Assembly (NCBI GenBank): GCA_964016885.1
Contig: OZ024744.1
Coordinates: forward strand, 43,586,001 to 43,650,000
Direction of reading: 5' to 3'
Origin: Eledone cirrhosa
Lineage: Eukaryota
Length of the DNA: 64,000 nucleotides
Position numbers and translations under genes: made by a program. Below the pieces are notes generated by a model. It was not told where the DNA came from, did not search any database, and was given only the letters and a program-made list of their open reading frames with translations. Of the stretch, positions 1 through 64,000 are shown piece after piece (the stretch's first letter is position 1; each line of letters begins with the position of its first letter).

Positions 1-57
1 ACTGTCCCAGTCTTTTGTATTGTTCCCTATATGTCGACCCTTGTGGCTAATAAAGGA
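1..57 (+). mobile_element. 3' terminus of a Tx1-like element (family B), cut by the window edge
   Basis: tcccagtcttttgtattg..cccttgtggctaataaaggaa matches the family B 3' ends at ~15140-15198 and ~60520-60577; followed by an ATT tract. Confidence 0.85.
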
Positions 58-70
58 AATAATAATAATA

Positions 71-119
<49 letters not shown>
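58..119 (+). repeat. (AAT)4 then (ATT)n microsatellite spacer
   Basis: Directly visible. Confidence 0.98.
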
Positions 120-327
120 GCGACCTACGTACTAAATCGTATCATCGTGAGCTCCGCAAGGTTTGTTGTTTCCGTTTGTGAAAATTTGCCGTTTATGGAA
201 ATTTTTTATTGTAAACTATATATAAGTGCACATACATTGTTTTCCGAAAAGGACACCCAAAAAGATTGGGGCTTTGTGCCCAAAATTTAAACTTTTATGA
301 TTATCAAAAAATTTCTTTGAAAAAATC

Positions 328-2251
328 ATGGCTGATTCACCTCTGCACCAAACAGCTGAGAGCCTTCCTCACAAACTAACACCTCACACTTGTAAATATT
401 ACTACGTTTTCCAACACTAAAAATTTAAGCAGTAGCAATATTTTAAATTTGTCTTAGGCAGACATTCATTCCCCGCCATTACCAATGACTGCAGGTGTAA
501 AAGCCGCCACTACTACCACCACCGCGACAACAGAAACAGAATAAAAAAATAAATTAACTCGTGATGTCGAAATGAATTCAATCAAAATGAACTCTTCCAC
601 ACCGAACACCACTGACGCCACCACCACCACAACTGAAACTAAAATTAATAATAACAAAAATAACGATAACAACAACAGCAACAATGACATTAAGAAAACC
701 ACCCTGATTTTTTCCAGAGTAGCAAAACAGTGCGAAGCATTTCAGGTAACTCAGGAGGAATTAGAAGATGCCAAAAAGATGGTAAAGAAAGATGGGTACA
801 GGGTCAGCCTCACCCCCACCTAATAAAATGGACCATCGGCGCCTATGCACCGTGCCTTATCGAACAATTAATGTAAAATCGCGCCGAGTGGAACGGGCAT
901 CCGAGTCCCAAATCCAAAAATCTTTGGGACATGTGTGGGCAAGAAAATCCCACATCAGACGTGGGCAGAAATATGGAACCGTGGACGTGTTCTTTGAAAC
1001 ACCAGAGGAGGCTAGAGAACACTCCATGGCCCCATTAAGAAGTGACGAATTCACACTCGTCCCAAGCTATTGTGGCCAGAGAATCGTAAAGATCAGGGTG
1101 ACCCACGTTCCACCGGCCATCGAAATTCCCTGGCTAATAACTGCCGTCCTCGCCAGCATCGAAGCCAACACCAAGATTATAGCAACAGCGAAAGAAAAGC
1201 AAGAGAACTGGTCTAGACCTGGGATGGAGCTCCTGATCCAAACGGACCAAAAAAGCATTGAGGTGATCCCAGAGGAAATAGACCTCACTGACGGCAGCCA
1301 CCTCACCGTATTCGTCGGGGGCAGAAGGCCTAGGTGTGTCGTTTGTGGTGAAGGAACCCACCTAAGGGCTTTTTGCCCTCAGGCTAAAAGGTTGAGGCCA
1401 CCTCTCCTACCCACACCAGTGACTCAACCATCAACACCACCAGCAGCAGAGATGACAGCAACAACTGTAGCAGCAACAACAGAAGCAACTATAACAGCAA
1501 CAACCCCAGCAACAGTAGCAAAACCAACACCACCACCACCCAACGCTTCAGAACTAGCACCAGCGCCTACACCATCCACCACGCCACAACCAAAACTAAC
1601 GCCTGTGGAGGATTCTCCACTCCCCGGCCTATCACAACTGGAGACAAATTGTGACGACGAGGAGTGGGAAACGGTATCAGGAAAAAAGAAAATAAGAAAC
1701 CAAATAAGAAAAAATTCTCTTCCTTCCCCCTCCAAAAACAAAATACAGAGGGAAACAAATAAACTATCAAACAAAAAGGTTAGGACAGACATGCCACATC
1801 CACACCAGCATCACCAAGCCCATCACCCCAAACACCAACACCATCACCATCATTAACCCCATCACCACCATCACCTACACCACAGAATTCACGAAAATGC
1901 GAAACAGAAACAAACCCACAACAAACGCAAACAAAACAAAACAACCAAAACGATACACACTACACAGCATTAAATTTGAAGACCAACCAATTATTACACT
2001 ACATCCAACACAACACCAGCATCACAGAAAAAGACTACACAACAACCCAAAAATTCACACCACCTGCACACATACAAATCACTCGCATCACACAGAAAAC
2101 GTACACGACACTAAAACAAAAATTCCCCAAAGACATCGGAGACTTCCGACAAGCACTCTCCAGGAGGATTTATAAGGACATCCTTCCTGAGGAGGCCACA
2201 AGCAGTGAAAAGGATGGAGAAACCGTACTTCCTCTACGAGAAGTAAGGTAA
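328..2251 (+). pseudogene. Family A ORF1 (Thr/Asn-rich N-terminus, RRM-like region, CX2CX4HX4C zinc knuckle, Pro/Thr linker, C-terminal domain), disrupted
   Basis: ORF pieces 572-823, 792-1856, 1976-2251; GTVDVFFETPEEA; CVVCGEGTHLRAFC; in-frame stop and frameshifts relative to other A copies. Confidence 0.88.
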
Positions 2252-2285
2252 GTGGTCTTTTCCATCTTTTCCACTCCATTTCAAC
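2247..2285 (+). promoter_or_regulatory. Inter-ORF signal: GGTAAGT over the ORF1 stop, then a ~30 nt pyrimidine tract before the ORF2 ATG (also at the other eight ORF1/ORF2 junctions)
   Basis: Same arrangement at ~8536, 11696, ~16915 (GGTAGGT), ~22177, ~33959, ~38250 (AGTAAGT), 46456, ~56839, ~62812; function inferred only. Confidence 0.55.
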
Positions 2286-5200
2286 ATGACCTCATTCAGA
2301 ATAGGCAGCATAAATGCGAGTGGCTTGGAATCGACAGGGAAGCAAGGCCACCTGCTCAACGACCTCAGGTCACTAAACATAGATGTAGTGGCCATCAGCG
2401 AGACCAGAATCTCCGAAGCATGGGCCTTCGCACCGATCTTCGGCGGCTACGATGTGTACGGATCTCCCAGCCGTCCGGGATCGGGGGAGGAGTTGCTGTG
2501 CTTTTTCGGAGAGGTTTTGATCTTGCAATACGGGCCATCTTCCTGGACCCAGAAGGTAAGTTGGTTGTGCGTGACGTGACCAGCGAAGTCGGGCAAGCTT
2601 TCAGGGAGTGGCCGTCTATGCCCTGACAGGAGCAGGGCGGCCTGATTTCTTATGGCGTCTGGAGACCTTTCTTGGAACGTCCCGTTCTTTAGTGTTAATG
2701 GGCGACTGGAACGGGATCTTAGATGCACGCTGGGACTGTGTGGGATTAGTGGATAGGGGAGGAGGGTGCAAGAGTCTCACCAACCTGCCAGACGTTTTGA
2801 ACTGTCTAACAGGTACCGATTGGATTTCCCGAATGTGCCAATGTGGACTTGAACAAATCGCATAGGGTCAGCCAGATCATACCTAGATAGAGTATTTTGT
2901 AGGGAAATAGATAGGTCTAGCATAGGCTGTCCACAATTCAAGATAGTCAGCTACACGGAACACAAATTCGTGATCTGTGTGCTTGGCGTAGATAGGCTTC
3001 ATAGACGAGGACCCGGCTACTGGAAGCTAAACGCGTCCTTACCAGCGCGCAAGGCCTACAGAGACCGGATTAGCGAACTAGTTAAGCGGGCGTTGACGGG
3101 GGCCATCGTCAACAACAAGTGGTGGTTTGCTCTTAAAAGAGCGATTAGAATAGAATCCATTAGGTTTAGTAAGGCTTTAGCAATAGAGAAAAATAGAGCA
3201 GAGGGAGAATTAGTTAGAAAATTAGACGAAGCGCTTAGCAAAGGCATCGCGTCCGACGTACTTGCGGCGAAATTGGCCCTTGACCAATTCTTCAATGCAA
3301 AGCACGAAGGCTGCGTTTTCAGAGCTAGGGTGCGTGCTCTCAGACACGAGGGGACGAAAGGCGTTCAATGGGCCCGACTGGCGGAGGCGCGTCGTGGCAA
3401 CAAAGCCACGATCCGGTCTTTGGTGGACCACGACGGACGCATGCTACTCGATCCCGGGAAAATGAGTGAAGCTTTTCAGCGACAGTTCGCACAGCTGTTC
3501 GGGGGCAGCGGCGGGCCGGCTCGAGGAATGGACTTTAGTGTCTACCTCGACGGACTGCCGCGGCTCTCGGCCACTGAGGCGGAGTGTTGCGAAATGCCGA
3601 TAAGAGCCGCTGAATTACGGGAGGCAATGACTGGCTGCACAAGGTGTAAACCGCCTGTTTTGGGTGGTCTGCCCTATGAACTTTACGTACAAATGCCAGA
3701 CTTGTTCGGAGGCCTCTTGGCGGACGTCTACTGCAACTGGCAACAGAACGGGAGAATTCCCAGCTCTGTGAGCCCAGGAGCTGTGGCGCTGCTGAGAAAG
3801 GATCCGAACAAGGGGGATAATATAGATAATTTCAGGCCCATAACTCTGCTAAACACAGAGTTCAAGATTTTGGCCAAGGTGCTTGCAAAGAGGTTGGCGC
3901 TTGTCGTTGGTGTTCTGGTGGGAGAGGCGCAGACATGCGCCATTCCCGACAGATCAAAACGACAACCTCCACCTCATGCGATACATCGTAGAGAGGGTAG
4001 CTAGGGAACCTGGCACGGGTGGGTCCTTGATCAATTTAGATCAGTCGAAAGCATTCGATAGGGTCGACCATCGTTACCTAGCGGCAGTCCTGAGGGTGGC
4101 TGGCTTTGGGCCCGTCTTCAGAGGCTGTATCGCTGCCATGCACAGCGACATCTGCTCTGTGGTTAGAGTGAACGGTCACCTTTCGGAACTGTTCAACATC
4201 ATGCGCTTGGTCCGCCAAGGATGTCCCCTCTCGTCCCTCTTGTACGTGTTAACTCTCGAGCCATTACTGCACAAACTGGAGACAGTTGAGGGGGATCCCG
4301 CGCGAACTAGGGTGCGGAAGATCCGTGTCAGCATATGCGGACGATGCCACCGTAGTGTTGTCGAACGCCAAACACATCCAGGCGATCGACACTACACTTA
4401 GAGAATAAGAAGCGGTGACAGGAGCAATGATCAACCAGGAAAAGTCAGTGGGCCTGCAGCTCGGCACCTGGAGAGGCAGGTCCATGCCGTCCAACAGCGT
4501 CGTCGGGCACTGGACGGACGGACCGGTTAAATTGCTAGGGGTCTGTTTCGGTCAGGATCTCCAGACGGACAAAAACTGGGACGAGGTGACGAGCAGGATG
4601 ACTTCTCTCACCCAGAAATGGGCGGAGAGGAAGCTATCCCTGAAAGGTCGAGCGGAGGTGGCTAACGCGTACATCGCGTCTGTCATCTGCTACCGCCTGA
4701 CCGTCGTGCCTTGTCCTAAGCCCCGCCTGACTGCGCTGGAGCGTTTGCTCTTTTGCTTTTTTTGTGGAAAGGACGCGCTCCGATGATCAGGAAGTCCATC
4801 TGCTGTCAACACCCGCTACGTGGAGGGCTGGGCATGCCGTGGCTGATGATGAGCAGACACGCGCTCAGGCTACGACATCTCCAACTCTTCCTCGAAGGGT
4901 ATCAGGTGTGGTCGCCGTTTGCTAGACACGTCTTTCCCCAGCTCGTCTCCTTGACGGAGCTGCAGTCCAGGGTTAAGCGAAGACCGAGAGGGAGCGCTTC
5001 GCAGACTGGAATGTCTTCAGGCGCTCACAGCCCTCGACCAATCGGGCAATGTGATCGGTGGAAACTCCACCTTGGCGTTCTATAGGGATTAGTGGAGGGG
5101 AAGAGCGACGACGTACTTGGAGAAACTCTAGGCGTCGACGAAAAACCAACTAGCCAATCTCTTCGGAAGGACTTTCGGGCCGAGGCCTATGGACAACTTC

Positions 5201-5704
5201 CAGAAATCCCTGGCCTGGCAGTGCTACCGAGGAGCTTTGCCAGTTCGGGATAAACTCTACAGGCATGGAGGTGCCGTTAGCCGGGCATGTCCGAGATGCG
5301 CGCTGGGCGACGAAACCGTGCTGCACGCACTCGTCCAGTGTCCGAGCATTGCTGACTTGTGGGTTTATGTCGAACACCTGCTGTCACGTGTAGGACGGAT
5401 CCAGCTATCAGCTGAGTCCATCGTGAGGATTGCCCCGCCCTCTTCCTTTAGCCGGGAAGGGCAGGCAGTTTTTATCTGTCTGGTGGCCATGGTGAAAGAG
5501 ATAGTATGGTGGACACTTTTGAAAGGGCTGAAGACGAGCACTTACCTCTTCGGTGATGCTCTGATTAACTTTTTCGAATTTCATTTAAAAAGGAAAATCA
5601 GGGTAGAGAGGGAAGTGCTCTCTTCCCAGCATTTTGTTGAAAGATGGGTGAGAGAATCAAGTATGGCCCGAATGAATGGGCCTTCTCTGAGTATGTGTCT
5701 GTAA
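2286..5704 (+). pseudogene. Family A ORF2 (APE endonuclease, reverse transcriptase, C-terminal CCHC), frameshifted
   Basis: IGSINA, VVAISET, GDWN, GPGYWKLN, FRPITLLNTEFK, LDQSKAFDRV, RQGCPLS, YADD (~4334), CPRC..ETVLHALVQC, spread over several frames. Confidence 0.95.
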
Positions 5705-5945
5705 ATTAAAGGTGGAAAACTGGGAGAGGGCACTTGCCCTGGTGGTCAGGGTCACTGTGCTCTTTTAATGGGCTTTCTCCACAAATGTCCCTCGGAAGTC
5801 TCCCCCCTATTGGGGAATTTTTATTTGTTATTTTATTACATCCTCTGTTTTTTACACGCAGAAATGCCCATTTGTACCGTCCTGTATTGTCCTGTCTTGT
5901 CCTTAATGTCTACTTTATGTAAACCCTTGTGGTTAATAAAGAAAA

Positions 5946-5946
<1 letters not shown>

Positions 5947-6010
<64 letters not shown>
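5947..6010 (+). repeat. (ATT)n spacer shared tail-to-tail by a Tx1-like (+) and an R4-like (-) copy
   Basis: Directly visible. Confidence 0.98.
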
Positions 6011-6011
<1 letters not shown>

Positions 6012-6012
6012 A

Positions 6013-6264
6013 GTTGCTTTTATCTTGCCTTATGTTCATACGAGTTATCACCAAGTCACAACTAGTGACCTCAAGAGACAACAAGGTCCGCCATGTTCAA
6101 GAAAGAACATACATACTCACACATGCATATTTAGTGTTTAGACTTGTGATGTACTTATATTGACAGAATCTTCCTTAGTATATGGGCAGTTCCCATTAGT
6201 ACTATCTTTTGTATTTCTCCTATACGCGGGTTTCCTGGGAATTGCGATAAGTAATCATTAGACC
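6013..6264 (-). mobile_element. 5'-truncated 3' end of R4/Dong-like family Y
   Basis: Near-identical to 51064-51312 (3' UTR plus last codons of the family Y ORF). Confidence 0.92.

Positions 6265-6329
<65 letters not shown>
6265..6329 (+). repeat. (ATT)n spacer
   Basis: Directly visible. Confidence 0.98.
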
Positions 6330-9274
6330 GGCGACCTACGTAGTAAATCGTATCATCGTGAGCTCCGCAAAGGTTTGTAATTTCCGTTTGTTAAAAATTG
6401 CCATTTATGGAACATTTTTATTGTTAACTATATATAAGCGCACATACATTGTTTTCCGAAAAGGACACCCAAAAAGATTGGGGCCTTGTGCCCAAAATTT
6501 AAACTTTTATGATTATCAAAAAATTTCTTTGAAAAAAAAATGACTAATTCACCTCTGCACCAAGCAGCTGAAAGCCTTCCTCTCAAATTAACACCCCACA
6601 CCGACACCACCATTGTAAATGTTACTACGTTTGCCAACACTAAAAAAAATATAAGCAGTAGCAATATTTTAAATTTGTCTCAAGCAGACATTCATTTCCC
6701 GCCATTACCAATGACTGCAGGTGTTAAAGCCTCCACCACCACCACCACCACCACCGCGACAACCCCCACCCCCACCACCACCGCGACAACAGAAACAAAA
6801 GGAAAAAATAAATCAACTCGTGATGTCGAAATAATTTCAACCAAAATGGACTCTTCCACTTCCACACCGAACACCACTGACGTCACCACCACCACAACTG
6901 AAACTAAAATTAATAATAACAAAAATAACGATAACAACAACAGCAACAATGACATTAAAAAAACCACCCTGAGTTTTGCCAGAGTAGCAAAACAGTGCGA
7001 AGCATTTACGGTAACTCAGGAGGAATTAGAAAATGCCAAAAAAATGGTAAAGAAAGATGGGTACAGAGTCAGCCCCCACCTAATAAAATGGAGCATCGGC
7101 GCCTAAGCACCGTGTCGTATAGAACAATTAATGTAAAATCGCGCCGAGTGGAACGGGCATCCGAGTCCCAAATCCAAAAAGCTTTGGAACATGTGTGGGC
7201 AAGAAAAACCCACATCAGACGTGGACAGAAGTATGGAACCGTGGACGTGTTCTTTGAAACACCAGAGGAGGCTAGAGAACACTCCATGGCCCCATTAAGA
7301 AGTGACGACTTCACACTCGTCCCAAGCTATTGTTGTCAGAGACTCGTAAAGATGAAGGTGACCCACGTTCCACCAGCCATCGAAAATCCCTGGCTAATAG
7401 CGGCCGTCCTCGCCGGCATCGAAGCCAACACACACATAATAGCAATAGCAAAAGAAAAGCAGGAGAACTGGTCCGGATCTGGGATGGAGCTCCTGATCCA
7501 AGCGGACCAAAAAAGCATTGAGGAGATCGATCCCAGAAGTAATAGACCTCACTGACGGCAGCCACCTCACCGTAATTGTCGAGGGCAGAAGGCCTAGGTG
7601 TGTCGTTTGTGGTGAAGGAACCCACCTAAGGGCTTTCTGCCCTCAGGCTAAAAGGTTGAGGCCACCTTTCCTACCCACCCCAGTGACACAACCATCAACA
7701 CCACCAGTAGCAGAGATGGCAGCAACAACTGTAGCAGCAACAACAGAAGTAACTATAACAGCAACAACCCCAGCAACAGTAGCAAAACCAACAACACCAC
7801 CACCACCAGCAAAACCAAAACCACCACCACACAACGCTTCAGAACTAGCACCAGCGCCTACACCATCCACCACGCCACAACCAAAACTAACGGCTGTGGA
7901 GGATTCTCCACTCCCCGGCCTATCACAACTGGAGATAAATTGTGACGACGAGGAGTGGGAAACGGTATCAGGAAAAAAAAAACAAACCAAAAAAGAAAAA
8001 AATTCTCTTCCTTCCCCCTCCAAAAAAAAAATACAGAGGGAAACTAATAGATTAAAAAACAAAAACGTTAGGACAGATAGGCCACCATCCACACCAGCAT
8101 CACCAACCCCATCACCCCAAACACCAACACCATCACCATCATTAACCCCAACACCACCATCACCTACACCGTAAAAGTTACCAAAATGCGAAACAGAAAC
8201 AAACCCACAACAAACGCAAACAAAACAAAATAACCAAAACGATACACACTACACAGCATTAAATTTGAACAACAAGCAATTATTACACTACATCCAACAC
8301 AACACCAGCATCACAGAAAAAGACTACACAACAACCCAAACATTCACACCACCTCCACACATACAAATCACTCGCATCACACAGAAAACGTACACGACAC
8401 TAAAACAAAAATTCCCCAAAGACATCGGAGACTTCCGACAAACACTCTCCAGGAGGATTTATAAGGACATCCTTCCTGAGGAGGCCACAAGCAGTGAAAC
8501 GGATGGGAAAACCGTCCTTCCTCTACGAGAAGTAAGGTAAGTGGTCTTTTCCATCTTTTCCACTCCTTTTCAACATGACCTCACTCAGAATAGGCAGCAT
8601 AAATGCGCGTAGATTGGGGTCGTCATGGAAGCAAGGCCACCTGCTCAACGACCTCAGGTCACTAAACATACATGTAGTGGCCATCAGCGAGACCAGAATC
8701 TCCGAAGCACGGGCCTTCGCACCGATCTTAGGCGGCTACGATGTGTACGGATCTCCCAGCCGATCGGGATCGGGGGGAGGAGTTGCTGGACCCAGAAGGT
8801 AAGTTGGTGGTGCTGGACGTGACCAGCGGAGACGGGCAAGCTTTCATGTTAGTGGCCGTCTATGCCCCGACAGGAGCAGGGCGGCCTGAATTCTTCCGGC
8901 GTCTGGAGACCTTTCTTGGAACGTCCCGCTCTTTAGTGTTAGTGGGCGACTGGAACGGGATCTTAGATGCACGCTGGGATTGTGTGGGATTAGTGGATAG
9001 GGAGGAGGGTGCAAGAGTCTCACCAACCAGCTCAGGCGTTTTGAACTGTCTGACACTTGCCCTGGTGGTCAGGGTCACTGTGGTCTTTTAATGGGCTTTC
9101 TCCACAAATGTCCCTCGGAAGTCTCCCCCCCCCCTTTCGGGTAATTTTTCTTTGTTATTTTATTACATCCTCTGTTTTTTTACACGCAGAAATGCCCATT
9201 TGTACCGTCCTGTATTGTCCTGTACTGTCCTTAATGTCTACTTTATGTAAACCCTTGTGGTTAATAAAGAAAAC
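6330..9274 (+). mobile_element. Family A Tx1-like copy with most of ORF2 deleted (ORF1 6540-8540, APE stub 8575-9055, 3' UTR)
   Basis: Colinear with 120-2810, then jumps at ctgtctgaca|cttgccctgg (~9056) to the 3' UTR; ends AATAAA-GAAAAC-(ATT)n. Confidence 0.93.
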
Positions 9275-9302
9275 ATTATTATTATTATTATTATTATTAT
9301 TA
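9275..9302 (+). repeat. (ATT)n spacer
   Basis: Directly visible. Confidence 0.97.
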
Positions 9303-9604
9303 AAAATTGAGAGAGGGCGCTTGCCCTGGTGGTCAGGGTGGCCGTGGTCTTTTGTGTGGTTTCGCCACGTGTATCCCTCGGAGGTTTCCCCCCTATTGTG
9401 AATTTTTCCGTGTTTCAATTTTCATTTTTATTGTTTATATGTTTTTATTGTTTATATGTTTCTATGTCTTTTTTTGCTTTTTCGTTTTTTATATAAATAA
9501 TAAAAATCTTACACGTACAAAACCCACATCGTTCCGTCCTGTACCGTCCTGTGCCGTCTGTAATGTTTTTCTTGATGTCAGCCCTTGTGGCCAATAAAGA
9601 AACC
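9303..9604 (+). mobile_element. 5'-truncated family C copy (3' UTR only)
   Basis: Matches 49927-50200; ends ccaataaagaaacc plus ATT tract 9605-9625. Confidence 0.9.
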
Positions 9605-9625
9605 ATTAATATTATTATTATTATT

Positions 9626-12600
9626 GGCTGTAAGTCAGTAACGACGTATTTTTGGAGCTCTGCAAAAGTAGGAAATTTTCTGTTTATTTTCATTTATAAT
9701 AATTGTTGTATTCTTTGAAAGGGTTCGTAAGACTTCCGTCTTTGTCCTCTAAAGGGGTGACTGTGTAATATTTGGGAATTTTGGCCCAAATATTTGAACT
9801 CTTTTGCATTTTAAAAAATTCTCGAAAAAAAAAACAAAACCAAAAAAATCATGGCTGAGCCACGCCCCCAAATTTAAGTCTGCTGTCGTGTGACAGTGTC
9901 CTAAATGTTGAGAGGAGGGAAGAGGCAGACACATTGATTTATACTACATTTTGCAACATCACCACAAACAGCATAGTTGCAGCAACAACACCAATAGTGA
10001 GAACAATAACCTTTAAAACAAACCACGATAATACCAACCACAGCAGTAACAGCGACAACCAAAAGACAGAAATGATGACAACAAAAACAACGAAATTAAC
10101 ACCACTAACAATAACATAAACAGTGACAGCACCAACACCAATACCAACTGCACCGAGAACAACAACAACAACAACAACAACAACGGCAGCACCAAAGATA
10201 TAATCAACTGCAACAGTGATAATAGCAACAAGAACAACCACAACAACAACGCCAACGACAACAAGAACACTTGCGCTGCGGCAGCAGCCAAGAAAAGGCC
10301 ATGCTTCAACATGGACTTGACAGACAAGGAGACAAAGTTTTGCTTATCAAACAGGAGCAAAGCTGGGCCAACTTAACGGTCACAGCAGAGACCATAGAAG
10401 CAGTGGAGAAGAGAAGTCTGGTCCTCAGATGCATCTCAGCTGAGACGAAAAGAGCCACAAACTCTCCCCAAGCAGACGTCGAGGCTGCGCTGAGGTGCAT
10501 CAGGGGAGATAGAGAGTATGTAGCGAGGGGTCGACAATAAGGCACCATCTCTGTGCTGTTTAAGTCGGAGGCCCTCACTTTGAAGCACTCGACGACCCTT
10601 TGCAAAACCAGCAAGGTTATTATGTACATGGAAAAAGAATGATTAGAGTACCCATTCCCAGGATTCCACCTGGACTAGATATGTGGTGGCTCTTGGGATG
10701 CGTGATTGTGGAGGGGTCAGTTGCCGTCCCAATAGAGGTAACCAGGACAGGAGGAGAGGACTGGTCCGGGGTTGATCAAACATGAAGAAATAAAGAAAAT
10801 ACCGGAGAGATCTGCCTCCAAGACTCTACAAGTGATGGATGAGGGCAAAAGGCCGCACTGTTTCGGTTGCGGCGAAAAAACCACACTTGCGAGCCTTCTG
10901 CTCTCAGCTATTGAAAAATGCAATGGGTCAAAATTCACCGCTGCCACCGACACCGGGGCCTCATCGCGAAACAACAACACCAACAACAAAATCTACAGCA
11001 GCAATACCAGCAGAGCCAACAACTTCAAAGACCACCAAGACCACCCAAGGGCCACTCCAAAGAAACTCTCCCGCTCCCTCCCTATCGAACACACACACAC
11101 ACCCATACAATCACTGCCACTTACATCTGACACAAATACAAAAACGTCTTCATCACTAAGCGAAGATGAGGAGGAGGAACATCAAAAGCCAAAAAAAACA
11201 AAAAAGAAAACAATAAGAAATCTCACATACCAACACAAACAGCACACACAAAGACACATTCGCACCAAACACAGCCACACATACTACAACACCCACCCCA
11301 GCAACAACACAACCGTCAACACAAACACCATCTCCACCAACAACACTACCACTAACACAAACAACTAAAGGAAAACACACACAGCAACATCTTACAACCA
11401 CAACACCTAACTTTGTGTTAGTGAGGAAATCGAACACAAAACTACTGAACCTCATAACACGAAGTAAGAAAAGAGAGAAAGGAGGGAGGCGTTTAACACC
11501 TGCACCTTCAAGGTGCCACAAACACTCTTGCTGGTGCGAATAGCACTAAGCAATTGTAAAACAATTAGGGAGAGCTTCCCCAATGATGTGGGAACACCCA
11601 GTGTTAACGTCTCAAGTAGGCTTTTAAAGGGGTTCTCAAAAGAAACGCCACCAACTATGGAGGTCAAACCACCCGACGTTCACAAGAGCCCGGGAGGTAA
11701 GTAAACCTTTCATCTCTCTTTTAGCCTGCCAACATGGTCATATTAAGAGTAGGATGTTTACATGTTCGAGGCCTGGGATCGTCCTGGAAGCACGGTCACC
11801 TGCTCAACGACCTCAAGTCTCTAGAAATGGGTGTAATTGCCGTCAGCGAGACCCGGATTTCTGACACGCGTGCACTAGCCCCTATTTTCGACGACTATCA
11901 TATCTTTGGGAATGGGATGTGGGGTGGCAGTGCTGTTTAGGAAAGGCCTAGATCTCGAGGTAAGGTAGATCTTCCGGGACCCGGACGGTAAGTTGGTGGT
12001 CCTGGACGTGAACAATAGCAAAGGTGGTGCCTTTAGACTGCTGGCCGTCTACGCCCCTACCGGGGCAGGACGGCCGGATTTCTTTAGATGCCTGGAAACG
12101 TTCTGGGTACGTTTCGCCCTTTACTGTTAGCGGGGTACTGAAACGGCATCTTAGACGCACGCTGGGACTGTGTGGGATGTTCCGATAGGAGCGGGGGGTG
12201 AAAAAGCCTCATGTACCTGATCAGCCAGTTTCAACTGTCTGACAGGTACCGACTAGATTTCCCTAATGCGCCAGTGTGGACATGGACAAATCGTTTAGGG
12301 ACATCTAGATCGTACTTAGATAGGTTTCTAATTAGATTGGTTGATAAGGATAGTATAGGGTGTCCACAATTACATACGGTCGCCTATTCAGATCACAAGT
12401 TTGAGATCTGTATAGTCGACCTAGATAAGACGCGTAGTTTAGGACCTGGTTAATGGAAGCTGAATATGTCGTTTCCGGCACGTAAGGCTTACAGGGACCG
12501 GGTCAACAATTTAGTTAAGCAAAAGTTGACAATAGATGATGGGAGCTCTCAAAAGAGAGATTAGAGTAATTTCGATAGATTTCAGCAAAGTACTAGCGTT

Positions 12601-15198
12601 AGGGAAAAATTGAAACGAGGGCGAGCTGGTAGATAAGTTAGACGAGGGTATTTGTAGTGGAATTGCAACTGACGTGCTAGCGTGAGAATGGCATTAAATC
12701 ATTTCTTCAATGCGAAACACGAAGGTTGCGTTGTCAGAACTAAGGTGTGTGCTCTGAGAAACGAGGGAACCAAAGCTGTTCGATTAGCCCGCTTAGCAGA
12801 GGCGCAGCGTGGTAATGAAACCACGATTCAGTCTTTGACGGACCGAGACGGACACGGGATGAACGATTCCAAGCAGATGTGTGAGACCTTTCGCCAACAT
12901 TTTTTTCAGTTGTTCGGGGGAAGTGGCGAGTCAGAGACTGTGGGGGACATCAGTCCCTACCTGCGAAAGGCCGACTACTTCAGCCGAGATTCAGGACGCC
13001 CTTATCGGCTGCATGAGGCAAAAGTCACCCGGTTTGGATGGTATGCCCTACGAGCTTGACGTAAATATCCCAGACTTGTTCTCCGATCTCCTCGAAGCGC
13101 TCTACTGCAACTGGCAGCAAAACGGGAGTATTCCAAGTTATGTGTGCCGATAAGGAAAGTCGAGTACAAGAGGGACACATTAGACAATTTCAGGCCCATA
13201 ACTCTGCTCAACAAGGTGTTAGCGAAGAGGTTGGCAATTGTCGTCGAGGATTTGGTTGGGGAGGCGTAAACTTGCGCAATTCCGACCAGGTCCATACTCG
13301 ACACCTCAACCCGATCCGATACATCATAGAGAGGGTAGGGTATAAACCTGGCTTCGGTGGGGCTCTGGTCATTTTAGATCAATCGAAAGGATTCGATAGG
13401 GTCGACCATCGGTACCTGGAGGCTGTCCTCAAGGCATTTGGCTTCGGCCCCGTCTTCAGAAGCAGGATCGTTGCAATGCAAAGCGGCACCTGCTCGGTGG
13501 TCAAAATTAATGGCCACCTCTCGGAACCGTTTCAGATCTCCCGATTGGTCCGTCAAGGATGCGCTCTCCCTTCTGTACGTAGTGACTCTCGAGCCTTTAC
13601 TGCGGAAGCTGGAGCTGTTGCAGGGCATCCCGCTCGAACCAGGAAGCAAAAAGGCTGTGTCGGCTTATGCGGACATCACCGTGATGGTGTCGGACACCTC
13701 GGAAATCGAAGTGGTCGGCAATTTATTGGAGGAATATGAAAGGTTGACGGGAGCAAAACGTAACCCGGAAAAATCGGTGGGCTTGCAACTCGGCACCTGA
13801 AGAGGCAAGTCCATGCCGTCCATCAGCGTCGTTGGGCGCTGGACGGACGGACCGGCAAAGTTGCTTGGTTCGGGCCAGACCTCCAGGTGGATGAGAATTG
13901 GGACGAGGTGACGGGCAGGGCAGCCAGTCTCACCCAGAAATGGGCTGCGAGGAAGCTATCACTGAAAGTCGTCGGTTGCCCCAATTCACGCGTCGCCAAC
14001 TTGGAATGGCTCCTCTTCAAATTCTTGTGGAGGGGACAGGGTCCGTATGTGAGGCGGTCCATCTGCTGCCAGCACCCTCTACGTGGAGGGCTGGGCATGC
14101 TGTGGCTAATGATGCGCAGACATGCACTGAGGCTGCGGCATCTCCAGATATTCTGCCTAAACGGTGAACAGGTGTGGTCGCCCTTTTTCAGACGGGCCTT
14201 TCCGCAGCTCGTCTCTTTGACTGAGCTGCAGTCCTGGGTCAAGAATAGACCTAAACTGGGTGACTGGCATCTGGAATGTTGCCAGGCACACACTGCCCTC
14301 TACCAGGCCGGTAATGCGGTCAGTGGAACTTCCACTCTCGAGTTCTATAGAGGATTAGTGGTGGGCAATTGCGACGACGCACTCAGAGAGGCTCTGGCAC
14401 TCTACGAAGTCGAACTAACCAGTCTATTCCGGAGGACTTTCGAGCTCGGGACGATGGATAATTTCCAAAAATCCATCACTTGGCAGTGCGACTGTGGGTC
14501 ACTGCTAGTTCGGGGTAAACTCTACAGGCACGGAAGTACTTTCAGGTAGACCTGTCCGAGATGCGCACAGAGCGACGAAACTGTTCTGCAAGCACTTGTC
14601 CAGTGTCCTTGCATTACTGACTTGTGGAGTTATGTGGAACAGCTGTTGTCGCGTGTAGAACGGATCCGGTTATCGGCCGAGTCCATAGTGAAGATCGACC
14701 CGCCGCCTTCTTTTGGCCAGGAAGGGCAGGCAATGTCCCTCTGTCTGGTGGCAGTAGCGAAAGAGGTTGTATGGTGGATGAGGTTGAAAGGACTGAAGAC
14801 AGACACTTTTCTCTTCGGCCAATCCCTCATCAACTTTTTCAAGTTTCACTTGGAAAGGAAGTTGAGGGTGGAGAGAGAAGTGCTGCCCCGCAGTACATTT
14901 GCTGCGAGAATGGCCCATATGAGTGGGCCTACTCTGATCATGCGCCTGTAGGTGGGTGATATGAGGAGGAGAAAGGTGCCCTTCCTGGGTGCTCTCGAAG
15001 GTCGGGTCATTCAGCATTGGTGGGAGATCTGAGCTAACCATGGTTGGTCATCCAACCTATTGGGGAATTTTCCTTGTATTTTTATTGTTATTTTATTATT
15101 GTTATTTATATTGTTACACGTTGTATATGTAAACACCCACTGTCTCTGTCTTTTGTATTGTCCCCTATATGTTGGCCCTTTTTGCCAATAAATGAAAC
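9626..15198 (+). mobile_element. Full-length, heavily degenerate Tx1-like element, family B (ORF1 ~9851-11704, ORF2 11734-14951)
   Basis: ORF1 remnants homologous to 31978-33967 (SWANLT, RPHCFGCG); APE and RT motifs; many stops; ends ccaataaatgaaac plus ATT tract 15199-15214. Confidence 0.92.
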
Positions 15199-15214
15199 TA
15201 TTATTATTATTATT

Positions 15215-18200
15215 GAAGGTGAAGCCACGCTTCTTATCGGCTCCAGTTTTTTTCAACAGTATACCTCGTTTTCAACTGTTCTTAACCTTTTCAAGTTTTA
15301 AACTTGATAAAGGTTTAGAAGAAGTGACCCACCTTATACATGGGTTCACTCGTAAATAATACGGCACCCCTTTATGGCGTGTCGTATTATGTAAAAAATT
15401 ATTTGAAAAAAATTTCTTTCAAAATGGATAACACAAGAAAGAGAGAGAGCTCTGTCAGACAACACAGGGAGAGGCAGACTTTGTCAACATATCAACAAGA
15501 CAGCGTTCTAGCGAAGGTAAATATAAAAGAAAATATTACGAAAGAAAAGAGGAACAATATCATTTTTAATGATATCGTTACAGATTTAAAATTACCAAAT
15601 ATTACTAACACAAACAACACCAACAATAACAATAGCAACAACAAAAACAACAGCGGTAAGGTCGAGAACGACAATAACAATTACAATAACAACAGCCACA
15701 ACAACAATAATAGTGGGAACAGTATCAACAAAAACAATAACAGCCACAATAACTGTAACAACAGCAACAGTATCAACAAAATCAATAATAACAACAGCCA
15801 CAACAACAGTAACAGCAACAACAGTACCAACGAAAACAACAACAATGACATCAATACCAGTAACAACGATCTCAGCACCACCAGCAAGACCAGTAGCAGC
15901 AGTAGCGGCAGCAATAGTGGTGCTGCTGAAAAAGGGACCACTTCTTTTGCAGGTGTCACCCGAAATTTCGAGACAGTGTTAGTCACAGAGGAGGAGATGG
16001 CAGTCGCAAGGGCCATGGTGACAAGAAGCGCCAATAGAGTTTCCCTGAAACCTCCACCCGATATTTTCAAGGACCAGCAGCTACGAACGGTGACTTACCG
16101 CACCGTAAGCAGAATCTCACATCAGGTGGAGAGAGCCACGGGTCTCAAATCCAAAAGGCCTTGGGGGTGCGTCTGGCCGCGCAAAACCCACATCACCAGA
16201 GGCAGAAAGTATGCGACAGTAGACGTACGTTTTGCTACACCCCAAGAGGTAAAGTCCCACTCTTTGGAAACCCTAAAGAGTGAGGAGATATTATTGGTGC
16301 CCTCCTACTGCGGGCAGAAAATTGTGAGTGTCAAAGTGACCCAGTGACTGAGGCGCGAGTGAAGTGGCAAACGGTCTACCACAAAAAAGAAAAAAGAAAA
16401 TAACCTCTTAGCTTCACCCTCCAAAGGCGAAGGCAAACAAAGGGCGGTAAAGGCTGCAAGGCGACTCGCAGCAACGCCACTACCATCTCTATCAACAACC
16501 ACCACACCGCCACCACCACCAGCATCACCACAAACATCAACATCGCAAACACAAGACAAAAATACCCAACACTAGCAACAAGAAAACAGTACCCCCCCCC
16601 CCAAAAAAAAAAAAAAAAAAAAACATTACACAGCAATAAACATGGCAAATAAAGAACTCTTAGAACATATAAAGCAGCACACAGACATTACAGACAAAAA
16701 TTACTACACTCCACCAACACCAAGAACTCTCCCCCAAAATATAAACATTATTGAAATTAAAATAGAACATTATAAACTTTTAAAAGAAAAATTCCCCAAC
16801 GCAGTTGGAGACTTCGGAGATTCAGTTACCAAAGGGATATACACTGACATCATCTTGGAGACACCCATGACCAGCCAAAGGGACGGTTCAACTGACCCTT
16901 TCCCACACGATCAGGGTAGGTGATCCTTTCTCACTTACTCCATTCCTTACCCAAAATGGCCTTACTTAGAATAGGCAGTATAAATGTACGTGGCCTGGGG
17001 TCATCTTGGAAGCAGGGCCACCTGCTTAACGATCTCAGGTCACTAAACATAGATGAGGTGGCCATCAGCGAGACCAGAATTTCCGAAGCACGAGACTTCA
17101 CACCGATCCTCGGCGGCTACGATGTATACGCATCTGCCAGCCGTCCGGGCCATCTTCCTGGATGCAGAAAGTAAGTCGGTAGTACTGGACGTTACAGGCA
17201 GCGAAGGCAATGTTTTCAGGCTAGTAGCCGTCTACGCCCCAACAGGAGCAGGGCGGCCAGATTTCTTCAGACGTCTAGAGACCTTTCTTGGAACGTCCTG
17301 CTCTTTAGTGTTAGTGGGTGCTTGGAACGGTATCTTAGATGCACGCTGGGATTATGTGGGGCTGTAAATAAGGGAGGAGGATATAAAAGCTTCACCAACC
17401 TGCTCATACGTTTTCAACTGTCTGACAGGTATTGACTGGATTATCCGCATCGGGTCATCCAGGTGGTATCTACATAGGTTATCGTGTAGGGAAACAGATA
17501 AGGTTAGCGTAGGTTGTCCACAATTTAAAGTAGTCGGCTACTCGGACCACAAATTTGTGATCTGTGAAGTCGACTTAGATAAACTTCATAGGCAAGGACG
17601 CGGTTACTGACTGGAAGCTGAACGCGTCTTTCCCGGCACCTAAAGCTTACATAGATAGGATATGCGAATTAGTTAAGCGTGCGTTGACGTCAACAACAAG
17701 TGGTGGTTTACCCTGAAAAGGGCAATTAGAGTAGAATCAATAAGGTTTAAAGGAGTAAAGATAGAGGAAACCAGAGTAGAAGGAGAGCTAGCTTGAAAGC
17801 TAGAAGCGGCGTTTAGGACAGGCATCGCAACCGACGTGCTTGCGGTAAGATTGGCACACGACCAACTCTTCAATGTAACGATCAAGGCTGCGTTGTCAGA
17901 TCTAGAGCGTGTTCTCTGAGACGAGAGGGAACAACAGCTGTGCAATGGGCCCGGGTAGTCGGGTAGTCGGGTGGTGGAAGTGCGACGTGGCAACAAGTCC
18001 ATAATTCAATCCTTGCCTGACCAAAACGGGCACATGTTACTCGAACCCGAGCAGATGTGTGAGGCTTTTCAGCAGAACTTTGCTCAACTGTTTGGGAGCG
18101 GCGGCGGGCCAGATCGGAGTATGAACTTCAATGCATAATTGGAGGGATTGCCGCAGCTCTCGATGACCGCAGTGCAGTATTGCGAAAAGTCGATAACAAC

Positions 18201-20113
18201 AGGTGAAATACGAAAAGGTTTGGATGGTCTGACCTACGAGCTTTATGCGTACATGCCAGACTTGTTCGGCGACCTCTTGGCAGACGTCTACTGCAGCTGG
18301 CAGCAGAACGGGAGCATTTCCACTTTTGTGAACCGGGGAGCGGTTGAGAAAAAACCCTTACAAAGGGGACGTTATAGTTAACTTCAGGCTCATAACTTTG
18401 TTAAACACAGATTTCAAGATTTTGTCCAAAGTGTTAGCAACGAGATTGGCGCTTGTCGTCGGTAATATGGTAGGAGAGGCGCAGATATGCGCATTCCAGA
18501 CAGATCCATCCACGAAAACCTACACCTCATGCGACACATCATAGAGAGGGTGGTTAAGGAACCTGGCACGGGTGGGGCTTTCATCAACTTAGATTAATCT
18601 AAGGCATTTGATAGGGTCGACCATCGGTACCTGGCGGCGGTCCTCGAGGCGACTGGTTTCGGGCCCATTTTCAGAGGTTGGATCGTTGCTCGGGGTCTGG
18701 TTCGGTCTAGATCTCCAGATGGAGAAGAACTGGAGCGAGGTGATGAACAGGGTGGTATCTCTCACCCAGAAATGGGCCGAGAGGAAGTTGTCCCTGAAAG
18801 ATCGGGCAGAGGTGGCGAATGCGTTCATCGTATCCGTCATCTGCTACCGCCTAACCGCTGTAACTTGCCCCGGTCCAACTCTGACAAAAATTGAGCGCTT
18901 CCTCTTTTTATGGAAGGGACTTGCTCCCATGGTCAGGCGATCCATCTGCTGTCAACACCCGTTGCGTGGAGGACAGGGCATGCCGTGGCTGATGATGCGC
19001 AAACACGCGCTGAGGCTGCGACATCTCTGGTGCTTCCTTGACGGTGAACAGGTGTGGTCACCGTTTGCCAGATGTGTTTTTCCCCAGCTGGTCTCATTAA
19101 CGGAGCTGTACTCTTAGATCAGGAAAAGAGCGAGGGTTAGTGCTTGGAAGCTGGAATGTCTCCAAGCGCTCACCGCCATCTACCGGCTGGGCACTAGTAT
19201 CGGTGAAACATCCACCTCGGCGTTCTGTAGAGGACTAGTGGAGGGGAAGAGTGACGACGTTCTCGGTGAGACCCTGGTCGTCGAAGACGATCAGCTGTTC
19301 GCTTTCTTCAAGAGAACTTTCCGCCTGGTTTCTATGAACAACTTCCAGAAATCCCTGGCCTGGCAGTGCTACCGGGGAGCGTTGCCGGGTCGAGATAAGC
19401 TCTACAGACACGGAAGTGCCATCAGCTGAACCTGTCCGAGATGCGCACATAGCAACACAACCATTGTACACACACTCGTTCAGTGTCCGAGCATTGCTGA
19501 CCTGTGGAGCTATGTCGAACATTTGATGTCACGTGTAGGACGGATCTGGTTTTCGACTGAGTGCATTGTGCAGATAGCCCCGCCGTCCTCCTTTAAAGAG
19601 GAGGAAGGGCAGACAGCTTTCATCTGCCTGGTGGCCATGGCGAAAGAGAATGTGTGGTGGACAAGGCTGAAAGGATTGAAGACGGACACTTTCCCTTCTG
19701 GCCAATCCCTGATTAACCTTTTCAAAATTCAGTTGAAGAGGAAAATCAGGGGGGAGAGACAAGTCTGTCTTCTAGTAAGTTTGTTGAAAGGTGGGTGAAA
19801 GTGGCGTGTCTGGTCCGAGTGAACGTGCCCGCTCTGAGTATGCGCCTGCAGACTGAGAATTGGAAAACTGAAAGACGGCGCTTGCCCTGGTGGTCAGGGT
19901 GGCAGTGCTCTTTTGTGTGGTTTTCGCCACGAGTGACCCTCGGAAGTTTCCCCCCTATTGGGGAATTTTTCTTGCTTAAATTTTTTTGATATTTCTATCT
20001 TCTTATTATAATCGTTTTTTAACACGACAATAACCCATTTTTTTTATCGTCCTATACCGTTCTGTGCCGTCTGTAATGTTTTTCTTCATGTTAGCCCTTG
20101 TGGCCAATAAAGA
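15215..20113 (+). mobile_element. Family C Tx1-like element with several internal deletions (ORF1 15424-16923, ORF2 16956-~19850)
   Basis: 5' end ggtgaagccacgcttc shared with 44221; Asn-rich ORF1; deletions at ~16345, ~17148, ~17447 and ~18685 (the last removes the QG..YADD core). Confidence 0.92.
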
Positions 20114-20283
20114 AGAATTGGCAGCATTGGTAGAGGGTCAGACATGCTTTCCAGCTTTACGATCTGAGTTCAAATCCCGCCGAGGTTAACTTTGCCTTTC
20201 ATCCTTACGGGGTCGATAAAATAAAGTACCAGTAATGTACTGGATAATTGCTGGTCTTGTGCCAAAAGTAGAAACAATTATTA
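20114..20283 (+). mobile_element. tRNA-derived SINE with a Meta-domain-like core, ending in an ATT tract
   Basis: A-box-like tggcagcattgg 20119-20130; B-box gagttcaaatcc 20166-20177; gcctttcatccttacggggtcgataaa resembles the MetaSINE core as I recall it (not searched); ATT tail to 20297. Confidence 0.8.
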
Positions 20284-20297
20284 TAATTATTATTATT

Positions 20298-23200
20298 GGC
20301 GACTTACGTAGGAAATTGTATTATCGTGAGCTCCACAAAGGTTTGTTGTTTTCAGTTGTTTCAAATTGCCAGTCATGGAAACCTTTTGTTGTTATGTATT
20401 TATAAGTTCACATATATTGCTTTCTGAAAAGACACTCAATAATATTGAGGCCTTGAGCCCCAAATTTAAACTTTTTATTTATCAAACAAAATATTTCTTT
20501 GAAAAAAAAACATGAACGACAAATCTGCTGTTTCCAACAGACTAACATCCTAAAAATATCAATAACAACAGCAACAGCAACAACAATGAGAATAACAACA
20601 ACAACATCAACACCAGCGCAAAACAAAATGTGTCGTTTGCCAAAGCAGCCAAGAAAAGCGACACAATCGAGGTAAGCCAGGATGAATTGAATGAAGCCAA
20701 GCGAATGGTAAAAAAAGATGGGTACAGGGTCAGTCTCACCCCCGCCCCATCTAATAAATTCTAGCATCGGCGCCTATGCACCGTGTCATATCGGACGCGA
20801 TAAACACAAAATCACGCCGAGTGGAACGGGCATCCGAGTCCCAGATACAAAAAGCTTTAGGACATGTGTGGGCGAAAAAACGCCACATCAGACGTGGGTA
20901 GAAATATAGAACCGTGGACGTGTTGTTTGGAACCCCACAGGAAGGCAGAGAGCACGCCATGGCACCATTAAGAAGTGACGAGTTCACACTCGTCCCAAGC
21001 TATTGTGGTCAGAGACTGGTGAAGATCAGGGTGACCCACGTTCCGCCGGCCAACGAAATTCCCTGATTAAGGCTGCCGTCCTCGCCGACTTCGTGGCCAA
21101 CACTAAAATAATTGAGGTAACAAAAGAAAAGCGGGAGAACTGGTCGGGATCTGGGATGGAGCTCCTGATCCAAACGGAACAAAAATACAAAGAGGAAATT
21201 CCAGAGGTGATAGACCTCAATGACGGCAGCCACCTCACCGTAATCTTTAAGGGTAGAAGGCCTAGGTGTGTCGTTCGCGCGAAGGAACCCACCTAAAGGC
21301 TTTCTGCCCTCAGGCTAACAGTTGAGGCCACTTCTCCTACCCACCCCAGTGACTCAACCATCAAAACCAGTAGCAGAAATGGCAGCAACAACTGTAATAA
21401 CAACAACAGAAGCAACTGTAGCAGCAACAACTCCAGCAACTGTAACAGCAACAGTAGCAAACCCAACACCACCACCTACCGCGCCAGAATTAGCCCCAGC
21501 GCCTCCACCATCCACCTCGCCACAACCAAAACCAACGCCTGTGGAGGAGTTTTCACTCCCCGACCTATCACAACTGGAGACAGACTGTGACAACGAGGAG
21601 GAGTAGGAAACTGTATCTCGAAAAAAGAAAGAATAGAACCCAAAAAACAAAAATCCCGTTCCTACGCCCTCTAAAAACAAAATGCAGGGGGGAAACAAAC
21701 AAATAAAGTTAAGACAGCTATGCCACCACCCACACCAGTATCACCAGCCCCATCACCACAAACACCAACACCATCACCATCATTAACCCGAACACCACCA
21801 TCACCAACACCACAAAAGTCACAAAAAAAGCGAAACAGAAACAAACCCACAACAAACGCAAACAAAACAAAGCAACCAAAACGATACACACTACACAGCA
21901 TTAAATTTGAACAACAACCAATTATTACACTACATCCAACATAACACCAGCATCACAGAAAAACTACACAATACCCCCAAAAATTCACACCACCCACACA
22001 CATATAAATCACTCGCATCACACAGAAAACGTACACAACAATAAAATTAAAATTCCCCAAAGACATCGGAGTCTTCCGACAAACACTCTCCAGGAGGATT
22101 TATAAGGACATCCTTCCGGAGGAGGCCACAAACAGTGAAAAGGATGGAGAAACCATCCTTCCTCAACGAGAAGTGAGGTAAGTGTCTTTCCCATCTTTTT
22201 CCACTCCTTTTCAACATGACCTTACTCAGAATAGGCAGTATAAATACACGTGGCCTGGGGTCGTCATGGAAGCAGGGCCACCTGCTCAACGACCTCAGGT
22301 CACTAAACATAGAAGTGTTGGCCATGAGCGAGACCAGAATCTCCGAAGCACGAGCCTTCGCACCGTCTTCGGCGGCTACGATGTATAGGCATCTCCCAGC
22401 CGTCCGGGATCGGGGAGGTGGATGTGCTTTTTCGGAGAGGCTTGGATATCACCATGCGGGCCATCTTCCTGGACCCAGAAGGTAAGTTGGTGGTGCTAGG
22501 CGTGACCAACGGAGACGGGCAAGCTTTCAGGGTAGTGGCCGTCTATTCCCCGACAGGAGCAGGGCGGCCTGATTTCTTCCGGCGTCTGGAGACCTTTCTT
22601 GGAACGTCCCGCTCTTTAGTTTAGTATGCGACTGGAACGGGATCTTAGATGCACGCTGGAACTGTGTGGGATTAGCAGATAGTGGAGGAGGGTGTAAAAG
22701 CCTCGCAAACCTGCTCTGACGGTTTCAACTGTCTGACAGGTGCCATGTGGATTTCCCGAATGTGCCAATGTGGATCATCGGATCATCCAGTTCATATCTA
22801 GATAGGATATTTTGTAGGGAAATAGATAGGTCTAGCATAGGCTGTTCACAATTCAAAATAGACGACTACACGGGCCACGAATTCGTGATCTATGTTGTTG
22901 ACTTAGATAGGCTTCATAGACAGGGACCCGGCTACTGGAAGCTAAACGCGTCGTTAACAGCGCGCAAAGCTTACAGAGACCGGATTAGCGAATTAGTTAA
23001 GCGGGTGTTCTCAGGGGCCTTTGACAACAACAAATGGTGGTTTGCCCTGAAAAGAGCGATTAGAATAGAGTCCATTAGGTTTAGTAAAGCGTTAGTAATA
23101 GAGAAAAATAGAGCTGAGGGAGAATTAGTTTGAAAATTAGACGAAGCGCTTTGCAAAGGCATCGCGACCGACGTACTTGCGGCGAAATTGGACCTTGACC

Positions 23201-24737
23201 AATTCTTCAATGCAAAGCACGAAGCCTGCGTTGTCAGAGCTAGGGTGCGTGCTCTCAGACACGAGGGGACGAAAGTCGTTCAATGCGCCCGAGTGGCGGT
23301 GGCGCGTCGTGGCAACAAAGCCACGATCCGGTCTTTGGTGGACCACGACGGGCGCATGCTACTCGATCCCGGGCAAATATGTGAAGCTTTTCAGCGACAT
23401 TTTGCTCAGCTGTTCGGGGGCAGCGGCGGGCCGGATCGAGGGATGGACTTTAGTGTCTACCTCGACGGACTGCCGCGGCCCTCGGCCACTGAGCTGGAGT
23501 GTTGCGAAAGGCCGATAATAGCAGTTGAAGTACGGGAGGCAATGACAGGCTGCACAAGGGGTAAATCGCCTAGTTTGGATGGTCTGCCCTATGAACTTTA
23601 CGTACAGATGCCAGATTTGTCCGGAGGCCTCTTGGCGGACGTCTAGTGCAACTGGCAACAGTGCGGGAGAATTCCAAGCTCTGTGAGCCGTGGAGCGGTG
23701 GTGCTGCTGAGAAAGGATCCGGACAAGGGGGATAACATAGATAATTCCAGGCCCATAACTCTGCTAAACACAGAGTTCAAGATATTGGCCAAGGTGCCAG
23801 CAAAGAGGTTGGCGGTTGTCGTTGGTGGTCTGGTGGGAGAGGCGCAGACATGCGCCATTCCAGACAGATCAATCCACAACAATCTCTACCTCTTGCGATA
23901 CATCGTAGAGAGGGTAGCTAGGGAACCTGGCACGGGTGGGTCCTTGATAAATTTAGATCAGTCGAAAGCCTTCGATAGGGTCGACCATCGTTACTTATCG
24001 ACAGTCCTGAGGGCGGCTGGCCCGTCTTCAGAGGCTGGATCGCTGCCATGCACAGCGACATCTGCTCTGTGGTGAGAGTGAACGGTCACTTTTCGGAACC
24101 GTTCAACATCATGCGCTCGGTCCGCCAAGGATATCCCCTCTCGTCCCTCTTGTACGTATTGACTCTCGAGCCATTACTGCACAAACTGGAGACAGTTGAG
24201 GGGGGGTCCCGCGCGAACTAGAATGCGGAAGATCCGTGTCAGCATATGCGAACGATGTCACTGTAGTGGTGTCGAACGCCAAACATATCGAGGCGATCGG
24301 CACTACACTAAGAGAATACGAAGTGGTGACAGGAGCAATGATCAACCAGGAAAAGTCTGTGGGCCTGCAGCTCGGCACCTGGAGAGGCAGGTCCATCCGT
24401 CCAACAGCGTCGTCGGGCGTTAGACGGACGGACCGGTTAAATTGCTTGGGGTCTGATTCGGTCCGGATACCCAGACAGACAAAAACTGGGACGGGGTGAC
24501 GAGCAGGGTGGCTTATCTCACCCAGAAATAGGCAGAGATGAAGCTATCCCTGAAAGGTCGAACAGAGGTGGTGAATGCGTACATCGCGTCCGTCATCTAC
24601 TACCGCCTGAGCGTCGTGCATTGTTCTAAGACTCGCCTGACTGCACTGGAGCGTTTGCTCTGTCGGTTTTTGTAGAAGGGACGCACTCCGATGGTCAGGG
24701 GTTCCATCTGCTGTCAACACTCGCTACGTGGAGGGCT
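20298..24737 (+). mobile_element. Family A variant (shorter ORF1 N-terminus; ORF1 ~20512-22181, ORF2 from 22216), 3' part lost by fusion to a family C copy
   Basis: 5' ggcgacttacgt; colinear with A copies up to CCQHSLRGG; RT motif reads YAND; junction GGGCT 24733-24737. Confidence 0.9.
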
Positions 24738-26883
24738 AGTGGATAGGGGAAGAGGGTGCAAGAGCCTCACCAAACAGCTCAGACGTTTTGAATTGTCTGA
24801 CAGGTATCGACTGGATCACCCGAATGTGCCAATGTGGACATGGACAAACCGCATTGGGTCATCCAGATCGTATCTCGATAGGGTATTCTGCAGAGAACTA
24901 GATAAGGCTAGTATAAGTTGTCCCCAATTTAAAATAGTCGACTACACAGACCACAAATTTGTGATTTGTAAGATCGACAGAGACAGACTTCATAGACAAG
25001 GGCCTGGTTACTGGAAGCTGAACGCGTCCCTCCCGGGTCGTAAAGCCTACAGAGACCAGATTAGCGTATTAGTTAAGCGGGCGTTGACGGGAGCGATCGT
25101 CAACAACAGGTGGTGGTTCGCCCTGAAAAGGGCAATTAAATTAGAGTCGATTAGGTTTAGCAAAGGAGTAGTGATAGAGGAAAATAGAGTAGAGGGAGAG
25201 CTAGTAAGAAAGCTAGAAGAGGCGTTTAGGACTGGCATCGCAACCGACGTGCTTGCGGCGAGATTGGCACTCGACCAATTCTTCAACGCAAAACACGAAG
25301 GCTGCGTTGTCAGAGCTAGAGCGGGTGCTCTGAAACAAGAGGGGACAAAAGCCGTCCAATGGGCCCGGGTGGCGGAGGCGCGACGTGACAACAAAGACAC
25401 AATTCGATCTTTGTCTGACCAAAACGGATGCGTGTAGCTCGAACCCGAGCGGATTTGTGAAGCTTTTCAGCAGCACTTTGCTGAACTGTCCGGGAGAGGC
25501 GGCGGCCCGGATCGGGGCATGGACTTCAGTACATACCTCGACGGACTGCCTCGGCTGTCGACGACCGCAGCACAGTGTTGCGAAAAGCCAATAACAGCCG
25601 GTGAAATACGGGAAGCGATGGCTAACTGCACAAGGGGTAAATCGCCAGGTTTAGATGGTCTGCCCTACGAGCTTTATGCATTTATGCCAGACTTGTTCGG
25701 TGACCTCTTGGCAAACGTCTACTGCAACTGGGAGCATTCCCAGTTTTGTGAGCCGGGGAGCAGTGGCGCTGCGGAGAAAAGACTCGAACAAGTGGGATGT
25801 TCTCGACAATTTCAGGCCCATAACACTGCTAAACACAGAGTTCAAGATTTTGGCCAAGTGTTAGCAACGAGGTTGGTGCTTGTCGTCAAGGGTCTGGTGG
25901 GAGAGGCGCAGACATCGCCATTCCGGACAAATCCATACACGACAACCTTCACCTCATGCGATACATCATTGAGAGGGTGGTTAAGGAAACTGGAAAGGGT
26001 GGGGGGCTGATCAACTTGGATCAATCCAAAGCATTCGATAGGGTCGACCATCGGTACCTGGCGGCGGTCCTCGAGGCAGCCGGTTTCGGGCCCGTTTTCA
26101 GGGGTTGGATCGTAGCTATGTACAGCGACATCTGCTCAGTTGTGAGGGTGAGCGGTCACCTATCGCAGCCGTTCAGCATCATGCGCACAGTCCGCCAGGG
26201 TTGTCCCCCTTCGTCCCTCTTGTACGTATTGCCTCTCGACCCCTTACTGCACAAACTGTGGGCGATGAGGGGCGTCCCACGCGAACTAGGATGCGGGAAA
26301 TCCGAATCGGCTTACGCTGACGACGTCACCGTGGTGGTGTCGAGCACCAGACACGTCCAGATGCTCGCCAGCGCTCTCAAGGAATACGAAGCGGTGACAG
26401 GAGCAAAGATAAACCAGGAAAAGTCGGTGGGCTTGCAGCTCGGCACCTGGAGAGGCAAGGCCATGCGTGGGGCGTTGGACGGACGGACCGGTTAAATTGC
26501 TCGGGGTCTGGTTCGGACCGGACCTCCAGATGGAGAAAAACTGGAAGGAGGTGACGAGCAGGGTGGCCTCCCTCACCCAATAATGGGCTGAGAGGAAGCT
26601 GTCCCTGAAAGGCCGGGCGGAGGTGGCGAATGCGTACATCGCATCCGTCATCTGCTACCGCCTCACCGTCGTCCCTTGCTCCAGGGGCTGGAATGTCTCC
26701 AGGCGCTCACTGCCCTCTCCCAGCTGGGCACCAGTATCGGTGGAACATCCACCTCGGCGTTCTATAGAGGACTAGTGCAGGGGAAGTGCGACGACATTCT
26801 CGGAGAGATCCTGGGCGTGGAAGAAGATCAGCTGTTTGCTCTCTTCCGGAGAACTTTCAGCCCTTGTGGCCAATAAAGAAATC
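24738..26883 (+). mobile_element. Family C ORF2 fragment (mid-APE to post-RT) with 3' terminus and internal deletions
   Basis: Colinear with 46958 onward; SAYADD near 26310; deletions at ~26684 and ~26860; ends ccaataaagaaatc plus ATT tract 26884-26897. Confidence 0.9.
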
Positions 26884-26898
26884 ATTATTATTATTATA

Positions 26899-29800
26899 GT
26901 TCTTTGTGTCTCAGTCATTGATGTTATTTAACTGGAAAGTTTGTTGGAATGAATATCAAGCCACTACCTGAAGCCTCAGATATTCAGGACGTATCGGAGG
27001 GTTCTTGCTGTTCCCAGCAAGCATGCCTTTTGAAGTGTTCCAAAAAGCGGGGCTGGACTAATTTTCTTTAACCATCCTTGGAAACTCTTTCAGATAGTAC
27101 CTAGTGCGCCTATGACAATCGGGACCACTTTGACTTCAGGGCAGTTCCAAATCCTTTTTACCTCCCACTTTAAGTCCTGGTATCGGTAAATTTTCTCCCT
27201 CTCCTTCTCTTGCACTCTCGTGTCGAGTGGGTAGGCTACATCTGCAATCAGACACGATCTTTTTTCCTTGTCCAAAACCACAATGTCAGGTATATTGTGT
27301 TCTAGTTTCTTGTCCGTCTGTATCCTAAAATCCCACAGCACCTTCACCTGATCGTTTTCTATCACCGACTCTGGCTTATGCTCATACCACTTCTCAGAAT
27401 GTGGTAAATTTTTACTTTGCATAGGTACCAGTGGATCACCCTGCCCATCACATCATGTCTCCAGCCTATATAGTTAGTCTGGGCTAGGTGTTTACACTCG
27501 GATACTATGTGAGCCACAGTCTCCTCTCTCTCTCTCTCAACAGATCCTGCACAGTGGGCTAGCCTCCTCCTTGTAAATATGGTGTTTCAGTCACTTCGTT
27601 TTGAGGGCCTGCTCTTGCGCAGCCATTAGCATTCCTTCTGTAGCCTTTTTAAGGTCTCCTCTTCTCAACCAGTTCCATGTCTGTGGATCTCTGAATTCCG
27701 TTTTCTCAAAGCAGGTACTATGAAGGGATTTTTCATGAAGGTTGCCCTTCCTCCTTGTTGTTATTTCCTCCTTGGACATCCCTGGTCTATTGTCCCCTCC
27801 TTCAGTACAATTCTGAGCTTTCGCCCCTTACTATCGGTCACGTAGGTTGTTTTTCTCCATCTGAACACAGTCCTCTATGCTGATAAGACCTCTTCCACCT
27901 TCAGATCTCCTTAAGTAGAGTCTATCGACATCACTCCTCTTGTGGAACATGTTGTAGATAGTCAATAGCTTCCTAGTCTTCCTATCCATTTCTTTTTGTT
28001 CAGCAACATTCCATCTCAGAATTCCCGCACTGTACCTAATAATAGACACAGCTCGGGAATTTACTGCACTTATGGCATTCCTACAGTTCAGATGTGATTT
28101 TAATACGCTCCTTACTCTCCGTATGTATTCAGATCTTATCAATTCCTTCATTTTTTTGTTCTTGATGTCATCAGCCTCCAGAATAACCAAATACTTGTAT
28201 CCTTCTTCAGTGTCAATTTCCTTTATCATCTCACCTGTTGGTACCTGGATTCCGTTGCTTCTGCTCAATTTACCCCTCTTCATCTTCACGCCTCCCAAGG
28301 ATCCTCCAGATGATGTTAACTCTGTTTACCAGGACTTCATACTTTTGCCCAACAACTGTCTGATGTTATCTGCCACCTTGAAGATCTCTAGGCTTTTGGT
28401 GATCCAAGAATGAGGCACCATGTCAAATGCCTTTTTGTAGTCTATCCATCACATGGCAAGACCAGTGTGTCGCCTCTTGCAATTCCTCATTACCATTTTT
28501 TCAATAAGTAACTGGTCCTTTGTACCACGGGACTTCTTTCGGCATCCTTTCTGTTCGTCCGGTAACAAGTTGTTTGTGTGGAGGTGATGGTAGATTTCCT
28601 CAGACACAATGCTTGTCAACAGTTTCCACATTACGGACAGACATGTGATAGGTCTATAGTTGGTAACATCATTACCCTTGATTCGCTCTTTCATTACCAG
28701 AACTGTGGTACCCTTTGTCAACCACTCTGGTAACTCACCTGACATCAAGCAGTCATTGAACATGGTTGTCAGTTTCGGGTGGAGGGATGTTACATTTTTA
28801 ATCCAATACCCTTGCACACCATCTGGGCCTGGTGCTTTCTAGTTGGTTAGTTTTTTGGCCTGTCCCTTAAGAGTTTCAACTGTGATACTCAAATCAGTTT
28901 GTTGGTGTGCCTGTTCACTAATCTCCTTTTGTACTGTCTCAATCCACACTGCCTGGTCATTATGTTTAACATCCTGCTCCCATATTCCTCTCCCGAATGT
29001 CTTAGTTTGTTTCGCCTCAGGGATCAAGTCGTTGCCTCTTTCTTTCCCTTCAAGCTGTCCAAACAACATCTTCTGGTTGTTGTCAAACATGCGGTTCTGT
29101 CTATACTGACTGACTCTGCTCTCGTATCGCCTAATTTTTGCACTCTTTGCTACAATGCGTTGCTTCAGTTCCTCTATGATTATATTTAGCCTTTTCCTCC
29201 TAGTTTTGTACTTTATTTCCAGACTATTTTTAGTGTCTATGTTTTTTAGTGTCTCATTCAGTAGGGACTCAAGCTTTGCAATGTCATTTCTCATTTTCCT
29301 GATTTGACCATTCAGTCGTTTCTTCCACCAAGGTTCTGATCTTTTATGCTTGTTGTTTCCTCTCGTTTTTATGCCAAGTAATTTCCTCACCGCATTTGCT
29401 GTTGCTTTGAGGATATTGTTGCACTGGTGAAGGCTCCTCGCCTCAAGGTATGGGATGACTTTGTTTACCTTAGCTGTTGTTTCTTTTAACTTTTTCCTGT
29501 CTACAAATCTTAGGTTCATAGGTTCCCCACTATCATTGTTTAATTCATCTACCATTAAGTTTAGGATATCAACCAAATCTTGTCCTAGCCCGTAGGCATT
29601 CACCTCCTCAATGGCCGTATCTTTGTTCCAGGTATTATTTATTTCAGCATTCAGATCACTATCTGCTTCGGATGGTTCCTCCGTTCTCTCGACCTCTTCA
29701 CCTTCATTTCCCACTGGCTCGTTTGCCTGGCATACTCCACTCTCCATTTCCAACCTAAACTCTCTGCTCAGTTCCTCCAGTTCCAGCTCACTTATCCACC

Positions 29801-30950
29801 CATTAGTTCTTATTACCCGAGCCTGCCCGGCCAATTTTTGTTCATCTAATTTAAATAGACCAATCTCGTTCCAGATGTTATGCATTCGTTTCCTCTAGCC
29901 TTTTTCCCTAGAGTTACTCTTCAGGTAACATTGCATAACAGTTCTATTCAATTCTTTCGTCCAGTTGGTGTTGGTCCCTTTCCATCTTCTTCCTCCGACA
30001 TAAGCAGTATTTGGTTGACAGCCAGGTACCTGCTGCTGAGCCAGGGAGCACCTGCTGGGTGAGAGTCTGTCACATGACATTACAGTCTCCACTTTACCGT
30101 TATTCGAACTGTTTAGGTTCGACTTTGAAACACTCTTATCGAGGATTGGTGAATGTATGGTTACATAACCACCGGCGATTTGATCACCCTCGGTGATTTT
30201 AGCCTGGCACTATCACGCTGTAGACGAACATAAATAAACAAACAAACAAACAGATTAAAAAACCCACAAATAAGCATAAGTTTCATTGTAATGTAATGTT
30301 TGAATGTCTGACTTAGTTTTTTGCTTGTCTGTCTGTCTGTTTGTTTTTCTTTTCTTTTTTCTTTTCTTTACGTTTTTCGTTGCTGCTGTGCTGTTTTGAT
30401 TTTGATTTTTGATTTTTTGATTTTTTGACCGGGTCACCAAATCAGTCTATTTATATCTTTTGATGCCTTCCTCATTTAGTGGCAGTACTATGATGCCTGT
30501 CTAAGCAGGAGGTAGTGGGAGAGAATAGCGGCGGTAGCGATAATGAGGCAGTGGTGGTGGTGATGTGATCGTAGTACTGTAGTGATGGTGTTGAAGTTGA
30601 AGTAGAAATAGAAGTTGTGGTAACTTGACTAGAGTTTTTGGCGTGGTAGTGGTGATGGTGGCGGTGGTGGTGTTGGTGGTGGTGTTGGTGGTGAAATTAT
30701 TTGCTTGTCTGTCCACTTAGTCATTTTTCTCTTTTTTGACTATAACATTTCTGATCCCAAATTAATATTAAATATTGGGGCCCTATGCCGTAATGTGATG
30801 CGTTGTCGCCTGCTGAGGATCAAAACTGTAATCTTATATTTCATTTGTAATAAGAATTATTCTATCACAGTTGTTTTAAATAAGTAAAAATCAAAACTTA
30901 CGGGAGCGATTCCATAACGATATATATCCACCATGTGCGTTTTCTTAAAG
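26899..30950 (-). mobile_element. R4/Dong-like RLE-class retrotransposon, family X, apparently with its 5' leader; RT core deleted
   Basis: Minus-strand ORF pieces 29895-30092, 28839-29885, 28449-28817, 27831-28298, 27591-27779, 27090-27422; leader 30100-30950 homologous to the family Y leader; ATT-like tracts at both ends. Confidence 0.88.
26976..30092 (-). pseudogene. Family X polyprotein (RT, CCHC, PD-(D/E)xK restriction-like endonuclease), disrupted
   Basis: NYRPITCL, EQKGC..RGTKDQLLI, RLYLRRSEGGRGL, AAQEQAL, PDIVV..IADVAYP..KIYRYQDL..VPIVIGALG; the QGDSLSP-YMDD segment is missing at ~28290. Confidence 0.9.
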
Positions 30951-30965
30951 TAATAATTATTATTA

Positions 30966-31683
30966 TTCTTTGAGTCTCACTCATTGATGTTAGTTAACTG
31001 GAAAGTTTGTTGAAATGGATATCAAGCCACTACCTGCAGCCTCAGATATTCAGGATGTATCGGAGAGTTCTTGCTGTTCCCAGCAAGCATGCCTTTTGAA
31101 GTGTTCCAAAAAGCGGGGCGGGGCCAATTTTCTTTATCCATCCCTGGAAACTTTTTGAGATAGTACCTAGTGCACCTATGACAATCGGGACCACTTTTAC
31201 TTCATGGCAGTTCCAAATCCTTTTTACCTCCCACTTTAAGTCCTGGTATCGGTTAATTTTCTCCCTCTCCTTCTCTTGCACTCTCGTGTCGAATGGGCAG
31301 GCCACATCCACAATCAGGCACGATCTTTTTTCACTCGGATACAATGTGAGCCACAGTCTCCTCTCTCTCTCTCTCTCCACAGATCCTGCACAGTGGGCTA
31401 GCCTCCTCCTTGTAAATATGGTGTTTCAACCACTTCGTTTTGAAGGCCTGCTCTTGCGCAGCCATTAACATTCCTTCTGTAGCCGTTTTAAGGTCTCCTC
31501 TTTTCAACCAGTTCCATGTCTGTGGATCTCTGAATTCAGTTTTCTCAAAGAAGGTACTATGAAGGGATTTTTCCTGAAGGCTGCTCCTTCTCCTTGTTGT
31601 TATTTCCTCCTTGGACATCCCCTGGTCTATTGTCCTCTCCTTCAGTATAGTTCTGAGCATTGGCTCCTTACTATCAGTCACGT
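30966..31683 (-). mobile_element. 5'-truncated family X copy with an internal deletion at ~31331
   Basis: Matches 26899-27843; SPLCRICG..ETVAHIVSE, VDVACPFD..KINRYQDL. Confidence 0.92.
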
Positions 31684-31684
31684 A

Positions 31685-31752
<68 letters not shown>
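31685..31752 (+). repeat. (ATT)n spacer
   Basis: Directly visible. Confidence 0.98.
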
Positions 31753-34700
31753 GGGACGCACATATGTGAAGACAGTACAAATCTGCGGGGGAAAATGTTC
31801 GTAATTTAAGCTGTTTTAAAGTGCCATTTTTTTGTATTTTCTTGTCGTTACCGAAACTTAAGGTACACATCTTGATTTAAAGAGAGGGATACCTCTCAAT
31901 ATTCGGGCTTTAAGCCCGAATATTCAGATTTATTTTTAAAAAACTTCGAAAAAAATCGCTTCCCCACCAAAAAAAAAATGGAAATTTTCGACCTTGAAAC
32001 GGTAAACAACGTTCAGGTCAAAAGTTTAAAGGCAGCCACTGTAGATTTCACCACGACTACGACGGCTACAGTCATGCCTGTCATCCACTCTACTGAATGT
32101 GAAGGCAAAACTCAACCTTCTGTGATAGCAGCAGTATCATCTGAGAACGACATCACCACCACCACCGACGCCATCGCCACCACCACCGCCACCACCACCA
32201 CCACAACAACAATTCAGAGCAATAACGACAATAACACCGACAGCTTCAATGTAAACACGGATGGCGGTGGCAACAGCATCAACAAACAAAACAACAATAA
32301 CAACAACAATAACAACAGCAAGAATGACAACACCAACAACAAGAGCATCAGAAGCACCACATTTGCTGCAGCAGCAGCAAAAACAAAGCGCTTATTGAAT
32401 ATTGATATTGATATTAGCGATAAAGACGAACAGTTGGCACAAGCGTGGAGGCTAATTAAACGGGAGAAGTCCTGGGCAAACCTGACCATCCCGGACGGGG
32501 CAATAGCGGCCATGCAAAGGAGGACGGTGTACTTTCGCTGCATTTCGGTGCAGATACGAAAAGTGGAACTTGTCAGCCAAGCAGAGGTTGAGGCTGCTTT
32601 GGAGTACATCGGAAGTAACATAGAGTATAAAGCAAGAGGCAAACAGTTCGGTACCATCTCGGTACTGTTCAAAACCGAGGCCCTCGTTATTAAGCACTCG
32701 GTGACCCCCTGCAGAACGGAACGCATTATCATGCATCCGTCCTACATGGGTAAAAGGACAGTAAAGGTCCGCATTCCCAGCATCCCACCAGGAATGAACA
32801 TATGGTGGCTGCCGGGATGCGTAATCGAGGAGGGGACAGACACTACCCTCCTGGATATGAAAAGGACAGAGAGAGAGGACTGGTCCGGAATGGATTTGGA
32901 GATTCTTCTCCAAATGAAACCGGAGGACATGAACAACATCCCGGATTTTGCCCGCCTGCAGGACGGGACAACAATCCAACTAATCATTGATAGAAGAAGG
33001 CCACGCTGCTTCGTCTGATGGGAAGCAACGCATCCGCAAGCCTTCTGCCCTCAGTGCAAAAATGCAGGGGCTCGCAAACCTCCTTTGTTGCCAACGCCAG
33101 TGTCAGCACGGAAAGCTGCACCACCACCACCACCAAAAACAACACCAACAAAGACACGGACACCAACATCAAAAACAGCTGGATCACCACCAACACCAAA
33201 ACCAATCCAAGGGGAAAACGAGGAAAGCTCTCCCACTCCCCCTAACCCCCAATTATACACATAGACAAAACAATAAACGCACACACAGACACAGAGACAT
33301 TCACAGCCACAGACCCTTTGTCTTCCAGCAGCGAAGATGAAGGAAAACCCAAAAGTGCAAAAAAAAACAGAGAAAACTCACAAAAAAACCCCAACAAAAC
33401 AAAAGCATACACAACAAAAAATACAGACACCACTAACGCAAACACTTCCCCAATAACATCAGCACCAACAGCAACATCGACACCACCCCCACAATCCCCG
33501 AAACGCAAACAACCTAAACAAACACAAGTACAAATAAACACACAAATACCTGAAATTGCAGACACCACACCTACAACAAACACAAACATACCTGAAACAA
33601 CACCACCAAAACCATCACCACCACAGTCACCAAAACGAAAACAAATAAAACCACACCAACGAAATGTTAAAAACTTCGTGCTTGTCAGAAGGGCCAACAA
33701 TAAACTGATGGCCCTCTTAGCACGAACGAGGACATTCAAACAGAGGGGGAGATTTTTTAAATGAGCACATTTTGCGTGCCAGAAGATTTGCTTCTGGTCG
33801 GATTGTCAGTCAATTCCTTCAAAGAAATTCGAGAGAGCTTTCCTCAAGACGTGGGAACCCCGAATGTGAAACCCACATCGAGACTTTTAAATGGGTTCCC
33901 AAAAGAAACCCCACCAACCATGGAGGTCGAATCACCCGACCTTCACAAGACTCCGGGAGGTAAGTAAACCTTCCCTCTCTCTCTTAGCTTACGAACATGG
34001 CCATATTAAGAGTAGGAAGCTTAAATGTTCGCGGCCTGGTGTCACCCTGGAAGCAGGGTCGCCTGCTCAACGACCTCAGGTCGCTTGAAATGGATGTGAT
34101 TGTCGTCAGCGAGACCAGAATTTCCGACACGCGCGCACTAGCCGCCATTTTCGACGACTATCAGATCTTCGCATCTGTTAGCAGACCGGGAATGGGGGTG
34201 GGGGGGAGGGCTGTTCTGTTTAGGAAAGGATTGGATCTCGAGGTAAGGTCGATCTTCCGGGACCTGGACAGTAAGTTGGTGGTCTTGGATGTCAGCAGTA
34301 GCGAAGGTGGTGCCTTTAGACTGCTGGTCGTCTACGCTCCTACAGGGGCCGGACGACGGACTTCTTTAGGCGCCTGGAGACCTTTCTGGGTACGTCTCGC
34401 CCTTTACTGTTAGCAGGGGACTGGAATGGCATATTAGACGCACGCTGTGATTGTGTGGGAGTAGCCGATAGGAGCGGGGGGTTCAAAAGCCTCAAGCACC
34501 TACTCAGCCAGTTCCAAATGTCTGACAGGTATCGACTAGATTTCCCCAATGTGCCAGTATGGACATGGACCAACCGCATAGGGTCATCTAGATCGTATAT
34601 AGACAGGATCTTCATTAGGAAAATAGATAGAAATAGTGTGGGCTGCCCACTTTTTAAAACGGTCGCTTATTCAGATCACAAATTTGTGATCTGTACGGTC

Positions 34701-36420
34701 GACCTAGATAAAACGTGTAGGTTAGGACCTGGTTACTGGAAGCTGAACATGTCATTTCCGGCACGTAAGGCTTACAGGGACCGAGTCAACAATTTAGTTA
34801 AGCAAAAGTTGACAGGGGGGATCATCAACAACAGATGGTGGTGGTGGTGGTGGTGGTGGTGGGGGGGCTCTCAAAAGAGAGATTAGAGTAACTTCGATAG
34901 AGTTCAGCAAAGAACTAGTGTTAGAGAAATATAGAAAGAAGGGGGAGCTGATAGATAAGTTAGACGAGGCTATTTGTAGTGGCATTGCAACTGACGTGCT
35001 AGTGGCGAGAATGGCATTATACCATCTCTTCAATGCGAAACACGAAGGTTGCATTGTCAGAGCTAAGGCGCGTGCGCTGAGAAACGAGGGAACCAAAGCT
35101 GTTCGATGGGCCCGCGTGGCGGAAGCGCAGCGTGGTAATAAAACAACAATTTGGTCTTTGGCGAACCGAGACGGACACGAGATAAGCGATTCCATGCGGA
35201 TGTGTGAGGCCTTTTGCCAGCACTTTGCTCGGTTGTTCGGGGAGAGCGGTGAGTCAGAGAGAGTAGCGGATTTCAGTCCCTACCTTGACGGCTTGCCGCG
35301 CATCTCGTCGGTCGACGCTGAGGGCTGCGAAAGGCCGATTAGTTCAGCCGAAATTCAGGACGCCCTTGTCGGCTGCATGAGGCGCAAGTCACCCGGTTTG
35401 GATGGTCTGCCATACGAGCTTTACGTAAATATGACAGACTTGTTCTCAAATCTCCTCGAAGCACTCTACTGCAACTGGCAGCAAAATGGGAGTATTCTCA
35501 GTTCTGTGAGCAGGGGAGTGGTGACGCTATAAGGAAAGACGAGAACAAGAGGGATACATTAGACAACTTCAGGCCCATAACTCTGCTCACCACAGAGTTT
35601 AAGATTTTGGCCAAGGTGTTTGCAAAGAGATTGGCGCTTGTCATCGAGGATTTGGTTGGGGAGGCGCAAACTTGCGCAATCCCAGCCAGGTCCATACACG
35701 ACAATCTCCACCTCATGCGCTACATCATAGAGAGGGTAGGGTGTAAACCTGGCTTCAGTGGGGGCACTGATCAATTTAGATCAATCGAAAGCATTCGATA
35801 CGGTCGACCATCGGTATCTGGAGTTTGTCCTCAGAGCAGCTGGCTTCGGCCCTGTCTTCAGAAGCTGGATCGCTGCAATGCACAGCGGAACACGTTCGGT
35901 GGTCAAGGTTAATGGCCACCTCTCGGAACCATTTCGGCTCTCCCGATCGGTCCGTCAAGGGTTCCCTCTCTCTTCCCTTCTGTACGTATTCACTCTCGAG
36001 CCTTTACTGCGGAAGTGTTGCAGGGCATCCCGCTCGAACCGGGACGTGGAAAGGCGGTGTCGGCTTATGCGGACATCACCGTGATGGTGTCGAACACCTC
36101 AGAAATCGAGGTGGTCGGCACCTTATTGAAGGAATATGAAAGGTTGACAGGAGCCAAATTTAACCCGGAAAAGTCGGTGGGCTTGCAGCTCGAAACCTGG
36201 AGAGGCAAGCCTATGCCGTCCAACAGCGTCGTGGGGCGCTGGACGGACGGACCGGTAAAGTTGCTCGGGGTTTGGTTCGGACCAGACCTCCAGGTGGAAA
36301 AGAATTGGGACGAGGTAACGAGCAGAGTAGCCAGTCTCACCCAAAAATGGGCTGGGAGGAAGCTATCACTGAAAGGTCGCGCGGAGGTGGCGAATTCGTA
36401 CATCGCGTCCGTATTCTACT
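31753..36420 (+). mobile_element. Family B Tx1-like element (ORF1 31978-33967, ORF2 from 33997), 3' part lost by fusion to a family A copy
   Basis: 346 aa ORF1 piece with RRM-like GTISVLFKTE and RPRCFV (knuckle broken by a stop); APE and RT motifs; stops abruptly after IASVFYY. Confidence 0.92.
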
Positions 36421-39400
36421 ACTAAAAATATAAGCAGTAGCAACATTTTAAATTTGTCTCAGGCAGACATTCATTTCCCGCCATTACCAATGACTGCAGG
36501 TGTTAAAGCCGCCACCCCCACTACCACCACAGCGACAACAGAAACAAAAGAAAAAGATAAATTAACTCGTGATATCGAAATGAATTCAACCAAAATGAAC
36601 TCTTCCACACCGAACACCACTGACGCCACCACCACCACAACTGAAACAAAAATTAACAATAACAAAAATAACGATAACAGCAACAAATAAATTAAGAAAA
36701 CCACCCTGAGTTTGCCAGAGTAGCAACACAGTGCGAAGCATTCCAGGTAACTCAGGAGGAATTATAAGAAACCAAAAAAAATGGTAAATAAAGATGGGTA
36801 GAGGGCCAGCCTCACCCCACCCCACCTAATAAAATGGAGCATCGGCGCCTATGCACCGTGTCATATCGGACGATTAGCATAAAGTCGCGCCGAGTGGAAC
36901 GGGCATCCGAGTCCCAAATCCAAAAAGCTTTGGGACATGTGTGGGCAAGAAAAACCGACATCAGACGTGGGCAGAAATATGGAACCGTGGACGTGTTCTT
37001 TGAAACACCAGAGGAGGCTAGAGAAAACTCCATGGCCCCATTAAGAAGTGACGACTTCACACACGTCCCAAACTATTGTGGCCAGAGACTCGTGAATATC
37101 AGGCTGACCCACGTTCCACCGGCCATCGAAATTCCCTAGCTAATAGATGCCGTCCTCGCCTGCTTCGAAGCCAACACCAAGATAATCGAAATAGCGAAAG
37201 AAAAGCAGGAGAACTGGTCCAGATCTGGGATGGAGCTCCTGATCCAAGCGGACCAAAAAAGCATTGAGGAGATCCCAGAGGTAATAGACCTCACTGACGG
37301 CAGCCACCTCACCGTAATCGTCGAGGGCAGAAGGCCTAGGTGTGTCGTTTGCGGTGAAGGAACCCACCTAAGGGCTTTCTGCCCTCAGGCTAAAAGGTTG
37401 AGGCCACCTCTCCTACCCACCCCAGTGACTCAACCATCAACACCACCAGGAGCAGAGATGGCAGCAACAACTGTAGCAGCAACAACAGAAGCAACTGTAA
37501 CAGTAACAACCCCAGCAACAGTAGCAAAACCAACACAACCACCACCCAACGCGCCAGAACTAGCACCAGCGCCTACACCATCCACCACGCCACAACCAAA
37601 ACCAACGCCTGTGGAGGCTTTTCCATTCCCGGCCTATCACAACTGGAGACAGATTGTGACGACGAGGAGTGGGAAACGGTATCAGGAAAAAAGAAAATAA
37701 GAAACCAAAAAGGAAAAAATTCTCTTCCCTCCCCCTCCAAAAACAAAATACAGAGGGAAACAAATAAAATATCAAACAAAAAAGTTAGGACAGATATGCC
37801 AACATCCACACCAGCATCACCAACCCCATCACCACAAACACCAACACCATAACCATCATTAACCCCAACACCACCATCACCAACACCACAAAAGTCACCA
37901 AAAAGCGAAACAGAAACAAACCCACAACAAACGCAAACAAAACAAAACAACCAAAACGTTACACACTACACAGCATTAAATTTGAACAACCAATTATTAC
38001 ACTACATCCAACATAACACCAGCATCACAGAAAAAGACTACACAACAACCCAAAAGTTCACACCCCCTCCACACATACAAATCACTCGTATCACACAGAA
38101 AACGTACACGACACTAAAACAAAGATTCCCCAAACACATCGGACACTTCCGACAAACACTCTTCAGGAGGATTTATAAGGACATCCTTCCTGAGGAGGCC
38201 ACAAGCAGTGAAAAGGATGGACAAATCATCCTTCCTCAACGAGAAGTAAAGTAAGTGGTCTTTCCCATCTTTTCCGCTCCGTTTCAACATGACCCCACTC
38301 AGAATAGGCAGCATAAATGCGCGTGGCTTGGGGTCGTCATGGAAGCAGGGCCACCTGCTCAACGACCTCAGGTTACTAAACATAGATGTAGTGGCCATCA
38401 GCGAGACCAGAATCTCCGAAGCACGGGCCTTCGCACCGATCTTCGGCGGCTACGATGTGTACGCATCTCCCAGCCGTCCGGGATCGGAGGGGGGAGTTGC
38501 TGTGCTTTTTCGGAGAGGTTTGGATCTCGCCATACGGGCCATCTTCCTGGACCCAGAAGGTAAGTTGGTGGTGCTGGACGTGACCAGCGGAGACGGGCAA
38601 GCTTTCAGGATAGTGGCCGTCTATGCCCCGACAGAAGCAGGGCGGCCTGATTTCCTCCGGTGTCTGGAGACTTTTCTTGGAACGTCCCGCTCTTTAGTGT
38701 TAGTGGGCGACTGGAACGGGATCTTAGATGCACGCTGGGACGGTGTGGGATCAGCGCATAGGGGAGGAGGGTGCAAAAGCTTCACCAACCTGCTCAGGCG
38801 TTTTGAACTGTCTGGCAGGTACCGATTGGATTTCCCGAATGTGCCAATCGCATGGCGTCATCCAGATCATATCTAGATACAGTATTTTGTAGGGATAGAT
38901 AGATCTAGCATAGGCTGTCCACAATTCAAGATAGTCAGCTACACAGACCACAAATTCGTGATCTGTGTGCTAGACTTAGATAGGCTTCATAGAGAAGACC
39001 CGGCTACTGGAAGCTAAACGCGTCCTTACCAGCGCGTAAGGCCTACAGAGACCGGATTAGCGAACTAGTTAAGCGGGCGTTGACGGGGGCCATCGTCAAC
39101 AACAAGTGGTGGTTTTCTCTGAAAAGAGCAATTAGAATAGAGTCCATTAGGTTAAGCAAGGCTTTAGCAATAGAGAAAAATAGAGCAGAGGGAGAATTAG
39201 TTAGAAAATTAGACGAGGCGCTTAGCAAAGGCATCGCGACCGACGTACTTGGCGAAATTGGCCCTTGAACAATTCTTCAATGCAAAGCACGAAGGCTGCG
39301 TTGTCAGAGCTAGGGTGCGTGCTCTCAGACACGAGGGGACGAAAACCGTTGAATGGGCCCGAGTGGCGGAGGCGCGTTGTGGCAACAAAGCCACGATCCT

Positions 39401-41707
39401 GTCTTTGGTGGACCACAACGGGCGTATGCTACTCGATCCCGGGCAAATGTGTGAAGCTTTTCAGCGACACTTCGCACAGCTGTTCGGGGGCAGCGGCGGG
39501 CCGGATCGAGGGATGGACTTTAGTGTCTACCTCGACGTACTGCCGCGGCTCTCGGCCACTGAGGCGGATGGTTGCGAAAAGCCGATAACAGCCGCTGAAG
39601 TACGGAAGGCAATGACTGGCTGCACAAGGGGTAAATCGCATGGTTTGGATGGTCTATGAACTTTACGTACAGATGCAAGACTTGTTCGGAGGCCTCTTGG
39701 CGGACGTCTACTGCAACTGGCAACAGAACGGGAGAATTCCCAGCTCTGTGAGCCCAGGAGCTGTGGCGCTGCTGAGAAAGGATTCGAACAAGGGGGATAA
39801 CATAGATAATTTTAGGCCCATAACTCTGCTAAACACAGAGTTCAAGATTTTGGCCAAGGTGCTAGCAAAGAGGTTGGCGCTTGTCGTTGGTGGTCTGGTG
39901 GGAGAGGCACAGACATGCGCCATTCCCGACAGATCCATTCACGACAACCTCCACCTCATGCGATACATCGTAGAGAGGGTAGCTAGGGAACCTGGTACGG
40001 GTGGGTCCTTGATCAATTTAGATCAGTCGAAAGCCTTCGATAGGGTCGACCATCGTTACCTAGCGGCAGTCCTGAGGGCAGCTGGCTTTGGGCCCGTCTT
40101 CAGAGGCTGGATCGCTGCCATGCACAGCGACATCTGCTCTGTAGTGAGAGTGAACGGTCACCTTTCGGAACCGTTCAACATCATGCGCTCAGTCCGCCAA
40201 GGATGTCCCCTCTCGTCCCTCTCGTTCGTATTGACTCTCGGGCCATTACTGCACAAACTGGAGACGTTGAGGGGAGTCCCGCGCGAACTAGGATGCGGAA
40301 GATCCGTGTCAGCATATGCGGACGATGTCACCGTAGTGGTGTCGAACGCCAAACACATCGAGGCAATCGGCACTACACTAAGAGAATACGAAGCGGTGGC
40401 AGGAGCAATGATCAACCAGGAAAAGTCAGTGGGGCTGCAGCTCGGCACCTGGAGAGGCAGGTCCATGCCGTCCAACAGCGTCGTCGGGCGCCGGACGGAC
40501 GGACCGGTTAAATTGCTAGGGGTCTGTTTCGAGCCGGACCTCCAGACGGACAAAAACTGGGACGAGGTGCGATCAGGATTGCTTCTCTCACCCAGAAATG
40601 GGCGGAGAGGAAGCAATCCCTGAAAGGTCGAGCGGAGGTGGCGAATGCGTACATCGCATCCGTCATCTACTACCGCCTGACCGTCTTACCTTGACCTAAG
40701 CCCCGCCTGACTGCGCTGGAGCGTTTGCTCTTTCGCTTCTTGTGGAAGGGACGAGCTCCGATGGTCAGGCGGTCCATCTGCTGTCAACACCCGCTACATG
40801 GAGGGCTGGGCATGCCGTGGCTGATGATGTGCAGACACGCGCTCAGTCTACGACATCTCCACCTCTTCCTCAACGGGTATCAGGTGTGGTTGCCGTTTGC
40901 TAGACACGTCTTTCCCCAGCTCGTCTCCTTGACGGAGCTGCAGTCCTGGGTCAAGCGAAGACCGAGAGGGAGCGCTTGTAGACTGGAATGTATTCAGGCG
41001 CTCACAGGCCTCGATCAATCGGGCAATGCGATCGGTGGAAACTCCACCTTGGCGTTCTATAGAGGATTAGTGGGGAGGAAGAGCGACGACGTACTTGGAG
41101 AAACTCTAGGCGTCGACGAAAATCAACTAGCCAATCTCTTCGGAAGGACTTTCTGGCCGGGGCCTATGGACAACTTCCAGAAATCCCTGGCCTGGCAGTG
41201 CTACCGGGGAGCCATGCCAGTTCGGGATAAACTCTACAGGCATGGAGGTGCCGTCAGCCGGGCATGTCCGAGATGCGCGCAGGGTGACGAAACCGTCCTG
41301 CACGCACTCGTCCAGTGTCCGAGCATTGCTGACTTGTGGGTTTATGTCGAACACCTGCTGTCGCGTGTAGGATGGATCCGGCTATCAGCTGAGTCCATCG
41401 TGAGGATTGCCCCGCCCTCTTCCTTTAGCCGCGAAGGGCACGCAGTTTTTATCTGTCTGGTGGCCATGACGAAAGAGATAGTATGGTGGACACGTTTGAA
41501 AGGGCTGAAGACGAGCACTTACCTCTTCGGTGATACCCTGATTAACTTTTTCAAATTTCATTTGAAAAGGAAAATCAGGGTAGAGAGAGAAGTGCTCTCT
41601 TCCCAGCATTTTTTACACGCAGAAATACCCATTTGTACCGTTCTGTATTGTCCTGTACTGTCCTTAATGTCTACTTTATGTAAACCCTTGTGGTTAATAA
41701 AGAAAGC
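36421..41707 (+). mobile_element. Family A element lacking its first ~300 nt (ORF1 to 38254, ORF2 38289-~41610)
   Basis: Colinear with 416-5946; RT piece 39640-40623 has SAYADD; deletion at ~41610 removes the ORF2 stop and the UTR hairpins; ends AATAAA. Confidence 0.93.
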
Positions 41708-41772
41708 ATTGTTGTTGTTGTCGTTATTATTTTTGTTGTTATTATTATTATTATTATTATTGTTATTAATAT
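41708..41772 (+). repeat. Mixed (GTT)/(ATT)n tail
   Basis: Directly visible. Confidence 0.92.
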
Positions 41773-41820
41773 TTTTTTTTCTCGTGCAATGGCCATACTC
41801 GATAACGAGGGGGCAGCCAT

Positions 41821-41890
41821 CATGTATGTATCTATGTATGTATGTATTATGTATGTATGCATGTATGTATGTGTATATGTGTGCATGTAT
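41821..41890 (+). repeat. Imperfect (TATG)n microsatellite
   Basis: Directly visible; preceded by a small stem-loop CTCG-ATAA-CGAG. Confidence 0.88.
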
Positions 41891-41929
41891 TTGGATTGGG
41901 GACGAATATTGCTGTATACGTCTCACTTG

Positions 41930-42640
41930 TATTCTCGGTACTATTTTATTCATCCAAGACATAGACGTTGTACACACAGCATGTTAAAATGTTGGAGCAG
42001 TTTCACCAAAAATGCCTTCAGCATATATTCAGAATAAGCTGGAACATATTCGCTGAGATTCTTGCTTGGACAAAAGTTACTTCTACTCAATCTATGCTTT
42101 TACGTATCAGTTAAGATGGACAGATCACATGATTCGTATGGGTGATGGACGTATCCTCAAGAAAATATTTTATGGCGAACTCAAACTGGGCAAAAGGATA
42201 AATAGTAAGCCAAGGAAGAGATACAGAGACTCTCTAAAAGTGAACTTAAAATGCTTCAACATATCCTAGAAAAATCTTGAATCATATGTAGTAGATAGAG
42301 AGGCCTGGAGAGATGTCATTTGGAGTCGAGTTAAAACATTTGAAATGGAGAGGGCAAAACATGTAGAACTGAAAAGGAAAGTGTGGAAGAATGAGATCAA
42401 CAGAAATAATCATAGATCTTATCCATTATTGGTTGTTAAATACTCTCTGCACCTTAAGGTGTGTCTTTTGAATGCTGGCATGAAGTCACACCAATGAGCA
42501 CACGATGGTAAAGTCCAAGTTGACTATTCAAATTCCATTGCAAAGAATCAGTTCCAGTGTTATGTTTGTCAGAAAATTTGCAGCTCAAGTGGTGGATTGA
42601 AGTGACATCTGAACATATACAATAAGTAAACACAAAGTGG
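41930..42640 (+). mobile_element. Old 3' fragment of an RTE-clade LINE
   Basis: QLRWTDHMIRMGDGRILKKIFYGELKLGKR..KPRKRYRDSLK (42066-42269) is the typical RTE post-RT motif; decayed C2H2-like CYVCQKIC...HLNIH near 42560-42620; boundaries approximate. Confidence 0.78.
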
Positions 42641-43318
42641 AAACAAGAACGAAATGAAATATTGTATTATTTGAAGACAGGTATTTCACAGGCTTTCAGG
42701 AATCAGAAGCCATTTGAGATCTCATGCCAGGAAGAAACAGATATAAAGTGCAATAAATTATCAAACTTTTTATGTAGCAGACGATCTTCATGTATGTATG
42801 TATTGTATGCTACTCTGATTGCAATTAATGCAATAAACATTGCGCCATATTCTTATACAAGAACCTTTATTAAGTTATGCTCCAAACATCATCTTAATAA
42901 TGAAATAGTTAATTGTATTATTACATCCCTCCTATAAATTGATTTTTTCAAAATTATTTTAATATCATGAGCTATGTTTTCAATGTGGTACTCCAAAGTT
43001 TAATATTGCTAATAAATTCAGTTGAAATATTTGCTATCTTTACAAATGATCTTTAATGTTGACTACTTACCGTTCATCCAGTGTGTCCGTGTTGACAAGT
43101 TAGAGTAAAATATCTGTGGGTGCCTACCAGGTGTATTGAAAGGACAGGTATCTCTATCGGTGTCAATCATTAACCAGCCGACTGATTCATTACAGGATAA
43201 TGCATTTGCATGAGAAATTAGGAATCTTTTCTTGCTGAAATGAAATAAAACACACACATATATATATACATATAATCTGGAGTAAGTCCTTAATACAAAT
43301 ACGTAGGTTCCTTAATAC

Positions 43319-43599
43319 TAGGGGCCTCGTTTGCCTTAAAAATGTGAGGGGGACAAACCAACATTTGTTGATTCTTAAAGGAGCATAAATTGCTTATAGT
43401 GCCTTTCCCGGACCCTATCACATAAGTAAAGTTTTACGCTAATTAAATTTTATATATTCAAATCAAGCTCAGATATGAAAAAAAAATAAGCTTAAAAAGA
43501 ATTTATTATATCAAATAAACAAAAAATAAAACACAGACGTTTGAAAATGTGGGGGTGGGGGACTTGTCCCCTGGTACCTCCCCTGAAACAAGGCCCTTG
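43319..43599. mobile_element. 281 bp non-autonomous hAT-like MITE
   Basis: 8 bp direct repeat CTTAATAC at 43311-43318 and 43600-43607; imperfect 14 bp terminal inverted repeats TAGGGGCCTCGTTT / AAACAAGGCCCTTG (3 mismatches). Confidence 0.8.
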
Positions 43600-44170
43600 C
43601 TTAATACAAATGTTTATGTAGACACGTAGAACAAATACTACATTGTAAATAAGACCAAATGTTGTTGATTATATCATAATTTAATTAACGCACGTTTCAT
43701 CCATCTTACATGATATATATTTAATTTTTTAATATCTGTGTGTATCTCAATTGTGTTAATGGACTGGTCAAGTGGTCGGATGGGGTGGCGAAGAGGGGTA
43801 ATTGTAAGATAGAGATAAATTCTATGAGATTGGCAACAGTAGGTTTGTAAAAGAAATTCTATTTTGGGGATATGGTTTTAGAGAGTATGAGTGTGGACGT
43901 AGGAGAGTGTATATATAAAATAACACACACGTGTGTGTGTGCGGTCTGGCACAGGTCTCTTTGTGGGAGAGAGAATCTAATGGGAGTGATTACATATTTC
44001 ATTTGGTTTAAATGTGTTAATAAATAGTTTTTCTTTATTCATTCTTTGTTGTTGAGTGAAAGAATCTGGGCACTTGTAAAGGGGGGATTTTAAAGTTGGG
44101 TGAGCTGATCAATAGTGAAACGCGCCTCACTACTCAATAAACGTAATGAAGACATAACAAATTGTCCTTT

Positions 44171-44183
44171 TTATTAATATTAA

Positions 44184-44220
<37 letters not shown>
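44171..44220 (+). repeat. (ATT)n spacer
   Basis: Directly visible. Confidence 0.97.
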
Positions 44221-44437
44221 GGTTGGTGAAGCCACGCTTCTTATCGCCTCCAGTCTTTTTCAACGTTTTACCTCTTTTTCAACCGTTCTAAACCTTTTAT
44301 TTAAGTTTTAAATTTAGATAAAAGTTTAGAAGAAGTGACCCACCTAATACAGGGGTTCACTAGTAAATAATACGGCACCCCTTTACGGGGTGTCCTATTG
44401 GTATTTGGGTAAAAATATTTTTTGAAAAATTTAAAAC

Positions 44438-46464
44438 ATGGATAACACAAAAAAGACAGAGAGCGCTGTCAGACAACACGGAGAGAGGGAGACTTTATCA
44501 GCATGTCAATAAGACAGCGTTCCAGCTGAGGTAAATATAAACGAAAATATTACAAAGGAAAAGAAGATTGTTACAGATTTAAAATTAACAAATATTTCTA
44601 ACACAAACAACACCAACAATAACACCAACAACATCACCAACAACAACACCAAAAATAACAGTGGTAAAGTCGAGAACGACAATAACAATAATAACAGCGG
44701 TAAGGTCGAGAACGACAATAACAACAATAACAGCGGTAAGGTCGAGAACGACAATAACAATGACAATGACAACAGCCACAACAACAATAATAGTAGGAAC
44801 AGTATCAACAGAAACAACAATAATAACAACAGCCACAATAACAGTAACAGCAGCAACAGTATCAACGAAAACAACACCAACAACTGTACCAACGAAAAGA
44901 ACAACAATGACACCGATACCTGTAATAGCGACCTCAGCACCACCAGTAAGACCAGTAGCGGCAGCAATAGTGGTGCTGCTGAAAAAGGGACCACTTCTTT
45001 TGCAGGTGTCGCCCGAAATATCGAGACAGTGTTAGTCCCAGAGGAAGAGATGGCAGTCGCAAGGGTCATGGTGACAAGAAGCGCAAATAGAGTTTCCCTG
45101 AAACCTCCACCCGATATTTTCAAGGACCAGCAGCTACGAACGGTGACTTACCGCACCGTAAGCAAAATCTCACATCGAGGCTCAAATCCAAAAGGCCTTG
45201 GGGTGCGTCTGGGCACGCAAAACCCACATCACCCGAGGCAGAAAGTACGCCACAGTAGACGTACTTTTCGCCACCCCCCAGGAAGCAAAGTCTCACTCTT
45301 TAGAAACCCTAAAGAGTGAGGAGTTAGTCTTGGTGCCCTCCTACTGCGGGCAGAAAATTGTGAGGGTCAAAGTGACCCAGGTCCCACCCAACGTGCCCAT
45401 ACCTTGGCTGGCCGCGTCTGCCCTTGCTGGAATTGAGAACAGGGCGACCATGCTGCAAATAGAAAAAATAGGGAGAGAGAACTGGTCAGGTATAGGCATG
45501 CAAATGCTTATACAAACTGACCACGAATGTATCGAGGCTATTCCCGATATCATAGACCTCGAGGAAGGACTCCAACTCCCTATAAGTGTAGAAGGAAGAC
45601 GGCCAAAATGTTATCTCTGTGGGTCGAAGGGTCACCTCAGGGCCTTTTGCCTGCAGAAGACACCGAAGAAGGCCCCTCTCCTTCCAATACCTGGTCCGCT
45701 GATACCAAGAGCAGGACAGGCAACAAACGAAGAAGCCCCTTCCACGGTGAGTAGGAGGGCAACGTCCGTAGCACCCGTACCAAGGCCACGGATAACTAAA
45801 GCAGCATCATCAGTAGCGGCAACACCAATAGCTACATTTGAAGTAGCTACACCAGTAACAACATTGCCGAAGAGGGCTCCACTACCACTACCAACAGCCG
45901 GGGAGCACATACCCCTCCCAGACGCCACAGAATCCGACATGGAGTTTGAGGCGGGAGTGACGTGGCAAACAGTCTGCCACAATAAAGAAAAAAGAAAAAA
46001 ACCCTTAGATTCACCCTCCAAAAGCGAAGGCATACAAAGAGGGGTAAAGGCAGCAAGGAAACTTGCAGCAACACCACCACAAACACCAACAACGCAAGCA
46101 CAACAAGACACACACACCAAACAGCAACAAGAAGAAAACGGCAAAAAATCACCCCTCCCCCAAAAAGTACACAGCCATAAACATAGCAAAAAAAGAACTC
46201 GTAAAATATATAAAGCAGCACACAGACATCACGGAAAAAAACTACTACACCCCACCAACACCAAGAACTCTCCTGACAAAATTAAGCATCATCGAAATCT
46301 CAATAGAACAATACAAACCTTTAAAACAGAAATTCCCCAACGCAGTTGGAGACTTCAGAGGGACGGTTACCAAGAGGATATACACTGACATCCTCTTGGA
46401 AACACCCATGACCAGCGAAAGGGACGGTTCTACTGTCCCTTCACCACACGAACAAGGTAAGTGA
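44438..46464 (+). pseudogene. Family C ORF1, disrupted
   Basis: Asn-rich N-terminus; ATVDVLFATPQEA; CYLCGSKGHLRAFC knuckle; C-terminal domain 46180-46464; early stop and frameshifts. Confidence 0.88.
44654..44761 (+). repeat. Three tandem 36 nt units encoding NNSGKVENDNNN in family C ORF1
   Basis: aataacagcggtaaggtcgagaacgacaataacaa(c/t) x3; only one unit in the copy at ~15650. Confidence 0.9.
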
Positions 46465-46496
46465 CCCTTTCTCATTTTCCCCGTTTCTCATCCAGC

Positions 46497-49400
46497 ATGG
46501 CTGTACTCAGAATAGGCAGTATAAATGCACGTGGCCTGGGGTCATCTTGGAAGCAGGGTCACCTGCTCAATGACCTCAGGTCACTAAACATAGATGTGGT
46601 GGCCATCAGTGAAACCAGAATCTCCGAGGCACGGGCCTTCGCACCGATCTTCGGCGGCTACTATGTATACGCATATCCAGCCATCCAGGATCGGGGGGAG
46701 GGGTTGCCGTCCTTATCGGAGAGGCTTGGATCTCGCGATACGGGCCATTTTCCTGGACCCATAAGGTAAGTCGGTGGTGCTGGACATGACCGGCAGCGAA
46801 GGCAATGCTTTCAGGCTAGTAGCCGTCTACGCCCAGACAGAGGCAGGACGGCCAGATTTCTTCAGACGTCTAGAGACCTTTCTTGGAACGTTCCGCTCTT
46901 TAGTGTTAGTGGGCGACTGGAACGGTATCTTGGATGCCCGCTGGGATTGTCTGGGGCTAGTGGATAGGGTAGGAGGGTGCAAGAGCCTCACCAACCTGCT
47001 CAGACGTTTTGAACTGTCTGACAGGTATCGACTGGATCACCCGAATGTGCCAATGTGGACTTGGACAAACCGTATCGGGTCATCCAGATCGTATCTAGAT
47101 AGGGTATTCTGCAGGGAACTAGATAAGGCTAGTATAAGTTGTCCACAATTTAAAATAGTCGACTACACAGACCACAAATTTGTGATCTGTGAGATCGACA
47201 TAGACAGACTTCATAGACAAGGGCCTGGTTACTGGAAGCTGAACGCGTCTTTCTCGGCGCGCAAGGCCTACAGAGACCAGATTAGCGTATTAGTTAAGCG
47301 GGCGTTGACAGGAGCGGTCGTCAACAACGGGTGGTGGTTCGCCCTGAAAAAGGCAATTAAAGTAGAGTCGATTAGGTTTAGCAAAGGAGTAGTGATAGAG
47401 GAAAATAGAGTAGAGGGAGAGCTAGTCAGAAAGCTAGAAGAGGCGTTTAGGAAAGCATTTCAACCGACGTGCTTGCGGCGAGATTGGCACTCGACCAATT
47501 CTTCAACGCAAAACACGAAGGCTGCGTTGTCAGAGCTAGAGCGCGTGCTCTGAAACACGAGGGGACAAAAGCCGTCTAATGGGCCCGGGTGGCGGAGGCG
47601 CGACGTGGCAACAAAGCCACAATTCGGTCTTTGACTTACCAAAACGGGTGCGTGATGCTCGAACCCGAGCGGATGTGTGAAGCTTTTCAGCAGCACTTTG
47701 CTGAACTGTTCGGGAGCGGCGGCGGCCCGGATCGGGGCATGGACTTCAGTGCATACCTCGACGGACTGCCTCGGCTGTCGACGACCGCAGCACAGTGTTG
47801 CAAAAAGCCAATAACAGCCGGTGAAATACGGGAAGCGATGGCTAACTGCACAAGGGGTAAATCGCCAGGTTTAGATGGTCTGCCCTACGAGCTTTATGCA
47901 TTTATGCCAGACTTATTCGGTGACCTCTTGGCAGACGTCTACTGCAACTGGCAGCAGAACGGGAGCATTCCCAGTTTTGTGAGCCGGGGAGCAGTGGCGC
48001 TGCTGAGAAAAGACCCGAACAAGGGGGATGTTATTGGTAATTTCAGGCCCATAGCCCTGTTAAACGCAGAGTTCAAGATTTTGGCCAAGGTGTTAGCAAC
48101 GAGGTTGGCGCTTGTCGTCAAGGGTTGGTCTGAGAGGCGCAGACATGCGCCATCCCGGACAGATCCATACACGACAACCTCCACCTCATGCGATACATTA
48201 TAGGGAGGGTGGTTAAGGAACCTGGCAAGGGTGGGGCCCTGATCAACTTGGATTAATCCAAATCATTCGATAGGGTCGACCATCGGTACCTGGCGGCGGT
48301 CCTCGAGGCAGCCGGTTTCGGGCCCGTTTTCAGGCGTTGGATCGCAGCAATGTACAGCGACATCTGCTCAGTTGTGAGGGTGAACGGTCACCTGTCGCAG
48401 CCGTTCAGCATCATGCGGTCAGTCCGCCAGGGTTGTCCCCTCTCGTCCCTCTTGTACGTATTGGCTCTCGAGCCGTTACTGCACAAACTGTGGGCGATGA
48501 GGGGCGTCCCACGCGAACTAGGATGCGGGAAATCCGAATCGGCTTACGCTGACGACGTCACCGTGGTGGTGTCGAGCACCAGACACGTCCAGATGCTCGG
48601 CACCGCTCTCAAGGAATACAAAACGGTGACAGGAGCAAAGATAAAGCAGGAAAAGTCGGTGGGCTTGCAGTTAGGCAACTGGAGAGGCAAGTCCATGCCG
48701 TCCGACAGCGTCGTGGGCGTTGGACGGACGGACCGTCTAAATTGCTCGGGGTCTGATTCGGACCGGACCTCCAGATGGAGAAAAACTGGAAGGAGGTGAC
48801 GAGCAGGGTGGCCTCCCTCACCCAAAAATGGGCTGAGAGGAAGCTGTCCCTGAAAGGCCGGGCGGAAGTGGCGAATGCGTACATCGCATCCGTCATCTGC
48901 TACCGCCTCACCGTCGTCCCTCTCTCCAGCCCAACTCTCACCAAAATGGAGCGCCTCCTCTTCCGCTTTTTGTGGAAGGGACGCGCTCTCATGATCAGAC
49001 GATCCATCTTCTGTCAACACCCGTTGCGTGGAGGACTGGGCATGCCATGGCTGATGATGCGCAAACATGCGCTGAGGCTGCGACATCTATGGTGCTTCCT
49101 TGATGGTGAACGGGTGTGGTTGCCGTTCGCCAGGCACATTTTCCCACAGCTCGTCTCCTTGTCGGAGCTGCAGTCCTGGGTCAGAAAAAGACCGAGGGAT
49201 AGTGCTTGGAATCTGGAATGTCCCAAGGTGCTCACTGCCCTCTCCCAGTTGGGCACCAGTATCGTTGGAACATCCACCTCGGTGTTCTATAGAGGACTAG
49301 TGGAGGGGAAGTGCGACGACATTCTCGGAGAGATCCTGGGCGTCGAAGAAGATCAGCTGTTTGCTCTCTTCCGGAGAACTTTCAGCTCGGGGACTATGGA

Positions 49401-49911
49401 TAACTTCCAAAAATCCCTGGCCTGGCAGTGCTACCGGGGAGCGCTGCCGGTTCGAGATAAGCTCTACAGGCACGGAAGTGCCGTCAGCCGAGCCTGTCCG
49501 AGATGCGCGCATAGCGAAGAAACCGTTGTGCACGCACTCATTCAGTGCCCGAGCATTGCTGACTTGTGGAGCTATGTCGAACAGGTGCTGTCACGTGTGG
49601 GACTGATCCAGTTGTCGACTGAGTCCATTGTGCAGATGGTCTCGCCGTCTTCCTTTGAGGAGGAAGGGCAGGTGGTTTTCATCTGCCTGGTGGCCATGGC
49701 GAAAGAGATTGTGTGGTGGACAAGGTTAAAAGGATTTAAGACAAACACTTTCCTCTTCGGCGAATCCCTGATTAACTTTTTCAAGTTTCACTTGAAGAGG
49801 AAAATCAGGGTGGAGAGGCAAGTGCTGCCTTCTAGCAAGTTTGTTGAAAGGTGGGTGAATGTAGCGAGAAGGGTCCGAGTGAACGGGACCGCTCTGAATA
49901 TACGCTTGTAG
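46497..49911 (+). pseudogene. Family C ORF2 (APE, RT, CCHC), frameshifted
   Basis: IGSINARGL, GDWN, SYLDR, YTDH, GPGYWKLN, RQGCPLS, SAYADD, CPRC..ETVVHALIQC. Confidence 0.95.
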
Positions 49912-50200
49912 TTTGAGAGATGGAAGAATTGAGAGAGGGCGCTTGCCCTGGTAGTCAGGGTGGCCGTGGTCTTTTGTGTGGTTTTCGCCACGAGTAACCC
50001 TCGGAGGTTTTCCCCCTATTGGGGAAGTTTTCAGTGTTTCAATTTTCATTTTATTGTTTATATATATATATGTTTTATGTCTTTTTTCTTTTCTTATATA
50101 AATAATAAAAATATTTACACGCACAAAACCCACATCGTACCGTCCTGTTCCGTCTGTGATGTTTTTCTTGATGTCAGCCCTTGTGGCCAATAAAGAAATC

Positions 50201-50252
50201 ATTATTATTATTATTATTATAATTATTATTATTATTATTATTATTGTTATTA
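50201..50252 (+). repeat. (ATT)n spacer
   Basis: Directly visible. Confidence 0.97.
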
Positions 50253-51039
50253 CTCTTTGAGTCTCAGTCATTGATGTTAGTTAACTGGAAAGTTTGTTGA
50301 AATTAATATCAAGCCACTACCTGCAGCCTCAGATATTCAGGACGTATCGGAGGTTTCTTGCTGTTCCCAGCAAGCATGCCTTTTGAAGCGTTCCAAAAAG
50401 CGTGAAGGGGCCAATTTTCTTTAACCGTCCCTGGAAACTTTTTGAGATAGTCCCTAGTGCGCCTATGACAATCGGGATCACTTTGACTTCATGGCAGTTC
50501 CAAATCCTTTTTACCTCCCACTTTAAGTCCTGGTATCGGTTAATTTTCTCCCTCTCCTTCTCTTGCACTCTCGTATCGAATGGGCAGGCCACATCCACAA
50601 TCAGGCACGATCTTTTTTCTTTGTCCAAAACCACCAGGTCAGGTCTATTGTGTTCCAGTTTCTTGTCCGTCTGTATCCTAAAATCCCACAGCACCTTCAC
50701 CTGATCGTTTTCTATCAGCGCCTCTGTCTTATGCTCATACCACTTCTCAGAATGTGGTAAATTGTTTAGTTTGCATAGGTGCCAGTGGATCACCCTGCCC
50801 ATCATGTCTCGAGCCCTTATAGTGAGTCTGGGCTAGGTGTTTACACTCGGATACAATGTGAGCCACAGTCTCCTCTCTCTCTCTCCACAGATCCTGCACA
50901 GTGGGCTAGCCTCCTCCTTGTAAATGTGGTGTTTCAACCACTTCGTTTTGAGGGCCTGCTCCTGCGCAGCCATTAACATTCCTTCTGTAGCCTTTTTAAG
51001 GTCTCCTCTTTTCAACCAGTTCCATGTCTGTGGATCTCT
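50253..51039 (-). mobile_element. 5'-truncated family X copy (CCHC plus RLE domain and 3' UTR)
   Basis: ORF 50329-50805 with RPDLVV..VDVACPFD..KINRY; ATT tract 51040-51063 at its 5' junction. Confidence 0.93.
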
Positions 51040-51063
51040 ATCATTATTATTATTATCATTATT

Positions 51064-54000
51064 GCATTTATCTTGCTTTATGTTCATACGAGTTATCACC
51101 AAGTCACAACCAGTGACCTCAAGAGACAACAAGGTCCGCCATGTTCAAGAAAAAACATACATATTCACACATGCATCTTTAGTGTTTAGACTTGTGATGT
51201 ATTTATATTGACAGAATCTTCCTTAGTATATGGGCAGTTCCCATTAGTACTATCTTTTGTATTTCTCCTATACGCGGGTTTCCTGGGATTTGCGATATGT
51301 AATCATTAGACCCCTTAGGTATCATTCCCAGAGCGCCTACAACCACTGGTGTTGTTTTAGTTCTCAATTTCCACATTTTTCCAGTTTCTATCTCCAGGTC
51401 CTTATACTTGCTCAATTTTTCAAATGTTTTTATAGATACATTCTTGTCTATTGGAACAGACATATCAATTAGCAGGCATACCCTCTTTTTAAAGTCCTTC
51501 AATATTATATCAGGTCTATTTGCATCTATTTTTCGGTCTGTTTGGATGCTAAAGTTCCACAAGATTGAGATGTGATCTTTTTCAAGTATGGGAGGTGGTT
51601 GATGCTCCCACCAATTCTTTTGATGGGACAGGTCAAAATGCTTACACATTATCCAATGTATGTATTGTGCAGCTCTGTCATGCCTGTTTAGGTATTCGGT
51701 TGGAGCTATAGGACTGCACATTGAAATTATATGGTCAATGGTCTCCGGTTGTTTTTTGCATACACGGCATAATGGGCTGCACCCATTTTTTATTATGTTT
51801 TGGCTTGGTAATTTTTTGTTGGCAGACACTGATCTTGTGCTGATATAATCAGTCCTTCAGTCTCCGATTTCAGTCCAGAGGATGCCAACCACTAATGGGT
51901 TAAAGTTTTGTCAACATCAGGATTGTTAGCTCTTTCTGGGTATTTTCCATACAGAGGCTTTTCTTGCCATTTCTTAGCCAGTTTCTGTAGCAGTTCTTTC
52001 TTTGCAGTTACTTTTACCTGCTTTGCTTTTTCTGTGTTTTCCATTTCAGCAGTAAATGGAACTTCTGAAATTTGTAGTCCATTACTGTATCTTTGTGCAT
52101 CTTTTGTAATGGAATATGAACTTTTGATGCTTTCGTGTTTCAAAACTAGTTTGATCATCCAATCATGTGATTCCCTTAGATATGTAGATAATCCAATTGT
52201 TGCAGTTTTCAACGCAATGTCTAACTGGATTAACCCACGTCCTCCTTCTTTCCTAGGGAGATATATTCTATCTATATCTGCCTTAGGGTGATGCATTCTG
52301 TGCATGGTTAAGAATTTTCGAATTTTTGTATCGAGCCTACGGATCTCTGTGCTTGACCAGTTGATGACATTGTAACTGTAGGTTACTACTGGTATGGCAA
52401 GCGTGTTTATGGAATCGATCCTATTCCTTGCATTCAATTCCGTTCTTAAGATTGCTCTTACACTGCGGTAACATTCCTTCCTTATCCTTTCCCTCATTGT
52501 CGAGTGCTTGATTCCGTCTCCTTCACAAACACCTAGATATTTGTAAGTTTTTTCTTGATCAAGTTCTCTTATCACGTTCCCCCGATCAAGATTAATGTCT
52601 GAACTCTTCAGCAGCTTTCCTCTGGTGAACGTTGCTTTGGCGCATTTATCTAGTCCAAACTCCATTTTAATGTCATCACTGAACTGCTCCACAGTGGATA
52701 ATAGCCCTTGCAATTGTTCATCATTTTTTGCAAATAGTTTCAGGTCATCCATGTAGAACAGGTGATTAATGGTTTGTCATAGACATTATATCCATGTTTT
52801 GTGTCATTGAGCATTTTACTTAATTGTATAAGTGCGATGCAGAATAAAAGTGGTGATAAAGAGTCACCCTGAAAAATTCCACAATTAATATTAACTTCTC
52901 CAGCTTCCAGTGATTTTGTTTCACTATTAAAAAGGAGTGTCGTTTTCCATGTCTTCATACTGAATGACAAAAACCTCCTGACAACGGGGGATATTTTGAA
53001 AATCTCTAAACATTTTTCAATCCAACTGTGTGGCAAACTATCGAATGCTTTTTTATAATCTATCCAAGCAATCGATAGATTTTTGTGTCTATTATGACAA
53101 TGTTCTAGTATCATTTTGTTAACCAGAAGCTGATCCTTACAGCCATATGAGCCGCGTTTACACCCTTTCTGCTCTGCTCAATGGGAAATAGGTCATTTGT
53201 TATCAGGTGGTCATATGTGTATTCAGTTAGGACTGATGTTAAAATTTTATACATTGTGGTCAAGCAAGTTATCGGTCTGTAATTTTTGGGATTGTTTGTC
53301 TCATCATTCTTCGGAAGCAGGAATGTAATGCCGTTAACTAGCCATGATGGTATCTTTTCTGGCTCCATAACTATTTCATTGTAAAGTTGGGCTAACAGCT
53401 CATGAGACTCTGTGAAGCCATTTATCCCAAAGTTTTGTATTTTGTCTTTTCCTCGGGATTTCCATTTGCTGGTTTTTCTTAGAGCCAAGCGCAACTGTTC
53501 AACTGTTATATTTTCCCATATTTGTTCCTCAAGGTGAGCTGTATCTTTCATTTGTCTGTCTATCCATGGGGCATGTATGTTATGAACTTTTTCTTCGGCC
53601 CAGATCTTTTCCCAGAATTCTTGCACTTCCTCCTTGGGTGGTATTGATTTAGCAGTTATTGTTGACTTACCAATTTTTCTGTAGAAGTTTCTTTGGTTGT
53701 TTTTGAACATATTGTCCTTATAGAATCTAGATCGGTTTTCAAAGCGCTTTATACGAGCAGCTTTGGCCGACACTTTTTGCTTGATTATTTCTATCAGCAT
53801 GTCTATGTCACATGTTGATTTTATACTGTACTTTTTTTTCAATTTTCTAAGTTTAGTTTGTTTAACATGTTCACCTACTTTATAGTTTGTTAAAATTTCT
53901 ATGTCAGATCGGAGAAGGTTTATTTGGCGATTGATGTTCTCTTGCCAAGTAGATTTCTTGTGGGAATTCCTTTGTTTTTTCATCTTCACTCCACATAAGT

Positions 54001-56014
54001 GAGTGGTGACTTTAGCCGATGCATAATAGAGATGATTTAAATCAGTAATGTTTAGTTTGTTTGTGATGATAATGTTTTTGATAATTATGTGAGTCTTGTG
54101 TATTATCTTTTGGTTCTGTTTGGAGTTCTGGATCTTAGGGAGGGTGTCTCGTTGCCCCATGTCAGATTCTTTCATTTTCATCCATTCGATCATAATTTCA
54201 TCCTTCAAGTTGGCAATTTCATTCTCATTCATTTCTTTATCATTTACGATCTCATTATTTTCATTTGGAGTTTCATCCTGAGCATGCACTCCCTCCACTT
54301 TTTCGATCCTTTCTTTAATTTGTTCTGTTGCCAGTGATTCCGCCCCAACCCTGGGATTCGAAGTGTTACAGTTTACCTCGTTTTCACTGACACATGTTTC
54401 ATTTTCCCTTCGCTGATTTTGTGCTAATAGCTTGATCTGATCAATTTCTATATCAGTTAGTAACTTTTTTCTTACAATATTTCTTCGTATATTGGCTAGT
54501 TTGTTACTGTCAATATAGCCTCTGTTTTCGGGATGTTTCTTTTTCCAGTTGATATATGTCAGTTCTGTATTCGATGTATTTGATGGGTAGTACATGGCAG
54601 TGTAGAAAGCCTCAAGGACTTCTTTATTATCTTCCCTTGACCATTTTTCTCTCTTTTTCTTTGGATTTCTTGGTGGTGAGCATGGAGGGCCAACAGTAGG
54701 AGTATTCCGGTTATGGGAGGTCTCCAGCTCCGAAGTGATGGGAAGGTTTGAACCATTAGCTGATTTTTTGACCCCAGTCTGGTTCCTCTCTGAGCGACGC
54801 GGCCCTTTTTTTACCCGGGTGACGGCCGATCCGGTATGAGATTTTATCATTAGACATTTACTTTATTTTGTCGCGTTTTATCCTTATCCGCCAAGGGGTA
54901 ATCATTTCGTGTTACCACTTCTAGAACGAGTGTCAACCAAGACTAGAGGGGTTTTCTCCCCTAGAGACACGGATATTCCCTGCCGGCCGCCATCCCGGTA
55001 TTTCTTGGTCACGGGGTTTTCTTTTTGTTTTTTTTTTTAAATTTTTATTATCATGAATGGTTCCTTAATGTGAGCATTGCGTGGCTTAAGAATGAAATTA
55101 TTAATAACTGTCTCCACTCCAGGCACAAGGCCAGCAATCACCCAGTGCATTACAATAATATAATATACTTTTGTTGTAGTTGGCTGTTATTGTTGTTGGC
55201 TATGTCGGTGGTGGTGCCGGGGCTTTTTATATTGTTGGTGAGGAAGGGGTGAGCCAGCAGTCCCATAGTTGTTGATGTTGACGTTTGGCCGGTGGCCAGG
55301 TCACTAAGTCAATCTATTTATATCTTTTGCTAGCCTCTCCCTTGTCTAGTGATACCGCCACCTTCCCCTTTCTCTCTCAAGTTAACAGGGGAATAGTGGT
55401 GGTAGCAATGAAGGAGTGGTGGCGGCGGCGATGGGATAGTGGTAGCAGTGATGGATGGGGTGGGGTGGTGGCAGCGGTGGCGTTGTGGTTACTGATATGT
55501 AGTATCTATGAGTTTGTGTTGGTATGTTTAATATATATTTTTATTATATATTGTGTTGACATATTCCCGTAAAATTGGAATTAAACATTATGTTAAAATT
55601 TGAGACAATAATAATAGTAATTATTATTATGATGCTGGGATTGATGGTGGTGGTGGTGAAATTGCCGTTATCTGGCTGTTATATTTAGTGTGATGGGATA
55701 GGTGGTGTATCAAGTTTCTGGTGTTGGTGAAATTGCTGTTATTTGGCTGTTCTATATAGTGTAGACAGAGGGTGTTTTCTTCCATTTATAACCATTATCT
55801 TTTTTTGAATACAAAATATATAATACAAAATTGAATATTTGAGCGATACAACAATATAATATGGATCCGAAACTTTATGGGACCTCATTCGGTGGTTTAT
55901 GCAACATTTGTACTAAGAATTGTTATTTCACAATTGATTTAAATATGTTAAAAATCAAAAACTTACGGGAGCGATTTCATGACCTTCTACCACCTCGTGC
56001 GTCTTCTTCCCTTC
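51064..56014 (-). mobile_element. Near-complete R4/Dong-like element, family Y, with a ~1.15 kb 5' leader
   Basis: Complete RT and RLE on the minus strand; leader homologous to that of family X; ATT tracts at both ends. Confidence 0.9.
51203..54850 (-). pseudogene. Family Y polyprotein (N-terminal domain, RT, CCHC, RLE) with few lesions
   Basis: Pieces 53111-54850, 52740-53114, 51892-52752, 51203-51829: [65 protein letters not shown]. Confidence 0.95.
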
Positions 56015-56025
56015 TTATTATTCCC

Positions 56026-56113
<88 letters not shown>

Positions 56114-56123
56114 AATTATTATT
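56015..56123 (+). repeat. Longest (ATT)n spacer in the window
   Basis: Directly visible. Confidence 0.98.
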
Positions 56124-56572
56124 CTTTGATTCTCAGTCATTGATGTTAACTGGAAAGTTTGTTGAAATTAATATCAAGCCACTACCTGCAACCTTAGATA
56201 TTCAGGACGTATCGGAGGGTTCTTGCTTTTCCCAGCAAGCATGCCTTTTGAAGCGTTCCAAAAAGCGTGAAGGGGCCAATTTTCTTTAACCATCCCTGGA
56301 AACTCTTTGAGATAGTACCTAGTGAGCCTATGACAATCGGGAGCACTTTGACTTTATGGCAGTTCCAAATCCTTTTTACCTCCCACTTTAAGTCCTGGTA
56401 TCGGTTAATTTTCTCCCTCTACTTCTCTTGCACTCTCGTGTCGAATGGGCAGGCCACATCCACAATCAGACACGATCTTTTTTCTTTGTCCAAAACCACC
56501 AGGTCAGGTCTATTGTGTTCCAGTTTCTTGTCCGTCTGTATCCTAAAATCCCACAGCACCTTCACCTGATCG
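56124..56572 (-). mobile_element. Family X 3' fragment fused directly to a family B copy
   Basis: Matches 50255-50707; ends at cttcacctgatcg with no ATT tract. Confidence 0.9.
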
Positions 56573-59500
56573 CCAATAAGGAACTGATGGCCCTCGTAGC
56601 ACGAAGTGAAAATATACAAAAAGAGGGGGAAATTTTTAAATCGAGCACAATTCGCGTGCCAGAAGATTTGGTTCTGGTGCGAATGTCGCTCGACATATTC
56701 AAAGAAATACGAGACAGCTTTCCTCGGGACGTGGGAACCCCGAACGTAAAACCCACTTCCAGACTTTTAAAGGGGTTCCCAAAAGAAATCCCACTAACTA
56801 TGGATGTCGGACAACCCGACCTTCACAAGAGCCCGGAAGGTAAGTAAACCTTCCTCTCTCTCTGTTTAACCTGCCAACATGGCCGTATTAAGAGTAGGAT
56901 GTTTAAATGTTCGAGGCCTGGGATCGTCCTGGAAGCAGGGTGACATGCTCAACGACCTATAGAAATCTATAGAAATGGATGTAATTTCAGTCAGCGAGAC
57001 CAGGATTTCCGACACGCGCGCACTAGCCCCCATTTTCGACTACTATCATATCTTTGCATCTGTTAGCCGGCCGGGAATGGGAGGCGAGGTGACAGTGCTG
57101 TCTAGGAAAGGTCTGGATCTCGAGGTAAGTTCGATCTTCTGGGACCCGGACGGGAAGTTGGTGGTCCTGGACATGAACAATAATGAAGGTGGTGCTTTTA
57201 GACTGGTGGCCGTCTATGCTCCTACTGGGGCAGGACGGCCGGACTTCTTTAGACGCCTGGAAGCCTTTCTGGGTACGTCTCGCCCTTTACTGTTAGCGGG
57301 AGACTGGAACGGCATCTTAGATGCACGCTGGGACTGTGTGGGAGTATCCATAGGAGAGGGGGGTGCAAAAGCCTCAAGAACCTGATCAGCCAGTTCCAAG
57401 TGTCTGACAGATACCGACTAGATTTCCCTAATGCACCAGTGTGGATCTGGGCTAACCGCATAGGGTCATCTAGATCGTATATTGACAGGATATTCATTAG
57501 GAAAATAGATAGAAATAGTGTAAGCTGTCCACGTTTTGAAACGATCGCCTATTCAGATCACAAGTTTGTGATCTGTATGGTCGACCTAGATAAGACGCGT
57601 AGGTTAGGACCTGGTTACTGGAAGCTAAACATGTCATTTCCGGCACGTAAGGCTTACAGGGACCAGGTCAACAATTTAGTTAAGAAAAAGTTGACATGGG
57701 TAGTCGTCAACAATAGATGGTGGGGGACTCTCAACAGAGAGATAAGAGTAATGTCGATAAAGTTTAGCAAGGAAGTAGCATTAGAGAAAAATAGAAAGGA
57801 GAGGGAGTTGGTAGATAAGTTAGACGAGGCTATTGGTAGTGGTATTGCAACTGATGTGCTAGCGGCGATAATGGCATTAGACCATTTCTTCAATGCGAAA
57901 CACGAAGGTTGCATTGTCAGAGGTAAGGCGCGTGCTCTGAGAAACGAGGGAACCAAAGCTGTTCGATGGGCCCGCGTGGCAGAGGCACAGCGTGAAAATA
58001 AAACCACAATTCGGTCTTTGACGGACCGAGACGGGCACGAGCTGAGAGATTCCAAGAGGATGTGTGAGGCCTTTCGCCAACATTTTTTTCGGTTGTTCGG
58101 GGGAAGTGACGGGTCAGAGATGGTGGCGGACTTCAGTCCCTACCTCAATGGCTTGCCGCAACTCTCGACGGCTGACGCTGGTCGCTGCGAAAGGCCAATT
58201 ACTTCAGCCAATATTCAGGACGCCCTTGTCGGCTGCATGAGGCGCAAGTCACCCGGTTTGGATGGTCTGCCCTACGAGCTTTACGTAAATATGCCAGACT
58301 TGTTCTCAAATCTCCTCGAAGCCCTCTACTGCAACTGGCAGCAAAACGGGAGTATTCCCAATTCTGTGAGCCGGGGCGTAGTGACGCTGATAAGGAAAGA
58401 CGAGAATAAGAGGGACACATTAGACAATTTCAGGCCCATAACTCTGCTCAACACAGAGTTTAAGATTTTGGCCATGGTGTTAGCGAAGAGGTTGGCGCTT
58501 GTCGTCGGGGATTTGGTTGGAGAACCGCAAACTTGCGCAATCCCAACCAGGTCCATACACGACAACCTCCACCTCATGCGATACATCATAGAGAGGGTAG
58601 GGTGTAAACCTGGCTTCGGTGGGGCTCTGATCAATTTAGATCAATCGAAAGCATTCGATAGGGTCGACGATCGGTACCTGGAGGCTATCCTCAAGGCGGC
58701 TGGCTTCGGCCCCGTCTTCAGAAGCTGGATCGCTGCAATGCACAGCGGCACCTGCTCGATGGTCAAAATTAATGGCCCCCTCTCGGAACCGTTTCAGGTC
58801 TCCCGATCGGTCGTCAAGGGTGCCCTCTCTCCTCCCTTCTGTACGTATTGACACTCGAGCCTTTACTGCGGAAGCTGGAGCTGTTGCAGGGCATCCCGCT
58901 CGAACCGGGACGCGGAAACGCTGTGTCGGCTTAAGCGGACGACATCACCGTGATGGTGTCGGACACCTCAGAAATCGAGGTGGTCGGCAACTTATTGGAG
59001 GAATATGAAAGGTTGACGGGAGCAAAACTTAACCTGGAAAAGTCAGTGGGCTTGCAACTCGGCACCTGGAGAGGCAAGTCCATGCCGTCTAACAGCGTCG
59101 TTAGGCGATGGACGGACGGACCGGTAAAGTTGCTAGAGGTTTGGTTCGGGCCAAACCTCCAGATGGATAAGAATTGGGACGAGGTGACGGGCAGAGTAGT
59201 CAGTCTCACCCAGAAATGGGCTGAGATGAAGCTATCATTGAAAGGTCGGGCGGAGGTGACGAACGCGTACATCGCGTCCGTCATCTACTACCGTCTGACT
59301 GTCGTTCCTTGCCCCCGTTCGCGCCTCGCTATCTTGGAGCGGCTCCTCTTCAAATTCTTGTGGAGGGGTCAGGTTCCGCTGGTGAGGCGGTCCATGTGCG
59401 GCCAGCACCCTCTACGTGGAGGGCTGGGCATGCCGTGGCTAATGATGCGCAGGCACGCGCTGAGGCAGCGGTATCTCCAGATATTCTGCCTAAACGGTGA

Positions 59501-60577
59501 ACAGGTGTGGTCGCCGTTTGTCAGACGAGCCTTTCCGCAGCTCGTTTCTTTGACTAAGTTGCAGTCCTGGGTCAAGAAGAGACCGAGACTGGGTGACTGG
59601 CATCTGGAATGTTGCAAGGCACTCATCGCCCTCTACGAGGCGGGCAATGCGATCAGTGGAACTTCCACTCTCGAGTTCTATAGAGGATTAGTGGTGGGCA
59701 AGTGCGACGACGCACTCGGAGAGGCTCTGGGAGTCAACGAAGTCGAACTAACCAGTCTGTACCGGAGGACTTACGAGCCGGGGACGATGGATAATTTCCA
59801 AAAATCCCTCGTTGGCAGTGCTACCGGGGCGCGCTGCCGGTTCGAGATAAACTCTACAGGCATGGAAGTGCTTTCAGGAGGACCTCCCCGAGATGCGCGC
59901 AGAGCGACGAAACCGTTCTGCACGCACTCGTCCAGTGTCCGTGCATTACTGACTTGTGGAGTTATGTTGAACAGCTGTTGTCGCGTGTAGAACGGATCCG
60001 GCTATCGGCCGAGTCCATAGTGAAGATCGACCCGCCGCCTTCTTTTGGCCAGGAAGGGCAGGCAATTTTCCTCTGTCTGGTGGCAGGAGCGAAAAGGTTG
60101 TATGGTGGACGAGGTTGAAAGGATTGAACACAGACACTTTTCTCTTCGGCCAATCCCTTATCAACTTTTTCAAGTTTCACTTGGAAAGGAAGGTGAGGGT
60201 GGAGAGAGAAGTGCTGCCCCCCAGTACATTTGCTGAAAGGTGGGTGAATGTGGCGAGAATGGCCCGTGTGAGTGGGCCTACTCTGGTCATGCGGCTGTAG
60301 GTAGGTAAATTTGAATAGGAGAAGGGTGCCATTCCAGGATGCTCTCGAAGCGTCGGGTCGTTCAGGACTGGTGAGGTACCTGATCGAACCCTAGGTGGTC
60401 ATCCCCCCTATTGGGGAATTTTTTCTTGTAACTTTATTGTTACTTTATTGTTACTCTGTTATTGTTACTTTGTTATTGTTATTCATATTGTTTACTCGAT
60501 TTTTCTGTAAAACCCCACTTTCCCAGTCTTTTGTATTGTCCCCTATATGTCGGCCCTTGTGGCCAATAAATGAAATC
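56573..60577 (+). mobile_element. Family B element: ORF1 C-terminus (to 56847), ORF2 56879-60300, 3' UTR
   Basis: 483 aa and 346 aa ORF2 pieces with APE and RT motifs; YADD Tyr codon is TAA; ends ccaataaatgaaatc plus ATT tract 60578-60604. Confidence 0.93.
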
Positions 60578-60604
60578 ATTATTATTATTAATATTATTAT
60601 TATT

Positions 60605-63600
60605 GGCGGCCTACGTAGTAAATCGTATCATCGTGAGCTCCGCAAAGGTTTGTTATTTTCAGTTGTTTAAAATTGCCATTCATGGAAAATGTTTTATTGT
60701 TAACTGTATATAAGTGCACATACATTGTTATCTGAAAAGGACACCCAAAAAGATTGGGGCATTGAGCCCAAAATTTAAACTTTTATAATTATCAAACAAA
60801 AATTTTTCTTTGAAAAATCATGGATGACACAGTCCACTACTTCCTCACAAACTAACACCTCACACCGACACCACCATTGTAAATATTACTACGTTTGCCA
60901 ACACTAAAAATATAAGCAGTAGCAATATTTTAAATTTGTCTCAGGCAGACATTCATTTCCCCACATTACCAATGATTTCAGGTGTTAAAGCCGCCACCAC
61001 AACCACCACCGCTCAACCCCCGCCACCACTGCGACAACCCCCACCACCACCGCGACAACCCCCACCCCTACCACCACTGCGACAACAGAAATAAAATTAA
61101 AAAATAAATTAACTCGTGATATCGAAATGAATTCAACCAAAATGAGCTCTTCCACACCGAACACCACTGACACCACCACCACCACCACAACTGAAACTAA
61201 AATTTATAATAACAAAAATAACGATAACAACAACAGCAACAATGAAACTAAGAAAACCACCCTGAGTTTTTGCCAGAGTAGCAAAACAGTGCGAAGCATT
61301 TCAGGTAACTCAGGAGCAATTAGAAGAATCCAAAAAAATGGTAAAGAAAGATGGGTACAGCGTCAGCCTCAACCCCCCCCCACACACACACCTAATAAAA
61401 TGGAGCTTCGGCGCCTATGCACCGTGTCTTACAATTAATATAAAATCGCGCCAAGTGGAACGGGCATCCGAGTCCCAAATCCAAAAAGCTTTGGGACATG
61501 TGTGGACCAAAAAACCCCACATCAGACGTGGGCAGAAATATGGAACCGTGCACGTGTTCTTTGAAACCCCACAGGAGGCTAGATAACACTCCATGGCCCT
61601 ATTAACAAGTGACGACTTCACACTCGTCCCAAGCTATTGTGGCCAGAGACTCGTAAAGATCAGGGTCACCCACGTTCCACCGGCCAGCGAAATTCCCTGG
61701 ATAATAGCTGCCGTCCTCGCCGGCATCGAAGCCAACACCAAGATAATCGAAATAGCGAAAGAAAAGCAGGAGAACTGGTCCGGATCTGGGATGGAGCTCC
61801 TGATCCAAGCGGACCAAAAAAGCATTGAGGAGATCCCAGAGGTAATAGACCTCACTGATGGCAGCCACCTCACCGTAATTGTCGAGGGCAGAAGGCCTAG
61901 GTGTGTCGTTTGTGGTGAAGGAACCCACCTAAGGGCTTTCTTCCCTCAGACTAAAAGGTTGAGGCCACCTCTCCTACCCACCCCAGTGACTCAACTATCA
62001 AAACCACCAGCAGCAGAGATGGCAGCAACAACTGTAGCAGCAACAAGAGTAGCAACTGTAACAGCAACAACCCCAGCAACAGTAGCAAAACCAACACCAC
62101 CACCACCCAACGCGCCAGAAGTAGCACCAGGGCCTACACCATCCACCACGCCACAACCAAAACCAACGCCTGTGGAGGATTTTCCACTCCCCGGCCTATC
62201 ACAACTGGAGACAGATTGTGACGACGAGGAGTTGCAAAGGGTATCAGGAAAAAAGAAAAACGAAACCAAAAAAGAAAAAATTCTCTTCCTTCCCCCTCCA
62301 AAAACAAAATACAGAGGGAAACATAAACTATCAAACAAAAAATTTAGGACAGATATGCCACCATCCACACCAGCATCACCAACCCCATCACCACAAACAC
62401 CAACACCATCAACATCATTAACCCCAACACCACCATCACCAACACCACAAAAGTCACCAAAAAGCGAAACAGAAACAAACCCACAACAAACGCAAACAAA
62501 GCAAAACAACCAAAACGATACACACTACACAGCAATAAATTTCAACAACAACCAATTATTACACTACATCCAACACAACACCAGCATGACAGAAAAAGAC
62601 TACACAACAACCCAAAAGTTCACACCGCCTCCACACATACAAATCACTCGCATCACACAGAAAACGTACACGACACTAAAACAAAAATTCCCCAAAGACA
62701 TGGGAGGCTTCCAACAAGCACTCTCCTGGAGGATTTATAAGGACATCCTTCCTGAGGAGGCCACAAGCAGTGAAAAGGATGGACAAACCATCCTTCCTCT
62801 ACGAGAAGTAAGGTAAGTGGTCTTTCCCATCTTTTCCACTCCATTTCAACATGACCTCACTCAGAATAGGCAGCATAAATGCGCGTGGCTTGGGGTCGTC
62901 ATGGAAGCAGGGCCACCTGCTCTACGACCTCAGGTCACTAAACATAGATGTAGTGGCCATCAGCGAGACCAGAATCTCCGAAGCACGGGCCTTCGCACCG
63001 ATCTTCGGCGGCTACGATGTGTACGCATCTCCCAGCCGTCCGGGATCAGGGGGGGGGGGTGGAGTTGCTTTGCTTTTTCGGAGAGGTTTGGATCTCGCCA
63101 TACGGGTCATCTTCCTGGATCCAGAAGGTAAGTTGGTGGTGCTGGACGTGACCAGCGGAGACGGGCAAGCTTTCAGGCTAGTGGCCGTCTATGCCCCGAC
63201 AGGAGCAGGGCGGCCTGATTTCTTCTGGCGTCTGGAGACTTTTCTTGGAACGTCCCGCTCTTTAGTGTTAGTGGGCGACTGGAACGGGATCTTAGATACA
63301 CGCTGGGACTGTGTGGCATTAGCAGATAGGGGAGGAGGGTGCAAGAGCTTTAACCAACCTGCTCAGGCGTTTTGAACTGTCTGACAGGTACCGATTGGAT
63401 TTCCCGACGTGCCAATGTGAACTTGGACAAATCGCATAGGGTCATCCAGATCATATCTAGATAGAGTATTTTGTAGGGAAATAGATAGGTCTAGCATAGG
63501 CTGTCCACAATTCAAGATAGTCAGCCACACGGACCACAAATTCGTGATCTGTGTGCTAGACTTAGATAGGCTTCATAAACGAGGACCCGGCTACTGGAAG

Positions 63601-64000
63601 CTAAACGCGTCCTTGCCAGCGCGCAAGGCCTACAGAGACCGGATTAGCGAACTAGTTAAGCGAGCGTTGACGGGGGCCATCGTCAACTACAAGTGGTGGT
63701 TTGCTCAGAAAAGAGCGATTAGAATAGAGTCCATTAGATTTAGTAAGGCTTTAGCAATAGAGAAACATAGAGCAGAGGGAGAACGAGTTAGAAAATTAGA
63801 CGATACGCTTTGCAAAGGCATCGCGACCGACGTACTTGCGGCGAAATTGGCCCTTGATCAATTCTTCAATGCAAAGAACGAAGGCTGCGTTGTCAGAGCT
63901 AGAGTGCGTGCTCTCAGACACAAGGTGACGAAAGGCGTTCAATGGGCCCGAATGACGGAAGCGCGTCGTGGCAACAAAGCCACGATCCGGTCTTTGGTGG
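60605..64000 (+). mobile_element. Family A element running off the window (ORF1 60820-62816, ORF2 from 62851)
   Basis: 5' ggcggcctacgt; ORF 61593-62816 joins knuckle region, linker and C-terminal domain in one frame; APE motifs. Confidence 0.94.

What the first reader, a model, noticed from the sequence alone, without database searches (positions are those of the whole stretch)
1..64000. Two-polarity retrotransposon array built on (ATT)n: all Tx1/APE elements on +, all R4/Dong RLE elements on -
Seen: 13 Tx1-like pieces of at least 3 families all face +, and 6 R4/Dong-like pieces of 2 families all face -. Nearly every intact junction is a short tract reading (ATT)n on +, and none of these LINEs is nested inside another. 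Known: Dong (R4 clade) inserts in TAA repeats, some Tx1-group elements target other microsatellites, and TRAS/SART insert in opposite orientations into TTAGG. Inference: two unrelated endonuclease classes share one microsatellite and prime from opposite strands, and each insertion leaves target on both sides. The locus would then grow into a self-renewing head-to-tail array reminiscent of HeT-A/TART arrays. A structural role (subtelomere, centromere, small-RNA source) is possible but is not shown by the sequence.
Basis: partly seen in the sequence, partly recalled or inferred. Interest (0 to 1): 0.88.

Follow-up and report, generated by a model that had tools for sequence, protein, structure and literature searches.

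The report
Two retrotransposon clades stacking in ATT
Two unrelated kinds of jumping gene sit end to end inside short ATT repeats, each kind always facing its own way, here and at sampled sites across this animal genome; the stack likely grows because each insertion leaves landing sites for the next, and nothing found points to a structural job.

Summary
Observation confirmed: 13 L1-group (Tx1-like, APE) pieces on +, 6 RLE (R4/Dong-like) pieces on -, ATT tracts at 16 of 20 junctions, no nesting. The rule is genome-wide: 162 of 166 element ends elsewhere abut the tract, 106 face another LINE, none of 126 recognised neighbours is inverted. A second, inverted copy of the region 1.1 Mb away repeats the array order and differs by seven elements, all seven in ATT tracts and correctly oriented. 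This argues for stepwise targeted insertion and against mis-assembly or tandem duplication. The array is interstitial (43.6 Mb into a 136.5-Mb contig), copies are not enriched at contig ends, and a 20-element array is what self-seeding predicts, so a telomere-like role is unsupported. Dong/TAA, microsatellite-targeting Tx1, opposite-strand sharing (TRAS/SART) and non-nested arrays (SaTar) are published. An ATT-specific Tx1 lineage sharing Dong's target, with a sister family at (ATCT)n (26 of 30), was not found in 9 searches. The scan noted the same pattern at five other places in this genome.

The parts
1..57 (+). 3' end of Tx1-like element F (starts 5.67 kb left of the window, at the array's left edge)
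58..119 (+). (AAT)5 then (ATT)16 tract
120..5946 (+). Tx1-like family A, full length, broken ORF1 (CCHC) and ORF2 (APE-RT-zf)
5947..6010 (+). (ATT)21 tract
6011..6264 (-). R4/Dong-like family X, 254-bp 5'-truncated copy with tract on both sides
6265..6329 (+). (ATT)21 tract
6330..9274 (+). Tx1-like family A, internal deletion at 9055
9275..9302 (+). (ATT)9 tract; holds a full 6-kb Tx1-like element (family E) in the second copy of the region
9303..9604 (+). Tx1-like family B, 5'-truncated 3' end, tract on both sides
9626..15198 (+). Tx1-like family C, near full length, preceded by tract 9605-9625 and followed by tract 15199-15214
15215..20113 (+). Tx1-like family B, old (87% to best copy elsewhere), internal deletions
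20117..20277 (+). SINE with tRNA-like B box (label recalled), 3' end resembling the Tx1-like 3' end, followed by ATT tract 20277-20297
20298..24737 (+). Tx1-like family A, 3' part lost
24733..26883 (+). Tx1-like family B, 3' part, fused to the previous element at a 5-nt microhomology; 1-kb deletion absent from the second copy
26898..30950 (-). R4/Dong-like family Y, near full length, tracts at 26884-26897 and 30951-30967
30968..31684 (-). R4/Dong-like family Y, 5'-truncated, internal break at 31328; tract 31685-31752 follows
31753..36422 (+). Tx1-like family D, 3' part lost
36410..41708 (+). Tx1-like family A, 5' part lost, fused to the previous element without tract; degenerate tract 41709-41770 follows
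41771..44170 (.). non-LINE high-copy repeat(s) lying between two ATT tracts; unclassified
44221..50200 (+). Tx1-like family B, full length; tract 44171-44220 before
50201..50253 (+). ATT tract; holds a 2.2-kb 5'-truncated family X copy (on -) in the second copy of the region
50254..51039 (-). R4/Dong-like family Y, 5'-truncated, RLE region
51064..56022 (-). R4/Dong-like family X, full length, single broken ORF (RT, CCHC, PD..D..K nuclease); tract 51040-51063 at its 3' end
56023..56123 (+). (ATT)28 tract; holds a 260-bp family Z copy (on -) in the second copy of the region
56124..56571 (-). R4/Dong-like family Y, 3' end, fused head to head with the next element without tract
56572..60577 (+). 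Tx1-like family D, 5' part lost; tract 60578-60604 follows
60605..64000 (+). Tx1-like family A, continues to about +66.2 kb; one more family A copy follows and the array ends at about +72.2 kb

Best explanation
The window is part of a 78-kb stack of 20 non-LTR retrotransposon pieces of two unrelated kinds, separated by ATT tracts and fixed in opposite orientations, which likely grew by independent target-primed insertions into one microsatellite. Shown: APE elements read ATT on their sense strand at both ends, RLE elements read AAT/TAA at both ends, and the tract is present at 5'-truncation points, where it cannot be the element's own 5' end. Inferred: the Tx1-like protein would nick the (AAT)n strand and the Dong-like protein the (ATT)n strand, each priming reverse transcription from its own nick, probably helped by pairing of a short RNA tail. 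Each insertion leaves a tract on both sides, so the number of targets at the locus rises by one and occupied loci attract further copies of any family of either kind (inferred). Deletions between short homologies later fuse neighbours (seen at three junctions). The SINE is likely carried by the Tx1-like machinery but needs only about ATTAT. The array is most likely a by-product with no structural role.
For: Ends elsewhere: 162 of 166 have at least three tract units beyond the query; three more have a short tract partly inside the query, one has ATT then (CTT)n (14 of 180 loci dropped as the window itself, its second copy or duplicate/tandem copies). 5' ends: Tx1 family A 27 of 27, preceded by ATT in one phase in 47 of 47 motif matches, family E 15 of 15. 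5'-truncated copies: RLE 64 of 84, APE 10 of 27 have the tract at the break, against 0.25% background. Neighbours across the tract: 106 LINE, 20 SINE, 40 other; 0 of 126 recognised neighbours inverted. Filled/empty comparison: 7 of 7 elements present in only one of the two copies lie in ATT tracts (0.93% of the array), 2 APE on +, 5 RLE on -, each with at least 6 units on both sides. 16 of 16 window pieces with both values are closer to a copy elsewhere than to any copy in the window, from 87% to 99%. Neighbouring arrays with AAT on + have APE on - and RLE on +. Intact ORFs exist for both kinds. With 64-70% of sides facing a LINE and 20,000-40,000 copies (assumed from the 4.3% coverage), 1.5 to 14 arrays of 20 or more are expected.
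Against: 17 of 27 truncated APE copies and 20 of 84 truncated RLE copies lack the tract at the 5' break; one RLE copy has the opposite tract; later deletion or loss of upstream target is my reading, untested. The tract itself flips from AAT to ATT at some loci (L054, L160, L167, L329, L342), so polarity is local, not array-wide. Free tracts are commoner than uniform choice among tracts would give: 24 of 38 tracts of 12 nt or more, and 3 of 12 of 18 nt or more, are free of LINE and SINE, so length weighting or regional bias must be added. Copies are enriched on the four largest contigs (179 of 225, 80% against 54%), which target sequence alone does not explain. Presence in one copy could in single cases be clean loss by recombination between tracts; the window-side family A copy at +66.2 kb is only 96.5% like its best match. 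Tandem duplication does occur in other arrays. Nick strand and position were not measured.
Confidence: 0.85

Rival explanations
1. Same stacking, but orientation is set mainly by the RNA 3' tail: both nucleases would nick AT-rich DNA loosely on either strand, and only a nicked strand that pairs with the tail (AUU for the APE group, UAA for the RLE group) primes. This is a variant of the best explanation, not an alternative to targeted stacking.
For: The SINE shares the APE group's 3' end and inserts at a bare ATTAT start with 9-20-nt duplications (27 of 31 ends read AATTAT, 20 of 31 have a duplication); only 2 of 39 SINE 3' ends have three ATT units. The APE loop that aligns with the L1 target loop (role recalled) differs little between ATT and ATCT families. 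An earlier scan note words the mechanism this way.
Against: One family A copy has a single ATT unit before (CTT)8 at its 3' end and (ATT)10 at its 5' end. The invariant phase at 5' junctions (62 of 62) is not explained by 3' pairing. Reviews attribute target choice mainly to the endonuclease (PMC4494074, PMC3812793 passages).
Confidence: 0.35
2. The array is kept by selection as a structural or regulatory element (subtelomere, centromere, small-RNA source), as HeT-A/TART arrays are.
For: It is large (78 kb), carries both strands of LINE sequence, and other arrays lie within 100 kb. Enrichment on four giant contigs is unexplained.
Against: 43.6 Mb from the nearest contig end; no excess near ends and a flat spread along arms (KS p 0.28); no fixed direction relative to the chromosome; size within the tail of a neutral model; the two copies differ freely by gains and deletions.
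Confidence: 0.07
3. The chain is an assembly artefact joined at ATT repeats, or arose by local tandem duplication.
For: No long reads could be laid; the second copy may be an unpurged haplotype; tandem copies occur in other arrays.
Against: The second copy, 97.5-98.7% identical, has the same order over about 70 kb with no N; tracts are under 110 nt; window pieces are closer to distant copies than to each other; 5'-truncation points carry tracts.
Confidence: 0.03
4. Elements insert without target choice and merely survive in arrays; the ATT tracts are tails.
For: 3' tracts alone could be tails; part of the truncated APE copies lack a 5' tract.
Against: Tracts at 5' ends and truncation points, strict orientation, no nesting inside 77 kb of LINE body while 7 of 7 differences hit 0.7 kb of tract.
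Confidence: 0.02

Closest known systems
Dong (R4 clade; Bombyx Dong, DongAg, DongBg of the snail Biomphalaria), TAA-specific
   Same: Single ORF with RT and C-terminal CCHC + PD..D..K nuclease; TAA/AAT on the sense strand at both ends. Target per PMC3812793 (passages); R4-lineage placement per PMC3774820 (passages). Dong-R4 and L1-Tx1 are listed as recently active in Octopus vulgaris (PMC13282606, passages), with no target mentioned in the passages seen.
   Different: Here two divergent families plus a subfamily share the tract with APE elements in long mixed stacks; no HDV-like ribozyme was detected at the 5' ends, whereas Bombyx Dong has one. No named Dong sequence was available for a tree.
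Microsatellite-specific Tx1-clade elements: Kibi (TC)n, Koshi (TTC)n, crocodilian (TTCC)n/(TTTC)n families (PMC4494074, passages)
   Same: ORF1 with RNA-binding and CCHC features, ORF2 APE-RT-zf closest to L1 ORF2p among solved structures, only informative named homologue 'Transposon TX1 149 kDa protein'; fixed orientation in a simple repeat.
   Different: Target is (ATT)n, and (ATCT)n in a sister family, not pyrimidine-only repeats; neither target was found for Tx1 in 9 searches. The host's elements form their own clade, about 40-44% identical to the nearest database proteins.
TRAS/SART in (TTAGG)n (PMC10088271, passages)
   Same: Two element groups insert into one repeat in opposite orientations and form arrays.
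   Different: Both are R1-clade APE elements at telomeres; here an APE and an RLE clade share an interstitial microsatellite genome-wide.
SaTar arrays of guayule and rice (PMC5907723, abstract and passages)
   Same: Mixed-family, non-nested modular arrays linked by microsatellite, with deletions fusing neighbours; about 30% linked.
   Different: Those are small DNA transposons (MULEs) in (TA)n with no orientation rule mentioned in the passages searched; here 0.2-6-kb LINEs, at least 64% linked, strict orientation.
SINEU with Tx1-Mar (PMC4494074, abstract and passages)
   Same: A SINE thought to be carried by a Tx1 element, tandem insertion at a shared target.
   Different: Here the SINE has a tRNA-like head (recalled) and a much looser site (about ATTAT) than the LINE.

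Membership tests
L1 group / Tx1 clade (+ elements) | ORF2 with N-terminal APE, RT and C-terminal zinc finger | tested here: met
   Pfam Exo_endo_phos, RVT_1, zf-RVT; intact 1195-aa frame best matches L1 ORF2p, E 2e-52
L1 group / Tx1 clade (+ elements) | Separate ORF1 with CCHC knuckle and RNA-binding region | tested here: met
   CCHC motif visible; Pfam zf-CCHC only E 0.74; Atlas neighbours are CCHC and ZCCHC3-type RNA-binding proteins at 0.91-0.94
L1 group / Tx1 clade (+ elements) | RT phylogeny groups with named Tx1 rather than L1 | tested here: inconclusive
   Quick tree only; one TX1-named homologue, no L1, Kibi, Koshi or Keno sequences on hand; the host clade is not nested with the named row
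L1 group / Tx1 clade (+ elements) | Target-sequence preference (over 20% of flanks, criterion of PMC4494074) | tested here: met
   27 of 27 5' ends, 56 of 57 3' ends
R4 clade / Dong (- elements) | Single ORF, central RT, C-terminal CCHC and restriction-like nuclease, no APE | tested here: met
   Intact 1141-aa frame; best solved matches are R2 proteins, with a second weak stretch over the PD..D..K region
R4 clade / Dong (- elements) | TAA repeats flank both ends on the sense strand | tested here: met
   3' ends 57 of 57; 5' ends 22 of 25 plus 3 short; truncation points 64 of 84
R4 clade / Dong (- elements) | RT phylogeny groups with R4/Dong rather than R2, NeSL, HERO or CRE | not testable with these tools
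   No named R4 or Dong protein among homologues; the R4 label rests on recalled motifs and on the TAA target
R4 clade / Dong (- elements) | HDV-like ribozyme at the 5' end (shown for Bombyx Dong, PMC3774820) | tested here: inconclusive
   No Rfam match at E 0.5 and 0 candidates with a simple descriptor on three 5' ends; both are weak tests
Telomeric retrotransposon arrays (HeT-A/TART, TRAS/SART) | Located at chromosome ends | tested here: not met
   43.6 Mb from the nearest contig end; 4 of 225 copy positions within 2 Mb of an end, 4.2 expected
Telomeric retrotransposon arrays (HeT-A/TART, TRAS/SART) | Fixed direction relative to the chromosome end | tested here: not met
   Arrays of both polarities within 100 kb
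Microsatellite-linked modular TE arrays (SaTar type) | Mixed families, non-nested, linked by microsatellite | tested here: met
Microsatellite-linked modular TE arrays (SaTar type) | Members are MULE DNA transposons | tested here: not met
   Members are non-LTR retrotransposons
Centromere or small-RNA cluster | CENP-A binding or dense small-RNA output | not testable with these tools
   No such data held

The most novel reading that the evidence does not exclude
A self-feeding target economy shared by unrelated retrotransposons: an ATT-specific Tx1 lineage, Dong-like elements and a very abundant SINE each create or lengthen ATT landing pads for the others (4 of 4 filled sites hold 7-18 more units than the empty site), have built roughly 4% of a 3-Gb genome as thousands of polarised stacks, and have helped inflate its four giant chromosomes; within the Tx1 lineage a recent switch between (ATT)n and (ATCT)n gives a natural, intact pair for finding what sets target choice.
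Probability: 0.3. Interest if true: 0.75.

Novelty: new variant of a known kind. Interest (0 to 1): 0.52.

Why it matters
Each ingredient has a precedent, but an APE clade and an RLE clade splitting the two strands of one microsatellite across a genome was not found in print, nor were ATT or ATCT targets for Tx1-type elements. The filled/empty sites turn a static pattern into a record of growth. Intact copies of the ATT family, the ATCT family and the RLE family allow a direct test of whether nuclease or RNA tail sets target and orientation, an open point in reviews of microsatellite-targeting LINEs, and of use for site-directed insertion tools. For genome work it explains LINE hotspots without invoking function and warns that ATT markers in this genome often sit between repeats.

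Tried and rejected
Subtelomeric role: rejected. Local tandem duplication of window pieces: rejected. Whether the second copy is an allele or a paralogue: two read-laying runs (54, 96) fell on high-copy repeats and were uninformative; undecided. No RNA holder was listed, which says nothing on expression. ATT targeting by relatives in other organisms: the first metagenome scan found nothing; the second gave 49 distant loci (22-53% identity in the best segment), none with an ATT or AAT run of 12 nt or more among the runs printed; too distant and fragmentary to inform. Named R4/Dong/Tx1 references for a tree: none obtained; the careful tree did not finish and several window rows are frameshifted. 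PDB search with the RLE piece alone: no real match. HDV ribozyme: not found. In one search, 21 family Y 'truncations' at one position were an artefact of a deletion in my reference and were dropped; one search used the full family Z reference instead. In one search the library entry G began with two SINEs, so its Tx1 coverage (5.8%) is wrong; (2.3%) replaces it. Net tract gain per insertion is only suggestive, since unchanged junctions differ by up to 16 units between the two copies. SINE flanks come from the 59 regions only. The Dong paper (PMC309301) and Kojima and Fujiwara 2004 were not held; Repbase Reports are not searchable; figures and supplements of PMC4494074, which list Tx1 targets, were not seen and may bear on novelty.
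Full report
OBSERVATION. The window holds 13 pieces of APE-RT elements, all on +, and 6 pieces of RT-RLE elements, all on -. Sixteen of 20 junctions carry an (ATT)n tract read on +; one has a single ATT before a SINE; three (24737, 36410-36422, 56572) have none and join two elements at short homologies, with the missing halves nowhere beside them, so they read as deletions, not nesting. A SINE (20117-20277) and an unclassified 2.4-kb repeat (41771-44170) are also in the chain. With 100 kb fetched on each side, the array runs from -5.7 kb to +72.2 kb in window coordinates, 20 LINE pieces in 78 kb, of which 728 nt (0.93%) is ATT tract.

WHAT THE ELEMENTS ARE. An intact ORF2 of the + kind (1195-aa frame) matches human L1 ORF2p best among solved structures, E 2e-52, from the APE domain onward. 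Its ORF1 has a CCHC knuckle and resembles ZCCHC3-type RNA-binding proteins; the one informative named homologue is a 'Transposon TX1 149 kDa protein'. An intact ORF of the - kind (1141-aa frame) matches R2 proteins best and has CCHC and PD..D..K motifs at the C end. The endonuclease classes are thus shown. The labels Tx1 and R4/Dong are likely but were not confirmed on a tree with named references. The host looks like an octopod; this is recalled from the SINE and stated in earlier scan notes, not tested.

THE RULE IS GENOME-WIDE. Six searches of the 3.0-Gb genome with element ends gave 916 to 3128 candidates each and 30 loci each. After dropping 14 of 180 loci (the window, its second copy, duplicate or tandem copies), 162 of 166 ends have three or more tract units of the expected polarity beyond the query, three have a short tract partly inside the query, and one reads ATT then (CTT)n. 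Beyond the tract lie 64 RLE elements, 42 APE elements, 20 SINEs and 40 unrecognised sequences; none of the 126 recognised neighbours is inverted. These loci are the copies most like the window's, so young copies are favoured. In 59 evenly placed 10-kb regions, two fell in mixed arrays with the same rule; coverage was 2.3% APE, 2.1% RLE and 2.0% SINE, a rough figure that rests on few regions. Arrays at -100 to -58 kb, -46 to -33 kb and +156 kb have AAT on +, APE on - and RLE on +.

TARGET, NOT TAIL. A 3' tract could be a tail; a tract at the 5' end or at a truncation point cannot simply be one. Family A 5' ends follow ATT in 27 of 27 loci, in one phase in 47 of 47 motif matches, family E in 15 of 15. 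At 5'-truncation points the tract is present in 64 of 84 RLE copies and 10 of 27 APE copies, against 0.25% of background windows. The misses (20 and 17, one with the opposite tract) count against a strict rule; I read them as later deletions or loss of upstream target, untested. At a few loci the tract itself turns from AAT to ATT (L054, L160, L167, L329, L342), so the rule is local.

GROWTH SEEN IN A SECOND COPY. Hits at C28:44.75-44.81 Mb shared the window's own junctions, so 200 kb there was fetched. It is an inverted copy of about 190 kb, 97.5-98.7% identical over the array, no N, with the same order of elements. Seven elements are present in only one copy: in the second copy a full RLE (family Z) at -5.7 kb, a full APE (family E) at 9.3 kb, a 2.2-kb RLE at 50.2 kb, a 260-bp RLE at 56.1 kb and two RLE at 66.2 kb; on the window side a full APE at 66.2 kb. 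All seven lie in ATT tracts, obey the orientation rule and keep six or more units on both sides; none lies in an element body. At the four sites with an empty counterpart the two tracts together are 7-18 units longer than the single tract, but unchanged junctions vary by up to 16 units, so this is only suggestive. Other differences are two deletions inside elements and a 1.5-kb difference in the non-LINE repeat. Whether the copy is an allele or a paralogue is open, and single differences could be clean losses. Sixteen of 16 window pieces with both values are closer to a copy elsewhere among the fetched loci (87-99%) than to any other window piece, which points to independent insertions of mixed age.

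MECHANISM. Established: non-LTR elements insert by nicking one strand and priming reverse transcription from the nick (PMC10499050, start of abstract in a search listing). Inferred: for the observed orientations the APE elements must prime from the (AAT)n strand and the RLE elements from the (ATT)n strand. Each insertion turns one tract into two. If 64-70% of element sides face another LINE (64% measured), array sizes are geometric, and with 20,000-40,000 copies (assumed) 83-339 arrays of 11 or more and 1.5-14 of 20 or more are expected. This array is near the top of that range and needs no special cause. The model is incomplete: 24 of 38 tracts of 12 nt or more in the 59 regions are free (3 of 12 at 18 nt or more), so long tracts seem preferred, and 179 of 225 copy positions are on the four largest contigs (80% against 54%), only 15 on C8-C27 (7% against 26%; 16 of 241 rows dropped; positions are not independent). 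Whether nuclease or RNA tail fixes orientation is open. The SINE ends like the APE elements and makes 9-20-nt duplications starting at about ATTAT (20 of 31), mostly outside long tracts (2 of 39 with three units), which suggests a short core site and favours a role for tail pairing.

A SISTER FAMILY WITH ANOTHER TARGET. One evenly placed region held an intact element of the same clade flanked at both ends by (ATCT)n. Of 30 5' ends, 26 follow three or more ATCT units and none follows three ATT units; the 40 best copies are nearly identical, so it is very young. It falls inside the clade of the ATT families (clade support 100, its exact place 81; quick tree) and shows no excess on the large contigs (21 of 40, with tie-order bias possible).

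NO SIGN OF A STRUCTURAL ROLE. The window lies 43.6 Mb into a 136.5-Mb contig. Four of 225 positions are within 2 Mb of a contig end, 4.2 expected, and the spread along arms is flat. Centromere and small-RNA roles could not be tested.

COMPARISON WITH WHAT IS KNOWN. Dong in TAA, Kibi in TC and Koshi in TTC repeats: PMC3812793 (passages) and PMC4494074 (passages), which adds crocodilian TTCC/TTTC Tx1 families and a Tx1-carried SINE. Dong as R4 lineage with a 5' ribozyme: PMC3774820 (passages). TRAS/SART opposite orientation, and a telomere-specific Tx1 in anole: PMC10088271 (passages). Non-nested microsatellite-linked arrays of DNA transposons: PMC5907723 (abstract and passages). RLE versus APE target-specific groups: PMC4640811 (passages). 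Dong-R4 and L1-Tx1 abundant or active in cephalopods, no target named in the passages seen: PMC13282606, PMC8967140, PMC9068888. Nine searches showed no ATT- or ATCT-specific Tx1 element and no APE/RLE pair sharing a microsatellite; Repbase Reports, subscription papers and supplements were not seen. Five earlier scan notes describe the same pattern elsewhere in this genome; they are not independent support.

VERDICT. Real, well supported, and a new variant of known kinds. This window adds filled/empty evidence, genome-wide counts and the ATCT sister family. It is one large example of a common structure in this genome, not a special locus. Interest 0.52.

Noticed in passing
L211:1133-6600 (G000:C19, 13.00 Mb); L349-L378: Very young, intact Tx1-like sister family flanked by (ATCT)n instead of (ATT)n; 26 of 30 5' ends; also stacks head to tail.
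   Followed up: partly
G000:C28:44.70-44.90 Mb (L260-L279): Inverted copy of about 190 kb of the window's region, 1.1 Mb away; allele left in the assembly or segmental duplication, undecided.
   Followed up: partly
window 20117-20277: SINE about 190 bp, 39 3' ends in 590 kb, 3' end like the Tx1-like 3' end, 9-20-nt duplications starting near ATTAT; may seed new ATT tracts.
   Followed up: partly
window 41771-44170: Unclassified high-copy repeat between two ATT tracts, with (TATG)n inside; its ends abut ATT tracts at three other loci (L343, L184, L345). May be a further ATT-associated element.
   Followed up: partly
genome-wide hit positions: ATT-targeted families are enriched on the four largest contigs (80% against 54%) and scarce on the small ones (7% against 26%), unlike the ATCT family. 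Unexplained.
   Followed up: partly
L032-L034 (window -81.7 to -69.3 kb) and G000:C28:114.44-114.46 Mb: Near-identical tandem units: a 6.3-kb element+SINE unit twice, and four family X copies 4955 bp apart; arrays may also grow by local duplication.
   Followed up: no
L054, L160, L167, L329, L342; window 58-119: Head-on AAT|ATT tract switches that can flip array polarity.
   Followed up: no
L059, L092, L109, L154, L166, L329, L347: Compound ATT/(CTT)n tracts, often at the 5' end of family X or at array edges; possible tolerance of the Koshi-type TTC repeat.
   Followed up: no
5' ends of window families A-F: Related ORF2s carry unrelated 5' UTRs, all starting with G right after ATT; suggests repeated promoter replacement.
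   Followed up: no
L203, L253, L259: Three of 59 regions are long tandem repeats with frames open for thousands of codons.
   Followed up: no
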